64,000 bases of DNA, taken from positions 37,816,547 through 37,880,546 of the forward strand of contig NC_057719.1 in NCBI RefSeq assembly GCF_004010195.1. The letters run 5' to 3'. Source of the DNA: Chiloscyllium plagiosum (Eukaryota). How positions within the stretch are numbered: the first letter of the stretch is position 1; each line of letters begins with the position of its first letter. The position numbers and the translations under genes are program-made. Below are positions 1 to 64,000 of this stretch, piece by piece. The notes beneath the pieces are model-generated. The model saw only the letters and a program-made list of their open reading frames with translations. It was not told where the DNA came from and made no database searches.

Positions 1-75
1 AACGTTAAATTTATGGGGTCAGCTATTACATGGATACTTTTGAGGGGCTGAAATTCATGCCCGTCAAAATTCATA

Positions 76-600
76 CCGCACTGTTGGAATATTGCGTGCA
101 ATTCTGGTCTCCTTCCTATTGCAAAGATGTTGTGAAACTTGAAAGGGTTCAGAAAAGATCTACAAGGATGTTGCCAGGGTTGGAGGCATGGGGCTGTTTT
201 CCCTGGACCGTCAGAGGTTGAGGGGTGACCTTATAGAGGTTTACAAAATCATGAGGGGTATGGATAGGATAAATAGACAAAGTCTTTTCCCTGGGGTCGG
301 GGAATCCAGAACTAGAGGGCATAGGTTGAGGGTGAGAGGGAAAAGATATAAAAGAGACCTAAGGGGCAACTGTTTCACACAAAGGGTGGTACGTCTATGG
401 AATGAGCTGCCAGAGGAAGTGGGGGAGGCTGGTACAATTGCAACATTGAAAAGGCATTTGGATGGATATATAAATAGGAAGTGTTTGGAGAGATATGGGC
501 CGGGTACTGGTAGATGGGAATAGATTGGGTTGGGATATCTGGTTGGCATGGACAGGTTGGACCGAAGGGTCTGTTTTCATGCTGTACATCTCTATAACTG
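76..600 (+). mobile_element. CR1-clade LINE 3' fragment
   Basis: ORF2 C-terminal motifs LEYCVQFWSP, RLRGDLIEVYKIM and FTQRVVRLWNELP, frameshifted, followed by the 3' UTR. Confidence 0.9.
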
Positions 601-630
601 TAAGCCCAACTGGTCTCTAACTGATCTCAT

Positions 631-946
631 GGGGCGGCATGGTGGCTCAGTGGTTAGCACTGCTACCTCACAGCACCAGGGTCCCAGGTTCGATTCCAGC
701 CTCGGGCGACTGTCTGTGTGGAGTTTGCACATTCTCCCCGTGTCTGCGTGGGTTTCCTCCGGGTGCTCCGGTTTCCTCCCACAATCCAAAAATGTGCAGG
801 TTAGGTGAATTGACCATGCTAAATTGCCCATAGGGTTAGATGCATTAGTCAGAGAGAAATGGGTCTGGGTAGGTTAGCCTTCGGTGGGTCGGTGTGGACT
901 GGTTGGGCCAAAGGGCCTGTTTCCGCACTGTAGGGAATCTAATCTA
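631..946 (+). mobile_element. tRNA-derived SINE, HE1/V-SINE type
   Basis: A/B-box head (ggtggctcagtggttagc...ggttcgattcc), central gtttgcacattctccccgtgtctgcgtgggtttcctccggg domain, CR1-like tail ending in (aatct)n. Confidence 0.9.
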
Positions 947-2067
947 AACAAATAAAGAGAAATAACCAATGAATTCCGAAAACCTGGAGTGGAACACAAC
1001 AGCCAGTGGACTGGAACACCATGCGTGGAGCAGAACAACTAGCAGACTAGAAAGCTGGAGTAGGATGTGATGGCCAGCATACTGCCTCATAAACATTAAT
1101 GTGTTATCTGTGAAGAACTAGGGTCGACTTTTACACAAGATATGTGGAAACTTCCAGATTATTTGGCCAAAAGTAGAGGGTTGACATTTACATGACATCG
1201 ACTGGTTACTTGAGTGTATATGGTTGACAGCAGGTTTACTGAGTTGCCCATTGTGAAGCAGAAGTCTGGGATTCCCTCCTTGTGAATTAAACTCCAAATT
1301 TTAGAAATAGTAGATTCCTTGCCGAGTTTCCTTTTGTTTGCTGATTTCCTTGGATGGGTTGTTGTTGTGGAATTGAAATGCAATAGCTGTGTTATTGAAG
1401 GTGTATGCATGCACTCTGTGTGCATATGATAACTTTGTTAAGCGGTTCCATTGCACAGTTTTCAGTTCTTTTCCTGACCAAGCAAATAATGCACCTGCAT
1501 TGCTTTTTGAACAGTTTTTAAAGAAGTTTGTGTACATTTATAAATTATTATGAATCAGTATTGTTCACATCTGTAAAGAAATGCTTTTAGTGTTGGATAC
1601 CTCACAGATTCTTCATTTATTTTATTTTGTTCTTTTATGAATTTTCAATTTTGAGCCAGAATTGACCGTTGGACTTTGGGACAGTTTGGGTTAAAAAGGA
1701 AAGAACAGACTTGGCAAGCTTTGTTTGTTTGAAAAGCCAAACCTGGAGGTTAATTGTAGGCTGAGCCTTGATTAAATGGTTCCACCGACCAGCCTCCACC
1801 AGCCCCCACCCCAAAACTAGCTCAGGAAAAGCATTGTGTTTAAATAAGTAGCAGAAATTGGCTATTCAAGAGGCCAATACCTGAGGAGTTGATCACAGCA
1901 AGCTTGAGGGAGACCCTGTGTTCAACAGTTGCCAGATTTTGAACGGTGACTGAGACCTCGGGGAGATTCAGTCAGTCTACTGGGGTGAAATCAGAATTAA
2001 AGACTTTTTTAAGCTATGTTTTCTGTGAGATGGTTCTTGAAGGCTGTTGAGACAGTATGAAGATTTG

Positions 2068-2168
2068 AAACAACAACAGAAATCGCTGGAAAAACTCAGC
2101 AGGTCTGGCAACATCTGTGCAGAGAAAACAGAGTTAACATTTTGGGTCCCGTGACCCTTCTTCAGAAG
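2068..2168 (-). mobile_element. Short PLE-terminus-like repeat (family 3) with a degenerate hammerhead
   Basis: Reverse complement reads CTGAAGA-AGGGTC-ACGG-GACCC-aaaatgttaact. Related copies at about 17650, 18270 and 49320. Confidence 0.65.
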
Positions 2169-2376
2169 AGGTTTGAAAGCTCACTGTCTAATCTGATGTG
2201 CCAGCGTCCAGAAACCCAAAGAAAGAAGTGTTGCCGCCTTTCCTTGAGTGAACTAAGAAGGTGACCCTGGTCAATGTTTCAGAAAAAACAGTTGCCTGTG
2301 AACAATGCACCATGAAGGATATTTAGGTAATCAGTTTTAATTATGCTTCAACTTTGTTTATTTCTGTCTTTTGTGT

Positions 2377-2751
2377 CAGAAGTCACATGACACCAGGTTA
2401 TAATCCAACAGGTTTATTTGGAATCATAAGCTTTTGGAGTGTTGTTCTTTCATCAGGTGAAGTGGAGGGAGATGCATAGGCTAAATAACAAATTGTTGCA
2501 AATGACCACCCTGTCGACACTCCACTCACACCATTTGTACTATCTTTTGACACACTTAATTACCTGGAATTTTCTTGCAATGATCTCTCTGCCTATAAAT
2601 TTCATGTCTGTCCACTTCTCTCTGCTTCACCTGACGAAGGAGCAGCTGTCTGAAAGCTTGTGATTTCAGATAAAACTGTTGGACTATAACATGGTGTTGT
2701 GTGATTTCTGACTTTGTCCACCCCAGTCCAACACTGCACCTCCACATCATG
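2377..2751. mobile_element. Fold-back PLE-derived insertion (family 2) with an 11-bp TSD
   Basis: Inverted arms at about 2375-2474 and 2605-2712, tail 2713-2751, TSD gtcttttgtgt at 2366-2376 and 2752-2762. Homologous to 53943-54187. Confidence 0.8.
2628..2662 (+). ncRNA. Putative minimal type I hammerhead ribozyme
   Basis: cac-CTGACGA-aggagcagctgtct-GAAAGCTT-gtg: stem I cac/gtg, AGCT palindrome, stem II partly decayed. Confidence 0.55.
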
Positions 2752-3074
2752 GTCTTTTGTGTGAATGGTGCTGAAAACAAATGTTTTGGGTTTAAAGCAT
2801 AGACGTGTCAGCTTACCATGCTGATTACATTTTCTCTCTGCTAATGTTAGTTTGTATTTAATAAATTGTTAAGTCTTTTGTTTAAGATACAAAACTGGTG
2901 TCTAGAAATTAATTATTCACAAAATCTGGGATTGGTTAATCAAAAGTCTAGTTAGGACCTGTTGGAGTGACTATTTGGGAGTCTTCAAAAGTTTAATTTT
3001 TCTGCATTGTGAATACAGAGGTATAAAATATCCTTTTGGTTCTGTCTCTGTTTTATAACAAGTCAGTTTGGAAA

Positions 3075-3434
3075 TCATAGAATCATAAAATCCATGCAAA
3101 AAGAGATCATTCAGGCCATTGAGTCTGCATGGTCTGAAGAGTATCCCACTCAAATCCATCTCCCCCATCCAGCCATATCCCTGAAACCCCAGATTGTTTT
3201 TTATTTTACCATGACTAATCCACTTAAACCACATCTCCCTGAACACTACTGGGTAATTTTTCTAGCATGACCAATCGACCTAACCCACACATCTTTGGAT
3301 GTGGGAGGAAACTGGAGCAGCCCCACAGAGACATGAGGAGAATGTGGAAACTCCACATACAAATGCCCAAGATTGGAATCGAACCTGGCTCTCTGGTACT
3401 GTGAGGCAGTAGCGCTAACCGCTGTGTCACCACG
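3075..3434 (-). mobile_element. HE1/V-SINE-type SINE, diverged
   Basis: Reverse complement is similar to 631-946 in head, core and tail. Confidence 0.8.
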
Positions 3435-4469
3435 TGTACAATATTAAACTTTTTTCATTATGCTTTATTGAATTAAGTTTTTTTTTCAACTTTAACCAGA
3501 ATGTCTGAGACCTCGTGCTTGACTATCTTGCTCTTCCTCTGTGATATCATTCTCCCCAATAATGCTATTGGCACATTAATAGTTTCATACTGAATTTAAA
3601 TTGATACTCAAGTCAGTAAGTATAATGTACAGATCTAAAACAAATGCGCACAAACTACTATACTTGATTTCAAGGGGGTCAGGTTGGTGATTCCTTGTTC
3701 TGTGGCCGAGTGCCATATTTTTGTAATTATATATTTAAAATAACAGAAGAAGATATGAAATTATTGGCCTAAATTTGCTTTTGTCTTTACATTCTGTTTC
3801 CGTATAATGTTCTTGGGTTTCTTCAGGATTTCCTTTTTTTTTTCCTTTTTCAAAGGCATGACAATGCAAAATCAGGTTTCTTCTGGTTAGAAAATCAAGG
3901 ACTAGAGGTCATAATCTAAATATTACTGCCTGGTTTTCTTTAGGAGTGAAGTTCAGAAGCATATTCAAAGGGTACTAGGAGCTTGGAATACTTCTGTAAA
4001 TGTTCAGTTGTTCATTTTAAATCCTAGGATTGTTCATTTTGTTTAATCCAAAGGTGGTTATAGGACAAAGTCAATGTGAATTAGGACACGCAAATTAGGT
4101 AGCTAATAAGCAGAATTATAGCACACACTCCAATGTCTAAATACCCTTTTTCTGTTTTGGTTTGGTTCTTGAGGTTTTTTTTGTAACTTCCATCTTCATG
4201 TGCGTGTTAATTTGATAGTTCTTATACATATAAGATTTACAAGTACAAGATATTATTTTCAAAATTCAGATGGACATTGACAATGTTAAGCTATCACCTT
4301 CAGCTTTTTTTAAAAAGATTCAACGATTTGACAATCACTTCAAGGCAAAGAAGGGTAAAATATTGTTTAAAATACTGTGAATAGAGGCCGTCCTGAATCT
4401 CCAGATTCTTTTCCTCGGAAAGTTTCTAAATCTGATGTAAACTTAATGCAGATGTAATTGCCTTTTCAG

Positions 4470-4916
4470 GAGTGCATTCACAATTAAACTCCCCGCTGAC
4501 AGTCAGCTCCAGGGAATCAGTTCAAGAAACAGTGATTGCAACAGACTCAAAAGAAATGCGAAGTGAAAATAAAACTTCAGAAACTGATCGGTTTGAAGCA
4601 CACCATTCGTCGTCTTCAGAACTTGAGCCAAATTTGAGTTCAAAAAACGAAATGGAAAGACATCCCTGGGACGAGACAGGAGAGGGAAGACATTCAGAAA
4701 CAAGTGAGCCAAGGAGCAGAAGCAGCTCTACAAACAGTGGTATTAGTGTTTTTAGCCATGTAACATCTCCGGAACAGCAGATAGGAGCAATTTCCTCGCC
4801 TGTAGGATTAACAAAGATTTCAGATTCTGCAGAAAGATTCAGAACAATGAACATGGAAGAATTCAACCAACAGCTCATTGTTGTTCCTGTAAAAAAGAAG
4901 AAGAAACGCAAGCAAG
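4470..4916 (+). CDS. TECPR2: TECPR2 internal coding exon A (447 nt; phase 1 in, phase 1 out)
   Basis: Acceptor ccttttcag|G, donor CAAG|gtat. Encodes SEPRSRSSS...EEFNQQLIVVPVKKKKKRKQ, matching the recalled human TECPR2 motifs SEPRSRSSS and EDFDQELVVKPIKVKRKKKKKK. Confidence 0.88.
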
Positions 4917-5183
4917 GTATTTTTTTAATATAACCTTTTCCGCCAACTCCAAACAGACCCCACCACCAGGGATATATTTCCCTCCCCACCCCTTTCCGCC
5001 TTCCGCAAAGACCGTTCCCTCCATGACTACCTGGTCAGGTCCACGCCCCCCTACGACCCACCCTCACATCCTGGCACTTTCCCCTGCCACCGCAGGAACT
5101 GTAAAACCTGTGCCCACACCTCCTCCCTCACCTCCATCCAAGGCCCTAAAGGAGCCTTCCACATCCATCAAAGCTTTACTTGC

Positions 5184-5323
5184 NNNNNNNNNNNNNNNNN
5201 NNNNNNNNNNNNNNNNNNNNNNNNNNNNNNNNNNNNNNNNNNNNNNNNNNNNNNNNNNNNNNNNNNNNNNNNNNNNNNNNNNNNNNNNNNNNNNNNNNNN
5301 NNNNNNNNNNNNNNNNNNNNNNN
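5184..5323. other. Assembly gap (140 N)
   Basis: Run of N. Confidence 0.99.
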
Positions 5324-5471
5324 GGGAGGGGATGAAGGTGTTAGGTCAGGGAGGAGAGGGTGGAGTGGATAGGTAGAAAAGAAGATAGGCACCCATTGTA
5401 CTCTATGCTACTTTCTCCCCACCCCCACCCTCCTCTAGCTTATCTCTCCATGCTTCAGGCTCACTGCCTTT

Positions 5472-5508
5472 ATTCCTGATGAAGGGCTTTTGCTCGAAAC
5501 ATCGATTT
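5472..5508 (+). ncRNA. Putative minimal hammerhead ribozyme, slightly mutated
   Basis: ttc-CTGATGA-AGGGC-TTTT-GCTC-GAAACATC-ga. Confidence 0.55.
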
Positions 5509-6282
5509 CGAAGCTCCTTGGATGCTGCCTGAACTGCTATGCTCTTCCAGCACCACTAATCCAGAATCTGGTTTCCAGCATCTGCAGTCATTGTTTTTAC
5601 CTCTTTGGCTTTATAACCCTTGTTGACTTCATTAATCTAAATTAAGGGTTATCTAATTTAAATATGCAAACCAGCACTGAGGACTTCAATGATAATTTGC
5701 AAAAACCTGAAGTGATGCTGTTGATATTTAATGACAGCCATCAAATTGGCATGCAACTTTTCAGAGTAGAATCAGATTTACTGCCTGCTAATTTGGACAA
5801 TTACAAGGCTATATTTCTAAGGTGGTTCTGCTTATTAATCTAATTATAATAAAAATAATGTGACACACATTCTCACAACTTGAACATTTTGGTGGGAAAC
5901 ACTGGAAAAGTGGTTGGAAAATTGATAATTGGATGGCATAAGTTTACTATCATGAAGAGAGAGAGAGAGAAGTTCAATTTTATTTTAAACTGGTTTGGAA
6001 TTGCTCTGTTCAAATATAGTAATGTGATCCATAATTTGGAGAAGTGCACATAATGCCATGGAAAATTTTACAGCATTGTTCTAGATGAATATGGTTTCTG
6101 TATGATGGAAGGAATTTTTTTGGCTCATTGAGGATTTTATTTTAATTAATAATTTGTAATACGATGCTGCAATTATATATTGTAGTTACAGGTAATGTAA
6201 AATTGCTTTTTGATCCGATTTTCTGTTTTCCTGCTGCAAAGTGTCTCTGTTTATGAATAATTGCATGTTGTTTGTCATACAG

Positions 6283-7304
6283 CAAGTTCTGGATCTGAAG
6301 GCAGTCTTGTAAAACATGAAATTGACTGTTCCAATAGTTCCCAAAGTTCAGAGCCAGCACTGTTGAGTGACTTTGCTTTTGATGGCTCCATAACCACAAC
6401 TTGTGACTTGTCTGATCAAATGAGTTTGTTGAGCAGCAGCCTGGATCACTTGATCACTGATTTTTCTGAACAAGAGAGCCAGATTGGTACAGAATTGGAT
6501 ACTTTTTTGCAAGAGGAGAGTAATTCCAATATTTTTGGCTCCATACAATCTCCTGAGTGTACATCAACATCACAGGATGACCATCTCCCATCAGACAGTT
6601 TAGCAGAATCTTTGAAGACTGCAACTACAATGAATGAAAATACATATTCCTCTGATTTACATTTTGCAGAATGTTTAGATACTGTATCTTCTGTCAAATT
6701 GGAAACTTTAGACAGTTCCTGCAATAAAAACAAAGACTGCAGAGGCGAGGTTTCAGTGTCAAGTTCTGAACCAGTACTTAGACAACAAGCAAATTTAGTT
6801 AACACTATGTTTGATGTGGTTTGCAACAGTGAACCTTTGGAATTAAGATCTCGAGATCCAGAAAAATCTGTGTTGTCTGGTGGCCTAAATTTGCAAGGAT
6901 CTTTAAGTGAAAGCTCAGAGTCTTTCTTGGATGAGCGTCATGCACTACTGATGAGAATTCTTTCACCAGACAAAGATCACAACAGACAAGAAATCAATGC
7001 ATTTTCACAGTTATGTGTGTCATACAATGTACCCAATTTATCAGACAGAACTGAATCTCCGCAACCTTTTGAAACTGTTTGTTCAGTTGATAATGCTATC
7101 ACTGACGAAAAGAAAGTCCAACAACAACTTTCATCTTCCAGTGATGATGAGGATATTTATGGCCATGGAGGACCTCCTTCATTATCTGAAACCAGTGTGA
7201 CTGAACACATTCTCACTTCTGATGCTGAAAAATCACAAGGTTCAGTTTTTCAAGATCTGAATACTTCTGTTTCAGATGAAATGGAGCTTTTAAAATCGGA
7301 TCAG
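6283..7304 (+). CDS. TECPR2: TECPR2 large coding exon B (1022 nt), Ser/acidic linker
   Basis: Acceptor tttgtcatacag|CA, donor CAG|gtgaag; lies within ORF 6261-7337. Phases match the neighbouring exons. Contains SSSLDHL..SEQES and SSDDEDIYGHG..SETSV, similar to human TECPR2. Confidence 0.9.
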
Positions 7305-7457
7305 GTGAAGCAAAATCTATATTTGTTTTTCTTTTAATGTTTACTCTTGAAATTAAAAATTCATAAATTACATTTGTTCTATTTTTAATTATCATCTGTT
7401 CTTTAATGTAACATGTTACCAAAGAAAAAGCAGTTGGCCAGGTAAGCACATGACATT

Positions 7458-7752
7458 GATTAGATTAGATTAGATTACTTACAGTGTGGAAACAGGCCCT
7501 TCGGCCCAACAAGTCCACACCGACCCGCCGAAGCGCAACCCACCCATACCCCTACATTTACCCCTTTAACCTAACACTACGGGCAATTTAGCATTGCCAA
7601 TTCACCTGACCTGCACATCTTTGTGACTGTGGGAGGAAACCCACGCAGACACGGGGAGAATGTGCAAACTCCACACAGTCAGTCGCCTGAGTCGCGAATT
7701 GACCCCGGGTCTCTGGCGCTGTGAGGCAGCAGTGCTAGCCACCGTGCCGCCC
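7458..7752 (-). mobile_element. HE1/V-SINE-type SINE
   Basis: (agatt)n tail and reverse-complement head ending accgtgccgccc. Confidence 0.9.
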
Positions 7753-7980
7753 ACAAATTATTTATTTAAGAGTTTTGATGGCAATTACAAAAGTTTGAAA
7801 TATTTTTGTCAGTTCTATGAATTCATTGTTAACTTAAATGTGGAAACTGAAAAACTTATTCTTGAATAAGGCGCATATGTTTTGAAATGAGAACATAGAC
7901 ACTGGTTCTTGAAAGGACAAGAAAAAGAGGAAAATTCATACTGAAAAAATAATTGACTTCTGTTTATTTGGTGTTTTTAG

Positions 7981-8164
7981 TTTGCTGAGAGCTGGATGGG
8001 TTACTCTGGCCCGGGCTATAATATCCTCAGCCTTGTGGTCTCTGAGAAGCATGTCTGGTGTTTAGACTACAAAGGTGGACTATACTGTAGCCCATTTCAT
8101 GGTACAAGTTTGCGGTGGCAGAAGTTTGAGGATGGTGTACAACAGGTGGCTGTATCACCATCAG
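7981..8164 (+). CDS. TECPR2: TECPR2 exon C (184 nt), start of the tectonin repeat region
   Basis: Acceptor gtgtttttag|, donor TCAG|gtcagt. Translates FAESWMGYSGPGYNILSLVVSEKHVWCLDYKGGLYCSPFHGTSLRWQKFEDGVQQVAVSPS. Confidence 0.96.
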
Positions 8165-8445
8165 GTCAGTGAAAAAATGGTGTTGCTCTGTTGTGCAGAA
8201 TTCCAGATATTTGTGGAATCGAAGATAGGAACTTGTCAGCTCTCTCATTATACATTTCTAATAGAATATAAATTATGTACACGCAAATAGTTAAAAAGTG
8301 CTTGAGGGAGAATGTAGGTAATTGTACAATTAAAATATATTCTGCGCCTTGTTTGCAAAGCATATATTGATTAAACTAAAACCTCTAAAACCTCCTGTAT
8401 TTTAATTTTAGACATCTTTGGAATTATTTTACTTTTTAATAACAG

Positions 8446-8619
8446 GTGTGCTGTTATGGAAGATTGAACAAAAATCAAGCAAAGCTTTTGCCTGTGCTAA
8501 AGTGACAATGAAAGGGAAGAGACATTGGTATGAGGCTCTACCAAATGCTGCATATGTTGCTTTAAGTGATGACACTGCATGGATCATCCAAACTAATGGA
8601 GAACTCTATCTACAAACAG
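8446..8619 (+). CDS. TECPR2: TECPR2 exon D (174 nt)
   Basis: Acceptor taacag|GT, donor ACAG|gtagat. Translates (G)VLLWKIEQKSSKAFACAKVTMKGKRHWYEALPNAAYVALSDDTAWIIQTNGELYLQT. Confidence 0.96.
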
Positions 8620-9271
8620 GTAGATACAAACAGTGATGCATTTATTATTGCAATCATGGATATTATCTCATCAAAGTGTTCGGAAATGCTACTGAACACA
8701 ACTGGAACAGGTGAGACTTGAACTTAGTCCTTCTGGCTCAGGGATAGGACAGTACTACTGTGCCACATGAGCCCTTATTATTGCAGTCATGTGCTTGCAG
8801 CAGAAAGTGTTTTCCTCAGTAGGTATAATTAATCATTCACAGATTCCATCAAAACCGTGTTTCTCCTTAGTCGGTGCACTGTTTACTGCACAATTGAATG
8901 TGTTTAAAATAAATATATTTAACATTTATATTTCTATAGTTTATTTCGCAATCTCTGGCTGTGCTGTCTTTAGGCAATCCCATGAATTGGTTGTGTCCCC
9001 AGTAAATTAGGAAAATTAGCAAGATATTGCACTTAAAAAGAAATAGGACTTTTAAATTTTAAAGGCAATTTCTAAGGCCTATTGCATGATTATACATAGC
9101 AGAGAGGTTGGGACAAATTAAATAACTCTTTCAAAAAGACAAGTTGGACATCTGGGATGAACGTGTTATGTGATCTTGTGGAGGCCCAGCCTATAGTACT
9201 TTATCATACTAAATGAATATTGTAGGAAAAGCTTGAGCTTTTCCATTTAGGTTGGTGCCATTCTTTGCTCA

Positions 9272-9545
9272 AGGGAGGTGATGGTCGACTGGTATTAATG
9301 TTGGATTATCAATCCAGATACCCAGGTAATCTTCTGAGGACCCAGGTTCAAATTATTGAATTTGAATTCAATAAATATCTGTAATTAGGGAAGGAAACTG
9401 CCATCCTTACTTGGTCTGGCCTACATGTGTCTTCAGACCCATAGCAATGTGGTTGATATTTAACTGCCTTCAGGGAGATTTATGGATGGATAGTAAATGC
9501 TGGCCTAGCCACTGATGCCCACGTCCTGTGAATGAACAAAAAAAT
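9272..9545 (+). mobile_element. SINE-like element, family B (shares its 3' tail with LINE family B)
   Basis: Core ggaaggaaactgccatccttacttggtctggcctacatgtg...cagacccatagcaatgtggttga, tail taaatgctggcctagcc...gaatgaa(A)n. Copies at about 27065, 33610, 34030, 42625 and 59245. Confidence 0.75.
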
Positions 9546-9769
9546 TAGAAGTTCTGCAGGATGAAAAGAAAATCACGTGTCGCCATGCAAAAGAATTGTT
9601 ATTTAACAAAAATTTCTTTAAGTCAAAATGTTCAAACTATTTCTAATCGACATTTTTTTGGGACTTGAACCCAGACCTCCTGACTCAATTGTAGGCATAC
9701 TACCACTGCACTACACAAACCCCTCAAAAATATTTAATTTTTTCCATTAACCTATTTTCCTGATCAATC

Positions 9770-9845
9770 TGTCGAGAGCTGAGGCAGGAATTGAACCCAG
9801 GTCTCTGGTGCTGTGAAGCAGCAGTGCTAACCACTGTGCCACCAT
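9770..9845 (-). mobile_element. HE1-type SINE head fragment
   Basis: Reverse complement of ggtggcacagtggttagcactgctgcttcacagcaccagagacctgggttcaattcc. Confidence 0.75.
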
Positions 9846-9849
9846 AGAA

Positions 9850-10545
9850 CACACCAGATGGCCTCCTCCTTCAAAGATTGTGATTTCCCTTCCCACGTGG
9901 GCGACAACGCCCTCCAGTGCATCTCCACTTCCCGCATCTCCGCCCTTGAACCCCACTCCTCCAATCACAACAAAGACAGAACCCCTCCAGTCCTCACCTT
10001 CCACCACACCAACCTCCATTAGAGAGACAGGGCACCAACTTGCGAAATGTTTAGAGAATATCTCTGGTACACTCACACAGAACAAACCCACCATCCTGTG
10101 AGTGAACACTTTATCTCCCCCTCCCACTCCGCCAAGGACATGCAAGTCCTGGGCCGCCTCCACCACCAAACTCTAGCCACCCAATGCCTGGAGGAAGAAC
10201 GCTTTGTCTTCTGCCTTAGGACCCTCCTGCCACACGAGATCAATGTGGATTTCATCAGTTTCCTCAGTTGCCCTCCCCCATCTTGTCCCAGATTTAACCT
10301 TCCAACTTGGCACTGTCCTATCTTGCTTCCCACCTTTCCACTTCATCCTCCTCTCTGACCTATCACCTTCACCCCAACCTTCATCTACTTATTGCATTCC
10401 CAGCTACCTTCCCCCTCCAGCCCCACACCCCTCCCATTTATCACACAGCCCCCCTTGGGCGACTCCCTCATTCCTGATGAAGATCTTATGCTCAAAACAT
10501 TGACTGTTCTGCTCCTGTGCTTTTCCAGCACCACACTCTTCAATC
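9850..10545 (+). mobile_element. Penelope-like element remnant with a GIY-YIG endonuclease C-terminal region
   Basis: IRETGHQLAKC/FREYL...PVSEHFISPSHSAKDMQVLG...LEEERFVFCLRTLLPHEINVDF, then a pyrimidine-rich UTR and a decayed hammerhead (CTGATGA at 10474). Confidence 0.8.
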
Positions 10546-11529
10546 TGGGTACATAATCTTAGGTTAAAAAGTAAAAAAATAAAGAAATAAGTTAAAAGGT
10601 TTATTGTTAGTTCTTGTCAGTATAAAGTAGTAAATAAGAAATTAAAATTTTGTTGTACATTTTTTGTCATACAGTAAATCTCAAAATATTTTTTCTCTTT
10701 ATTTTCAATTGCTTCTTCCTGCTAGCCCTTTTCTTCCCATCGGCTTTCAACTCTTCATTGTTGCTGTCTGTGTTTCGAGCCTTTTTTAAAAAATCTGTGG
10801 CAGTGTGTACAAAGCCACTTCAGTACCATGTGCTTGATAGAAGGCTTTCATGTGATGTTCCCTTCCAAAAATATTTAAGATAAATACAGCTAATGTCATC
10901 GAGTTTCTATTTAAAACTGGATGAACAGAATGTGTTGATCGTGGTAAGTATCAACTTGCCATTTACTGGAATGAGGGGGAGAATGGTGGCAGCACTTAGT
11001 ACTAAGATGCACATTGAGGTATTATACTTTCTGGGGAAGTGACAGAGATGCATAATTGTTGCATAGGAATGCAGGTATTTTATAGTATGGTTTATAGAAT
11101 ATAAAAGTCATGGTATATAATTAATTTATATAGAATTCTTCAGTGCTGTATGCAGTTTTCGGCTTCACCTCATAGGAAGGATGTTGATGCAAAGGTGCAG
11201 CATAAGTTTTTTTAGTCTGAAGAAATAACCTCAAAAAGAAAGACATAAATTTTGGAGCTGTTTGGAGAAATGGAGATTGAGGTGGCGTGATTGACTGCAA
11301 AATATTGGGAACAAAACAAAAATAACATATATCTTGTAGGAGAGTTGTGAAACTGGAATACAGTATCAAAGGTGACGATTGAAATGGAAACTATGTTGAG
11401 TTTTAAGAACATTGCTAAGAAAGAGACAGAACTTTGCACCTTCCATTCATCAAAACTGAAAAACAAACAAAATGTTTTTATTTTGTGTTGTCCTCCTCTT
11501 CCCTTTCATCATTGGTGAAGTAGCCAACA

Positions 11530-11970
11530 GGCTAACTTAAAAAGTTAAGGTTGAAAGGAAAGCTACTCAGTCCTTCGAAGACAAGTTGTAAGCCAGAAGA
11601 TTGGGAACATTTTAGGAACCAAGAAAATATTACTGAAAATAAATTGGTGGAGAAATTAGAATCTGACAGTAAACGAGCAAAAAATTTAAAAGCAGACAGT
11701 CAGAGCTTTCAAAGTATAAATGAAGAAAATAGCTAAAATGAGTATGTCCCTCAGAGGATGAAGGTAGTGAACTACTAATAACAGTATACATATTATCAGA
11801 GGATAGGGATTAGTAGTATGGATCTGTATTCATATTTGGGCACAAAACGCATCTCAAAGTAACAATAGGAAAAACCACGGGGTAGAGGGAAGGGAGGTAC
11901 TTAAAACAATCAGTCTCTCCAGAAAAGTACTGCGAAAACTCATGAGATTAAAAGCTATCAAGTCCTGGGG
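11530..11970 (+). mobile_element. Old CR1 ORF2 fragment
   Basis: Degenerate KPEDWEHFRNQ...KLAKNLKADSKSF-like motifs. Confidence 0.55.
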
Positions 11971-12039
11971 CACTTTTCAATTCTGAAAGTGGAAGCATTT
12001 GTACAAACTTGTAAATGGGCCAATAAATCATAGGGTGCC

Positions 12040-13510
12040 TGATTTACCTCAAAATGTTAAGGATCTCTAAAGTTTAAACAAGCCATTTCACACTGCTACT
12101 ACACAAGTGGTGTTTTTCACTAATAGGATGCTATTATCAGTCAGAATGGACATTCTGCACAGTTGAGCATTGTCATGCATGAATTGCCTTTAATGCCAGC
12201 TACAGAAGTCATACATTCTGATGATTGCAGATGACACTAAGATTGGTGGAGTAGCAGGTAGTGAAGGGAACTGTCAGAGGATACAGCAGAATATAGATAG
12301 ATTGGAGAGGTGGGCAGGGAAATGGCAAATGGAGTTCAAACAAGGCAAATGCGAGCTGATGCATTTTGGAATATCCAAATCAAGAGCGAACTATGCAGTA
12401 AATGTACAGAGATCTGGGTGTTCATGTCCATTGTTCCCTGAAGGTGGTAACACAGGTCCATAGAAGGCAAACGGCATGCTTTCCTTCATCGGTCGGGGTA
12501 TTGAGTACAAGAATTGGCAGGTTATGTTACAGTTGTATAAGACTTTGGTTCAGCCACATTTGGAATACTGTGTACCGTTCTGGTTGCCACATTACCAAAA
12601 TGATGTGGATGCTTTGGAGAGGATGCAGAGGAGGTTCACTAGGATGCTGCCTGGTATGAAGGGTGCTAACTATGAAGAGAGGTTGAATAGGTTAGGATTA
12701 TTTTCATTAGAAAGACAGAGTTTGAAGGGGGAACCTGATTGAGGTCCACAAAATTATGAGAGGTGTAGACAGGGTGAATAGCAAGGACCTTTATCCCAGA
12801 GTGGGCAATGCAATTACTAGGGGTCATGAGTTCAAGGTGAGAGAGGAAAAGTTTAGGAGAGATTTGCTTGGAAAGTTCTTTACGCAGAGGGTGATGAGTG
12901 CCTGGAACGCATTGGCAGCGGCGGTCGTTGAGGCGGGCATGATAGCGTCATTTAAGATGTATTTAGACAGATACATGAATGGGCAGGGAACATAGGGATA
13001 CAGGCCCTTAGAAAATAGGTGGCAGGTTTAGATAGAGGATCTGGATCAGCGCAGGCTTGGAGGGCTGAAGGGCCTGTTCCTGTGCTATAATTTTCTTTGT
13101 TCTTTGGCTGAACAAATCAAATAATACGTTGCTCCATAATATGAAGGGCACAGGCAATATTCGACCAACTCATATGAAAAACCCAAACCAAAGCATCCAC
13201 CGATGGATGTGGTTCTACAATTAACCAGCACTTTCTGAACAATCCTGAGTGTATTAATACCACACTAACAACTAATATAAAATAATCACTTCAGCTGAAA
13301 ACCTGGCTGATTTATGCTTGCTACAGGCTACAAGTATGGATGATCGGGGACTCGTTTTCTACAAGCAAAAGAAATATATTGAAGCCTTACACGTTTTTCT
13401 GCGTTATCCAAAGCTACATTGCCTGTAGCTTTCTCCATGGCAATATCCCAGTCAATTAGTCAACTTGCTACCAATCAATTTGCACCCTTTTCACCTGTGG
13501 TATAAATTTC
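12040..13510 (+). mobile_element. Decayed Penelope-like element of a second lineage, interrupted by a CR1
   Basis: KQAISHCY..VVF.TNRML..DIL..SIVM.E before the CR1; LAEQIK*YV and FYKQKKYIEAL after it. These resemble the PLE linker and GIY-YIG C-terminus. Confidence 0.5.
12221..13105 (+). mobile_element. CR1 LINE 3' portion
   Basis: ADDTKIGG, HLEYCVPFWLP and FFTQRVMSAWNAL, plus the 3' tail; frameshifted. Confidence 0.92.
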
Positions 13511-13697
13511 TACTGTTATGCCTGTCTGGGGTAGCACATTGGAAATCAAGCCTCTCTATTCCCAGAGATGTCAAAGAAGTTTAAAAACATTTATATGAAC
13601 TTCCCAGTCTACCTGTCTGATAGACCTAAGTTAACAGAATATGGACCAAGTTTCTGCACCTAACTGAAACTACTATTTATAACACTTGTAGTTGTTT

Positions 13698-16540
13698 ACA
13701 TAGAACAGTGCAGCATCGTACAGGCCCTTCAGCCCTTGATGTTGTGCCGACCTTTTATCCTACACTAAGCATACACACCCTTCATTTTACTATCAGCCAT
13801 GTGCCTATCCAAGAGTCGCTTAAATGTCCCTAATGCATGTGACTCTACTACCACTGCTGGCAGTTCATTCCATGCACTCACCTCTCTCTGTGTAAAGAAC
13901 CCATCTCTGACATCTCCCCTAAACCTTCCTCCAGTCACCTTAATATAATGATCCTTCATGATAGCCATTTCCACCTTGGGAAAAGGTCTCTGGCTATCTA
14001 CTCTATCTATGCCTCTCATCATCTTCTCTTATCATTTCTTCTCTCCAGTGTGAAAAGCCTTAGCCCCTTCAACCTTCCTTCATAAGACATGCCCTCCAGT
14101 CGAGGAAACATCCTGGTAAATCTCCTGTGCACCCTCTCTAAAGCTTCTACATCCTTCTTATAATGAGGTGACCAGAAATGATCACAATATTCCAAGTGTG
14201 GTCCAACCAGAGTTCTTTTGAGCTGCAACATAACCTCATGGCTCTTAAATCTTCCTGCTATGAAAACCAACACATCATACCCATTTTTACCAACCCTATC
14301 AACTTGGGTGGCAGCTTTGAGCGATCAATGGATGTGGACCCCAAAATCCCTCTGTACCTCCATACTGCCAAGAATCCTGCCTTTAATCGTGTAACCTCCA
14401 TTCAAATTCAACCTTCCAAATTGAATCACTTCACACTTTTCCAGGTTGAACTCCATCCGGCTCTGCATCCTGTTAACGTCCCATTATAACCTACACTGCC
14501 CTCCACACTATGCACAACTCCACCCATCTTTGTGTCATTAGCAGACTTACTAACCCACTGTTCCACTTCCTCTCCAAGTCATTTATAAAAATCACAAAGG
14601 CCCAGAACAGATTCCTATGGAATTCTGTATACAGACAGCCAAATTTCCCTGTATCCCATGCTTCCTTACTTTCTGAATGAACCTACCATGAGAAACCCTA
14701 TCAAATGCCTTGCTAAAATCCATATACACCACATCCACTACTCTACCTTCATCAATGTGTTTTGTGAGTTCCTAAGACTGACTGGTTTGTAATTCCCAGG
14801 ATTATCTCTATTCCCTTTCTTGAACAAGGGAATAATATTTGCCACCCTCCAATCATATTTTACTACTCCAGTGTACAGTGTGGATGCAAAGATCATTGCC
14901 AAAGATGCAGCAATCTCTTCCCTGGCTTCCCATAGTAGCCTTGGGTATATCCTGTCTGGCCCATGGGACCTATTTATCCTCATGTTTATCAGAATTTCCA
15001 GCACATCCTCCTTCTTAACATCAACCTGTTTGACCATAGCAGCCTCTCTCACGCTGTCCTCACAAACGGCAAGGTCCCTCTCACTAGTGAATACTGAAGC
15101 AAAGTATTCATTAAGGACCTCCTCCTACTCGAGGCACAAATTGGCCCTACCCTCACTCTGGCCATCCTCTTGTTCTTCACATAAGTGTAGAACGCCTTAG
15201 GGTTTTCCTTAATCCTACCCACTAAGGCTTTTTCATGCCCCCTTCTAGCTCTGCTCAGTCCATTCTTCAGTTCCCTCCTAGCTCCCTTGTAACCCTCTAG
15301 AGCCCTGTCTGATCCTTGCCTCCTCAACCTTAAGTAAATTTCCTTTGTACTCTTGACAAAATGTTCCATATCTCTTGCCGTACAAGGTTCCTTCACCCTT
15401 CCATCCTTTCATTGCCTCAGTGGGACAAACCTGTCCAGTACTTTCAGTAAGTGCTCCCTAAACAACCTCCACATTTCTGTTGTGCATTTGCCTGAGAATA
15501 TCTGTTCCCAATTTATGCTCCACAGTTCCTGCCTAATAGCATTGTAATTTCCCTCCTCCGTTAAATACTTTCTCATACGTCTGCTCCTATCCTTCTCCAT
15601 AACTATAGTAACGGTCAGGGAGTTGTGATAGCTATGACCGAAATGCTCTCCCACCGAAAGTTCTGACACTTAACGTGGTCCGTTGCCAAGCACCAATTCT
15701 AATCTGGCCTCCCCTCTTTTCAGCCTATCTGCATGTTGAGTCAGAAATCCTTCCTGGACGCACCTGACAAAGTCTGCTCCATCCAAACTATTTGCACTAA
15801 GGAGGTTCCAGTCAATATTAGGGAAGTTGAAGTTACCCATGACAACAATCCCTGGTACTTCTGCACCTTTCCAAAATCTGTCTCCCAATCTGCACCTCCG
15901 TGTCTCTGTTGCTATTGGGGGGGAGTCTATAGAAAGCTCCCAATAAAGTGACTGCTCCTTTCCTGTTTCTAACTTACAACCATACTGACTTACTAGACAC
16001 ACCTGCCTTGACAACCTCCCTTTCCGCAGCTGTGATATTATCCTTGATTAGCAATGCCACTCCCCCACCTCTTTTACCTCCTCCCTATTCCTTTTGAAAC
16101 ATCTAAACCCTGGAACATCCAACAACCGTTCCTGTCCCTGTGATATCCAAGTCTCCGTAATGGCCACAACATCATATCTCCAAGTACTGATCCATGCTGT
16201 AAGTTCATTACCCTTATTCCTGACACTTCTTGCGTTAAAATAGACATAGTTCAACCCATCACTCTGCAACTTTGCCCTATCAACTGTCTGTCATTCCTTA
16301 CAGACTCTCTGCACATCATATCTGCTTGTTCACCAGCTAGACCATCCTCTGATCCGTAGCTCCAGTTCCCATCCCCTGCCAAACTAGTTTAAACCCTCCA
16401 GCAAACCTCCCACCCAGGATATTGGTACGCCTCCAGTTCAGGTGTACCCCATCCTGTTGTACAGGTCCCACCTTCCCCAGAAGGAATCCCAATGATCCAC
16501 ATATCTGAAGCCCCCCCTCCTACACCAGCTCTGCAGCCAT
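13698..16540 (-). mobile_element. Long decayed CR1 LINE (ORF1 C-terminus, APE, RT, 3' UTR)
   Basis: ORF1 end WLQSWCRRGGFRYVDHW...HLNW (SGNH esterase-like), APE YFNARSVRNK..VAITETW and GNFNFPNIDW, GPDRIYPRLL, HLEYCDHFWSP. Has stops and deletions. Confidence 0.92.
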
Positions 16541-17024
16541 GTATGGTTACCTGTCAATGCATAACTCTGTAAGTTAAAACTCTAACTCCCTTCTAACAAC
16601 ACACCCCCTTCCTGACACACACAAACAGACAAAACCATTGGTTTTATGGATGCAGGGGAAAATCTACTGAGAAAACAGTGCAATGGCACATGTCCAGGAT
16701 TTAGTGGAGGGGTTCCTTTGGTTGCCAAGTCCTTTAGTTCTCTGAACTATTCCTTTAGGTTCTTTCACTTCTTCTAAGGAGGCACAGAAGGACTGGTTTA
16801 CAAATTATAAAATCTCTGACCTATTGATTAAAATCAACAGCTTACAGTAACTGGTGAAAAAGCACTTAGATTTCTTTAACTTCAAGTGTTTTACTGGAGA
16901 AAGATGCACACCACCTTTCAGAGGTCTAAGGGCTCTTCACTGTTTCGTTCATATCCACAAGCTGCAGAAAGTCAGACTTAATGATCCTTGACATCCATAA
17001 CTGGCCATAACTCCACAAATCACT

Positions 17025-17025
17025 T

Positions 17026-17057
<32 letters not shown>
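17025..17057. repeat. (CT)n(AT)n microsatellite
   Basis: Read directly. Confidence 0.9.
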
Positions 17058-17227
17058 GTTGTGCTATTTATTTCCATTTTCCCCATTGCTTGTAATGCAA
17101 CAATGTAACATGACTACTAAAGAGTTTCAGAAACTTGCTTTTTTTTTAAAGTAAAGCACTACTTTCCTCAGACTTCTGTTGTAAAACAGCCCTTTTCCCA
17201 ATTCAGTCCACAATCAAAATTAAACAT

Positions 17228-17610
17228 TGAGTCATAGAGACGTACAGCATGGAAACAGACCCTTCGGTCCAACTCGTCCATGCTGATCAGATATCCTAAA
17301 TAAATCTAGTCCCATTTGCCAATATTTAGCCCATATGCCTCTAAACCCTTCCTATTCATATAGCTATCCAATTACCTTTAAAAGTGTTGTAATTGTACCA
17401 ACCCCCACCACTTCCTATGACAGCTCATTCCATACACGCACCACCCTGTGCCCACAGGTCCTTTTTATATCTTTCCCCTCTCACCTTAAACCTATGCCCT
17501 CAAGTTTTGGACTCCCTGACCCCAAGGAAAAGACCTTGACCCTATCCCTGCCCCTATGTTTTTATAAACCACTATAAGGACATCCCTCAGCCTCTGACAC
17601 TTTAGGGATA
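17228..17610 (-). mobile_element. CR1 3' fragment
   Basis: Reverse complement is homologous to 76-600. Confidence 0.85.
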
Positions 17611-17647
17611 GCAATAGCAATAACAAGATGTGATTTTTAAGGCGTAA

Positions 17648-17768
17648 TAAAATAATGCAGGTGCTGGAAATCTGAAATAAAAAATAAGAAGTGCTAGAGA
17701 AACTCACCCAGTCTGAGAGAGAGAAAAACAGCTGATGTTTTCAGCCTGATATGACTTCTTCAGAACTC
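17648..17768 (-). mobile_element. Old PLE-terminus-like repeat (family 3)
   Basis: Similar to 2068-2168 and 49320-49447; ends ttcttcagaact (reverse complement agttCTGAAGA). Confidence 0.55.
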
Positions 17769-18209
17769 ACAGATCTTTACGCTGTTAAAATTTGGCATTA
17801 TTGCAGTTATCCTGTTGAGTACAAAATGGACAGCTTTGGTAGCATGTCAACAATATTCAAATTCTGTACAAGCAGTCTCTGTTTTATAATATTTGAAGTG
17901 GGTCTAAGTCTTTTTCGCTCAATCTTTTATAAGTGTGTACGATTTAATCAAAAACAGGACATTGCAACTTTTTCTCTGACATTGACCAAATCATTTTGAA
18001 AAGCATCCAGATATTGATGATGATTGAGGAGAAGCGTTGAGTCAGTTGCAATAACTAAACACATTAGGTGCATCCTGAGAAGTTGTCATCTTGCACATTT
18101 GCGTAGTCAGATTGGTTTTCTAGCTCAAACTTTTTAAAACAGAGTGATACTTATTAGCAACTTGAATGTATATAGTGCCATTACCTAGTAAAATGAAAAC
18201 AAAAACTGA

Positions 18210-18775
18210 CCTGCATATTGTGTTTTTCATGACTTTCAGCCATCTCAAATCACTTTTCAAAAGTACTTAAATAAAAGCAAAGTACTGTACATCTAAAATA
18301 GGAACATAAATTATTGAAGAAACTCAGCAGGGTCTGTGGAGAAACAAATAGCCTTTTGAATATAGTGTAATTCTACAGTTCCAAAGAAGAATCTTATAGG
18401 ACTCAGAAGTGTTAACTCTATATTTCTCTCCCGATGCTGTCAAACCAGTTGTTTTTCTCCAGTACTTTTTTATTTCAAAAATCTTCATTGCCTGTACGAT
18501 AGAAAACACAGCAGTTAATTTACATGCAGCACGGTCCCACAATCAGCAGTGTGATATTGATCAGATGGTCTCTTTTATGTGATGTTGATTGAAAGATAAA
18601 CATCAAATAACCTCATTATTCCTCACAATAGTTCTGCGAGATCTTTTACACGTACCTGAGCATCATCTCTTCCAAAAAATGGCACCTGTAACAGTGCAAC
18701 CCAGGAGTGTCAGTCTTGATTATTATGCTCAAGTCGTGGAGTTGGACTCTAATCCGGTACATTGTGTTCATAAGG
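18210..18775 (-). mobile_element. Deu-domain SINE (SacSINE1/AmnSINE-like), interrupted at about 18270-18480 by an old fold-back family 3 insertion
   Basis: Matches 62068-62382 and the reverse complement of 44705-45108 (gatcttttacacgtacctgag; cccacaatcagcagtgtgata). Confidence 0.65.
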
Positions 18776-18779
18776 CAAT

Positions 18780-21690
18780 GAGACTTGGAGCAGAAGTAGA
18801 CCATTCAACCCATCAAGTCAATGCCATTCAATGAGATTTTTAATTTAATAATTCTCCACTCAACTTTGCTTCCTTTTCCATAACCCTTGGTTCCCTTACT
18901 AATTAAAAATCTATCTATATCAGCCTTAAATATCTTACAGCCAATCCTCAACAATTCCTTGTCATTAAAATCTTCCACAGATTGGCTACCCTTTGAGAAA
19001 AGAAATTCCTCCTCCTCTATGTCTTCAATTCGTCACTCCTCACTCTCTGAGAATATAGCTTCTCACAAGGGCAAATAAAGTCTTTGCATCTACCCTGTCA
19101 AGCCCTTAAGAACCTTTGTTTCAATAGGGTTGCCTGTCATTGTTTTAAACCACAATGTGCTGAACTCCCAACCCACTCAACACTTTTCCATAAAATCCCT
19201 AATAAGTCATTTTACTGTATCTTATAAAACCTGCCTCATTAACTACCAAATCCTCCTCTACAGCATATTTTGCTTCCAATTCCAGTTCCACTTTACTCCC
19301 CAGAACACCTTGTCATTTGAACAAAGAACCAGTAACCCTTGCAGCCATGCCATCTTTAAATGGCTTCTATGCACCCAGATGAACATTAGCGCTCCAAAGC
19401 TGCCCTGCTTGGTCAAGGATAGTTTCAGAAGTTGTTAGAGACCTCCTAGATACCAAGACATCCATTTCCTTCCAACCCCCGAAAATATCATTCTTCATTC
19501 CACTGCAATTGTCAAAGTAATCCTGCTGCCAGTGTTGTTTATTGCACACCACTTCTAAACACTGGTCACAACAACATTTTTCTCTTTTTTTTTCTTGTTC
19601 ATACCACCAGCATGTCTAGTACCGCCACATTGTAACAGCCAGCTACCACAGAAGCCATCTTTTTGACCTCTGAAGATCCTTAGATAAAGATACTGTTCAC
19701 AGTATTCCAGGTGTGATCAGACTAGTGACATATAGTTACAGCAAGGTTTTCCTATTTTTATACTCCATTCCCTTTAAAATAAAGGCCAGCAATCCATTTG
19801 CCCTCCCTAATACCTGCTGAATTTGGATGCTATCTTTGCGTGATTCATGCATGAAGACCCCTAAATCAATTTATACTGCAGCTTTCTGCATTCTTTTTCT
19901 ATTTAAAAAATATTCAGCTCATCAATTCTGCTTGCCAAAATCTATAACTTCAGATTTTCTCACATAGTATATCATCTACCGTACTTTTGTCTGCTCACAA
20001 CCTGGCTGTATCCCTCCATAGATTCTTTGTGTCATCTACAAACTTGGTGATAGTACATTCACTTCCCTCATCCAAGTGATTCATAATGTATTATATTTAA
20101 TTGGGGTAGCACTGATCCCTGTGGGATTCCACTAACGCAATTCTCTATCTTCTATTATTTAGCCAATCCTCTATCCATGCTAAATTGCTACTTCCATAGG
20201 CTATTATCATATTTTGTAACCTTATGTTATGAAACTGTGGGTGTACTGAACCTTTAAGAAAGTTAAAAGCTAGCAGAACTACCTGACAGCACCAGGTGTT
20301 CTGAACAGGATACAATGTAATCTTTTGGTCCAGCAGCTGGTGTAGCTGGTTGCCTGGAGACAAAAACAAAGTTGAATTAGGCCAGTTTAATTTATACCCC
20401 AAAAAAACCAAACTCCAATCAAGTTTGAATTTAGTATATTGACAATATTAAAATCCAATGACAATCCGGTGCTTTGGGGTATAAGTTGGGAAAAATTGAA
20501 CAGTTGAGGGAGAACTGCCAAACCGGCAGCATGTACAGACTGCCCGAAACACAGCTCTCTTAAAGGCACATTTATCTATCAACGATCTGTGAAAGAACTC
20601 CTAAGAAGAAAATCTCCAGAGGAAGATACAAAGAGAAGATTCGATAGCTGCCTGGTTTTGAAATTTGTATTTTAGTAAATCTTAATCAGGGCCTTTATCA
20701 GACTAGTATTATCGATGGGGAAGGTAAAAGATAGTTTAGAGAAACGAGCTGTAAATAGTTATTAGTTAATTATTCTCTGTTATACTTTAAGAAATAAAGT
20801 TGTTACTTTTTACTTTAACTAGTTCTTAGTCTCACGAATTTTCACAGATTACCGCGCAGGTTAAATCTTTTCTGTGTTGCTGGTTTAAAATTAGCAGGCG
20901 GGATTTACCCCGTGTCGTAAAACGTATGAATGATGTCTTGTACAATATTTTTTGAAAATTCAAACATGTTAAAATGACTGCTTCCCCTTCATCTTTCCTG
21001 CTTGTTACTACCTCAACAATTATCTCCTCTAATAAATATGTCAGGCATTATTTCCCCATCCTGAAGCTGTGCTGACTCTGATTGGATTAATCGTTTCCAA
21101 ATGCTCTACCATTATATCCTTTATAACAATCTTGAATATTTTTCCAATGTTAAGCTAACTGGCCTGTTGTTGCCTACTTCTCTCCTCTTGAATACAGGTG
21201 TTGCATTGGCAGTTTTCCAAACTGCTGTGACTTGCCCAGAATCTAAGGATTTTTGGAAGATTACTGCTAGTTCATTCATTATTTACGTAGCTACTTTCTT
21301 TTGTAACCTAGGATCCAACTAATCAGGTCTAGAGGAGCTTTAACCCCGTTAGTTTCTCTAGTACTATTTTTCTAGTGGTAATTTTTATATTTATTTCCTC
21401 CTGACCTTTTGCTGCTTGACTCTGTATCGCTCGAAGTCTTCTACCCTAAAGGCTGATGCAAAGTGTTTGTTTAACTCCTTTGCCATTTTCTGGTTCCCCA
21501 TTGATTATTTCCCAACCTCATTCTCTAAGGGACCTATGTTCAATTTGGCCTATCCTTTTTTCAGATATTTAAAGGAGCTCTTATTGTATATTTTTGCATT
21601 AGATTTCCCTCAGTTTGTTTTCTCCTCCTTTCTTATTTTTTGTTTATCTTTTGTTGGCTTTTAAAACTTTTCCCATCTTGTAATTTAAAT
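18780..21690 (-). mobile_element. Old CR1 LINE pieces, interrupted by a solo LTR and other sequence
   Basis: Degenerate CR1 3' UTR and RT motifs (NLAWIEDWLNNRR). Boundaries approximate. Confidence 0.7.
20225..20922 (+). mobile_element. Solo LTR (Gypsy-like)
   Basis: Starts TGTTATGA and ends cgtaaaa (family end cgtaaca). TATA-like gggtataag at about 20478, AATAAA at about 20793, flanks ctta/cgta. Homologous along its length to 50641-51337. Confidence 0.8.
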
Positions 21691-21814
21691 CTGAGAGTGC
21701 AGCAAGTGATCTCTAGCTATCCCCTAAAGCTACACTAACTCCCTTCTCTCACAGGAATTTAATTATTTAAAGATTCTAGTGCACAGTCTGCCTGGCTCTG
21801 TTGTATTACTTACA

Positions 21815-22805
21815 AAGGAAGATGGTTCTGATTGTGGAAGGTTCGTTCTCTCTACTCCAGTGCAGTTGTGCAAAAGTTCCACAGGGGAGTGACCTAGTTC
21901 GAACCATCTTCAGCTGTTTCATCAATGACCTTCACTCCGTCAGAAGGTGGGGATGTTTGCTAATTTTTCAGCACTGTTCTCGACTCCTCAGATGCTGAAG
22001 CACCAGGTCCAAATGCACCAAGACCTGGATAATACCAAGGCTTGGCTGACATGGCAAGTAACATTCGTGCTACACATGGCATATCCAGGCAATGGCTATT
22101 TCCAAAAAGAAAGACTCCAACCGTTGCCCCATGGCATTCAAAGGCATTACTATCAATGCATCCCACACTGTCAATATCCTAGGAGTGACCTTTGACCAGA
22201 ATCTGAACTGGACTAACCATATAAATTCTATGATTACAAGAGCATTTCAGAGGCTGAGAATCCTGCTGTGAATTTCTGTCAGCCTGACTCTCCAAAGCCT
22301 GCCCAGTATCTACAAGGTACAAGTCAGAACTATGATGGAATATCCTCCACTTGCCTGGATGGATGCAGCTCCAAAACACTTGAGAATTTTATTACCATAC
22401 AATCAAAGCAGCCAGCTTGATTGGCACCACATTCGCAAACATTCAATGCAGTGTAGCAGCAATGTATACCATCTACAAGATTCACTGCAGCGCCTTACCA
22501 AGATTCCTTCAACAGCACCTTTGAAACCCACAATTATTACTGTCTAGAAGCATAAGAGCAGCAGATACCTAAGAGTTTCACTCCGAACCACTTACCATCC
22601 TGACTTGGAAATATATCACTGCTCCATCATTGTCACTGAGGCAAAATTCTAGAACCCTCTTCCTAACAGCACTGTTGGTATGCCTATATCAAATGTACTG
22701 TTATAGTTCAAGAAGGCAGCTCACACCACCTTCTCAAGAGCAGTTAGGTACAGGCAATAAATGCTGGCTCAACCAGTAAAGCCTTCACCTCCTGAATGAA
22801 TGAAA
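21815..22805 (+). mobile_element. LINE family B 3' portion (CR1/L2-group RT)
   Basis: VPQGSDLVRTIFSCFINDL, MEYPPLAWMDAA, tail ggcaataaatgctggc...tgaatgaatgaaaa. Confidence 0.8.
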
Positions 22806-23135
22806 AGATATCCTTTATGCAATAAATTACTTCATAAGTTGTTACTGTGTTTTGACTGTGGTTCTCTTTCTAATTTGGGGTGACACCTCAGAACAAAGGT
22901 TCATTAATTGACTCTTATGTACGATGGGTGACTAATTTAGCACCTTTAGATGTCTTAATGCAAGTTTGTTCCTCTTCTGTTCTCGCTTCATTTTCCTCTC
23001 ATTTTTCCTGACTAAGCTGTTCATTTGTCTAATCTGAGATCTTCATTCTTTTCCTTTATGCATGTTTGTTTAACAAGCTGAGGTGAAGAATACAGTGGAA
23101 TATAATTGTAATCAGCTTTGTTTCCCTATCTTGAG

Positions 23136-23316
23136 GTCTTAGTGCTGATCGACCTTGTGCGAGAGCAGTGAAGGTGGAATGCCCTTGTCCATTAGTGCAA
23201 ATTACTTCCAGAAATAATGTGGTATGGGCATTGACGGAACAACGAACAACTCTCTTCAGGAATGGCATAAGCAGTTTTTGTCCAGAGGGTGAACACTGGA
23301 TTTCTGATATTGTAAG
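23136..23316 (+). CDS. TECPR2: TECPR2 exon E (181 nt)
   Basis: Acceptor tatcttgag|GT (GAG type), donor GTAAG|gtagac. Translates (G)LSADRPCARAVKVECPCPLVQITSRNNVVWALTEQRTTLFRNGISSFCPEGEHWISDIV. Not in the ORF track. Confidence 0.93.
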
Positions 23317-25082
23317 GTAGACAAATTTATACTGATATGAAATGTTGTTCAGATCATTTAATTTTCAGTGTTTTCTGAAAATGTTTAGTTAATATCCATT
23401 TTCATTTTACTTTCGAGATTCTGATTTTCATACTGTAATTTCTAACCACATAATTGGAAACCATACTGTGGTATATGAAAAAAGTTGTAATTTGAACCAA
23501 AAATACTGTTTAACCTTCTGTTGGTACTTGTTTGGAATGTCAGAACTAAGCTTTATAAATAGGCCACATAAAATTATTGGCCCTGAATTTTCAACTGTAT
23601 TGGTAGCCAGGTTTCCCATTCACACTGAAAAAGTTGCTGTAAATTCCATCCTCATTCCAATGGACTGCCTTAGAGCATTAATCGCCTTGAACTAGGCTTC
23701 CTGCTGTCATCTAAAGAGAATGTCCCAGCTTTGGGAGCTAACAGCCAATCTGAGTGACTGGCAGCTCTCAGATCCACTACTAGGACTGCTTCAAGTACCA
23801 AAGGAGAGCCAAAAACTGCAGAACAGGTAAACTGGGTATATGGAAAGGGGAGTGGATTCTGGATGGACCTAAGATGGGGAAGCCTTAGTGTTAGGCAGTT
23901 GGAAACCCAGTAGGGGAGTGACACCCCTGTGGGGAGGGGCAACTTCATGGAATGGATATTCCTCAGATTAAAAATGCAGGCAAGTGAAGCAGACACTTAC
24001 CTCTCCTCTTCCATTGTCACCAGGTCATGAGGTAAAATCACTAATTTATCATGACATAAAAACTATTAATGCTCTATTCTAGCTTTGTAAATATGAATGA
24101 AAATATTAAGCTGTGTTTAATCAAAAGGAACTACATTTTTAACAATTTACTAAGTGATAGTAGCTGCTAGGCAACTTTGACTATGAAGAGCTATTATCCT
24201 TCATTAATGCAGAATCCAGTCCCTTAAAATTTTAAAAATTGGAAATACCTTGTGAAGCTTCCTGTTTCATTAGCCCCCTCTGCCTGAAAGAAATCTACAG
24301 TTCACAGTTATATACCTTATATACTTTACAGTTATCACCTTTCGTTTGACTGATTGCTAGCTTCCTCACATTTAATTGCATTTTGTTTAAATTGTTTCAT
24401 ATAAAAGGGGTAGGTTTGAAATATTAGCTTTGTGTAGTTCACAAAGTATTAATATTTTAAAATGTAATTTAACATTAATAACTAGTACTTCACTGTGCTG
24501 CAGTACTACCAACAAATATTAAACAGAGTTGGGCTCTCCACTCATTTCAGTGCTTCAAGGGAATGTTAAGGATTCAGGACACTAATCAAAAAAGAACTGG
24601 TGCTCTGACCCACATCTTCCATCACAAAAGAAATGAATTGATCACTTCAATGCAGTGTTGTTAGCTCTTGCTGAATACAAAATTGAGGCTTGACCTGAAA
24701 AGTAGTTAATTGAGATAAAGCATTTTCAGATGTTAATTAGATGCTTTTTCTATGGAGTTGTCCAACTGATTTCGATAATCTACTTCTTTTAGCAAGTCGG
24801 TATAATGTAAACGACAAGGCAAGGTTTATTATTTTATTGCTGCAAGTGGTAATATTAAGGCATCTGGAACAACAGATTTGCCAAACCATGACAAAACATA
24901 AATACGTACAGAAAATTTGGGCATTTAAAACAGATTGTAACTATTGTTCACTTGCACTGATGCTGATGATTTTATATCCCTCATTATTATACTTCTTTCT
25001 CAAATAGACTTTGTAAATTTTCATTAGTTCTGCTGATCAAAAAAAAGGACTAAAGTATCTGGATTTTTCTCCCATTTTGTAG

Positions 25083-25224
25083 TGAAAAGCAGATGTTGGA
25101 GTTGGTGTGTATAGCATTGGGAGACCAGCAAACAGTCTGGGCTTTAGACACAAATGGCAACCTCTGGTTTCGCACTGGCATCTCTTCAAAGAAACCTCAA
25201 GGGGAAGATGAGCACTGGTGGCAG
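25083..25224 (+). CDS. TECPR2: TECPR2 exon F (142 nt)
   Basis: Acceptor ttttgtag|T, donor CAG|gtaaaa. Translates (S)EKQMLELVCIALGDQQTVWALDTNGNLWFRTGISSKKPQGEDEHWWQ. Confidence 0.96.
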
Positions 25225-26034
25225 GTAAAACTTTAACTGTTCTCGTTGATTAATCTCTAAATGTTTATATTGGGTGTCAAAAATGCTGATCTAAACCTTG
25301 TGGCTAGTGGTTTTATAAATAATGTAGTGTGGAGCATTTACAGTGCACACATACAGACATGTTTTAAAAAGGCTGTTTTAAATGGCTTTAAGGTAGGCCA
25401 TCTATGTAATAAATGTGGCTATAAATGGTAAGAATTTTAAGATCTGTGACCATCTTAAATAAGACTTCCTGTAAGGTGATTGCTGGGAGATATGCAACTT
25501 ATATTAAATGTTCTACTGACAATTTCCACCATGAAAATAAGTCTGATGGAGTTTCTTAGTGTTAATGAATTTGATAGTGAGATATGTTTCTTTCATTTCT
25601 AGATATTCTAATCTGCGAAAATAGCAAACGTGAAATTTCATAACATTATTATCCACTATTGTTATGAAGCATTTGCTGAACTGACTTTGCACAGTTATAT
25701 GCATTTGCACTTGTTGTAAAACTGGGTTGATCTCCATCCTTATTTTATTTACTATTAGAATTGCACTGTAAACATTTTAACAAGAGCTGTCAGTATTTCA
25801 GTGCACTAAAGAAATATTGTGGTTAGATATACTGTGTAGATTAAAGTCTTCCCCGCTTTGGCTTGATTTTACAGTCAGACCTTGAGGAAAGCTGCCCAGA
25901 AAAATCTAGTTATCCCTGAAGCATAGATTTCTGCTATTGTGATGTAACAGGCAGCAGACAGACTAAACTTCTTTGAGCCCACCTATCCATAATATTCACA
26001 GTTCTCAATATAATTCTGATTCTGGCACCAACTA

Positions 26035-26241
26035 CAGTCAGTTCTTCTATAATGCAGTGGTTGCATTCTTGTGCAACCCCACATTATAGAAAAATCGCAC
26101 TTTAGAAACAGCGCTTGAAGTGTTGACAATGTAATCATGTTACAGCCAATACAGGTTTTAAAAGTTTGCGCAGTAGGAATAGCGTCCCCAATTCATCAAT
26201 CATGAATTCATGTTGACGAAACGCGCACTACAACAACCTGT
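26035..26241. mobile_element. Probable Tc1/mariner (Tigger-like) MITE
   Basis: TA-CAGTCAGTTCTTCTATAA start, internal inverted sub-repeats, degenerate ..acctgtg end. Confidence 0.45.
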
Positions 26242-28204
26242 GCAGGGGATCACTGATATCCAACAATAATAATGTTATCAAGCAGACTAAGAGATCAGTC
26301 ATATTTAAGAAATCTCAGACGACCAGAAAATAAAGTGCCCTGATTATGCTTCACTATTTGATCCTTTTATAGCAAGTGAAATGAAGATTATACAAATATT
26401 TATTACATTAACCCAGAAACGTACACAGAGAAAAATTTAGAAAAATACATTTTATTAAAAATTTATGAAATTCTCATCGTGGAGAAATAAGGTCCATTAA
26501 TATAAGGCAAAACATAAAATTACTTTTTCAAGGTTGGAGATATCTTTATGTGAACTGTCAATAATGAGCATGTGCCTACTAGCTGGTTCTGGTCAGTCAC
26601 CTATTTAAATGAACAGAAACAGGGCAGCAATCTTTATATTTACTTAATGCTGGCTCTGGGGTCCAGCTTCAAGTTCTTCTTTTTCAATGAATGTGAATGA
26701 TTGGCAGAGGAAACAGATATGCACAAATGACAGAATTTTTTAGAGTAACTAATAAACAAATTTGGGAAACTGACCATTTTTATCGTCAGTAGGATATTTT
26801 GCCACATTATTTGGGTAATGTCCTGAAGATTAATTCCTGAAAACAGTAAGAAGATTAACAAACCCAGAGTTTAGCAGTAAAGAAACAGAGTTGTGGCTGA
26901 GTTAAGAACCAATTTAAATATTGAGCAAAGAGGAAAACAGACTCCAAAGGACAACAAAATAGGCAGTGCAAAGGACCAGCCAGGACCAGCCAGTCCAACT
27001 CCCTGGACTGAGTCAGCGTGAGGAGCTGGAAGGGAATTCAAGAGCGGGGTAGCTGGTACGTTGACTGAGAAGACAATGGCATTGTTGGTAGACTATTAAT
27101 TCAGAAACTTGTGTAATACTCTGGGGAGCCAGCATTGAATCTCAACATGGTGGAGTTTGAATTTCAACAATAATCTGGAATTGAAAGTCAAAAGATAGCT
27201 GTTAAACCATTGTCAATTGTTGGAAAAACCCATCTAGTTCACTTGTATACACACCGTACAACCCCCCAAAAAAGATTTACTGATCCTTTCTGTCAACCCA
27301 GCAAATGCATAAGGCCAGGACCTGTGAACTTTCCCATAATTGTCCTGTAGGAGGAGCAAAAGCAACCCACTGCAAACTGTAGTGATGAAGGAATTGCCCA
27401 GAGCTGTCCTTCGCTTTCCTTGACCGCATGCTTCACTCACTAAGTTGGCACTGGTTCTCATTGCAACACTGAAGACGGCTCTGAGATCTGGAGCCATGGA
27501 CAGCCTGACTCATTTACATTGCATAAATTTCATCACAATACCTAAACATATTGTTTGTTGTTCAAAAGTGTAATTGCATGAAGATATTCCCTGATTTTGG
27601 TTGAGCTGACTGACGTGATGCTAAAAGACCGCCCAATCTTATCTTGACCCCTTGAGAAACTACGTAAATGTAATTAATTGCTCCACTCCAGGGAGTTGAT
27701 GCAACCTCAATTTCATGAAACTCTGAAATGCAATTTGAATAAAACAAGAATCAGACCTGGCATTATTCCTTTCTTAGTGCTTCTGAGCATTAACACCTTG
27801 CATTATCACTAATGTTCTGATGGGTCTTTGATCCTCTTTTCTTCTCTATCTTACCCAGAAACTAATTAACTTAAAAATATGTGTTGTGTCTGAAATGTGA
27901 CAGATCAGAATTTATCGATGATAAATGGAAAGAATAAGAAAGAAGGTAGCATTGAATCTCCCCTACATTGATTCAGCAGTAAAAACCAAAGGGAACATTT
28001 TAATTCCCTGCCAGAATTTTGTCAAATTTTCATTCAAAACAGTCTATTTGAAAGTCTCTGTCAGAGACCAAACTAGTATTTAACTGCTAGCTCTCATTTA
28101 CATTCCACTTACCAGCTGCCTGTCTGAAAAGGGTATACACTTCAGGTAATTAGTCAGTCTGTGCTTACAAGAGCGATCATGCACTGAATTTTATGACATG
28201 CAAC

Positions 28205-28760
28205 TCACTTCCTAAGTCCTCAAACATGTCCACCCACAAGGCGGAAGTCAGGAATGCGATGGATAGCTTTCTCTTTGACTTAATGAGTGCAGCTAAGAAG
28301 GTCAACACCATCCAGATCGAAGCAACCCATTTGATTGGCAACCCATACAACTCCTTCAACATTCACCTCCTTCAACAGCACACAGTGGCAGCAGTGTGTA
28401 CCACCAATGAGATACACCACAATAACTCACCAAGCCTCCTTCAATACTTGCTAAACCTTTGCCCTCTACCACCAAAAATGATGAGTACAGCAGTCTCATG
28501 GAAACACAGCCACCTCCATGTGCCCCTCCAAGAAATGCTCTTTCCTGCTTTGGAAATAGATTGTCATTCCTTCATTATCACTAATTAAGATTCTGGAATT
28601 CTCTTTGTAACAGCATTATGGGTATCCCTACACCACATGGTCTGCAGTCATTCAAGAAGGTAGTTCACCACGATCTTCTCTAAGGCAATTATTGAAGGGC
28701 AATAAATGTTGGTCTAGTCGGCAAAGCAAAATGTCCCATGACAGAACTGTTTAAAAAAAA
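28205..28760 (+). mobile_element. LINE family B 3' fragment
   Basis: Homologous to 22280-22805, with the same gggcaataaatg tail. Confidence 0.75.
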
Positions 28761-28810
28761 TCTAGAAGGACAGGTGTAGCAGGCATATTACAACACCTTT
28801 CTCTGCAATT

Positions 28811-29238
28811 CATAGAACATAGAACATAGAAGAATACAGCGCAGTACAGGCCCTTCGGCCCTCGATGTTGCGCCGATCCAAGCCCACCTAACCTACACTA
28901 GCCCACTATCCTCCATATACCTATCCAATGCCCGCTTAAATGCCCATAATTCTTTTCTCCAATGAAAACAACTCCAAGTGCCTCAGCCTTTCCTCATACG
29001 ATCTTTCTACCATACCAGGCAACATCCTGGTAAACCTCCTCTGCACCCGTTCCAGTGCCTCCACATCCTTCCTATAGTATGGCGACCAAAACTGCACACA
29101 ATACTCCAGATGTGGCCGCACCAGAGTCTTATACAACTGCAACATGACCTCAGTACTCCGGAACTCAATTCCTCTACCAATAAAAGCCAGTATGCCATAT
29201 GCCTTCTTCACCGCACTATTTACCTGGGTGGCAACTTC
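28811..29238 (-). mobile_element. Young CR1 3' fragment with an internal deletion
   Basis: LYKTLVRPHLEYCVQFWSPYYRKD joined directly to the 3' end; (catagaa)n tail. Confidence 0.9.
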
Positions 29239-29816
29239 ACCAAGTCACAACCATCCTGACTTGAAAGTGTATAGATGTTTAGAGGAATAAGCATTCATAG
29301 TTCTGTAGTACTGATTGTGTACATTAACAAATATTTTGTGTCTGTTGAATAAATTTTATTTTGATAAACTCATAATTGTGTTTAGTAAGAATACTGGTTA
29401 ACGGAACTTCGTTTAAAACTTGATATAGACGATGTATTTAATTACTTATCTTACTAATTAGGAGAATTTTTTTAAATTTTGATTTGGATGTGAAGTGGTG
29501 GGACCAGAGCAATAATGCACTCTTCCAACCTTACTTAACGGCATCAAGTGTTAAAGTACTGGGGTGTTGAAATATACTCTGAATACATTATATAATGTTT
29601 TTAGTTAAACTCTTCGTCTCGTGTATTATTGGTAGAAACTGGATATTAAATCTCTATTTATGGATTGGGGCACCATGAAATTGCTTTTTTGATACTTCGT
29701 TAAACAACTTTGTTATTTGAGTTCTTTCCTAGCAAAATGTACATTTCAAAAGTTGTTATTTTTTAACAGAGAAATTTGGGTTATTGTTCTTTTTTAAAAG
29801 GCATTTTGTATTGTAG

Positions 29817-30057
29817 GTGAGCGTTACAGATTATGTGGTCTTCGATCAGTGCAACATCTTCCAAACAATAATCCATGCAACACATACTGTTGCCACAGTT
29901 GCTCATGCTCCAGTAGAAAAAGTAGCAGACAAGCTGCGAGGTGCCTTATGGTCGCAACAGCCTCCATCTCAGCCAAGTCTCATCAGTGTTAACAGCAGTG
30001 GTGTGTGGATTACCTCAGGGAAAAATGAGTTGCACGTGGCAAAGGGAAATCTACTAG
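29817..30057 (+). CDS. TECPR2: TECPR2 exon G (241 nt)
   Basis: Acceptor ttgtag|GTG, donor CTAG|gtttgt. Translates VSVTDYVVFDQCNIFQTIIHATHTVATVAHAPVEKVADKLR...GVWITSGKNELHVAKGNLL. Confidence 0.96.
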
Positions 30058-32676
30058 GTTTGTCATAATTTTGAATTGTAAATTAATTTTTTTATTGTTT
30101 CTCTATGATTTGTGGCCATATTTAAGAAAATAAAGTTTTGAATGTTGTCTTAAGTTTTATATTGTTGATCCTATTGTTTCACTGACTTGGGCATCCGTCA
30201 AATTTCAGTGCGATGTATTTTTGTTAACTAATAGGACAGCAGTAACCTTTCTCTGGCTCAGCTAAGGTCAATTATGCAAGCTATTGGAAGGTGCACATCA
30301 CTTCTGTGTAAACAGTACTGCAATTCGTTGTCACTGTTCTGAATTCTAACTTATCTACTGCTTCTCATCATAAAATATGGGATAAAAACATTTTTGTGCA
30401 ATGCATGTCCTTTACTGAAGAGTTAATACCCACTGTTTTCTTTCTACAAGCTACATCAGAAAATATATCTGGAAAATAGTATTCAATTTATCTGGCTTAT
30501 CTAACTGTCTAGCAAAAGTATTGAGTAAAGTCAACCAGAGAAATCAATGCAATTTGACACTGTCTTAAATGTTTTAACAGTATCTGAGAATTAAAATGGA
30601 ATGGTTGTTTTCTTCTAAACTCTTTGAAAAAGTTTTGAGTATCAGAAAATGCATCCTTGTTATTGAATGTGTAAATTAATTTATGTTTTGACTGTTACAA
30701 CCAGCTGAGGAGGGGTACTTAGCTCCTCTCTTGCCAACTGACTCTTGATCGGTTGCAATAAGTATTTTTATTTCTTTTTTCGCATGCAGCTGTCACACTT
30801 CAACTAAAATGTAACTAACTAATCAAAATAAAGGAGACAAATTAATTATAAGGCTTTCTTGAATGAAAAAAAAATGAAATTTTCTTCCAAAGTAGGGCTG
30901 TGGGAGTGTGAGGTGGAATGTCTATGGGGACAGGGTGGTAAAAGTAGTAGCAGTGCCAAGTTTTTAAAAGTGCTCAAAGTGTTAGATTTTAAACCTGGGT
31001 TCTGACTTTTAGCAGTTGTTTTGTTTCTTCAGCCATTGGCATAGTTTGGAAATCTTAAGCTGTCAGTGAATGTTATTGGTCCAAATTCCTTTTTTCACTG
31101 GGCACCAGAAAAACCAGAGCGAGAATGGCGGAGAGTCCATCTTCCAGTTCTCACTCACAAAACCATTTTAGTCTGGTCTCATCCTTAGCTGCCCAGAAGT
31201 AATTGGTGATATGGTCCATTTGTATATTCCTGAATATGCTCATTTTTTTCCCAAAATTGCCTCTGCCAGCAGCCTTTCATCTCAATATGCAACTTCCTGC
31301 AAGTTGCAAATCAACCGGGAGATACAGATCTGAGATTCAGTACCATTTTATAACAATGTTAACTATGGTTTTGACTGGCATGTATTTATTGATTTCATGA
31401 GTTTGGTTCAAACTGGTCAGGTGATTACAGCAGCCATTTGGGTCCACGTTTGTGCCTGAAGGTATCAGATTTTAAGATAAGATGATGGAATGTCAATGTT
31501 GATAATCCATTTCACTACAATTTTAACAAATTCATAGCTGTTTCTTATTATAATGTTCCGTGTAGTCAGTAATTTTGTTCATTGTGATTATTGCATCGGA
31601 TTAAAATACAGTAAAGCCCTGGTATTTGCAAGGGAATACATTCCCAGAAAAACCCTGAAGTAATACAACTGCAAATGGCACGCAAGTTTTATAATTAGAG
31701 TTAAGTAGATCAGTTCCCAAAATTTTGATATCAACAAACGTTTGTTTCTTTAAATAAAGATTATATTAATGGAGAACTTTAACAATTTCAAATATCAGTC
31801 TCAGCTGTAGGTTCAATGCAAACTTCTAATAAATGCCACGCCGATTGGATAACCTCACTTTGAACAGAAACAGTTAAGAGATTTGTTATTTTATCCAAAT
31901 GCAGTTTTAAAAAAAAATCTAATGGAAAATTCTTATTTTCCTCATTCTCCCAGTTAATAGAAGCAATCTGATTCTGAATCACTGTGGGGATGAGGAGGCC
32001 AAAATAATTGTTCAGTCCCAGAATGCATGTTTTCAAATGAAGCGGACATTTTTGATATAAAATTAATTCACCTTAACAGAAAACGTTAGTTTTAGTTGGA
32101 AGGCAACAAATGATTGTAAGATTGAGACCAAGTGCGTCATGATCAACATTAGAGACTGAAGATTGAAATGTAGATCATTTGTGATGTGATGTTGTATAGA
32201 TTTGCAAATGACACTGTCCAAGGTGCAGTTATATGGTGTATTTTAGTCTGGGAGCAAAGATCAATTGGCGTTGCATCTGACAAAAAAAAAGTCATTTTTT
32301 TATCATGACATGTCTCATTAAATCTTGTGGATGTAGTGTATCCTGTGACAACTGTGGTTAAGCGAACATTAATGATGTAATGGAGTACAGTGCACAGAAT
32401 GCTTCGCACAGTGAAGCGAATCCTCAAATGGTAGACTTTGTTGTGTTTGATCTCTGTATTAATTTAGACTGTGAGGCAATTAAAGTGGGAATGTTCTAAA
32501 CTCTATTTTTGAGGTGTTAATAATCATAACTAAAGAATATGTTATCGTCCAGTACTTACCCTTAAGCTGAGCTGCTATGTCAACATATTTTTACTTTTGT
32601 CTGTTAACACTGTGAGCTGAGTTTAACCTCTCCATGTTAGTAAGCTATTAAAATATTATTCTGTTTACTTCTATAG

Positions 32677-32766
32677 CAACATATTGGAAGACAATTGTAC
32701 CTCGAGGAACTGTATCAGCTACAAAATGGGCTTTTGTCCTGGCTTCCATGTCTCCTACTAAAAAAG
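32677..32766 (+). CDS. TECPR2: TECPR2 exon H (90 nt)
   Basis: Acceptor ttctatag|CA, donor AAAG|gttagt. Translates (A)TYWKTIVPRGTVSATKWAFVLASMSPTKK. Confidence 0.94.
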
Positions 32767-32954
32767 GTTAGTCTCTGCCACATGTAACTGTGTTAATAGT
32801 TCTTGCACTTGCATCTACTTTATATTGTAACTTTCACAGAGGCAAAAGCAACTTCTTGGCTATATTGGGTTCAAGAGCATAAGACTGCTTCTGTGTTCCA
32901 CAGCTTGCCAAGTAGTTCCAGAATTTCCTTAATGTGTCTGAATACGTAGAACCT

Positions 32955-33300
32955 ATCGAATCCCTAGAGTGTGGAAACAGACCATTTGGCCCAACAAGTC
33001 CACACCGACCCTCCGAAGAGTAACCCACCCAGACCCATTTTCCCTACCACTCTATGTTTATGCCTGACTAATGCACCCAACCCACACATCCCCAAACACG
33101 CTAGGCAATTTAACATGGCCAATTTACCTAACCTGCACACCTTTGGATTGTGGGAGGAAAACAGTGCACCTGGAGGCAACCCATGCAGACATGATGAGGG
33201 CATGCAAACTCCACACTGACAACCGCCCGAGGCTGGAATTGAACCCAGGTCCCTAGTGCTGTGATGCAGCAGTGCTGACCACTGAGCCACTGTGCCGCCC
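32955..33300 (-). mobile_element. HE1/V-SINE-type SINE
   Basis: Full reverse-complement similarity to 631-946. Confidence 0.88.
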
Positions 33301-33609
33301 TAAGTGCTGACTTGCTTACAAGCGTAGTTACTGAGACAAGAAAAAGCTTAGAAAGGGAAAAATAGAAAGTTGAAAGGACAAAAATCTTGAAATGCACAGA
33401 TCTGTTACTATCTGTAAGGAGTAAAGATGGGTTATCATTTTTTATGCAGGTTCTTCATCAGAATTGGCAAGTCACCACCCTCTTTAAAGGATGCAGCAGA
33501 AATTTGGAAGGCGAAGGGGACAAATTAAATGACAGTGGGTTTAATTCTGAGCTCTGAGTTCAATTCCAGATCAGAATAATGAATGAATAGCTGCTTTAAC
33601 TGCTGGCCA

Positions 33610-34310
33610 TGTTTACTCATGGGATGTTAGGCCTCTCTCACTGTGCCTGCATTAATTGTTAGTCCATAATTGCCCTTAAACTAAGTTTCATACTGGGCTA
33701 TTATAGATGGAAGATAAGAGTCAGCTACATTGCAGTGGGTTTAGAGTCATGTATGCCAGACCAGATATGGAAAGTAGGTTTCCTTCCCCAAAGGACATTA
33801 ATGAAATAAATGGGGTATTTATAACTGTGGACAATATATACATGTTTGCCATTTTACCAGCTGTTAATTTTAGATTTTTGCTGAATTCTAATTTCAGCAT
33901 CTGCCATAGGAATGGGACTTATATTTCCGCAATCTTCTTCATGGATTCTGGATTATTAGCCTAGTGACATTACCCCTATGCCTACCGTGTCCCCAATAAT
34001 TTCTTTGAGACGTTTTCACAGTTTAATATAACTGAGTGATTTTTAAGCCATCTCCGAGGGCAGTTGAGAGTCAATTGCTGTGCATTTATAGTTGCATGTA
34101 GGTCAACTTCCTCCCCTAATGGACATTAGTGTTTTTACCCATTAGTGAACTAGATGTGCTGTTTTAGGATAGCTGACAGTGCTTTTGTCATTAAACTTCT
34201 AATGCAATTTTTACAATTTCTAGTTTCACTTTCTGCCAATGGTGGAATTCAAACATCAGACTCAGACTATAGCCTGGGTTTCTGGATTATGCAACAATAC
34301 CACTGGGCAT
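33610..34310 (-). mobile_element. Two decayed family B SINE-like copies
   Basis: Reverse-complement similarity to 9272-9545 at about 33610-33990 and 34030-34310. Confidence 0.55.
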
Positions 34311-35552
34311 CATTTCACTTGAAATGTAATCATTTATCTTTGACTTGGCTTAACATATAAACAATGGCCTGAAATTGCTACCACTTGGCTATGTCATTTG
34401 CAAGCCAAAAGAGGTTTCTATGAGAAGTAGGAAAAAAGATCTCACACTGATCTGAGAATGGGGCTTTTTTGAGAGTTGGCGCTAAGACAGTGTAAAAGTT
34501 GGTAATTTTTCTTGGATCGTTGGAAAAATTAGATAGAAACCATGTTGGAGATGTTTGTGCATGATTTCAGCTACATGCTGTTTTTTTCTAATACGGAGAC
34601 TTCTTTCCCCAGCCCCAACACTGAAGTAAAAGAAAATGATAGTTGGGAGTAGGAAACAAAAGTGAGGCTGCAGGGAAACCATAGTTACTGTAACTGTTAT
34701 GAGAATAAAGTTATTAAGTAACTCAGTTTATTGTAAGATTTTCAAAAGTAAGAAAAGGGTAAACAAAGGCCTGGATAACGTTAAATAACCATCACAGTTG
34801 CGAAAGAACTAACTCCCCTTAGGTGTCCTACATTCTTATGGATCCTGTCAATTTACATAAAATGATACATCATAGACACGAGAACATCATACAATTTGCT
34901 ATCATTTATGAATAGTTTAGCACCAGTGGATGTAAAACTGATCCCTGAAGAGGTTCACCAAATTTGCAAATGACAGCGGTGTAGTCCAACTTCCCAGGTG
35001 GTGTTTAGGACTGACAAAAATATATTTTTTAAATCATCAGAGAATTTACCATTAGTTCCATGAACCTCAAGTTTTCTTGAATATTTGAGTAACGTAACTC
35101 CATCATTTAGCTGTTATCTACAAAACTGGTAACTTCAAAGCTTTCCAAAACATGATTTATTGCTTCTAAAATCAAGAGTTAAAGCAGGTCATAAAATTGC
35201 TGACACAAAATATTTTCATTTCCTCAAAAAATCTTTGCATTCTATCAGTATTTATAAGCACTTCTAACTAGTGCTACAGAAAGGAAAGATTTTGTACCTG
35301 CATAAAACTTAATGTAAATTGAAGGTACCAGATAGAATGAAAACCTGAGTACACTTTCCCATGGAGCTTTCTCCTAGGCAGCATATGGAATGATTGGCTA
35401 AATGCAGGAGTTAAGAATCTGAATTAGCAGTCCCTTGTCGACACAGGTGTGCTACAGCATGCATTAGGCTGCAAAACCTATTGCCTTTCAGTGCCCTTCT
35501 CTTATTCCTTTAAAGTTTTACCACTGGAATAAAGAGACTTGGTGTACAGGTC

Positions 35553-36385
35553 AGTCATAGAGTCATAGAGATGTGCAGCATGGAAACAGACCCTTCGATT
35601 CAACCCGTCCATGCCGACCAGATATCCCAACCCAATCTAATCCCACCTGCCAGCACCTGGCCCATATCCTTCCAAACCCTTCCTATTCATATACCCATCC
35701 AAATGCCTTTTAAATATTGCAGTTGTACCAGCTTCCACCACATCCTCTGGCAGCTCATTCCATACACGTACCACCCTCTGCATGAAAATGTTGCGCCTTA
35801 GGTCTCTTTTATATCTTTCCCCTCTCACCCTAAACCTATGCCCTCTAGTTCTGGACTCCCCGACCCCAGGGAAAAGACTTTGCCTATTTACCCTATCCAT
35901 GTCCCTCACGAATTTGTAAACCTCTATAAGGTCACCCTTCAGCCTTTGATGCTCCAGGGAAAACAGCCCCAGCCTGTTCAGTCTTCCCCTACAGCTTAAA
36001 TCCTCCAACCCTGGCAACATCCTTGTAAAACTTTCCTGAACCCTTTCAAGTTTCACAATATCTTTCCGATAGGAAGGAGACCAGAATTGCACGCAATATT
36101 CCAACAGTGGCCTAACCAATATCCTGTACAGCCGCAACATGACCTCCCAACTCCTGTACTCAATACTCTGACCAATAAAGGCAAGCATATCAAACGCCTT
36201 CTTCACTATCCTATCTACCTGCGACAAAGCTTTCAAGGAGCTATGAACCTGAACTCCAAGGTCTCTTTGTTCAGCAACACTCCCTCGGACCTTTACCATT
36301 AAGTGTATAGGTCCTGCTAAGATTTGCTTTCTCAAAATGCAGCACCTCGCATTTATCTGAATTAAACTCCATCTGCCACTTCTCA
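35553..36385 (-). mobile_element. Young CR1 3' portion with a largely open ORF2 C-terminus
   Basis: ORF 35637-36386 contains RDLGVQVHSSLK, LLEYCVQFWSP and QRVVRVWNELP; (agagtcat)n tail. Confidence 0.95.
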
Positions 36386-36843
36386 TGATCTAATAAATGA
36401 TGGATTAAGCTCAGCGGGTTGAATGACTGATTCCTGTTGCTATACTTTTAAAAGCTATTTTCTTTCTTAGAATTAACTCTGCCCCTCTGTTGTTCCATTG
36501 GCTGTGATGAGAATTATTAACCTGCTGTATTGCAGCATTTAGTCTTTTCGTATTAAAAATTATTACATTCTAAAGTAACATGACAAAAAACAATTAACTT
36601 TTAAAATGTTTGTTTCAAAATAATTTGTGTTACACAAACAAATTATAGTTTATGAAAAGACTGCTAAATTATGGTCTGTTTCTTCCTTTACTATTTGTCT
36701 TGATAGGTCCATTTGTTTTACAACCTCCTTCTATGGAAATCTCCCAGGTGACTTTTTGTCTGCATCTGAGCTTATTGGAAATTTGGTTAATTTGCTATTG
36801 AAATAATGAACATTAGTTTCCTCTGTCATTTTATCTTCCAAAG

Positions 36844-37077
36844 GAAGCTTTCTGTGGCTGGGACAAAGCAACAAGGACCTCTTCTGCATCAGTGACCAAA
36901 ATCCTGAGTTTCGCCCCTCAACTGTACAGTTACCTCCTGATGTAGAGATGGTGCAGATTTCTGCTAGCCATGACGCAGTCTGGGGTCTGGACTTGCAGGG
37001 CAATATTCACATTAGGACATTGTCAGAAAACTGCCCAAGTGGGATGCACTGGACCAAACTGGATCTTACACAGTTAG
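36844..37077 (+). CDS. TECPR2: TECPR2 exon I (234 nt)
   Basis: Acceptor tcttccaaag|GA, donor TTAG|gtaaga. Translates (G)SFLWLGQSNKDLFCISDQNPEFRPSTVQLPPDVEMVQISASHDAVWGLDLQGNIHIRTLSENCPSGMHWTKLDLTQL. Confidence 0.95.
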
Positions 37078-37537
37078 GTAAGATTTTTGTTTTAAATACC
37101 ATCATGTTACAAGAAGCTCTTTATTTTCTGAATAGTGCACATACGTTGGCTATGTCCAAATGTATTTACTCCATCTTTCTCCTATCTGCACATTCAGTAC
37201 GTTGAGAAGATGTTTCTACTCTTTACGTCGATGTTTTTCTAGTTTTTCTGAAACTGTTGAGTCATATCAAGCTCAAGACATTGCCTTCACCCCCACTCAC
37301 TGTGTGAGTCCAATTGACTGTGTGGCCTGCCTTGGGCCAGGATTTGGGATGTCTGCTCAGTGCTGAGTAGGACTTTGGAGTAGGAGAGGAAGAATATAGT
37401 TGTCATAGTCCAGTTAGTAACGACAACGGAGGAAGTTCTACATAGAGTGTATGCGGAGCTAAGTACAAAATTATGAAGCAGCATATTAAAGGTCATAATA
37501 TTTGCATTATTACCTGAACCATATGCAAATTGACACA

Positions 37538-38758
37538 GTCATAGATGTCATAGAAACATACAGAACAGAAACAAAGCCTTTGGTCCAAACTGTCCGTGCT
37601 GACCAGATATCCTAAATTAATCTAGTTACATTTACCAGCATTTGGCCCATACCGCTCCAAACCCTTCCTATTCATATACCCATCTAGATGTCTTTTAACT
37701 GTTGTAATTGTACCAACCTCCACCACTTCCTCTGGCAGCAAATTCCATACATGTACCATCCTTTGTGTGAAAATGTTGCCCCTTAGGTCTCTTTTATATC
37801 ATTCCCCTCTCACCCTAAACCTATGCCCTCTAGTTCTGGACTGCCCCACCCCAGGGAAAAGATCTTGTCTATTTACCCTATCCATGCCCCACATGATTTT
37901 ATAAACCTCTATGAAGTCACAACTCAGACTCCGATGCTCCAGGGAAAATAACCCCCACATATTCAGCCTCTCCCTATAGCTCAAACTGTCCATCCCTGGC
38001 AACATTCTTGTAAATCTTCTCTGAACCCTTTCTAGTTTCACAATATTCTTCCTATAGCAGAGAGACCAGAATTGAATGCAATAAGCAATGTCCTGTACAG
38101 GTGCAACATGACCTCCCAACTCCTGTACTCAATGTACTGACCAATAAAGGCAAGCATACCAAACACCACCTCCACTGTCCTATCAACCTGCAACTCCACT
38201 GTCAAGGAACTATGAACTTGTACTCCAAGGTGTCTTTGTTCGGTAATACTCCCCAGGACCTTACCATTAAATATATAAGTCCTGCCCTGATTGGCCTCTC
38301 CAAAATGCAGCATTTCCCATTTATCCAAATTAAACCCCATCTGCCACTCCCCAGCCTACTGGCCCATCTGATCAAGATCCTGTTGTACCCTGAGGTAACC
38401 TCCTTTGATGTTCACTACACCTCCAATTTTGGTGCTATCTGCAAACTTACTAAACTATGTTCGCATCCAAATCATTTCTATAAATGATGAAAAACAGTGG
38501 ACCCAGCACCGATCCTTGTGGCACACTGCTCGTCACAGGACTCCAGTTTGAAAAACAACCCTCCTTCACCACCCTCTGTCTTCTACCTTTGAGCCAGTTC
38601 TATCTCCAAATGCCTACTTCTCTCTGTATTTCTAACCTTGCTAACCAGCCTCCCATGAAGAACTTTGTCGAATGCCTTATTGAAGTCCATATAGATCACG
38701 TCCACTGCTCTGTCTTCATCAATCCTCTTTGTTACTTTTTCAAAAAACTCAATCAAGT
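37538..38758 (-). mobile_element. CR1 RT plus 3' portion
   Basis: NLIEFFEKVTKRIDEDRAVDVIYMDFNKAFDKV, continuing to the 3' UTR. Confidence 0.92.
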
Positions 38759-41290
38759 TATAGGGCAAATTGGGGAATTGAGTCGGGTTGGAAGACTGTT
38801 AGTTAATGAGGTAAATTAGATTAAAGGATCCATCAATTGAGATGCTGTGGCAGGCACTTGAGGGGTATTTTAAAATATGCAGAATAGATATTAGGAGCAT
38901 CGGATTCTGGTTTGTGGGGCATTGGCACCTGTGCTGGGAAAGTGAGGTCTCAGCCAATGTGATAGTCTTGTGCTGGGCCAGTATTCTTGCCACCCATAAG
39001 ACTATGGAAGTAGCGATGGGGCAAGAGGTGAAATTTGGAAAGATGTGATCTATCAAAGAGCAGATCCAAGGCCAAAGAGAAAGTTATTTATAAGGGACGA
39101 GGTAAACCAACCACGATGGGGAGGGAAGTAATGTGTGAATCTCAGAGTAATGCGTCAGATAAGATGAGAATTTGCAAAGAGTAAAAGTAGAGGCAGTGTA
39201 TCATTACACACACAGCATTGAAAGCAAAACAAATTAACTGAGAGCACAAGTGGAAATGAAATGAATAAATATGATCTGATAGCCATCCCAGAGATATGGC
39301 TGCAGCATGACATGGATTAAGATCTCAGTATTGAAGGGTACAGGAAATATAAGAAACTAAGAAAAGGTGGTTCTGTTAGTTCATGATGGAATTAGCATAA
39401 CGGAAAGGGATGACCTGTGTTCAGGAAAGCAGGATATGGAAGTAGTTTGGCTAGAAATCAGAAATGATAAAGGCAAGGATTAACTTGTGTGAGTGGTGCA
39501 CAAGACCACCTAATAGTAACCATATGGTAGGGTGGAGCACAAAGGAAAAAATAGTGAGAGTTTAGCAGAAAAACATCATGATAATTATGGAGATGTTAAT
39601 TGATACATGGACTGGAAAATTCAAAGATATCTTGGTGAGTTTGTGGAATATCATTAGGATAGTTTCTTAAGGCAGCATGATCTCAAGTTGACCTGAGAGT
39701 AGACTATTTTGCATTGAGAGAGGATTAGTTAATGATCTTATAGTGAAGGCACCTCTAAGTAGCAGTGGCTATAATATAGTTGAATTTTATGTTCAGTTTG
39801 TAGATAAGAGGTGTGGGTTTGAAACTATTCTTTAAAACTTAACTAAGGAGAATAAAAGATCTTAAAAGCAGAACAATGAGGTAGGTTGGCAAGTTAGGTT
39901 AAAAAATACATCAATCAAAATGCTGTGGCAGGCACATGAGGGGTATTTTAAAATACACACGAATAGATATTATACACCTGAGTAAGAAATATTTCAAGGG
40001 ACAGACCGACTATCTGTTAGTAACTAGAAATTGTCAAACATAGCACCAAATGAAGGAAAATCATTTAATTATGCAAAGACAAGTGGCAAGTCAAAAGATT
40101 AGACAGAATATTAAACAAAAAACACAAACAGACCAAAAAATAATTAGAAGGCAAAGCTATCCAGAATTATAACAGTCATTCAATGAAAATAGTTAACAAA
40201 ATGAACGTTCTATGAAAAGTGAGATGGATAATTAATAAGGAAACTTGGAGAATTGGCAGATAAGTGGAATGGGTATTTTGCATCAGCCTTTACGATCGAA
40301 GATATCACGAATAGTGTTAAATCAAGAAGTAGAAGGGAAGGGGGAAGGACCTCAGGAAAATCACAATCACCATAGAAGCAGTATTGAGTAAATTGTTGGA
40401 GCTGTAGACTGACAAGTGCCTGGATTCTGATGACTTTCATCCGAGGCTGTTAAAATAAGTGGTTACTGAGATAGTTGATGTATTGGTTTTAAGTTTTCAA
40501 AGTTTCCTTGTTTCAGGATGTTCCCATTAGATGGAAGATTGTGAGTCCATCTCCTTTATTCAACGGGAAGGAAAGGAAGAGAAAGCAGAAAACTTAAAGT
40601 TAATGAAATTAACATCTGTCATCGACAAAATGTTAGAAACTATTAAAAAAGGCTACAGCAGTACACTTGGATATGTTAAAGGTAATGAGGTAGAGACAAC
40701 ATAGTTTGTGCAAGTGAAGTTTTGTTTGACCAGTCTTTTGGAGTTCTTTGAGGAGCTAAAACCTACTGTTGATAAAGAGGAACTAATGGATGTGACGTGC
40801 TTTGATTTCCGGAAGGCATTTGATAAGGTACTGCATCAAGGCTATTGCAGAAAATAAAATCTCAAAATGTAGGGAGTGACATATATTAGGATGGCTAGAA
40901 GATTGGCTAACAGGAAGCAGAGTAGACATAAATGGGTCGTTTTAAGTTAAGCAAGATGTAAAGAATAGTGTGACACAAGGATCAGTGCTGAAATCTGAAC
41001 TGTTTTCAATTTATACTTACATGAAGAGACAGAAGGTGTGGTTGCCAAATTTGCTGATGAAGCAAAGGTAGATAGCAAAATAAATTGTGAAAAGGATACA
41101 AGGAGGTTAAAAAAAATAGCGGTAGGTTAGGTGAGTGAACAAATGTATGGAATATGGAGTATAATGTATGAAAATGTGAACTTGTCCATTTTGGCAGGGA
41201 GAATAATGAAACAGCATATTATCTAAGTGGTGAGAGATTGCAAAACTCTGAGATGCATAAGGATTTGGGTGGTCTCTTGCATGAATGACA

Positions 41291-41520
41291 AAAGTTGAAA
41301 CTTTATTGCTGGAACAGCACAGCAGGTCAGGCAGCATCCAGGGAACAGGAGATTCGATGTTTCGGGCACAGGCCCTTCTTCAGGAAAGGACCTTTCCTGA
41401 AGAAGGGCCTGTGCCCGAAACGTCGAATCTCCTGTTCCCTGGATGCTGCCTGACCTGCTGTGCTGTTCCAGCAATAAAGTTTCAACTTTGATCTCCAGCA
41501 TCTGCAGACCTCACTTTCTC
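41291..41520. mobile_element. Fold-back PLE-derived insertion (family 1b): 99-bp inverted arms, 31-nt tail, 16-bp TSD
   Basis: Palindrome 41291-41489 centred on 41390 with one mismatch; TSD catgaatgacaaaagt at 41280-41295 and 41521-41536. Confidence 0.92.
41394..41427 (+). ncRNA. Minimal type I hammerhead ribozyme motif, intact core (mirror copy on the - strand)
   Basis: ttc-CTGAAGA-A-GGGC-CTGT-GCCC-GAAACGTC^gaa: stem I ttc/gaa, ACGT palindrome, predicted GUC cleavage after 41424. Confidence 0.72.
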
Positions 41521-42334
41521 CATGAATGACAAAAGTAAGGTACAACAAGTAATTCGGAAAACTAATAGAATGTAATAATTTTTTGAGAGAGAAATTGATT
41601 TCAAAAGTAGAGAGGTTAGCTTCAGTTAGACAGAGCACTGATGTGACCATGTCTGGAGTACTGAGTACAGTATTGATTACCTTATTCAAGGAAGGATTTA
41701 CATACATTGGAGGCAGTTCAGGGAAGATGTATCAAACTGATAGTTGGAATGAGTGGGTTGTCTTATGAGGATAAGTTGGACAAGCTAGGCTTGCATTTGA
41801 GTTTAGCAGAGTAATAGGTGACATTATTGTAACACGAGAGAAGTCTTGGCATGGTAGATGTGGAGAGAAAGCTTTACAAATGTCAGTGTTACAAAATAAA
41901 TGTCATCCATTTAAAACTGAGAAGAGATTTTTTTCTCAGAGGATTTTGAGTCTTTGGAACTCTTCCTGAAAAGATGTTGGGTTCATAGATCTTGAATGTT
42001 TTTAAGCCAAAGGTAGCCAGGTTCTTATTGGGCAAGTGGGTGAAAGGTTATTAGAGATTAGTGTAAATGTGGATTTGAGTTTACAATTAAATGAGCCATG
42101 ATCTTATTGAGTGGTGGAACAGAGTTGAATTTAACATTCAATTTCAGAGGCAGGAACTTGAGTCAGAAGCAACACTGCTAAGCTTGAATAGGGTTTTACA
42201 AAGGAATGAGGGCAGACTTGGGTGCAGTGGATTGTGAAAGGAGCTTAGCAGCAACGATAGTTCAGGAACAATAGCAGATATTGAAAAAACAAATCCGTTA
42301 AATGGCCTGTTCCTCTAGTTTGTATGTTCTGTCT

Positions 42335-42620
42335 TGTAGATGGTGGACAGGTATAGGAGAGGGAGCAGGTTAATTACTTATGGGATTCCTAGCCTCTAAC
42401 CTGCTATTGTAGTCACAGTATTTAGATCACTAATCCAATTCATTTTGTGGTCAATGGTAACTTTAAGGATGTTGATTTTGGAGGACTCGGCAATCATAGT
42501 GTATTAAATAGATTTGTTGGATATGGTAATTGCTTAGCATTTGTAAAGCACAATTTTTATATGCCGTTTGTCAACCCAAGCCTGGATACTGTCCAGGCCT
42601 TGCTTCGCTCTGGCATGGAA
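42335..42620 (-). mobile_element. LINE family B fragment
   Basis: Reverse-complement similarity to 22020-22320. Confidence 0.6.
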
Positions 42621-42624
42621 TTAA

Positions 42625-42860
42625 GAGGGTAATGATGACACTGAAATTACTGTCAATAGTCAGAAAACGACCTTAGCCTTTGCCAATGCCCTGGAAGGAA
42701 CCCATGAAGGAAGCTGCTGTTCTTACCTGATCTACCCCACATGTGACTTCAGACTCACAGCAATGTGGTTGACTCTTAACTTCCCTCTGGGCAATTAAGG
42801 ATGGGCAAGAAACACTGGCCCAGCCAGCAATGCTCACATCCCTTGAATAAAGTAAATAAA
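42625..42860 (+). mobile_element. Family B SINE-like element
   Basis: catgtgacttcagactcacagcaatgtggttgactcttaac...ggcccagccagcaatgctcacatccc tail. Confidence 0.7.
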
Positions 42861-42889
42861 ATATTACATGCAGGTTTACCCTCAAGATT

Positions 42890-43545
42890 TATTTTCTGGG
42901 TTTTTTTGGTTTCTTTTGTTAGATTTTAAAACTTTCTGGTTTACCTCTCAATTTTGCTACATTTGTTTTTCTTTCAATTTGATACTATCCTTAATTTCTC
43001 CGATTAGCTCTCATTGGCTTATGTAGACAGTTTCTTCCTCATTGGAATGTACCTTTGCTGTGAAGCTTGGATTCGTTTTTTCAATATCTGCTAAACTCCT
43101 TTCACAATCCACTGCACCCAAGTCTGCACTCATTCCCTTTTAAAACCTTATTCAAGCTTAGCAGTGTTGTTTCTGACTCAAGTTCCTGCCTCTGAAATTG
43201 AATGTTAAATTCAACCATGCTCTGATCTCACTTTACTAGGGGGCATTTTACTGTGATATCATCTGTTAAAACTTGCATCATTGCACATCACCAGATCCAA
43301 AATAGCCTGCTGCCTGGTTGGATTCGCAATACATTGTTCAAGGAAACTGTCCTGAAAACATTGAATTCTTCCTCATGGTTTTTTTTCTCTGCCAATCTGA
43401 GCATCCCAATCTCCAAGAAGATTAAGGTCATCCCTGATGAGTGTGCTGTCTTTGTTACATGCCCTCATTATCTCTTCATTTGTTCTCTGTCCCACCAATT
43501 TAGCTACTATTAAGGGGCCTAGAGACACCTACTGGTTGATTATCC
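42890..43545 (-). mobile_element. Old CR1 ORF2 (APE-region) fragment
   Basis: Degenerate reverse-strand APE motifs; part of it is duplicated, inverted, at 42123-42296. Confidence 0.6.
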
Positions 43546-44704
43546 TTCCCTGCTGCCTACTTATTATTTATACACTTAATAGTTTATAGGAACAAATAAT
43601 TTGATTAGTTTTTGTCTGTGTGAAACAGGGCATGTATGTGATAATTTCTGGTGTCCTTGTTTACAGTCATTATGCAGATTTAGTGGGCCGTCTTGAGTGT
43701 TCTGTGTGAAGGCAGCTTTTTGGCGCATTGAGAGATGCTGCTATATAGAATCGAATATTTGTTGCTGCAGATCATGCAAATTAAACATAGATTCTTGAAT
43801 ATGAAGGAAATAAGATGTTTTATGGGTAGCTTAACATTACTATTCAACAAGCAAAATCGAAAGTCTTTTTTCTCATTGCTTTAATCATTAGTTTATCACT
43901 TGAGATGATCTGAGAGTAGTTCCTTGTCATAATCCAAAAATAGTCTTGACAGACTGAACAAAATTCATTCCGTAGCTTAGTCATGGCCTCCTTCATTAAT
44001 TTGAAAACGCAAAAACAAACTTTAAAGTTATATAATAGTGCTTCAACTAATCAAATGAAGATTTATTACAGTACTTGTAGCTATACAGAATTCATAAATT
44101 ATCAATAATCTTCAATGTATCAGCAGAAATAGAAATGGAATGTAAAGCTGGGGAATTGTTGATGATTTTATTTGTCGGTGGAAGAGCTCGTGGGCATTCT
44201 TCTATCGAGAGAGCTTACTGTGTGTTGCAGCATACCTCAAATGGAAAACTTAAACAGTGTTGCAGAGTAGGTGTTATCCGACCCTGTGCTTTGGATCATG
44301 GTGACGTTGTTTAAAATCAAAACATTTTAACAGCTGTGTCATCATGTGATTAGTCTAGTGATAGCCAAAGCGTATGACATGTGACATTTTGATAACTGCT
44401 GATGTAGTAACCTTGCGTGAAAATATCTAAATGCCAAGTTGTGTCCACTATTCAAGGTTTTTTTCACATTCTGTATGATTTAAGGTAGATTATTGAATCT
44501 TTCATAAGCTATTGTGAACCATTGTCCAATTGTCATAGTAATCTGATTATTTTACGTCTTGCATGCTTAAGTCTACATGTTTCTAAACTGAGCAGCGATT
44601 CACTTGTAGTAAAATCAGTGATTTCACAGAGGGAGAAAAAAGTGTATATGTACGCACATGTGCACATGCTCAAGCTTACATAGACGCTTGGATCTATTCA
44701 TAGC

Positions 44705-45108
44705 TGGGGCCTCATTCAGTTGACAACATTATAACCTAAGTCAGAAAATGGAGTGTTGAATTCTCACAAGTATAGTGTTCCTTGTTCCCTCTTTAGTGCT
44801 GAGATGCGATAATTGACAGGCACTATCTTTTGACTGAGAAGTTACAAGGAGTCTTCTCTGCTTACTGTGGTGATTGAGACATGTACAAACAATCCCATAG
44901 TACTATTGCAAAGCAATGAGGAATTACAGCCATTATTCCTCCCTCAATGTAAACTATTAAAACTGGCTTACCCACTATTTTATCTAATTTCTGTTGTGAG
45001 CGTCTTCGTGTGCCAAGGATAACTGCTGCATTCAACTAAAATGTGTGAGCTTCCAAATCAGTTATTTGATTGCTTTATTCTGAGGCCATTCCTATATAAA
45101 TTGAAGTT
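44705..45108 (+). mobile_element. Old Deu-domain SINE
   Basis: Similar to the reverse complement of 62068-62382; ends ctatataaattgaag. Confidence 0.55.
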
Positions 45109-45594
45109 TATTTTTAAAAAGAAGCATGCTTAAATTACTGCATGCAATCTACATCAGCCATACCAGTACAACTATGAAATACTTCTTAGAGACACTAGTT
45201 TAGTGATTTCCTTTTTATGTCAGTAAAAATGCATCATGTTTCAACATCTCTGCTTTATAACACAGTTATATTTACAAACCAATTCACTCTATGCACATAG
45301 TTGAAAAAGCATTCCAGAGACAAATGGAAAGAATTTGTCGTTGCTGAACCATGATGCTGCTGATGGAATGTTAACCTTGAAATATTTAGCTGTATGCAGC
45401 TTTTGAAATGCTGCTTCTGGCTAAGTCATATGAAATACTATACAGTATAATGATAGCTATTCTAGTATTTGTACCATGATACTTCTGTCAGTGTGGTGAA
45501 AGTTCTTTTTTGTCTCTTAAACTGTCTGTTCCTGTAGCAAAGCTTATTATTTAAATTGAAATTTAAATTGCCTCTGTTCAGTGAACACTGTCTA

Positions 45595-46400
45595 AATTAC
45601 GTTATATTGAGAAAGTAGTGGTGAGCTGCTGCCCTGATCTGCTGCAGTCTTTGGAATGTAGGGGCATCTGCAGTGCTGCTGGAAGGGAGTTTCAGGATTT
45701 TTACCAGCATTAGTGAAGGAATAGTGAAATTTCGACTCAGAATGGTGTGTGGTTTGGAGGGAAACTTACAGGAATTCCCATGCGTCTTGTCCTTCTGGTG
45801 GTAAAGGTTGTGAGCTAAGAAGGTGCTGTCAGAGGAGCTTTGGTGAATTACTGTGGTGTGTCTTGTAGACAGAACACTGTATGTTGATGGTGAAAGGGAT
45901 GAATATTGGAAGGTAGTGGATGTGGTACCAATAAAGGGGGTGTTTTGTCCTGAATTGGAGCTCCTTGTACGTTCTTGATTTGTACCATGCAGCCAAGTGG
46001 AAATTATGCCATCATATTCATGCCTTGTGCTTTGTAGATGATAGATGAGTAGTGGGGATCCAGGAGCTAAAATATTCTCCACAGAAGTCCTAGCACCAGA
46101 CCTGCACTCGTAGCCATGGTATAGAGTAGATCCAGAGGTAAAAACAATGACTACAGATGCTGGAAACCAGATTCTGGATTAGTGGTGCTGGAAGAGCACA
46201 GCAGTTCAGGCAGCATCCAAGGAGCTTTGAAATCGACGTTTCGGGCAAAAGCCCTTCATCAGGAATAAAGGCAGTGAGCCTGGATCCAGTTCAGTTTCCA
46301 GTCAGTAGTAACCCCTAAAATGTTGACAATGGGTTTTCAACATATAATACCATTGAACATCAAGAGTATTCTCTCTCATTGGAGATGGACATTATCTAAT
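45595..46400 (-). mobile_element. LINE family B fragment hosting a PLE-terminus insertion
   Basis: Reverse-complement similarity to 22080-22750. Confidence 0.7.
46134..46282 (-). mobile_element. Short PLE 3'-terminus insertion (family 1a) with an intact hammerhead core
   Basis: Nearly identical to the reverse complement of 5456-5604; reads CTGATGA-AGGGC-TTTT-GCCC-GAAACGTC. Flanked by gatccag at 46129-46135 and 46283-46289. Confidence 0.85.
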
Positions 46401-47190
46401 ATTGTATTCTTCTTAGTTTATCTTTACGCATTCTTTGCTCCCCTTTGGGGAAATTGGGGAAGTGGTGGAAGAATTCATTGGCCATGGAATAAGAATTCAT
46501 TTGGCCTAGAAGTCCGGGTGGGGATGGAACACAGAACTTCTGGCTGAGACAGATACTATCACTACTACAGTACCTCCAAATAAAGTATATTGAGCTGAAC
46601 ATATCACCCTGGCTTTCTACAGAATTCAAATAAGTCTGCCTTATCAACTACTCTCTACATCTCTACGAAAGATGGTTATTTGCAGTATGAAGTTAACTGA
46701 TCTTTAGTCTCTAACATCTAAGATATGTTATTTCCAAGGAAAACTGAAACTACATCAAAGCATTTCTTTTCAGGAATATTTTTCATCCTACTTCAAATAG
46801 TTCCTTTTGTCTGCTAGGTGCAAGTACTATTTGTGGGGCTTAGCTGTTCTAGCTATAGTGAAATGATGGCACAGGTAATTCTGCAGATAATCATTGTTTT
46901 AGGTTATACTTGTCCATATCCTTTAGTTTCCTAAACATTTGCTGGAGCCTTAGGTAGTTGGTGAAAATAGAGCAGAATAAAATGATGCAGGTTAACAACT
47001 GCATTTGCTTTCCTCTCTCACTGTCACTTTCGCTGTCAATTTTTCTCTCCTGCTTTGAGATTTAACTTCTCTCCAGCATTTAATATCACTTCCAACTATG
47101 TTTCTTATCTAAAACTTCAGTGCTAAGTGCTTTATTTTCAGATGCAGAATTGCTGCATTCTGTGTGACTAAATATTTTTCCTCTCTTCAG

Positions 47191-47339
47191 GCAGTATAAA
47201 ACTATCAAGCTTAGCATGTGGAGGGCAGCACGTATGGGCTTGTGATGTTGATGGAATTATTTACTTCCGCGTGGGGACACAACCATTGAACCCCAGCATG
47301 ATGCTTCCTGCTTGGATAACCATTGAGCCGCCAGAACAG
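47191..47339 (+). CDS. TECPR2: TECPR2 exon J (149 nt); the next exon was not found in the window
   Basis: Acceptor ctctcttcag|GC, donor CAG|gtaagc. Translates (G)SIKLSSLACGGQHVWACDVDGIIYFRVGTQPLNPSMMLPAWITIEPPEQ. Confidence 0.96.
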
Positions 47340-47709
47340 GTAAGCACCTAAAATATATATCTATCTTCATTTTGCTTATTATAGCAAAGGATGTCTGTAA
47401 TGGGAACTGAACTGCTTCTGCACTTTGGAAACCCAGCATTAAGAATATCTAGCTTATGTGTAAAGGTATGTGTCAAATTCATTGTTGACTACTCTAATAT
47501 TACACCTTAACAAAAAAAAATTCAATAAATACATCGGTGTCATTTTTTTAACTTCCCAAATTAGCCCTGTTTATCATTTCTCAGTCACTCGTCATTAGGG
47601 AAAGTTTTGCACTGCACTGAGAAGCTCCAATTGCATTTCTTCTGAAAAAATGAGACTCCACACACACACACAGCTATTTGCAGGATCATTGAGCTTGTTC
47701 AGCAGTAAT

Positions 47710-48360
47710 TATCATAGTGCCACAGAACTGTTACAGTGCAGGCTGAGGCCATTCGACGCATCATTCCTGCACCAGTTCTATTACCTTGTGCCAATCTGCT
47801 GTATTTTCCCCATATCTCTACATACTATTCCTACCCAAATAATCATCCAATGTCCACTTGGATGCTTCAATTGGACCCGTCTCCATCACATTTGCAGGCA
47901 GTGCATTCCATACCTTAACTACTTACTCATATCACCCATGTTGTCAATTTGCTACATTTGCACATCACTTTAAGCCTGTGCCCTCTAGTTCTTTTCTTCT
48001 GATATGAGCAGGAAAAGTTTCTTCCTGTCTATTCTATCTGGCCCGTTCATGATTTTGAAACCTCAACCAGATCACCTCTTAAGGAGAACAGTCTCAACGT
48101 TTTCAATCTATCCTCATAATTAAAGTTGCCTATTCCTGGAACCCATTCTTATAAATTACTTCTGCGTGTGCTTCAATACATTCACATTTTTCTGTAATGT
48201 GCTGCCCACTCTGTACACAATACTTCACCTTGTAATTTCAATACCACCTCGTTGCTCTTGTATTCTATACTCCTATTAAAGCGGAGGACACTATGCTTTA
48301 TTAACTGCTTTCTCCACCTCTTATGCCACCTTCAATGAGTTCCGTTCATATGTACCCATC
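47710..48360 (-). mobile_element. Old CR1 3' fragment
   Basis: Degenerate reverse-strand CR1 3' UTR and ORF2 end. Confidence 0.65.
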
Positions 48361-48480
48361 TCCTACTGCTCATGCACCTTTAAGAAGTGTACTCCTTATA
48401 ATTTGTAGGAAATCTCTGTTGAGCTCTGTTGCATTTAAAAGGAAGGTACAGAATTACAAGGGAGAAGGGTGTAGAGTCAT

Positions 48481-48702
48481 AGAGGTAAAAACAATGACTG
48501 CAGATGCTGGAAACCAGATTCTGGATTAGTGGTGCTGGAAGAGCACAGCAGTTCAGGCAGCATCTAAGGAGCAGCAAAATCGACGTTTCGGGCAAAAGCC
48601 CTTCATCATTCCTGATGAAGGGCTTTTGCCCGAAACGTCGATTTCGCTGCTCCTTAGATGCTGCCTGAACTGCTGTGCTCTTCCAGCACCACTAATCCAG
48701 AA
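48481..48702. mobile_element. Fold-back PLE-derived insertion (family 1a): 90-bp arms, 38-nt tail, TSD
   Basis: Arms 48519-48608 and 48613-48702, loop ttcc, one mismatch. gtagagtca duplicated at 48471-48479 and 48704-48712. Confidence 0.9.
48609..48642 (+). ncRNA. Minimal hammerhead ribozyme motif, intact core
   Basis: tc-CTGATGA-A-GGGC-TTTT-GCCC-GAAACGTC^ga. Confidence 0.68.
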
Positions 48703-48703
48703 A

Positions 48704-49292
48704 GTAGAGTCACAGCATCGTAGGGATGTACAGCACAGAAACAGTCCCTTCGGTCCAACCCGTCCATGCCGACCAGATATCCCAAACCAATCTAGTCCCC
48801 CTTGCCAGTACCTGACCCATTTACTTCTAAACCCTTCCTATTCGTATTCCCATCCAGATGCCATTTAAATGTTGCAATTGTACCAGCCTCCACCATTTCC
48901 TCTGGCAGCTCATTCCATACCCGTACCACTCTCTGTGTGCAAAAGGTTGGCCCTTAGGTCCCTTTTATATCTTTCCCCTCTCAGCCTAAATCTTATCCCT
49001 CTAGTTCTGGACTCCCCCCTCCCCTACCCCAGAGAAGAGACTTTGTCTGATTCCTGAAGAAGGGCTTATGCCCGAAACGTCGATTCTCCTGTTCCCTGGA
49101 TGCTGCCTGACCTGCTGCGTTTTTCCAGCAACACATTTTCAGCTCTGATCTCCAGCATCTGCAGTCCTCACTTTCTCCACTTTGTCTGTTTATCCTATCC
49201 ATGCTTCTCTTAATTTTGTAAACTTCTATAAGGTCACCCCTCAGTCTCCGATGCTCCAGGGAAAACAGCCCCAGCCTATTCAACCTCTCCTG
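48704..49292 (-). mobile_element. CR1 3' fragment, interrupted at 49050-49178
   Basis: NRLGLFSLEHRRLRGDLIEVYKI plus 3' UTR. Confidence 0.9.
49050..49178 (+). mobile_element. 129-bp PLE-terminus insertion (family 1b) beginning at a hammerhead motif, with a 10-bp TSD
   Basis: attc-CTGAAGA-A-GGGC-TTAT-GCCC-GAAACGTC; TSD actttgtctg at 49040-49049 and 49179-49188. Confidence 0.9.
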
Positions 49293-49319
49293 ACCTAAAC
49301 AGTCTGCTTATATATAATA

Positions 49320-49530
49320 AATCAAAGAACTACCGATACTGGAATTCTGAAACAAAAACAGAAATTGCTGGAAAACTCAGCAAATCTGGCATAATCTTTG
49401 CAGAGAGAGCAGAGTTAACATTTTAAGAAGGTGAGTTCTTCAGAATTGATAGTAGCAGTATATAAAGGTGGTATATAAGCTGAAGACAAGGAGTGGGAGT
49501 GTGGGGAAGGAGTGAATGAATAGGTGGCAA
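49320..49530 (-). mobile_element. Old PLE-terminus-like repeat (family 3)
   Basis: Similar to 2068-2168 (gctggaaaactcagc...cagagttaacatttt...ttcttcagaa), plus a purine-rich extension. Confidence 0.55.
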
Positions 49531-50479
49531 TGGAGTCCAGAAGACCTGCATCTGTACTTTGAAATTTTATTCCATTCTAATTCCTTAGCCTGGTCAATTT
49601 GCTACTTGTTCCCTCTTGTTGTATATTGCTTAGATTTAAATAGCAACACAGAGTGAGTACAGTGATGTCACTGATTGCATTTGAAGCTGTGAACCATAAT
49701 TTATTTTTCCAACGTTCCATTCTTTCATTTCCCCATACTAAAATCCACTTTTCTCATTGCTTGAGATCAGTAAGTATTGTCTCATTTGGAGCTGTGATTC
49801 CATAAGTGCAGTTTTTTTTGTGTGTAACCTTAGAGATTTGGGTAGCCTGTTTGACTGCAAAAAGTGAGCACAGTTTTTACCTTTGCCAGCATCGGTATGC
49901 ACACTTTACAGTAGAGGATTGTAAATGTGACCCAAATGATAGAACATAAAGACTGGTGGATTACTTTTCCCATTATCAAATTCAGGTCACTGAGGATAAT
50001 TGTAGCTTCTGCTATATTTCACTGGTTGAGATCAATTAAATTTACTACAGAGAATAGGTACTTTTTAAATTTATATCATTTACTGAAACTCTGAATAATT
50101 TACTTTGAAGGATACCCTAAAGTCTATTTTTAAAGCTTAATATTAAAATAAGCCTGTTCGTGAGTCATATTAAAGTTCAAACCATACTTAGAGTAAAATA
50201 TTCATACTGAGGACCAAATGGTATTCCTGATAGCTTTATTTAGAAACAGCACTGGCATTGTTTCACAACGCAAGTCCGCAAGTTGGCTACATTGAAGATG
50301 GTATGGAAATCTATGTCACTTGTAAATGTAACTCTTACACCACATTTTGTCCTAACTACTGCATGGCTTTGTAACTGATGCAAGTGATTTTCAGTACACC
50401 TTGGGTTTTCTGCACCTGTACAGATCAACTTTATCCAGAGTAACTGTTGCAAAGTTAATTAAGATTGTGGATCTCAGAC

Positions 50480-51665
50480 TGAATAGGGTAAGCCACCTGC
50501 ATATAAGAAATAAAAATTGTTACAAATGGGGTTCATAAAGTTCCGGTAAGGGCTATAATGGAAAGCGAAAGACAAGGGTTTACCCAAATTCAGGCAGCAC
50601 TGACACCTGATGAGAGATTAGATTGATTAAGACTGCATTGTGTTACGACAAGAGGTAAACCCTCCTGCTTAATTTAAACCAGCAACATGGAAAAGATCTA
50701 CCCTATGTAGTAACCTGTGAAAATTCGAGAGGCCAAGAACTATTTAACGTAAAAATTAACAACTTCTTAAAGTATAATAAAGAATAATCAACTAACAACT
50801 ATTTACAACTCTAACCTATCTTTTACTTTCCCTTCTATAATATTAGTCTGATTAAAACCCAAGATTAAGATTTACCAAAAATTTAAATTTTCAAAACCAG
50901 CCAGATGTCGAATCTTCACTTATATCTTCCTCAGTCTTCTTTTCTTCTTCTTAGGGATTACTGTTTCACAGGTTACTGATCAATAAAGGACCTTTAAGAG
51001 AGCTATTCTCCGAGCAGTCTGCAGATGCTGGTGGCTTAGCAGTTCTCCTCCCAACTGTTCAACTTTCTCCGGTCTAATACCCCCAAAGCATCTGATTGTG
51101 TCATTGGCTTTTAAGATTGTCAATATACTAAATTCAACTTGATTGGAGTTTGGTATTTTTGGGGGTATAAATTAAATTGATTGGCCTAATTCAAATTTGT
51201 TTTGTCTCCAGGCAACCAGCTACCCTGGCTGCTGGACCACATTACATTCTATCTTGTTCAGAACATTTGGTGCTGTCAGGTAGTTCTGCTCGCTTTTAAC
51301 TCTCTTAAAGGTACAGTGCATCCACATCTTCATGATGATTGACTCGAGTTTAGAAAAATGAAGGAGCTTAAAAAATCGTTTAAAATTCTAACAGACTAGA
51401 TAAGGTAAACACAGGAAAGATGCTCCTGATGACCAGCGCGTTCAGAATCAGGGCTCGCAGTCTAAAAATATGTGGTGGGCCATTTCGGACTTAGATGAGG
51501 AGAACATTCTTCTCCCAATGAATGATAAGTCTGTGGAATTCTCTGCCACAGAATTCTCTAGAGGTCTAAAATTTGAATGTTTTCAAGAAGGTGTTAGATG
51601 TAGTAGTGATTTGGATCATCAGATCGAATGGCAGAGCAGGCTTGAAAAGTTGAATAACCTGTGCT
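50480..51665 (+). mobile_element. Old CR1 3' fragment split by a solo LTR
   Basis: gattaagactgcattg|LTR|actcgagtttagaaaaatg resembles the LGL.SLEFRKM region. Confidence 0.7.
50641..51337 (-). mobile_element. Solo LTR, same family as 20225-20922, with a 4-bp TSD ATTG
   Basis: Starts tgttacgaca; attg at 50637-50640 and 51338-51341; reverse-complement homology to 20225-20922. Confidence 0.85.
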
Positions 51666-53942
51666 TCTCTGGATTTGAGGAGATTTTGCGTTAAGAAAAC
51701 GACAATGAGAAGATAGTGAGAGCTGATGTATGGTTAATCTTGCATGGTTTCCGTTGCAATTATTCATGGGTACTATTTCTGGCCCACTGCCTTAGCACAA
51801 TATCAGTGGACATGAGGTTAGTTTCTATATTTATACCAAATTTATCCCACTCTGTCTCATCCTGGCATTTCTACTGCTCCAAAACAGAAAAACACTAAAG
51901 AATGAGAAGTGACCAAAACCCACTCAGAGCTGATTTTCTTGTTTGAAGAGTCTTTAAGAATATTGATCTTCTGATAATATTTATCAAAGGTACTAGACTA
52001 ATTAGTTAAACTCCTTGTGAGCAGCTGTTTACAACCATTAATATCCAAATTTGAGTTCCTAAATTATTTGTATCAACATTTCAGGCAATATTAACATTAA
52101 TGCTTCCCAACTTCCTTTCATGTTCCATACAGACTCTTAAACAAATAAAATTAATTATTTCTTGGTAATTTATTGAAGTCAGCCAATATTCAGGAACTAA
52201 AGTTAGAATCATAGCTGTTGTTAATGTAAACATTGATTAGGAAAATAATTAGGTTCCGAAGGTTTGGTTGCAGTGATTCGGCTTTAACTATTAACTGATG
52301 GACAATCTGCAGTTGAGTTTTAAGGTGAATATAAATTGGTGAAATTAATATTAGATTGAAGAATTGATAACAGCACTAGATAACCAGAATATTAAATAGA
52401 TTAAACCCTATGTGTTAGTAGTTAGCAATGTTAGCAGAGCTTCTGTGACCTGGTCTTTATGAGCTGATGTGGTTGAGTGGTATTAGCCTTCTGAGACATT
52501 ATAGGTATGAACCTCTATTAGTGCTAGATTCCCTGCTTCTAGCTAAGTTTGTCTTATGCCCTGGTAACCATATTTGAACTAACTACCTTAAATTTCACAT
52601 TTAATTAATCTTTTTGACTGGGGAAGCTGTACAATCTTAACATATGTGATCTCCCCACCCTTAGAAATGCACATTCCTATTTTAGACATAGCTGCCCATA
52701 TAACCAAAGTAATACAAGCTGAACCAGAAACTGAAGATGCAACTTCACTGTCAAAAACATTATTGTGCTCATATACAATTTCCAAATTAAATTCATCATT
52801 TGTCTGACATATTGGAAGAGTTCAATGCTCTTGTGCCAATTACCTTACAAAGTCCTATTCATAACCATCCAGATAACATCAGATTAATGTGACACCATAA
52901 CTTGGATATGCCAGATTACTTGTTCATTCCTTGCATCAGGCCTTTGCGAAGAAACAATCTCCAGTCTGTAATTATGATTTTAATTTTGTTGTACCTAAAA
53001 TTACCTTCCAGCACGTAATCTTCAGCATTGTAGTCAGAGGTGATATTGACAACTATGATCTGGCAGACTAACTAAGCATTTGCTTTGTAAATGACCTTTG
53101 TAAGATTAAAAGTGCCATTCTGAAAGTAGGTTGAGAAAACTGGCCCCTTGCATTATCTAAGCATGCATTGTGTATGATAATTTTCATTAGGTTTTTCTTT
53201 CAGTTCAAAACTCAACTTTCGAGTGGTTTTTAAAAATTTACCATATTGTTGATTATCTCAAGTGATGAATTGTAAAGCTAGACGTTTTTCATGAAGCTCT
53301 TGGACTTTAGATCTGTGTGAAGTTTTGTGTCACCTAGGAAATATTTTGGGGTCTTGTAACAAGGTATGTCTATGAGTGGACATGTAGAGTCCTTACATGC
53401 ATCAACAGGACCGTCTAGATGTTATCTAATATGTAGAGTGCTTAGGAGTGCCATTAGGATCGAACAATTGCTCCTAACTTAAGAATGCTGTACAGTAAGA
53501 CTTGATCTATATTCATCCAGGGTTCATTTATTCTAGTTAATTCAGTATTTTATGGACAACTTTTACATAGTAAAATAGTCAGGCTGTAATCATCCTTTCA
53601 TAATTTAAAAAAAAATCTCAAATTCAAATGTCAGGAATTGATTTGAGTGGATTTGTCAATAGGGAACTTCAGAAGTAGTATTTATGATTGAAATAAATAG
53701 AAGTTTGTTTATTTGCAACATTGATAAATATCAAAATGTTTTTAAGTCAAGATAAGTAAGTCTTGCAGCAAATGAGTGAACTCCGTCTCTGCGATAAAAA
53801 TAACTAAAAGTAATTCAATAAAACTGCAAACTTCTTGGCTATTTGAGTGCTCCACGGAAAATAATCCATGCATTCTAGTCTCACACATTTTGAAGGCCTT
53901 TCGTCCACAAGGCATATTTAGTAGCACGTTGCTTTTAGAACA

Positions 53943-54187
53943 TGATTTGGAGATGCCGGTGTTGGACTGGGATGTACAAAGTTAAAAATCACAACAGGTT
54001 ATAGTCCAACAGGTTTAATTGGAAGCACACTAGGTTTCGGAGCGACGCTCCTTCATCAGGTGATAGTCCTTCATCAGGTGACTATCATCAGGACTATCTC
54101 CTGATGAAGGAGCGTCGCTCCGAAGGCTAGTGTGCTTCCAATTAAACCTGTTGGACTATAACCTAGTGTTGTGTGATTTTTAGCTTT
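53943..54187. mobile_element. Fold-back PLE-derived insertion (family 2) with a 12-bp TSD and two hammerhead-like motifs
   Basis: Arms 53978-54070 and 54090-54187; TSD gcttttagaaca at 53931-53942 and 54183-54194. CTGATGA-AGGAGC-GTC-GCTCC-GAA..CTAGTG occurs on both strands. Confidence 0.9.
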
Positions 54188-55235
54188 TAGAACACTTTTT
54201 CCACCTACGTAAGCTGGAATTCTTCTATTGAAGGTAATTATTGTGTAAATGTGTAACAGTCAGCATGTGACAGCAAGTTTTCAAAGGGAGTATCGATGTT
54301 TTTGTTAGGAAAATTCTCTTCACTGAGATTTTATTACATTTATGGCAGTTTCTTATCTGTAGAAAATCTGTTGTACTGAATGAGCCATCAGTTCACAGTC
54401 CCAATTAATCCTGGTTTTAGCACACTATGATTTATTTCTTTTGGAAAACAAAATCAAGCATTACACTGGAGACAAGAAAAAAATTGTCCGAGAAGCAAAA
54501 AAGGAAATATGACAAGTTAAATAATCAAATTCCCTTCATCCTAAGGCCTCAACGGTTTACATGGGCTTAGAACTAAACAAAACAACACAAGTCAAATATT
54601 TTGCTAAGCTGATGCTACTTGAATGTAGTCCACACTCCTTATGGCCATGGTGGTTTGTTTGTGATTTGAAACCGTGCAACTTCATTACATGTTCAGATTT
54701 CGGATCTTTCTTGGCACATGCTAATGCATCAACTAAATAATGCAATGCTAAGGGAAGTATAACCAAGTTACCAAAAGACTAGATGTGACTATTTTATTGG
54801 TTGTTTGTATTCATTCTGATCCTGTAACTTTGTTTCACTGTGTTTAGAACAATACTTAGATTAAAGCAGCATCTCCCATTCTGACCCACCCTGAAAGCCC
54901 ATGAATTATTTTCTGGTGCACAAGTCATTGCAAAATAGTTAGACTTTCCTTGGCGGTCTGTAGTTGTAAAAGAGGGGTAGTTTGCTCTTATATGCCTAGA
55001 TGTAACTCCAGACCCACAGCAATACAGTTGATCCTTAACGTCCTCTGAAATGGCCAAGTTAGCCACTGCAAAGAAGTCAAATTAGAATAAAACCAGACTT
55101 TAACTTGGACACAGAAAAGATAATGGCAACCCCACCTAGCTGACCTGCAAATTCCTCCTCACTAACACCTGAGGATTTGTACCAACATTGAGAGAGCTGT
55201 CCCATAAACTAGTGAAGCAACAATCTAACAGAAGT

Positions 55236-56166
55236 TTTAAAATAGTGATGGAAAAGGAAAGACCAGACCTAAAAATTGAAGTTCTAAATTGGAGAAAGGC
55301 CAATTTTGACGGTGTTAGGTAAGATCTTTCAAAAGCTGATTGGGGGCAAATGTTTGCAGGTAAAGGGACGGGCTGGAAAATGGGAAACCTTCAGAAATGA
55401 GATAACGAGAGTCCAGAGAAAGTATATTCCTGTTAGGGTGAAAGGAAAGGCTGGTAGATATAGGCAATGCTTGATGACTAAAGAAATTGAGGGTTTGGTA
55501 AAGAAAAAGAAGGAAGCATATGTCAGGATAGATCGAGTGAATTCTTAGAAGAGTATAAAGATAGTAGGAGTATACTTAAGAGGGAAATCAGGAGGCAAAA
55601 AGAGGACATGAGATAGCTTTGGCAAATAAGGTTAAGGAGAATCCAAAGTTTTTTACAAATATGTTAAGAACAAAAGGGTAACTAGGGAGAGAATAGGGCC
55701 CCTCCAAGATCAGCAAGGCGGCCTTTGTGTGGAGCTGTAGGAAATGGGCAGATACTAAACGAGTAGTTTGCATCAGTATTTACTGTGGAAAAGGACATGG
55801 AAGATATAGTCTGTAGGGAAATAGATGGTGACATCTTGAAAAATGTCCATATTACAGAGGAGGAAGTGCTGGATGTCTTGAAATGCATAAAAGTGGATAA
55901 ATCCCCAGGACCTGATCAGGTGTACCCTAGAGCTCTGTGGGAAGATAGGGAAGTGATTGCTGGGCCTCTTACTGAAATACTTGTATCATTGATAGTCACA
56001 GGTGAGGTGCCAGAAGACTGGAGATTGGCTAACGTGTTGCCACTGTTTAAGAAAGGTGGTAAGGACAAGCCAGGAACTATAGACATCGGTGGTGGGCAAG
56101 TTGTTGGAGGAAGTCTTGAAGGACAGGATGTACATATATTTGGAAAGGCAAGAACTGATTAAGAAT
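55236..56166 (+). mobile_element. CR1 ORF2 internal fragment
   Basis: KVDKSPGPDQVYPRALWE..PEDWRLANVLPLFKKG. Confidence 0.9.
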
Positions 56167-56762
56167 AGCGCTACTGCTGATCAAGCTGATAACATACTAA
56201 AGGACGCTATTGCTCGACAATGACATAGTGGGCTCACAGAAGGTGATGAGGGATTAAGAGGGAAAAACATACTTAAGCTCATCCTCACCAATCTGCCAGC
56301 TGTAAATACACCTGACCATGACAATATGTTAAGAATAATTTCTGCATAGTTCTTGTGGAGATAAAGTTCTGTATTCATATTGTGACTCCACAGATCCTGT
56401 TGCATCCATATCCTGAAAATTTGTGTTGCATAGTTTCCTGCACCCAGCCTGCTGTTCCAGTACAGCTACAACACTGGCATCAATCCAATATATGGAAAAT
56501 TGTCCAAGTTTAGACTGTCAAGTGGCAAATAACATGGCACACAAGTGCCAGGCAATGACTATCTCCAACAAGACAGAATCTAACCATTTTCCCTTGACAT
56601 TCAATGGTATTAGAACCACCAAATCCCTCCTTACCAACATCTTGGGTGCTGCTGTTGAGCAGGAACTAAATTGAATCAGTGATATAAATATTGTGGTTAC
56701 AAAAGCTGGTCTGAGCCAGAGGTCCTGCAATAAGTAACTCACCTCTTGACTCCCAAACACCT

Positions 56763-57106
56763 GGGCGGCACGGTGGTTCAGTGGTTAGCACTGCTGCCTC
56801 ACTGCACCAAGGTCCCAGGTTCAATTCCAGCCTCGGCTGACTGTGTGGAGTTTGCACATTCTCCCCGTGTCTGCGTGGGTTTCCTCCGGGTGCTCCGGTT
56901 TCCTCCCACAGTCCAAAGATGTGCAGGTTAGGTGAATTGGTCATGCTAAATTGCCCATGCTAAATTGCCCATAGTGTTAGGTGCATTAGTCAGGGGTAAA
57001 TGTAGGGGAATGGGTCTGGGTGGGTTGCTCTTCGGAGGGTCGGTGTGGACTTGTTGGGCTGAAGGGCCTATTTCCACACTGTAGAGAATCTAATCTAATC
57101 TAATCT
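56763..57106 (+). mobile_element. Young HE1/V-SINE-type SINE
   Basis: Complete head, core and (aatct)n tail; internal 14-bp tandem duplication catgctaaattgcc. Confidence 0.92.
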
Positions 57107-57859
57107 ATCCCCAAGTTGCAAGTCAGAACTATGATGGAATATTGCCTGCTTTCTTGGATGAATGCGGCTGCAATATCACTTGGCTTGACACCATCAAAGA
57201 CAGAACAGCCTGCTTGATTAGCATCACATTCGTTCGCTCCACCATCGACACATGTAGAGGTAGACCATCTACAAGATGCACGATAGAATTTCACCAAGGT
57301 TTCTCAGACAACGTCTTCTAAATCCATGACCACTTCAATCCAGAAGTATAAGGGCAGTTGATATGGGAACACCACCATCTGCAAGATCCCCTCCAAGATA
57401 TACTTGGAAATGTGCTCCTATCCTTTAGTATGAAGGAAAAGCCTACTTGACCTCTCCCACCAATCTACCAGGTGTATCTGACCAAGACAGTATTGATAAG
57501 AGTAACCACTACCTAGTCCTTGGTAAAACAAAGTCCCATCTTCAGGCATAAGGAAAATCTCTAGCATCTCAAATGGCACAATCACCATCATGCTAAATGG
57601 GATAGATCTGTTCTGAATCTATCAGTTCAAAACTGAACAATCATGAGGCACTGTGGACTGTTAGTAGCAGAAGAATAATATTCAAACACATTGGTCACCT
57701 CAATGGCCCAACTCGACTAATGCTTTCAAGTAGAGGATCAATACGAGTTGATTGAGAAATGCAGGAGAGCATGCCAAGAGCAGCACCAGACATATTTAAA
57801 ATGAAATGCCAACCTGTTAAAGCTACAAATTGAGATCCGAGCAAACCTTGCCTTTCTAA

Positions 57860-59040
57860 ATGGTTGGGTAGACAACTTCAGTTTGCATAAACTCTCCTTG
57901 TAATTAAACCCTTGGAGTTCACGGATCTTTCTGGTAAGTCTATAGTGCACATCCTCTAAGGTCACGACAGACTTACTAACTTGTGGTGGCCCAGGACTGC
58001 AACAGTACTGCAATGTTGGTCTAACTATATATAGCTGAAATATGACTCCTGCCTCCTTGTAGGCTAGTTCTCGAGTTACAAAAGCGACTGTTTATGTATT
58101 TTTTTTGTTCAGCGGTTCATAATAAGTTAACAGTCTATGTACCTAGACTCCCATGTCTTCTAGAACCTTTACTGCTTCTAACTTTTCATCAATTCTACAC
58201 TTTTTATATCACATTTACTTGCATTGAAATGTATTTGTCACAGGTTTGCCCTAAATTTATTTATGATATTTAATGCATAAATATTTCTTATTGCATCCAT
58301 CTACATTGGTTACAGTATCAACAATCTTTGCATCATTTCATCATCTGTGTTCTTCACATAATATCTGTGCAGGAATAAACCATTTAGACTTTCATGTGTG
58401 CTCTCTTGGCACTATTTTTCCAGGTTATCCTCACATTCCTTGATATTATTAGCTACTAGAAATCTCTTAATTTCTGTTGAACATACTCAGTGACAGCTTC
58501 TACAGCCCATGGGGTAGAGAATTCCATAGATTCACTCCCATCTAAGTGAAGAAATTCCTTCTAGTCTCAACCCGAAATATTAAATGGTTTGCCTGTTATT
58601 CTGCGATTGTGTCTTCTGGTCCTAGATCCACCTGCAAGCTAATTTAGTGACTAATAAATAAGGACAGCTAATCTCTCACCATTTTATGAAATACTCTGCA
58701 CCTCTATTCCTCCTAGCAAAGTGGATAACACCACATTTATATGCATTATATTCAATCTGCTATGTTAAAAACATTAGGAACAGGAGTAGACAACTCAGCT
58801 TGTCTATGTTCTTGCCCACTCATGTAGCCTATCAAAATCCCCTTAAAGCCTCTTTGCATTATCCTCATAGTACGTATTCCCAACAAGTTCTACCAACTTA
58901 GAAATATTGCACTAGGTACCACGTCCACATCATTGATAGAGATTATGAACAGCTGGGACCAAAGAAAAATCCTTGTGTTACCCCTTTGCTGACAGTCTGG
59001 CAACCTGAGAATGGCCCATTTATTCTTACACTCTGTACGT
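57860..59040 (-). mobile_element. Old CR1 fragments
   Basis: Degenerate reverse-strand CR1 motifs; boundaries approximate. Confidence 0.5.
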
Positions 59041-59344
59041 ATGAAAGATTGAACCAAATTCAGAGGGTTTATTTCTGTAGACCAAGAAGTAGATTTGTAG
59101 CATAAAGAAGAGGAACAGACATTTTCTAATATGTATAGACAAGATGTTTCTTGATTAGCTTATTTCCAAAAACAATGCTGGGTCTAATTTGGGGAATGAA
59201 GTGGATGAGAGGTTAGTATGGGATTATTCAGGGAAGTGATTTTTTTAAAAATTCATTAATGGGATGAGGGTGTCACTAGCTAGGCCAGCATTTATTGTCC
59301 ATCCCTAAGTGCCCAGAGGGCAGTTAAGAATCAACCACATATAG

Positions 59345-61159
59345 ATAAGGAGGTGAAGAAGACATTTAGCATGTTTGCCTTCATTGCTCAGACCATTGAA
59401 TATAGGAGTTTGGACTCTTATATTTGAAGTTGCACAGAACATTGGTGAGGCCTTTTCTGGAGTACTGTGTGCTGTTCTGGTCTCCATGTTATTGGAAGGA
59501 TATTATTAAGCTGGAGAGGGTTCAGATGAGATTTACCAGGATGTTGAGGTTTATAAAGTAATAAGGGGTATAGATAAGGTGAAAGAATGGCAGGTGTCTT
59601 TTCCCTACGGTGGGGGATTTAAAGTGTAGGGGGAATATTTCTAAGGTGAAAGGAGAAAAATTTAAAAAAGACATGAGAGGCCATTTTTTGACATAGAGTG
59701 GTTCATGTATGGAATGAACTTCCAGAGGAGGTGGTGGATACGGCTACAGTTACAATGTTTAAAAGACATTTAAGATCAGTTTATGAATAGAAAATGTTTG
59801 TAGAGATATGGGCTAAGCACAGGCAGGTGGAACTACCTTAGTTTTTAGATCATAAGACATAGGAGTGGAAGTAACGCCATTTGGCCCATCGAGTCCACTC
59901 TGCCATTCAATCATGGCTGATGGGCATTTCAATGCCACGTACCCACACTCTCCCCGTAGCCCTTAATTCCTTGCAAGATTAAGAATTTATCAGTCTCTGC
60001 CTTGAAGATATTTAACGTCCCAGCCTCCGCTATGTTCCACGGCAATGAATTCCACAGGCCTACCACTGTCTGGCTGAAGAATTATCTCCTCATTTTCGTT
60101 TTAAATTGACCCCCTTTAATTCTAAGGCTGTGCCCACAGGTCCTAGTATCCCTGCCTGACGGAAACAAATTACCAGCATCCACCCTTTCTAAGCCATGCG
60201 TTATCTTGTAAGTTTCTATTAGATCTCCCCTCAACCTTCTAAACTCTAATGAATACAATCCCAGGATCCTCAGCCATTCATCGTATGTTTGGCCTGCCAT
60301 TCCAGGGATCATCCATGTGAATCTCAGCTGGACACACTCCAGTGCCAGTATGTCCTTCCTGAGGTATGGGGCCTAAAACTGGACACAGTATTCTAAATTG
60401 GGCCTAACCAGAGCTTTGTAAATTCTCAATAACACGTTGCTGTTTTTACATTCCAACTCTCTTGAAATAAATAACACCATTACATTTGCTTTCTTAACCA
60501 CAGACTCAACCTGCAAATCAACCTTTAGAGAATCCTAGACTAGCAGTCCCAGATCCCTTTGTACTTTGGCTTTATGAATTTTCTCACCATTTAGAAAATA
60601 GTCTGTCCCTGTATTCTTTTTTCCAAAGTGCAAAACTTTGCATTTGCTCACATTGAATTTCAATGCCACTTCTTGAACCACTCTCCTAAACTGTCTACAT
60701 CTTTTTGCAGCCTCCCCTCCTCCTCAGAACTACCTGCCTGTCCGCCTACCTTCGTATTCTTGGCGAACTTCGGCAGAATGCCCCCAGTCCTTTCATCCAG
60801 ATCATTAATATATAAAGTGAATAGCTGCGGCCCCAACACTGAACCCTGTGGGACACCACTTATCACTAGCTGCCATTCTGAAAAAAACCTTTTATTCCAA
60901 CTCTGTGCCTTCTGTCAGACAGCCAATCCTCAATCCATGCCAGTAGCTCACCTCGAACACCATGGGCTCTCACCTTACTCAGCAGCCTCCCATGAGGCAC
61001 CTTATCAAAGACTTTTTGGAAGTCTAGGTAGATAACATCCACTGGTTTTCCCTGGTCTAACCTCTTGTTACCTCTTTAAAGAATTCTAACAGGATTATGG
61101 TCGGCAAGGACTGGTTAGACAAAGGGTCTGTATCCATGGTGTGTGACTCTGTCTCCATG
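59345..61159 (+). mobile_element. CR1 3' portion with an 8-bp TSD, itself interrupted near its 3' end
   Basis: TSD acatatag at 59337-59344 and 61160-61167; the 3' tail resumes at about 61097. Confidence 0.8.
59846..61096 (-). mobile_element. CR1 RT plus 3' portion, nested
   Basis: [23 protein letters not shown] and LGLYSLEFRRLRGDLIETYKI. Confidence 0.9.
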
Positions 61160-62067
61160 ACATATAGGCCTAGAGTCACCTGTTGGCCAGACCAGGCAAG
61201 GACAGCATTTTCCTTGAAGGACAGGAGTGACCCAGATGAGTTTTTCCTGACATATGGCAGTGGTTTCATGGTCATCAGTGGACTCTTAATTCCAGATTTT
61301 TTTTTATTGAATTCAAATTCCGCCATCTGAACATTACTTGGGTCTCTGGGTTAACAATCCAGCAATATTATCACTAAGCTTTCACCTTCTCTGATCATAT
61401 ATCATAGTGTTTAGGTTAGCAATAGAAAAGAACAAAGAGTAATCTAAAGTAAAAACATTTAATTGGAAGAGGATCAGTTTTAGTGGGTGGAGAGCAGATC
61501 TATCCTGGGTAAATTTGAATTAAAGATTGGCATGAAATAGTTAATTGAACTGAGGTGTTCCTTTAAAGAGGAGGTGGTGCTAGCATATTGGAGGGTCATA
61601 CCCACAATGGAGGAGGTTAGCATCAGTAACCTGGAGTTCGAAAAGAGGGTAAACCTTAGATTCTCTAGGTGGAAGAAAATAAGGGACTGTGAGGTATATG
61701 ATAAATGTCAGATTAATAAAACAAAATAAAACCAAGCTGATTATAGAAGATTTGTGTGGAAAGTGGTGGGGAAGGAGTGGAAGTGTTGGTGGTGGGGTGT
61801 GGGGAACAAAGACAAAATATGAAAACTACAACTTTCATGAAAGGAAATTCAAAAGTCTTCTACAACCATGTATGGTAGTTCAAGCCAATGAGGGATCGGA
61901 AAAGAGACCTAAATGTGGAGGCAGAAACATGGTTAAGGTAATAATTAGTACTTTGCACATCTCTTTATCAAAGAAGTTAAAGTCATAATGAGAGAAAAGG
62001 TAATTAAGATATTTGATGGGCTAAAAGATTATGAAGCCCAAATGAAGCAAAACAAAAACAATGAATC

Positions 62068-62382
62068 ATGCAATTATATAGCGCCTTTCAGAACCATCAA
62101 ACCCTCCTCAATGCTTTACAGGCATTGAAGCACTTTGAACATGCAATTGCTGTTGTAACATAGTAAATATGGTACCCACTTTGTGCACAGCAAGCTCCCG
62201 CAAATTGCAATGTGATAATAGTCAAATGATCTGTTCTTGTGGTGTTAATTGAGGAATATCATTGTTTGGAGCACAAGAACTCACTCTCCTGCTTTTCTTC
62301 AAATAATAGTGCTTTGGGATCTTTTACTACAACCTGAGAGGACAGACAGGACTTTGATTTAACATCTTATTTGAAAGACATC
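62068..62382 (-). mobile_element. Deu-domain SINE (SacSINE1/AmnSINE-like), 3' part
   Basis: tgcaattatatagcgcctttc...gcacagcaagctcccgcaaa...gggatcttttac..acctgagaggacagacagg. Confidence 0.7.
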
Positions 62383-63394
62383 ACTAAAAAGCCTGGCTAC
62401 ACTTAAATAAGTCATCACGATCTGATTGGCGCATCTGAAGTTTGTGCGAGCACTCAGGATTTTGAGGATGGAAATTGCAGGCGTATTGGCCCTAATTTTC
62501 CAACCCTCTTTCAACATGGTTGGTGCCAGAGCATTGTATATCTATTTTTTTTTTAAAAAGAGTATGTGAATAAATACAGTAACTACAAGTCAATCACTTT
62601 ATCATCTTGGTTGGAAAACTTTTAGAAATGACAAACCAGGATGAAATTAATAGTCACAGCAAGGCAAGAGTGGAACATGCTGGTTTTCCTTAATTTGACT
62701 TTTCTTTAAATAAAGCATAGAGTATAAAAACAATAAAACTATGAAGAATGTGTGTGCATGCTTGATAACCTTTTCCTGAACTACATTAGATGAACTGCAT
62801 TTATTATTAAATACTTGGTGCTATTTTGAACCATGAAATGGAATACTGCTTTGCATTATTGACCATGACTGTTTTGAGATACAGAACAGCACATCATTTT
62901 GATATGAAATATCCGTTCCTGCAAAATAAATAAATAAATGCCATCCTACAATTCTTTCTTTGGCTTAGGTTTGCCCTAAGTCTGATTACTGTATGTAGGA
63001 TTTCAAACTAATTTGAAAAGTATTTTAATTTTTAGTATTTAATTATCTTTTGTACGAGCCTTCTTAAGGTTTGACCTATCACAAACGCTGTTTAATTATC
63101 TTCTAATATCGTAGTGGAACTGTAATGTCAGGACTAGATTTTATTACTGACATGATAGCGTGCTACATAAGTATATACTCTTAAGTTCCCTGAATTTCTG
63201 TTTTGTTTGACTTCCATCTCATTTGCTTCTATAATCTCTCTGACAGTTCCAGCCCTCACCAGGATCAGGATACAAAAGATCAACTGAATCTTCAGTATGA
63301 TGGTGAAAGATTCTGTACTATTAAAGATGCAGTCATTTGGAAGAAATATTAAACTGAGCTTGTAAAAGAGATGTTGCCACTTATCAATAACATA

Positions 63395-64000
63395 TGAATA
63401 TATGAATTAAGAGCAGGAGTTGACCCCTTAAACCTACTCTGGCATTTAATAAGATTTTAGCTGATTACTTCATAATCTCACTTCTCCTCAGTGACATTTC
63501 ACCCTCTTGCTTATCAAAGATCTATCTAATGCTGCCTTAAATGTAATTAAAGACTATGCTTCCATTACTTTTTCATGAAAGGAGTTCCAAAAACGCTCAA
63601 ATCTTTGAGAAATAAATTCTGCTCAGATCTGTCTTAAATGGGCCACCCCTAATTTTAAATTGCCCTCCAAGAAACATATCTTTTCCATGTCTACCTGGTC
63701 AAGATTTCTCAAGATCTTGTGTTTTCTTTTTCTAAACTCCAGTATATAAAAACCTAGCTGATTCAGCCCTTCATTAGCTTTCCTAATTACTTGCTGTACT
63801 TGCATACTAAGCTTTTGTGTGTCAAACACCATGACAGTCTCATCATTCTGCATCTCAGAGTTCTGCAATCTTTCACTATTTAGTTAATATGCTTACTATT
63901 TATTCTACCTGCCAAAGCAAATAAGTACACATTTTCCGATCATTGTCCACTATCTATATCCTTATGTAGTCTCCTATGATTTCTTCACAACTTACTTTCC
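63395..64000 (-). mobile_element. Old CR1 3' fragment running off the window end
   Basis: QKLSMQVQQVIRKAN..LGFYILEFRK plus 3' UTR. Confidence 0.7.

Follow-up and report, generated by a model that had tools for sequence, protein, structure and literature searches.

Terminus-only insertions of Penelope-like elements with minimal hammerhead motifs in the shark Chiloscyllium plagiosum: a hard 5' edge and a frequent extra G

Insertions in the window

The stretch analysed, referred to as the window, covers 64,000 nucleotides of the Chiloscyllium plagiosum genome (NC_057719.1, positions 37,816,547 to 37,880,546). It contains ten insertions related to the termini of Penelope-like elements (PLEs), listed below with strand and family. 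Positions within a terminus are numbered by taking the C of CUGA as 0.

2072..2171 (ends approximate), minus strand: solo family C terminus without tail, found by BLAST to the family C reference (positions -2..+90); decayed hammerhead core at 2165; 7-nt duplication at about 2064-2070 / 2172-2178, by eye
2379..2751, plus strand: family B2 insertion, with an inverted tail-less arm (2379-2469) and a forward arm with core (2631) and tail; stem II partly decayed; 13-nt target duplication with 1 mismatch
4936..5604, plus strand: family A1 PLE remnant, made up of a coding piece of the RT-endonuclease linker (4938-5183; 98% identity to the PLE ORF of locus L093), an assembly gap (5184-5323), an inverted 3' UTR piece and a terminus with core (5476) and tail
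9850..10545, plus strand: older family A PLE remnant with pieces of the RT thumb and GIY-YIG domain (tblastn, 72% and 57% to the L093 ORF), 3' UTR and a decayed core (10474), without tail
41291..41521, both strands: family A3 head-to-head palindrome, tail-less arm minus (core 41383), tailed arm plus (core 41397); 99-nt arms, 99% complementary, both ending at -3; exact 16-nt target duplication
46134..46282, minus strand: solo family A1 terminus with tail, intact core (46262), 5' end at -20; 7-nt duplication, by eye
48483..48702, both strands: family A1 palindrome, tailed arm minus, ending at +1 and lacking the first core bases, tail-less arm plus with intact core (48612); 90-nt arms, 99% complementary; 12-nt duplication with 1 mismatch
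49050..49178, plus strand: solo family A2 terminus with tail and intact core (49054), inserted in a LINE remnant; starts at -4, the G before the start being the last base of the target duplication; exact 10-nt duplication (49040-49049 / 49179-49188)
49353..49544, minus strand: decayed family C copy, 72% to the family C reference by BLAST, with damaged core and about 95 nt of 3' UTR
53943..54185, both strands: family B1 palindrome, tailed arm minus (core 54059), starting at -8 after a G, tail-less arm plus (core 54101) with GAAA changed to GAAG; filler repeating the -8..+9 unit; exact 12-nt target duplication

The hammerhead motif

The motif was searched in the window by a structure-aware descriptor, using 100 Markov shuffles as control. 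Matches were found at 2631(+), 5476(+), 41397(+), 41383(-), 46262(-), 48612(+), 49054(+) and 54059(-), while shuffled windows contained a mean of 0.28 and a maximum of 2; an additional match, at 41054, is unrelated. With a looser pattern, matches rose to 11 (0.61 expected), the extra sites being 10474(+), 54101(+) and the mirror arm at 48586-48609(-). By both searches, the motifs listed in the initial annotation occur far above chance. Its decayed copies were also recovered, at 2165(-) for the one given at about 2166(-) and, by the looser pattern, at 10474(+); two mirror arms (2379-2469 and 48483-48608) and the decayed family C copy (49353-49544) had been missed.

The motifs have the conserved core, stems I and II and the palindromic remnant of helix III that characterize the minimal PLE hammerhead, and the proposal of minimal type I hammerheads in several families is sustained, together with the family-specific stem II pairs (GGGC/GCCC, GGAGC/GCTCC, GGGTC/GACCC) and the replacement of helix III by ACGT or AGCT. 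For stem I, the TTC/GAA pairing holds in A3 only, A1 and A2 having TTC/GAT, with the third pair mismatched. According to the descriptor output, core and palindrome are unchanged in 4 of 14 window arms (41397, 46262, 48612, 49054). In a MAFFT alignment of 22 motifs, family B fell out of register. Rfam models detected no hammerhead in the window at E <= 10, the palindromes giving weak microRNA-like matches only; Rfam does not serve as a test of so minimal a form.

Parent elements

RT motifs and a GIY-YIG domain (Pfam PF01541, E 5e-05, above the cut-off) are encoded upstream of family A termini, in agreement with the PLE origin initially proposed, and correspond to the RT with C-terminal GIY-YIG of endonuclease-positive PLEs. 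As for a single reading frame, the GIY-YIG domain scored above the Pfam cut-off in L093, while L096 and L099 show RT motifs that score weakly against RVT_1 (E 0.084); no complete intact PLE ORF was recovered among the sampled loci. For families B and C, the termini are preceded by GIY-YIG-like C-termini. Pfam gave no match on three short window pieces; the two coding remnants (4936..5604 and 9850..10545), which end in the termini, match the L093 ORF. Both the window piece and L093 contain a CX4CXXC linker between RT and endonuclease, which fits the CX2-5CXXC linker described for the Neptune clade and common to Nematis (PMC8557442). Judging from sequence, the parents are probably autonomous Neptune-type PLEs, the clade being assigned by a linker motif shared with Nematis.

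Together, the hammerhead and its tail (about 35 nt) form the 5' leader of the PLE reading frame; the same unit recurs after the 3' UTR in partial tandems. The tail continues into the N-terminus of the ORF in L097, L124 and L044, the first in-frame Met lying about 36 nt past the tail. In L097, 3' UTR, ribozyme and tail run into the ORF start, as in pseudo-LTR tandems, and in L124 leader, ORF start, 3' UTR and a second terminus follow in this order. The layout is not general, since the D. virilis transcript begins farther upstream, 46 nt plus an intron before the ribozyme (PMC2377424, PMC4209133).

Structure and abundance of the mini insertions

Most copies consist of the terminus only, as originally noted; the share of these mini insertions is overstated, because long copies contain assembly gaps and arms adjoining N were left out. 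The description of an intronic system fits the window only: to its 10 insertions in 64 kb correspond 149 in 572 kb sampled genome-wide (about 1 per 3.8 kb), a denser population.

Insertions end on the 3' side at one of two points, about +85-90 or about +120-128. A mirror insertion pairs the two kinds of arm head to head, mostly within a 12-18 bp target duplication. Among 43 pairs, 5 were not assessable, their references lacking the tail; of the others, 36/38 have one tailed and one tail-less arm, and none (0/38) has two tails, which is the tail plus inverted 5' copy arrangement of endonuclease-positive PLEs. A target duplication was reported in 24/43 pairs by a finder run without control; for solo arms 12/106 passed, against 3/150 in the control, too few to be used alone. 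Junctions were distinct in 26/30 palindromes, which argues that palindromes are built anew each time, and a subfamily variant was common to both arms in 28/29.

Mirror copies are predicted to fold into long perfect hairpins; when two copies were folded together, the minimum-energy structure was not the hammerhead dimer. The motif at 49054 is the sole intact, unpaired one on the sense strand of the host gene in the window. Cleavage as dimers, mentioned for PLE pseudo-LTRs in the initial annotation, is not supported for these insertions by the mirror copies and 49054. Long perfect hairpins, at about 43 per 572 kb, may represent a large potential source of dsRNA in transcribed regions.

Position and sequence of the 5' ends

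The 5' ends are not random truncations; they stop sharply 4-8 nt ahead of the core. Of 110 A2/A3 arms, 50 end at -6..-1 and 30 at 0..+11 (80/110 within -6..+11); 5 end at -13..-7, none at -30..-14, 11 farther up and 14 farther down. In A1, 6/68 arms end at -23..-12.

At the edge, a G not encoded by the element is frequently found. B1 ends at -8 have 1,480 genome matches; among the 100 listed, counted by eye, G precedes 73/84, the other 16 being long copies with a point change. For A2 at -4, G precedes 60/100 among the matches listed, of 5,155, again by eye. When junctions whose extra base might stem from the partner arm are excluded, G is retained in 25/31 (B1) and 42/68 (A2) among the matches listed. 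A scripted count on stored loci found it in 10/12 at -4 and 0/17 at -3, and in a control it preceded 13/56 starts at +25..+33 among the matches listed (Fisher p 1e-5). In some palindromes of the B1 listing the extra base is present on both arms. In full-length L1 insertions an extra G marks the cap (PMC11702581); by analogy, the G described here suggests a copied mRNA cap.

The signal is not uniform. Family A1 has no clear G signal (1/15 at -4), and its 4/4 at -8 come from a set chosen for being palindromes. In A2/A3, G is also frequent before starts at -1 (5/7) and -7 (5/5), which is read as partner-arm microhomology and an A3 variant.

No excess of ends was seen at the ribozyme cut site, starts at +25..+32 being flat (7, 6, 11, 10, 6, 10, 4, 5 among the matches listed); 7 further +28 cases, representing one junction with microhomology to stem I, and 3 rows with N or an internal deletion were set aside. 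All ends in +24..+34 amount to 988 genome matches, versus 5,155 at the single position -4. A +28 peak found in a smaller sample (5/31) disappeared among the 100 matches of the larger listing. A splice acceptor was rejected as the cause of the edge, the template having no AG there.

RNA read depth rises about 8-fold at the edge, and three runs have loose ends at -4, both observations being confounded by subfamilies diverging upstream of -4; the single informative run, a poly(A) single-cell library, had no pile-up of RNA starts.

Origin of the mini insertions

The mini insertions are by-products of PLEs, probably run-off copies of a leader RNA that was capped and uncut, with priming from each of the two target strands. 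The PLE transcript would start at the edge, a position deduced from the insertion ends, and be capped. The element protein would nick both target strands, and reverse transcription would begin at two internal leader sites, such as have been demonstrated in vitro for a lizard PLE (PMC11167929). Each cDNA would extend for 90-135 nt up to the cap, often gaining a C opposite to it. One cDNA would produce a solo mini insertion, while two, trimmed by a few bases and joined via microhomology or filler, would produce a palindrome; a read-through tandem transcript used as template would account for long ORF-bearing copies. The template RNA would mostly escape cutting by the ribozyme. Mini insertions would be dead ends and their ribozymes passengers, mostly folded away in hairpins upon host transcription.

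The extreme 5' truncation considered in the initial annotation holds only in part, since a fixed edge with an extra G fits run-off at an RNA 5' end better than a premature drop-off. Ordinary truncation would require that RT, copying longer RNAs, stalls at a folded or protein-bound ribozyme, the G reflecting a joining preference. PLEs are known to be heavily 5'-truncated (PMC8557442), microhomology occurs at many junctions, and 30/110 A2/A3 arms end at 0..+11 and 14 farther down. However, the fold should halt RT at its 3' foot (about +31), not after passage beyond it, the edge is sharp on the upstream side, and each family has its G enrichment at one position, with none at -3 or +25..+33; this explanation is judged unlikely.

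Independent non-autonomous elements, similar to retrozymes or SINEs, were also envisaged: mini masters would be transcribed and copied, and the G inherited from a founder. Non-LTR retrozymes do come from PLE termini (bioRxiv 10.64898/2026.07.22.740005), a head-to-tail B1 dimer exists outside the window (L157), and one 32-nt tail motif has 29,917 exact matches in the genome. Amplification of such masters is disfavoured by the junctions, nearly all different (26/30 palindromes), in arms carrying the subfamily variants of the parent. Moreover, G precedes four B1 sequence variants and, separately, A2, with unrelated upstream sequence; the mini insertions lack the sequence past the tail that the lizard protein needs (PMC11167929); and copies are dispersed monomers or head-to-head pairs rather than arrays, those in the window being solo or head-to-head and not head-to-tail tandem units with a ribozyme each. 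This origin was not upheld, and is considered very improbable.

Similarly little credit is given to the formation of mirror arms by self-priming on an antisense template, or by the first cDNA snapping back on itself, a route put forward for rotifer PLEs (PMC3846280). The two arms share subfamily variants, as a copy of a copy would, but they reach unequally and are separated by filler or microhomology rather than by a hairpin loop; the short arm ends at +85-90, as solo copies do, and the extra base may occur on both arms. Finally, MITEs resembling a hammerhead by chance, which would also be short, palindromic, duplication-flanked and very abundant, are refuted by the same termini being joined to RT-GIY-YIG reading frames. 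As for TIR DNA transposons in general, the unequal ends, with a tail on one side only in place of matching terminal inverted repeats, the variable length of the duplications (8-21 bp) and the variable centres of the insertions also speak against them.

A more specific scheme is tentatively advanced, which as a whole is somewhat less likely to be right than wrong. The first transcribed base would lie at the opening base pair of stem I or immediately ahead of it. The ribozyme would then act as a switch removing the cap together with some 32 nt, leaving RNA that is still capped and uncut as the sole template. Once at the cap, the telomerase-related RT would slip back and copy the first 8-18 nt again several times. 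Repeated units of this kind are found in the window (54064-54093), in L158 and L160 and in the B1 listing.

Comparison with known systems

Minimal hammerheads in the pseudo-LTRs of metazoan PLEs were published by Cervera and De la Pena in 2014 (PMC4209133). They share with those described here the type I core, the extra base before stem II, the palindrome in place of helix III and the presence of several families per genome, mostly as single motifs from truncated PLEs, with some opposite-strand pairs. Stem II is here 4-5 bp, the available text of that study includes no shark family, and it maps neither insertion ends nor the transcript start.

PLE insertions described in PMC8557442 and PMC3846280 similarly feature a head-to-head inverted 5' copy, a one-sided tail of 30-40 nt, partial tandems and target duplications. 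In the shark, by contrast, insertions are mostly leader-only and their two arms share a common stop; the extra G argues for a capped sense template and against antisense self-priming.

For Poseidon PAc of Anolis, studied in vitro (Frangieh et al. 2024, PMC11167929), both target strands are cut and extended, two internal RT starts define the tail, uncut RNA is the main template and no sign of in vivo cleavage is described. The PAc ORF starts inside the ribozyme, whereas the first in-frame Met of the shark element follows the tail; neither transcript start nor cap signature appears in the available text of that paper.

Non-LTR retrozymes (bioRxiv 10.64898/2026.07.22.740005), surveyed in a set including one chondrichthyan, are likewise short non-coding type I hammerhead units related to PLE termini, but form tandem head-to-tail repeats, while shark mini insertions are dispersed solos or head-to-head pairs apparently made separately. 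Full-length and twin-primed L1 insertions (PMC11702581) show a cap-derived extra G at the 5' junction, and inversions due to a second priming on the other strand; L1 priming takes place at the poly(A) end and the inverted piece comes from another part of the RNA, whereas the shark PLE primings would be internal and on the same leader.

In the literature covered, which included few subscription papers, no report was found of shark PLE hammerheads, nor of PLEs with a cap G or with a start next to the ribozyme.

Implications

The ribozyme motif and the inverted-plus-tail layout are already known. How head-to-head insertions form, which strand is copied and what role the ribozyme has are described as open in PMC3846280 and PMC11167929. 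Provided that the extra G derives from a copied cap, very many copies in the shark genome would record a capped, uncut sense leader as template; both arms would have been primed separately, and exact start sites would be given. Should the scheme of a start at stem I with a self-decapping ribozyme also be true, hundreds of thousands of mini insertions would constitute a fossil map of PLE start sites, and the question of sense versus antisense template would be settled.

Hammerhead insertions in the window

The hammerhead motif was found where the initial annotation had placed it: of nine hits in the window with a descriptor requiring stem II, eight are true sites and one is due to chance, against a shuffle mean of 0.28, and a looser pattern gave 11 matches for 0.61 expected. 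Ten insertions are present, carrying 14 arms, i.e. copies of the ribozyme terminus on one strand. Four of the ten are head-to-head pairs, another four are short and solo, and the last two are remnants that still bear ORF sequence. A decayed copy had been overlooked, as had two mirror arms. The paired stem changes between terminus families (labelled A1, A2, A3, B1 and C) are as described, apart from a mismatch in stem I of A1 and A2. The core is unchanged in four arms of the window, two of them within 90-99 bp hairpins and one antisense to the host gene. In element coordinates, the C of the CUGA box is 0, and the predicted 3' cleavage product begins at +28 in family A, at +29 in B1 and at +30 in C.

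The palindromes at 41349-41431, 48573-48649 and 54015-54145 receive weak Rfam microRNA-precursor scores, below all gathering scores; such palindromes are a likely cause of false microRNA calls. Remnants of LINE 3' ends and tRNA-like SINE copies, presumably HER1 and HE1, are also numerous (189-602, 619-953, 35558-36299, 37547-38262, 48711-49290), and the short insertion at 49050 is embedded in one LINE remnant.

The host gene lies on the plus strand and contains propeller repeats (Hyd_WA, E 7.8e-08); we take it to resemble TECPR2. Its candidate exons span 4436 to 47348, and no later exon was found before position 64000.

Candidate exons of the host gene
4436, 6261, 7981, 8412, 23135, 25054, 29817, 36810, 47172; plus strand; candidate exons

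Sites 5476, 10474, 41397 and 46262 fall between candidate exons, and those beyond the first or last identified exon are probably also intronic. At 4917-4936, an A1 remnant of a Penelope-like element (PLE) starts about 19 nt past the likely splice donor of host exon 4436-4916. A system specific to introns, as initially proposed, was not borne out by a genome sample of sixty 10-kb stretches, taken at round-number positions from 22 large contigs (572,259 non-N bases): 149 insertions with 192 arms were detected, a density of one insertion per 3.8 kb, compared with one per 6.4 kb in the window. The descriptor matched 50 times in this sample, against 0-3 in ten shuffles, and exact copies of one 32-nt tail motif number 29,917 across the genome.

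Parent Penelope-like elements

The PLE origin claimed for the insertions is upheld. The coding piece at 4938-5183 is part of a high-copy ORF (72,458 candidates) with RT motifs, a CX4CXXC linker and a GIY-YIG domain, such a linker being described in PMC8557442 as a mark of Neptune and Nematis. Endonuclease ends are located upstream of the terminus in families B and C too. At three loci elsewhere in the genome (L097, L124, L044) the tail runs into the ORF start, the first in-frame Met lying about 36 nt beyond; the 'terminus' is therefore the leader at the 5' end of the following unit, in line with the partial-tandem PLE model of PMC2377424.

Several arrangements were observed besides. After an assembly gap, a PLE 3' UTR piece (5324-5389) is inverted within the 4936-5604 remnant. 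At L115, L127, L101 and L140 the ORF bypasses most of the 3' UTR and directly abuts the terminus, at positions -10 to -65, and contig joints have comparable skips, to about -4. B1 termini form a head-to-tail dimer, the layout of a non-LTR retrozyme, at L157. The family B 3' UTR is long, with CA-rich repeats, at L048 and L051, with inverted pairs whose arms exceed 400 nt. At least four more terminus families (D-G), which differ in stem II sequence and one of which has an extended stem II, occur at L046, L075, L037, L050 and L085; within an inverted arm of L046 (4190-4340) a 35-nt unit is in tandem.

Formation of the short insertions

The 3' ends of the short insertions form two clusters, at about +80-94 and +115-128. 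Among 43 pairs, 38 were assessable, and 36 of these combine one arm of each 3'-end group; none contains two tailed arms. Target duplications, mostly of 12-18 bp, accompany 24 of the 43. These ends and pairs agree with the Poseidon PLE of Anolis (PAc), for which PMC11167929 describes reverse transcription starting at two internal sites, with both target strands being extended. Pairs are formed at insertion, since A1 palindromes, in a set selected by a palindromic query, display 26 different junctions among 30, and both arms have a subfamily variant in common in 28 of 29. It is almost certain that the short insertions are PLE-derived and built at insertion.

Junction filler at 54064-54093, L160 and L158 consists of roughly the first 18 nt of the B1 leader, repeated two to four times, with an identical join in the window and L160, a pattern suggestive of re-priming at the end of the template. 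The same A3 junction is found in seven of 100 genome matches listed for starts at +25..+33: an arm reaching -4 meets the other at +28..+32 via stem I complementarity, and a cap-derived base would extend the match to 5 nt.

The 5' edge

The 5' ends were tallied in arms unselected on that end, from random stretches and copies picked by tail only, at an identity of at least 88%; arms beside N were dropped, and starts beyond about +52 are not visible. Of 110 A2/A3 arms, 80 have their end within -6..+11 and 11 reach further upstream than -30, the interval -30..-14 being empty; for B1, 50 of 86 end at -8..+10 and 20 at or beyond -30. The edge is looser in A1 (68 arms: 30 at -9..+10, 6 at -23..-12, 14 beyond -30). 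A defined RNA 5' end at -4 (A2/A3) or -8 (B1) is very likely. In run X21, the depth of raw RNA reads rises about 8-fold at the edge; these reads are on both strands and have loose ends at -4, as do two contig runs. The read results are confounded by subfamily divergence, whereas junction-defined 5' ends are free of this confounding.

The extra G

The base encoded by the element before -4 or -8 is C, and genome patterns forbidding C there list its replacement. B1 at -8 gave 1,480 matches; among the first 100 listed, 16 can be set aside as long copies carrying a point change, which leaves 84 with, by eye, 73 G, 7 T and 4 A. A2 at -4 gave 5,155 matches, the first 100 listed having, by eye, 60 G, 24 A and 16 T. 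Binomial p values for G against one third, on these by-eye counts of the first 100 listed, are 3e-24 (B1) and 4e-8 (A2). With junctions open to supply from the partner arm or a duplicated unit removed, G is found in 25/31 (B1) and 42/68 (A2), and at control starts (+25..+33) in 13/56, all among the matches listed. A scripted count on stored loci gave G in 10/12 at -4 versus 0/17 at -3. The signal is not seen in A1 at -4. G is also frequent, in small numbers, before starts at -1 and -7, which is ascribed to microhomology and a variant.

To judge from these junctions, the RNA 5' end at -4/-8 is probably a cap. Both start points are an A within a pyrimidine-A context of the type of the polymerase II initiator consensus, a resemblance that is weak in such sequence. 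The extra G at the 5' junctions of full-length L1 insertions is interpreted as the mRNA cap (PMC11702581). Addition of a terminal C wherever the enzyme runs off its template is a second explanation consistent with the data, though it would still require an RNA end at -4/-8. Antisense self-priming was proposed, and left open, for head-to-head junctions in PMC3846280; in several palindromes the extra base is present on both arms, which favours a capped sense template. A subfamily variant as the source of the extra G was discarded, because the sequences preceding it are not related among copies.

Role of the ribozyme

Most cDNAs extend past the ribozyme cut site, and the matches listed show a flat distribution of ends over +25..+32. 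Ends anywhere in +24..+34 gave 988 matches, with a filter keeping about a third, versus 5,155 at -4 alone with a narrower pattern. Cut RNA is therefore a minor template at most, in agreement with the in vitro result for PAc (PMC11167929). Conservation of the core across families while stems vary points to selection on it in the parent elements. With transcripts starting at the top of stem I, the ribozyme cut would take off the cap; its effect in read-through tandem RNA would be to split units. For inserted copies, there is no case for ribozyme activity.

Relation to known elements

PLE ends are already known to carry minimal hammerheads, either singly or as motifs on opposite strands (PMC4209133); an inverted copy plus tail in PLE insertions (PMC8557442, PMC3846280) and retrozymes derived from PLE ends (bioRxiv 10.64898/2026.07.22.740005) have been described too. 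The consulted portions of PMC6155905 and PMC8969392 contain nothing on sharks. The literature search retrieved no report of a fixed 5' edge at the ribozyme, of the extra G, or of short insertions being read, as here, as complete leader copies. The original observation is confirmed as a PLE feature of known kind, neither an intronic nor an independent ribozyme system, and what matters here is the end signature of the insertions, more than the ribozyme.

Follow-up and report, generated by a model that had tools for sequence, protein, structure and literature searches.

Head-to-head insertions of a Penelope-like terminal module in Chiloscyllium plagiosum and how they may have been primed

In published insertions of Penelope-like elements (PLEs), as described in the available parts of PMC3846280 and PMC8557442, an inverted 5'-truncated copy adjoins a direct copy, a tail of 30–40 bp is present at one end only, a palindrome lies at the inverted junction and the repeat contains a minimal hammerhead. 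In the same parts, the target-site duplications (TSDs) of rotifer PLEs are about 8–10 bp, and the way in which PLEs form tandem and inverted structures is described as still undefined (PMC8557442). The insertions analysed here in Chiloscyllium plagiosum share this layout. Unlike those described in these parts, they consist only of an end module of 210–375 bp, their TSDs reach 16 bp and their inner ends lie 4–8 nt upstream of the hammerhead core. The layout itself (inverted copy, one-sided tail, TSD) is not new but a published PLE signature, and the inverted truncated pseudo-LTR that the initial annotation regarded as typical of PLEs is indeed found in the available text of PMC3846280, PMC8557442 and PMC11167929.

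For Poseidon of Anolis (PAc), the available part of PMC11167929 reports that the protein cuts and extends both strands in vitro and starts reverse transcription at two sites bounding the tail, with initiation within a stem-loop and uncut RNA as the template, all of which would apply to the shark element. A route to head-to-head products was not found in that part. Primer–template homology was not found in vitro either, which speaks against pairing at the second start site, whereas the shark element showed a 2–5-nt overlap there in 4/6 junctions (5/6 when D is scored loosely). In L1 twin priming, according to the available part of bioRxiv 10.1101/2024.08.27.596794, the RNA is primed from both nicks, with short complementarity at the second one, microcomplementarity serves to join the cDNA ends, and a duplication arises once the first cDNA has been extended beyond the second primer site, as would be the case in the shark. 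In L1, by contrast, the second site varies and is spurious, and a poly(A) tail is used, whereas in the shark element that site is fixed at 32–42 nt from the first, poly(A) is absent and the arm is duplicated almost completely. Non-LTR retrozymes are likewise short and non-coding, carry a type I hammerhead and are related to PLE repeats, but form head-to-tail tandems, whereas the shark stubs are head-to-head or single (bioRxiv 10.64898/2026.07.22.740005, available part).

We analysed one stretch of 64,000 nucleotides (the window), which contained 12 insertion events and 6 inverted junctions. Loci are given in window coordinates, and positions within the module are counted from the hammerhead C3, set to 0. 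Twin priming at two fixed sites, with run-off and subsequent head-to-head joining of the cDNAs, is the best model for these insertions, and we give it about an even chance of being correct.

Layout and integrity of the paired insertions

The paired insertions comprise the following features.

2366–2376, plus strand: left TSD of A, 11 bp, final 2 nt overlapping the tail-less arm
2375–2480, minus strand: inverted tail-less arm of A, C3 at 2456, end at +81, inner end at about −14 to −25
2481–2607, no strand: spacer of A with an AT-rich hexamer at 2594–2599 (−37 from C3)
2608–2751, plus strand: tailed arm of A, C3 at 2631, 9-bp stem (+46 to +54 with +94 to +102)
2752–2762, plus strand: right TSD of A
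41280–41295, plus strand: left TSD of B, 16 bp, within an old LINE remnant, final 5 nt overlapping the arm
41291–41389, minus strand: inverted tail-less arm of B, C3 at 41383, inner end at −6
41390–41521, plus strand: tailed arm of B from −7, C3 at 41397
41521–41536, plus strand: right TSD of B
48471–48479, plus strand: left TSD of C, 9 bp, plus one extra base at 48480
48481–48608, minus strand: tailed arm of C, which lacks C3 because it starts at +1
48608–48702, plus strand: tail-less arm of C from −4, C3 at 48612, TSD overlap 0
48704–48712, plus strand: right TSD of C, plus one extra base at 48703
53931–53942, plus strand: left TSD of D, 12 bp, overlapping the tail end by 2 nt
53941–54067, minus strand: tailed arm of D to −8, C3 at 54059, with a 5-nt deletion relative to family reads
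54068–54092, no strand: 25-nt centre of D, consisting of short re-copied pieces, in both orientations, of the hammerhead 5' edge
54093–54182, plus strand: tail-less arm of D from −8, C3 at 54101
54183–54194, plus strand: right TSD of D; 54184–54187 match the family sequence and 54183 differs
18255–18480, no strand: L, a fifth, old head-to-head insertion with an 8-bp TSD (18255–18262/18473–18480) and its centre at the core

A, B, C and D are head-to-head pairs of the PLE end module in which one arm is tail-less, as the initial annotation had proposed. It had put the sequence absent from the inverted copy at the last 30–40 nt and the TSDs at 9–16 bp; we measured 39–41, 32–37, 38 and 37–42 nt and exact TSDs of 11, 16, 9 and 12 bp for A, B, C and D, respectively. 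By chance, TSDs of at least 9 bp were obtained in 6/3000 random boundary pairs and of at least 11 bp in 2/3000. The assignment of the four insertions to different families was not upheld: since B and C are 77–79% alike and A and D 77–80%, there are two sequence groups and not four. Besides these four, inverted junctions were observed at L (18255–18480) and at E (5390/5391).

The arms are complementary at 77% (A), 99% (B), 99% (C) and 94% (D). The arms of A differ at 20/96 positions, and no long read across a whole palindrome was seen in the 4 of 22 listed runs that were mapped to 41000–54400. These two results are what an assembly artefact, or two separate insertions side by side by chance, would lead one to expect. 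Such an origin is nevertheless highly improbable: single exact TSDs enclose each pair, the arms bear private changes, contigs of organisms B and C contain the left junction of D, and 16 of the 20 differences in A are transitions, as ageing would give. The arm homology of A fades out around −25 and is followed by 128 nt of spacer. A donor for this spacer was sought across the window and none was found, and its alignment with the sequence upstream of E, H and J was no better than that of shuffles.

Identity of the element

The insertions are almost certainly short copies of the terminal module (hammerhead, stem and tail) of endonuclease-bearing PLEs. Seven further copies lie in the window.

4936–5603, plus strand: E, a C-type module behind a PLE ORF piece that is 90% identical to protein P0001
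9840–10547, plus strand: H, a long linear tail-less copy, C3 at 10474, with hammerhead and 3' UTR
46129–46289, minus strand: F, a linear tailed stub with a 7-bp TSD, start at −20/−17
49040–49188, plus strand: G, a linear tailed stub with a 10-bp TSD, start at −4
2064–2178, minus strand: I, a linear tail-less stub with a 7-bp TSD, start at −7/−6, 3' end overlap of 5 nt
49320–49500, minus strand: J, a decayed tailed copy that probably extends further upstream
17645–17770, minus strand: K, a decayed tailed copy whose 5' end is not placeable

The PLE origin assumed in the initial annotation is supported by E and H, which tie the terminal module to ORF pieces for a reverse transcriptase (RT) and a GIY-YIG endonuclease. 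In E, the link between ORF piece and module crosses an N gap (5184–5323) and an inverted UTR piece (about 5329–5390). In H, broken thumb and GIY-YIG C-terminal pieces, 62–70% identical to P0001 and P0003, lie upstream of the same kind of module, and the link contains no N gap. A tblastn search of the window with three proteins gave matches at E and H only, the A/D group being without a match; the B/C-group module is linked to an ORF with RT and, at its C terminus, a GIY-YIG domain. Pfam placed RVT_1 above the cut-off in P0003, a relative of P0001, whereas in P0001 GIY-YIG (21.7 bits) was just below its cut-off of 22.6 and the RT match was also below cut-off; the short ORF pieces themselves gave no Pfam match. 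P0001 contains a Cys-rich linker, which we take to suggest the Neptune clade rather than Poseidon. This linker, which lies before the endonuclease, distinguishes the shark protein from Poseidon PAc as far as the latter is described in the available text.

The one-sided tail of 32–42 nt in A–D is itself a PLE trait (30–40 bp), as is the inverted 5'-truncated copy beside a direct copy within one TSD in A–D and L. A MITE or other non-autonomous DNA transposon was rejected because one end has an unpaired tail and the TSDs vary from 7 to 16 bp. A non-LTR retrozyme was rejected because head-to-tail units with a hammerhead are absent, the only tandem repeat in the window being of 14 bp. The mechanism would work like twin priming, yet the insertions are not L1 products: poly(A) is absent and the tail-less end (site 2) is fixed at about +81 to +99. 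Matches of a pattern scan in viral contigs (1 and 0) and metagenome contigs (20) were discarded as chance, since all 21 loci span only 18–32 nt.

The copies are dead remnants, apparently in introns of a tectonin-propeller gene. The read mapping covered 41000–54400, with A, E, H, I, K and L outside, and revealed at least 15 joints, mostly LINE-related among the matches listed (9,825 further). Read depth over G reached ~62,600, against ~1 or less in unique flanks. An empty site of F was found in organism C. LINE paralogues provided an empty site for G: three of the four spanning matches had a single TSD copy with an ungapped joint and the fourth was gapped. The same check of B against window paralogues gave one match, which was gapped, and A, C and D had no empty-site paralogue within the window. 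No convincing TSD was found for H, J or K, and a 7-bp candidate for E, 8 nt off its end, was left uncounted.

Inner ends and the hammerhead

The modules contain a predicted ribozyme with a minimal type I hammerhead layout (extra base after A9, G–C closing pair, palindromic helix III), which matches that of PMC4209133. The Rfam search returned no hammerhead family, its 13 sub-threshold matches being mostly miRNA hairpins. The inner ends lie at −7/−6 in B, −4/+1 in C and −8/−8 in D, 26–36 nt upstream of the predicted cut (+27/+28). The initial annotation had placed the fold-back point within about 30 nt of the hammerhead in three cases; in B, C and D it is even tighter (−8 to +1). The junctions of A and E fall outside −4 to −8, that of E (−85/−157) being far from the hammerhead. 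Over all events, the 5' end was at −4 to −8 in 6/12 (B, C, D, G, I, L).

The breakpoints are clustered close to the motif, and young copies keep the core letters, as would be expected if hammerhead self-cleavage fixed the breakpoint. This explanation is hardly credible, since B, C, D, F, G and I retain the core and start 26–48 nt upstream of the predicted cut, 0/12 events start at the cut after +27/+28, and cleavage was dispensable in vitro according to the available part of PMC11167929. Of the earlier proposal that reverse transcription stops near the ribozyme, the tie of the breakpoints to the hammerhead region thus stands, but the whole motif is copied. That linear stubs also start at −4 to −8 suggests that this point is the RNA 5' end. 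At G, 17,954 reads pass position −4, with a loose-end agreement of 0.72 versus 0.35 at the family 3' end, indicating that many genomic copies run past the supposed stop.

An AT-rich hexamer is found in A, E and H, in each case exactly at −37, ~30 nt before the −4 to −8 point, in a motif set that was chosen after the sequences were seen and whose letters differ between the groups; it might represent a branch point rather than a TATA-like box. An AG resembling an acceptor is compatible with the start of F and not with −4 to −8. Penelope of Drosophila has its start site upstream of an intron, the end of which maps to helix I (PMC2377424, PMC4209133).

The centres of the palindromes bear on how the arms were joined. 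The tail-less arm of C carries −4 to 0, absent from the tailed arm and thus 5 nt more of family 5' sequence; L resembles C in this asymmetry at lower resolution, and the centre of B is 1 nt. These features point to two independent cDNAs, as in twin priming. Alternatively, a cDNA begun at the tail end might snap back near the hammerhead as a single strand, copy itself, stop 30–40 nt short and be caught by the other target end via microhomology. We regard this fold-back as possible but rather unlikely. It would account for the near-identical arms of B, C and D, which form one subfamily, the centre of D displays a nascent strand that switched between the two orientations, and the centre of C can be drawn as a 4-nt loop. 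On the other hand, C would require that the tail-less arm was made first or that a deletion followed, and the centre of B is too small for a priming loop. Later deletions at palindrome centres could produce the asymmetry of C. Of the initial wording, "folds back or re-primes", re-priming fits better than plain fold-back, with which C and B disagree.

The tail-less end and proposed priming at two sites

At the tail-less end, the TSD overlaps the arm by 2 nt in A, 5 nt in B and 0 nt in C; the 4-nt overlap in D lies behind a mismatch (G54183 at the locus, A in family reads). The overlap claimed earlier for three cases therefore holds for A and B, and for D only behind this mismatch. The summed overlap of A–D was 7 when scored strictly (P 0.064–0.10) and 11 when scored loosely (P 0.003–0.007). 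With I and L added, it was 17 over six junctions versus 4.7–5.5 expected (strict P 0.0004–0.0014), where L joined after the null was set up (L alone, P 0.011–0.023) and the overlaps of I and L were scored against the decayed relatives J and K. The tail-less arm of L is on the plus strand and has a 3–5-nt overlap, of which its own tailed arm backs only 3 nt. The proposed joining to the target by microhomology is thus supported by the excess over six junctions but not by the four alone under strict scoring.

The outer-end overlap is predicted by fold-back too. However, fold-back leaves unexplained the linear copies H and I, which end at the same site, and the two in-vitro start sites given in the available part of PMC11167929. 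Because H and I end there, I with a TSD and a 5-nt overlap, the tail-less end appears to be a priming site and not the end of a folded-back strand. Target-primed insertion, as assumed earlier, is supported. For the palindromes of rotifer PLEs, the available part of PMC3846280 proposes self-priming on an antisense template, a route that would cover the head-to-head orientation and the central palindromes. It is improbable here: the two outer junctions, placed at two fixed sites and showing TSD overlap, are both sense 3' ends, as priming on sense RNA predicts, and the hammerhead and stem are conserved on the sense strand.

In both groups, +43 to +56 pairs with +91 to +106 with differing letters. 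This cross-group stem rests on position and not on pair count, because downstream of the core the two groups could not be aligned automatically. Its advantage over shuffles is modest, 5–67 of 300 shuffles equalling it, and whole-module folding z-scores were −0.25 to −1.97. A small hairpin at site 2 shows both-side changes in 3/4 pairs.

Under twin priming, the GIY-YIG endonuclease would make staggered cuts 7–16 nt apart. One target 3' end would serve as primer for reverse transcription from the end of the tail (site 1, +118 to +128) and the other would prime 32–42 nt farther inward (site 2, about +81 to +99), frequently aided by 2–5 nt of pairing with the RNA. Site 2 would sit within the stem whose 3' strand belongs to the tail. 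If the complex sat on the 5' module copy of an uncut transcript, both cDNAs would cross the intact hammerhead and fall off at the RNA 5' end, 4–8 nt upstream of the core. An end-to-end template jump or host end-joining would then connect the cDNA ends head to head, leaving a 0–1-nt overlap (B, C) or a short templated filler (D). Use of a single site would give a linear stub (G, F, I), and priming on the 3' module copy would give longer truncated copies (E, H).

More tentatively, PLE inverted repeats may be a programmed product. A conserved RNA stem would define two priming sites separated by the length of a tail, and each target end would prime there. On an uncut transcript, with its 5' copy as template, both cDNAs would then run off at the cap just upstream of the hammerhead and become linked by their ends. 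Since the families are very abundant, as the depth over G indicates, a census of junctions could decide between twin priming and fold-back, and the predictions of twin priming are testable in the existing in-vitro PLE system. If the programmed route is true, the many stubs of the shark would be by-products of the "strong-stop" kind and would locate the promoter, the two start sites and the step of joining with single-base precision.

Layout and identity of the head-to-head insertions

Profile searches and follow-up, with matches of E > 0.4 discarded, recovered 12 Penelope-like element (PLE) events in the window, comprising five head-to-head pairs bounded by target-site duplications (TSDs), one inverted junction adjoining a gap, and six linear copies. 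Positions count from hammerhead C3, taken as 0, and the tail and tail-less ends are called site 1 and site 2, respectively.

PLE copies, their 5′ ends and, where scored, overlap of site 2 with the TSD (nt)
A, 2377-2751: pair; inner end of inverted arm about -14 to -25, with a spacer of unexplained source; overlap 2
B, 41291-41520: pair; 5′ ends -7/-6; overlap 5
C, 48481-48702: pair; -4/+1; overlap 0
D, 53943-54187: pair; -8/-8; overlap 0 (strict) or 4 (loose)
E, 4936-5603 (+): inverted junction, -85/-157
F, 46129-46289 (-): linear; -20/-17
G, 49040-49188 (+): linear; -4
H, 9840-10547 (+): linear; about -630
I, 2064-2178 (-): linear; -7/-6; overlap 5
J, 49320-49500 (-): linear; probably further upstream
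K, 17645-17770 (-): linear; not placeable
L, 18255-18480: fifth, old head-to-head insertion with 8-bp TSD; about -4/+4; overlap 5, or 3 judged by its own tailed arm

The inverted arms of A-D reported in the initial annotation are real (A, 105 nt, 77%; B, 99 nt, 99%; C, 90 nt, 99%; D, 80 nt, 94%), as are the exact direct repeats bounding each pair (11, 16, 9, and 12 bp, respectively) and the absence of a 32-42-nt tail from one arm. Repeats of at least 9 bp occurred at 6 of 3000 random boundary pairs. Pairwise similarity of 77-79% between B and C and of 77-80% between A and D reduced the four different families claimed for these loci to two groups. A minimal hammerhead core lies within every arm except the tailed arm of C, which starts at +1, and is decayed in the left arm of A; this layout agrees with that in PMC4209133. 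PMC8557442 and PMC3846280 describe PLEs with short TSDs, an inverted copy truncated at the 5′ end and a tail of 30-40 bp on one side only.

On sequence grounds, the B/C group is assigned to PLEs because of the ORF links of E and H and the domain matches of two related proteins, P0001 and P0003. E belongs to the subfamily of C and is preceded, across an N gap, by an ORF fragment sharing 90% identity with P0001, which is annotated from Chiloscyllium punctatum; H carries thumb and endonuclease pieces, 3′ UTR and module without a gap. The GIY-YIG and RT matches of P0001 were both under their cut-offs, and P0003 exceeded that of RVT_1. The A/D group may be linked to PLEs by layout alone. In E, the ORF piece is followed by a 140-N gap and then by an inverted 3′ UTR piece head to head with the tailed arm; this junction is far from the hammerhead, and the gap may be a consequence of the inversion.

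Positions of the 3′ and 5′ ends

The 3′ ends fall at two places: +118 to +128 in A-G, J, K, and L, and about +81 to +99 in the tail-less arms, I, and H (allowing for its internal deletion). PMC11167929 describes two start sites bounding the tail, with hammerhead cleavage not required. The longest perfect stem on the 3′ side of the predicted hammerhead cut is placed alike in the two groups, between about +43..56 and +91..106, and lies 18-21 nt short of the 3′ end. Its length is 9 bp for A and D and 7-8 bp elsewhere; the letters differ, and 5-67 of 300 shuffles reached equal length. Site 2 lies within this stem or at its 3′ edge. A small site 2 hairpin in the B/C group shows both-side changes in three of four pairs among seven sequences representing only about three lineages.

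The initial annotation had reverse transcription stopping near the ribozyme. None of the 12 events has a 5′ end at the predicted hammerhead cut (after +27 or +28), which argues against self-cleavage as the source of the breakpoints. Ends at -4 to -8 were found in half of the events (6/12); this clustering gave P of ~1e-5 to 4e-5 under a crude uniform null covering B, C, D, G, and I, with or without F, the range being picked afterwards and A, E, H, J, K, and L left out. Reads running upstream past the start of G (17,954; agreement 0.72, compared with 0.35 beyond the 3′ end) count against a universal stop there. The clustered starts fall on an A, ambiguous in B and I, in a context like the polymerase II initiator consensus. 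A, E, and H each have an AT-rich hexamer beginning at -37, and J has one beginning at -34; the background is 1.7% per 8-nt window, for motifs picked after inspection. The cDNAs would stop at the 5′ end of the transcript, in agreement with the start site position of Drosophila Penelope, where, according to PMC2377424 and PMC4209133, an intron ending at helix I lies after the start site.

Joining of the arms and insertion into the target

We favour head-to-head joining of two primed cDNAs, because linear copies end at site 2, the tail-less arm of C has 5 nt absent from its tailed arm, and the centre of B is 1 nt. Fold-back of a single cDNA, as originally proposed, would be viable if palindrome centres had been trimmed later. 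The foldbacks treated in 10.1101/2024.12.14.628481 are of chromosome scale and were given no weight. PMC11167929 reports that a PLE protein cuts and extends both strands, and the proposed joining of two primed cDNAs resembles the twin priming with duplication described for L1 in 10.1101/2024.08.27.596794. The centre of D is made up of segments copied again, in both orientations, and breaks recur at or beside -8; this pattern is compatible with repeated jumping at the end of a template in both models. At 54067-54093 both sense restarts at -8 have a G before them, and the antisense stop has a C after it; these could be a copied RNA cap or simply family sequence.

Microhomology with the target had also been put forward. 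Against a null of random target and breakpoint drawn within 5 nt, A-D gave P 0.003-0.007 under loose scoring and P 0.064-0.10 under strict scoring; all six junctions (A-D, I, and L) scored strictly gave P 0.0004-0.0014. An overlap excess at site 2 is probable, from few junctions of which I and L are read against decayed references. L and I have the same first seven target letters, a possible sign that their subfamily prefers certain targets or pairings.

Reads and contigs from 4 of the 22 listed runs were compared over 41000-54400. A contig of organism C jumps over 46128-46284, giving the empty site of F, and the left junction of D was found in organisms B and C. Less directly, an organism C contig departs from the reference just ahead of the TSD of locus B, leaving 52 letters unplaced, and the following contig begins at 41547, which is consistent with an empty site; the departure of an organism B contig at 48482 likewise fits an empty site of locus C. 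No record across a whole palindrome was seen in these runs and this interval. LINE paralogues carry a single TSD copy across the site of G. The targets of B (41280-41545), C (48471-48830), and G (49000-49260) are older LINE remnants, and the rebuilt B site lacks ~8 nt, directly beside the TSD, relative to a paralogue.

Host context and significance

Open frames at 36810-37202, 6261-7337, and 4436-4933 resemble host exons, the first with a Hyd_WA propeller match and a weak tectonin match, and the insertions probably lie in introns of a TECPR-like gene, the name being inferred. Two other inverted pairs were observed: 42117-42296 and 43069-43222 (93-96%, ~800 nt apart), not PLE-derived and in or beside a LINE remnant, and 12519-12663 and 14092-14236 (old, with 74% complementarity), probably oppositely oriented LINE fragments.

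Our literature search, with most subscription papers and preprint supplements outside its reach, found no paper on twin-priming run-off in PLEs, which is weak evidence of novelty. The head-to-head layout itself is already published, and the present loci add testable mechanistic detail to this known PLE layout.
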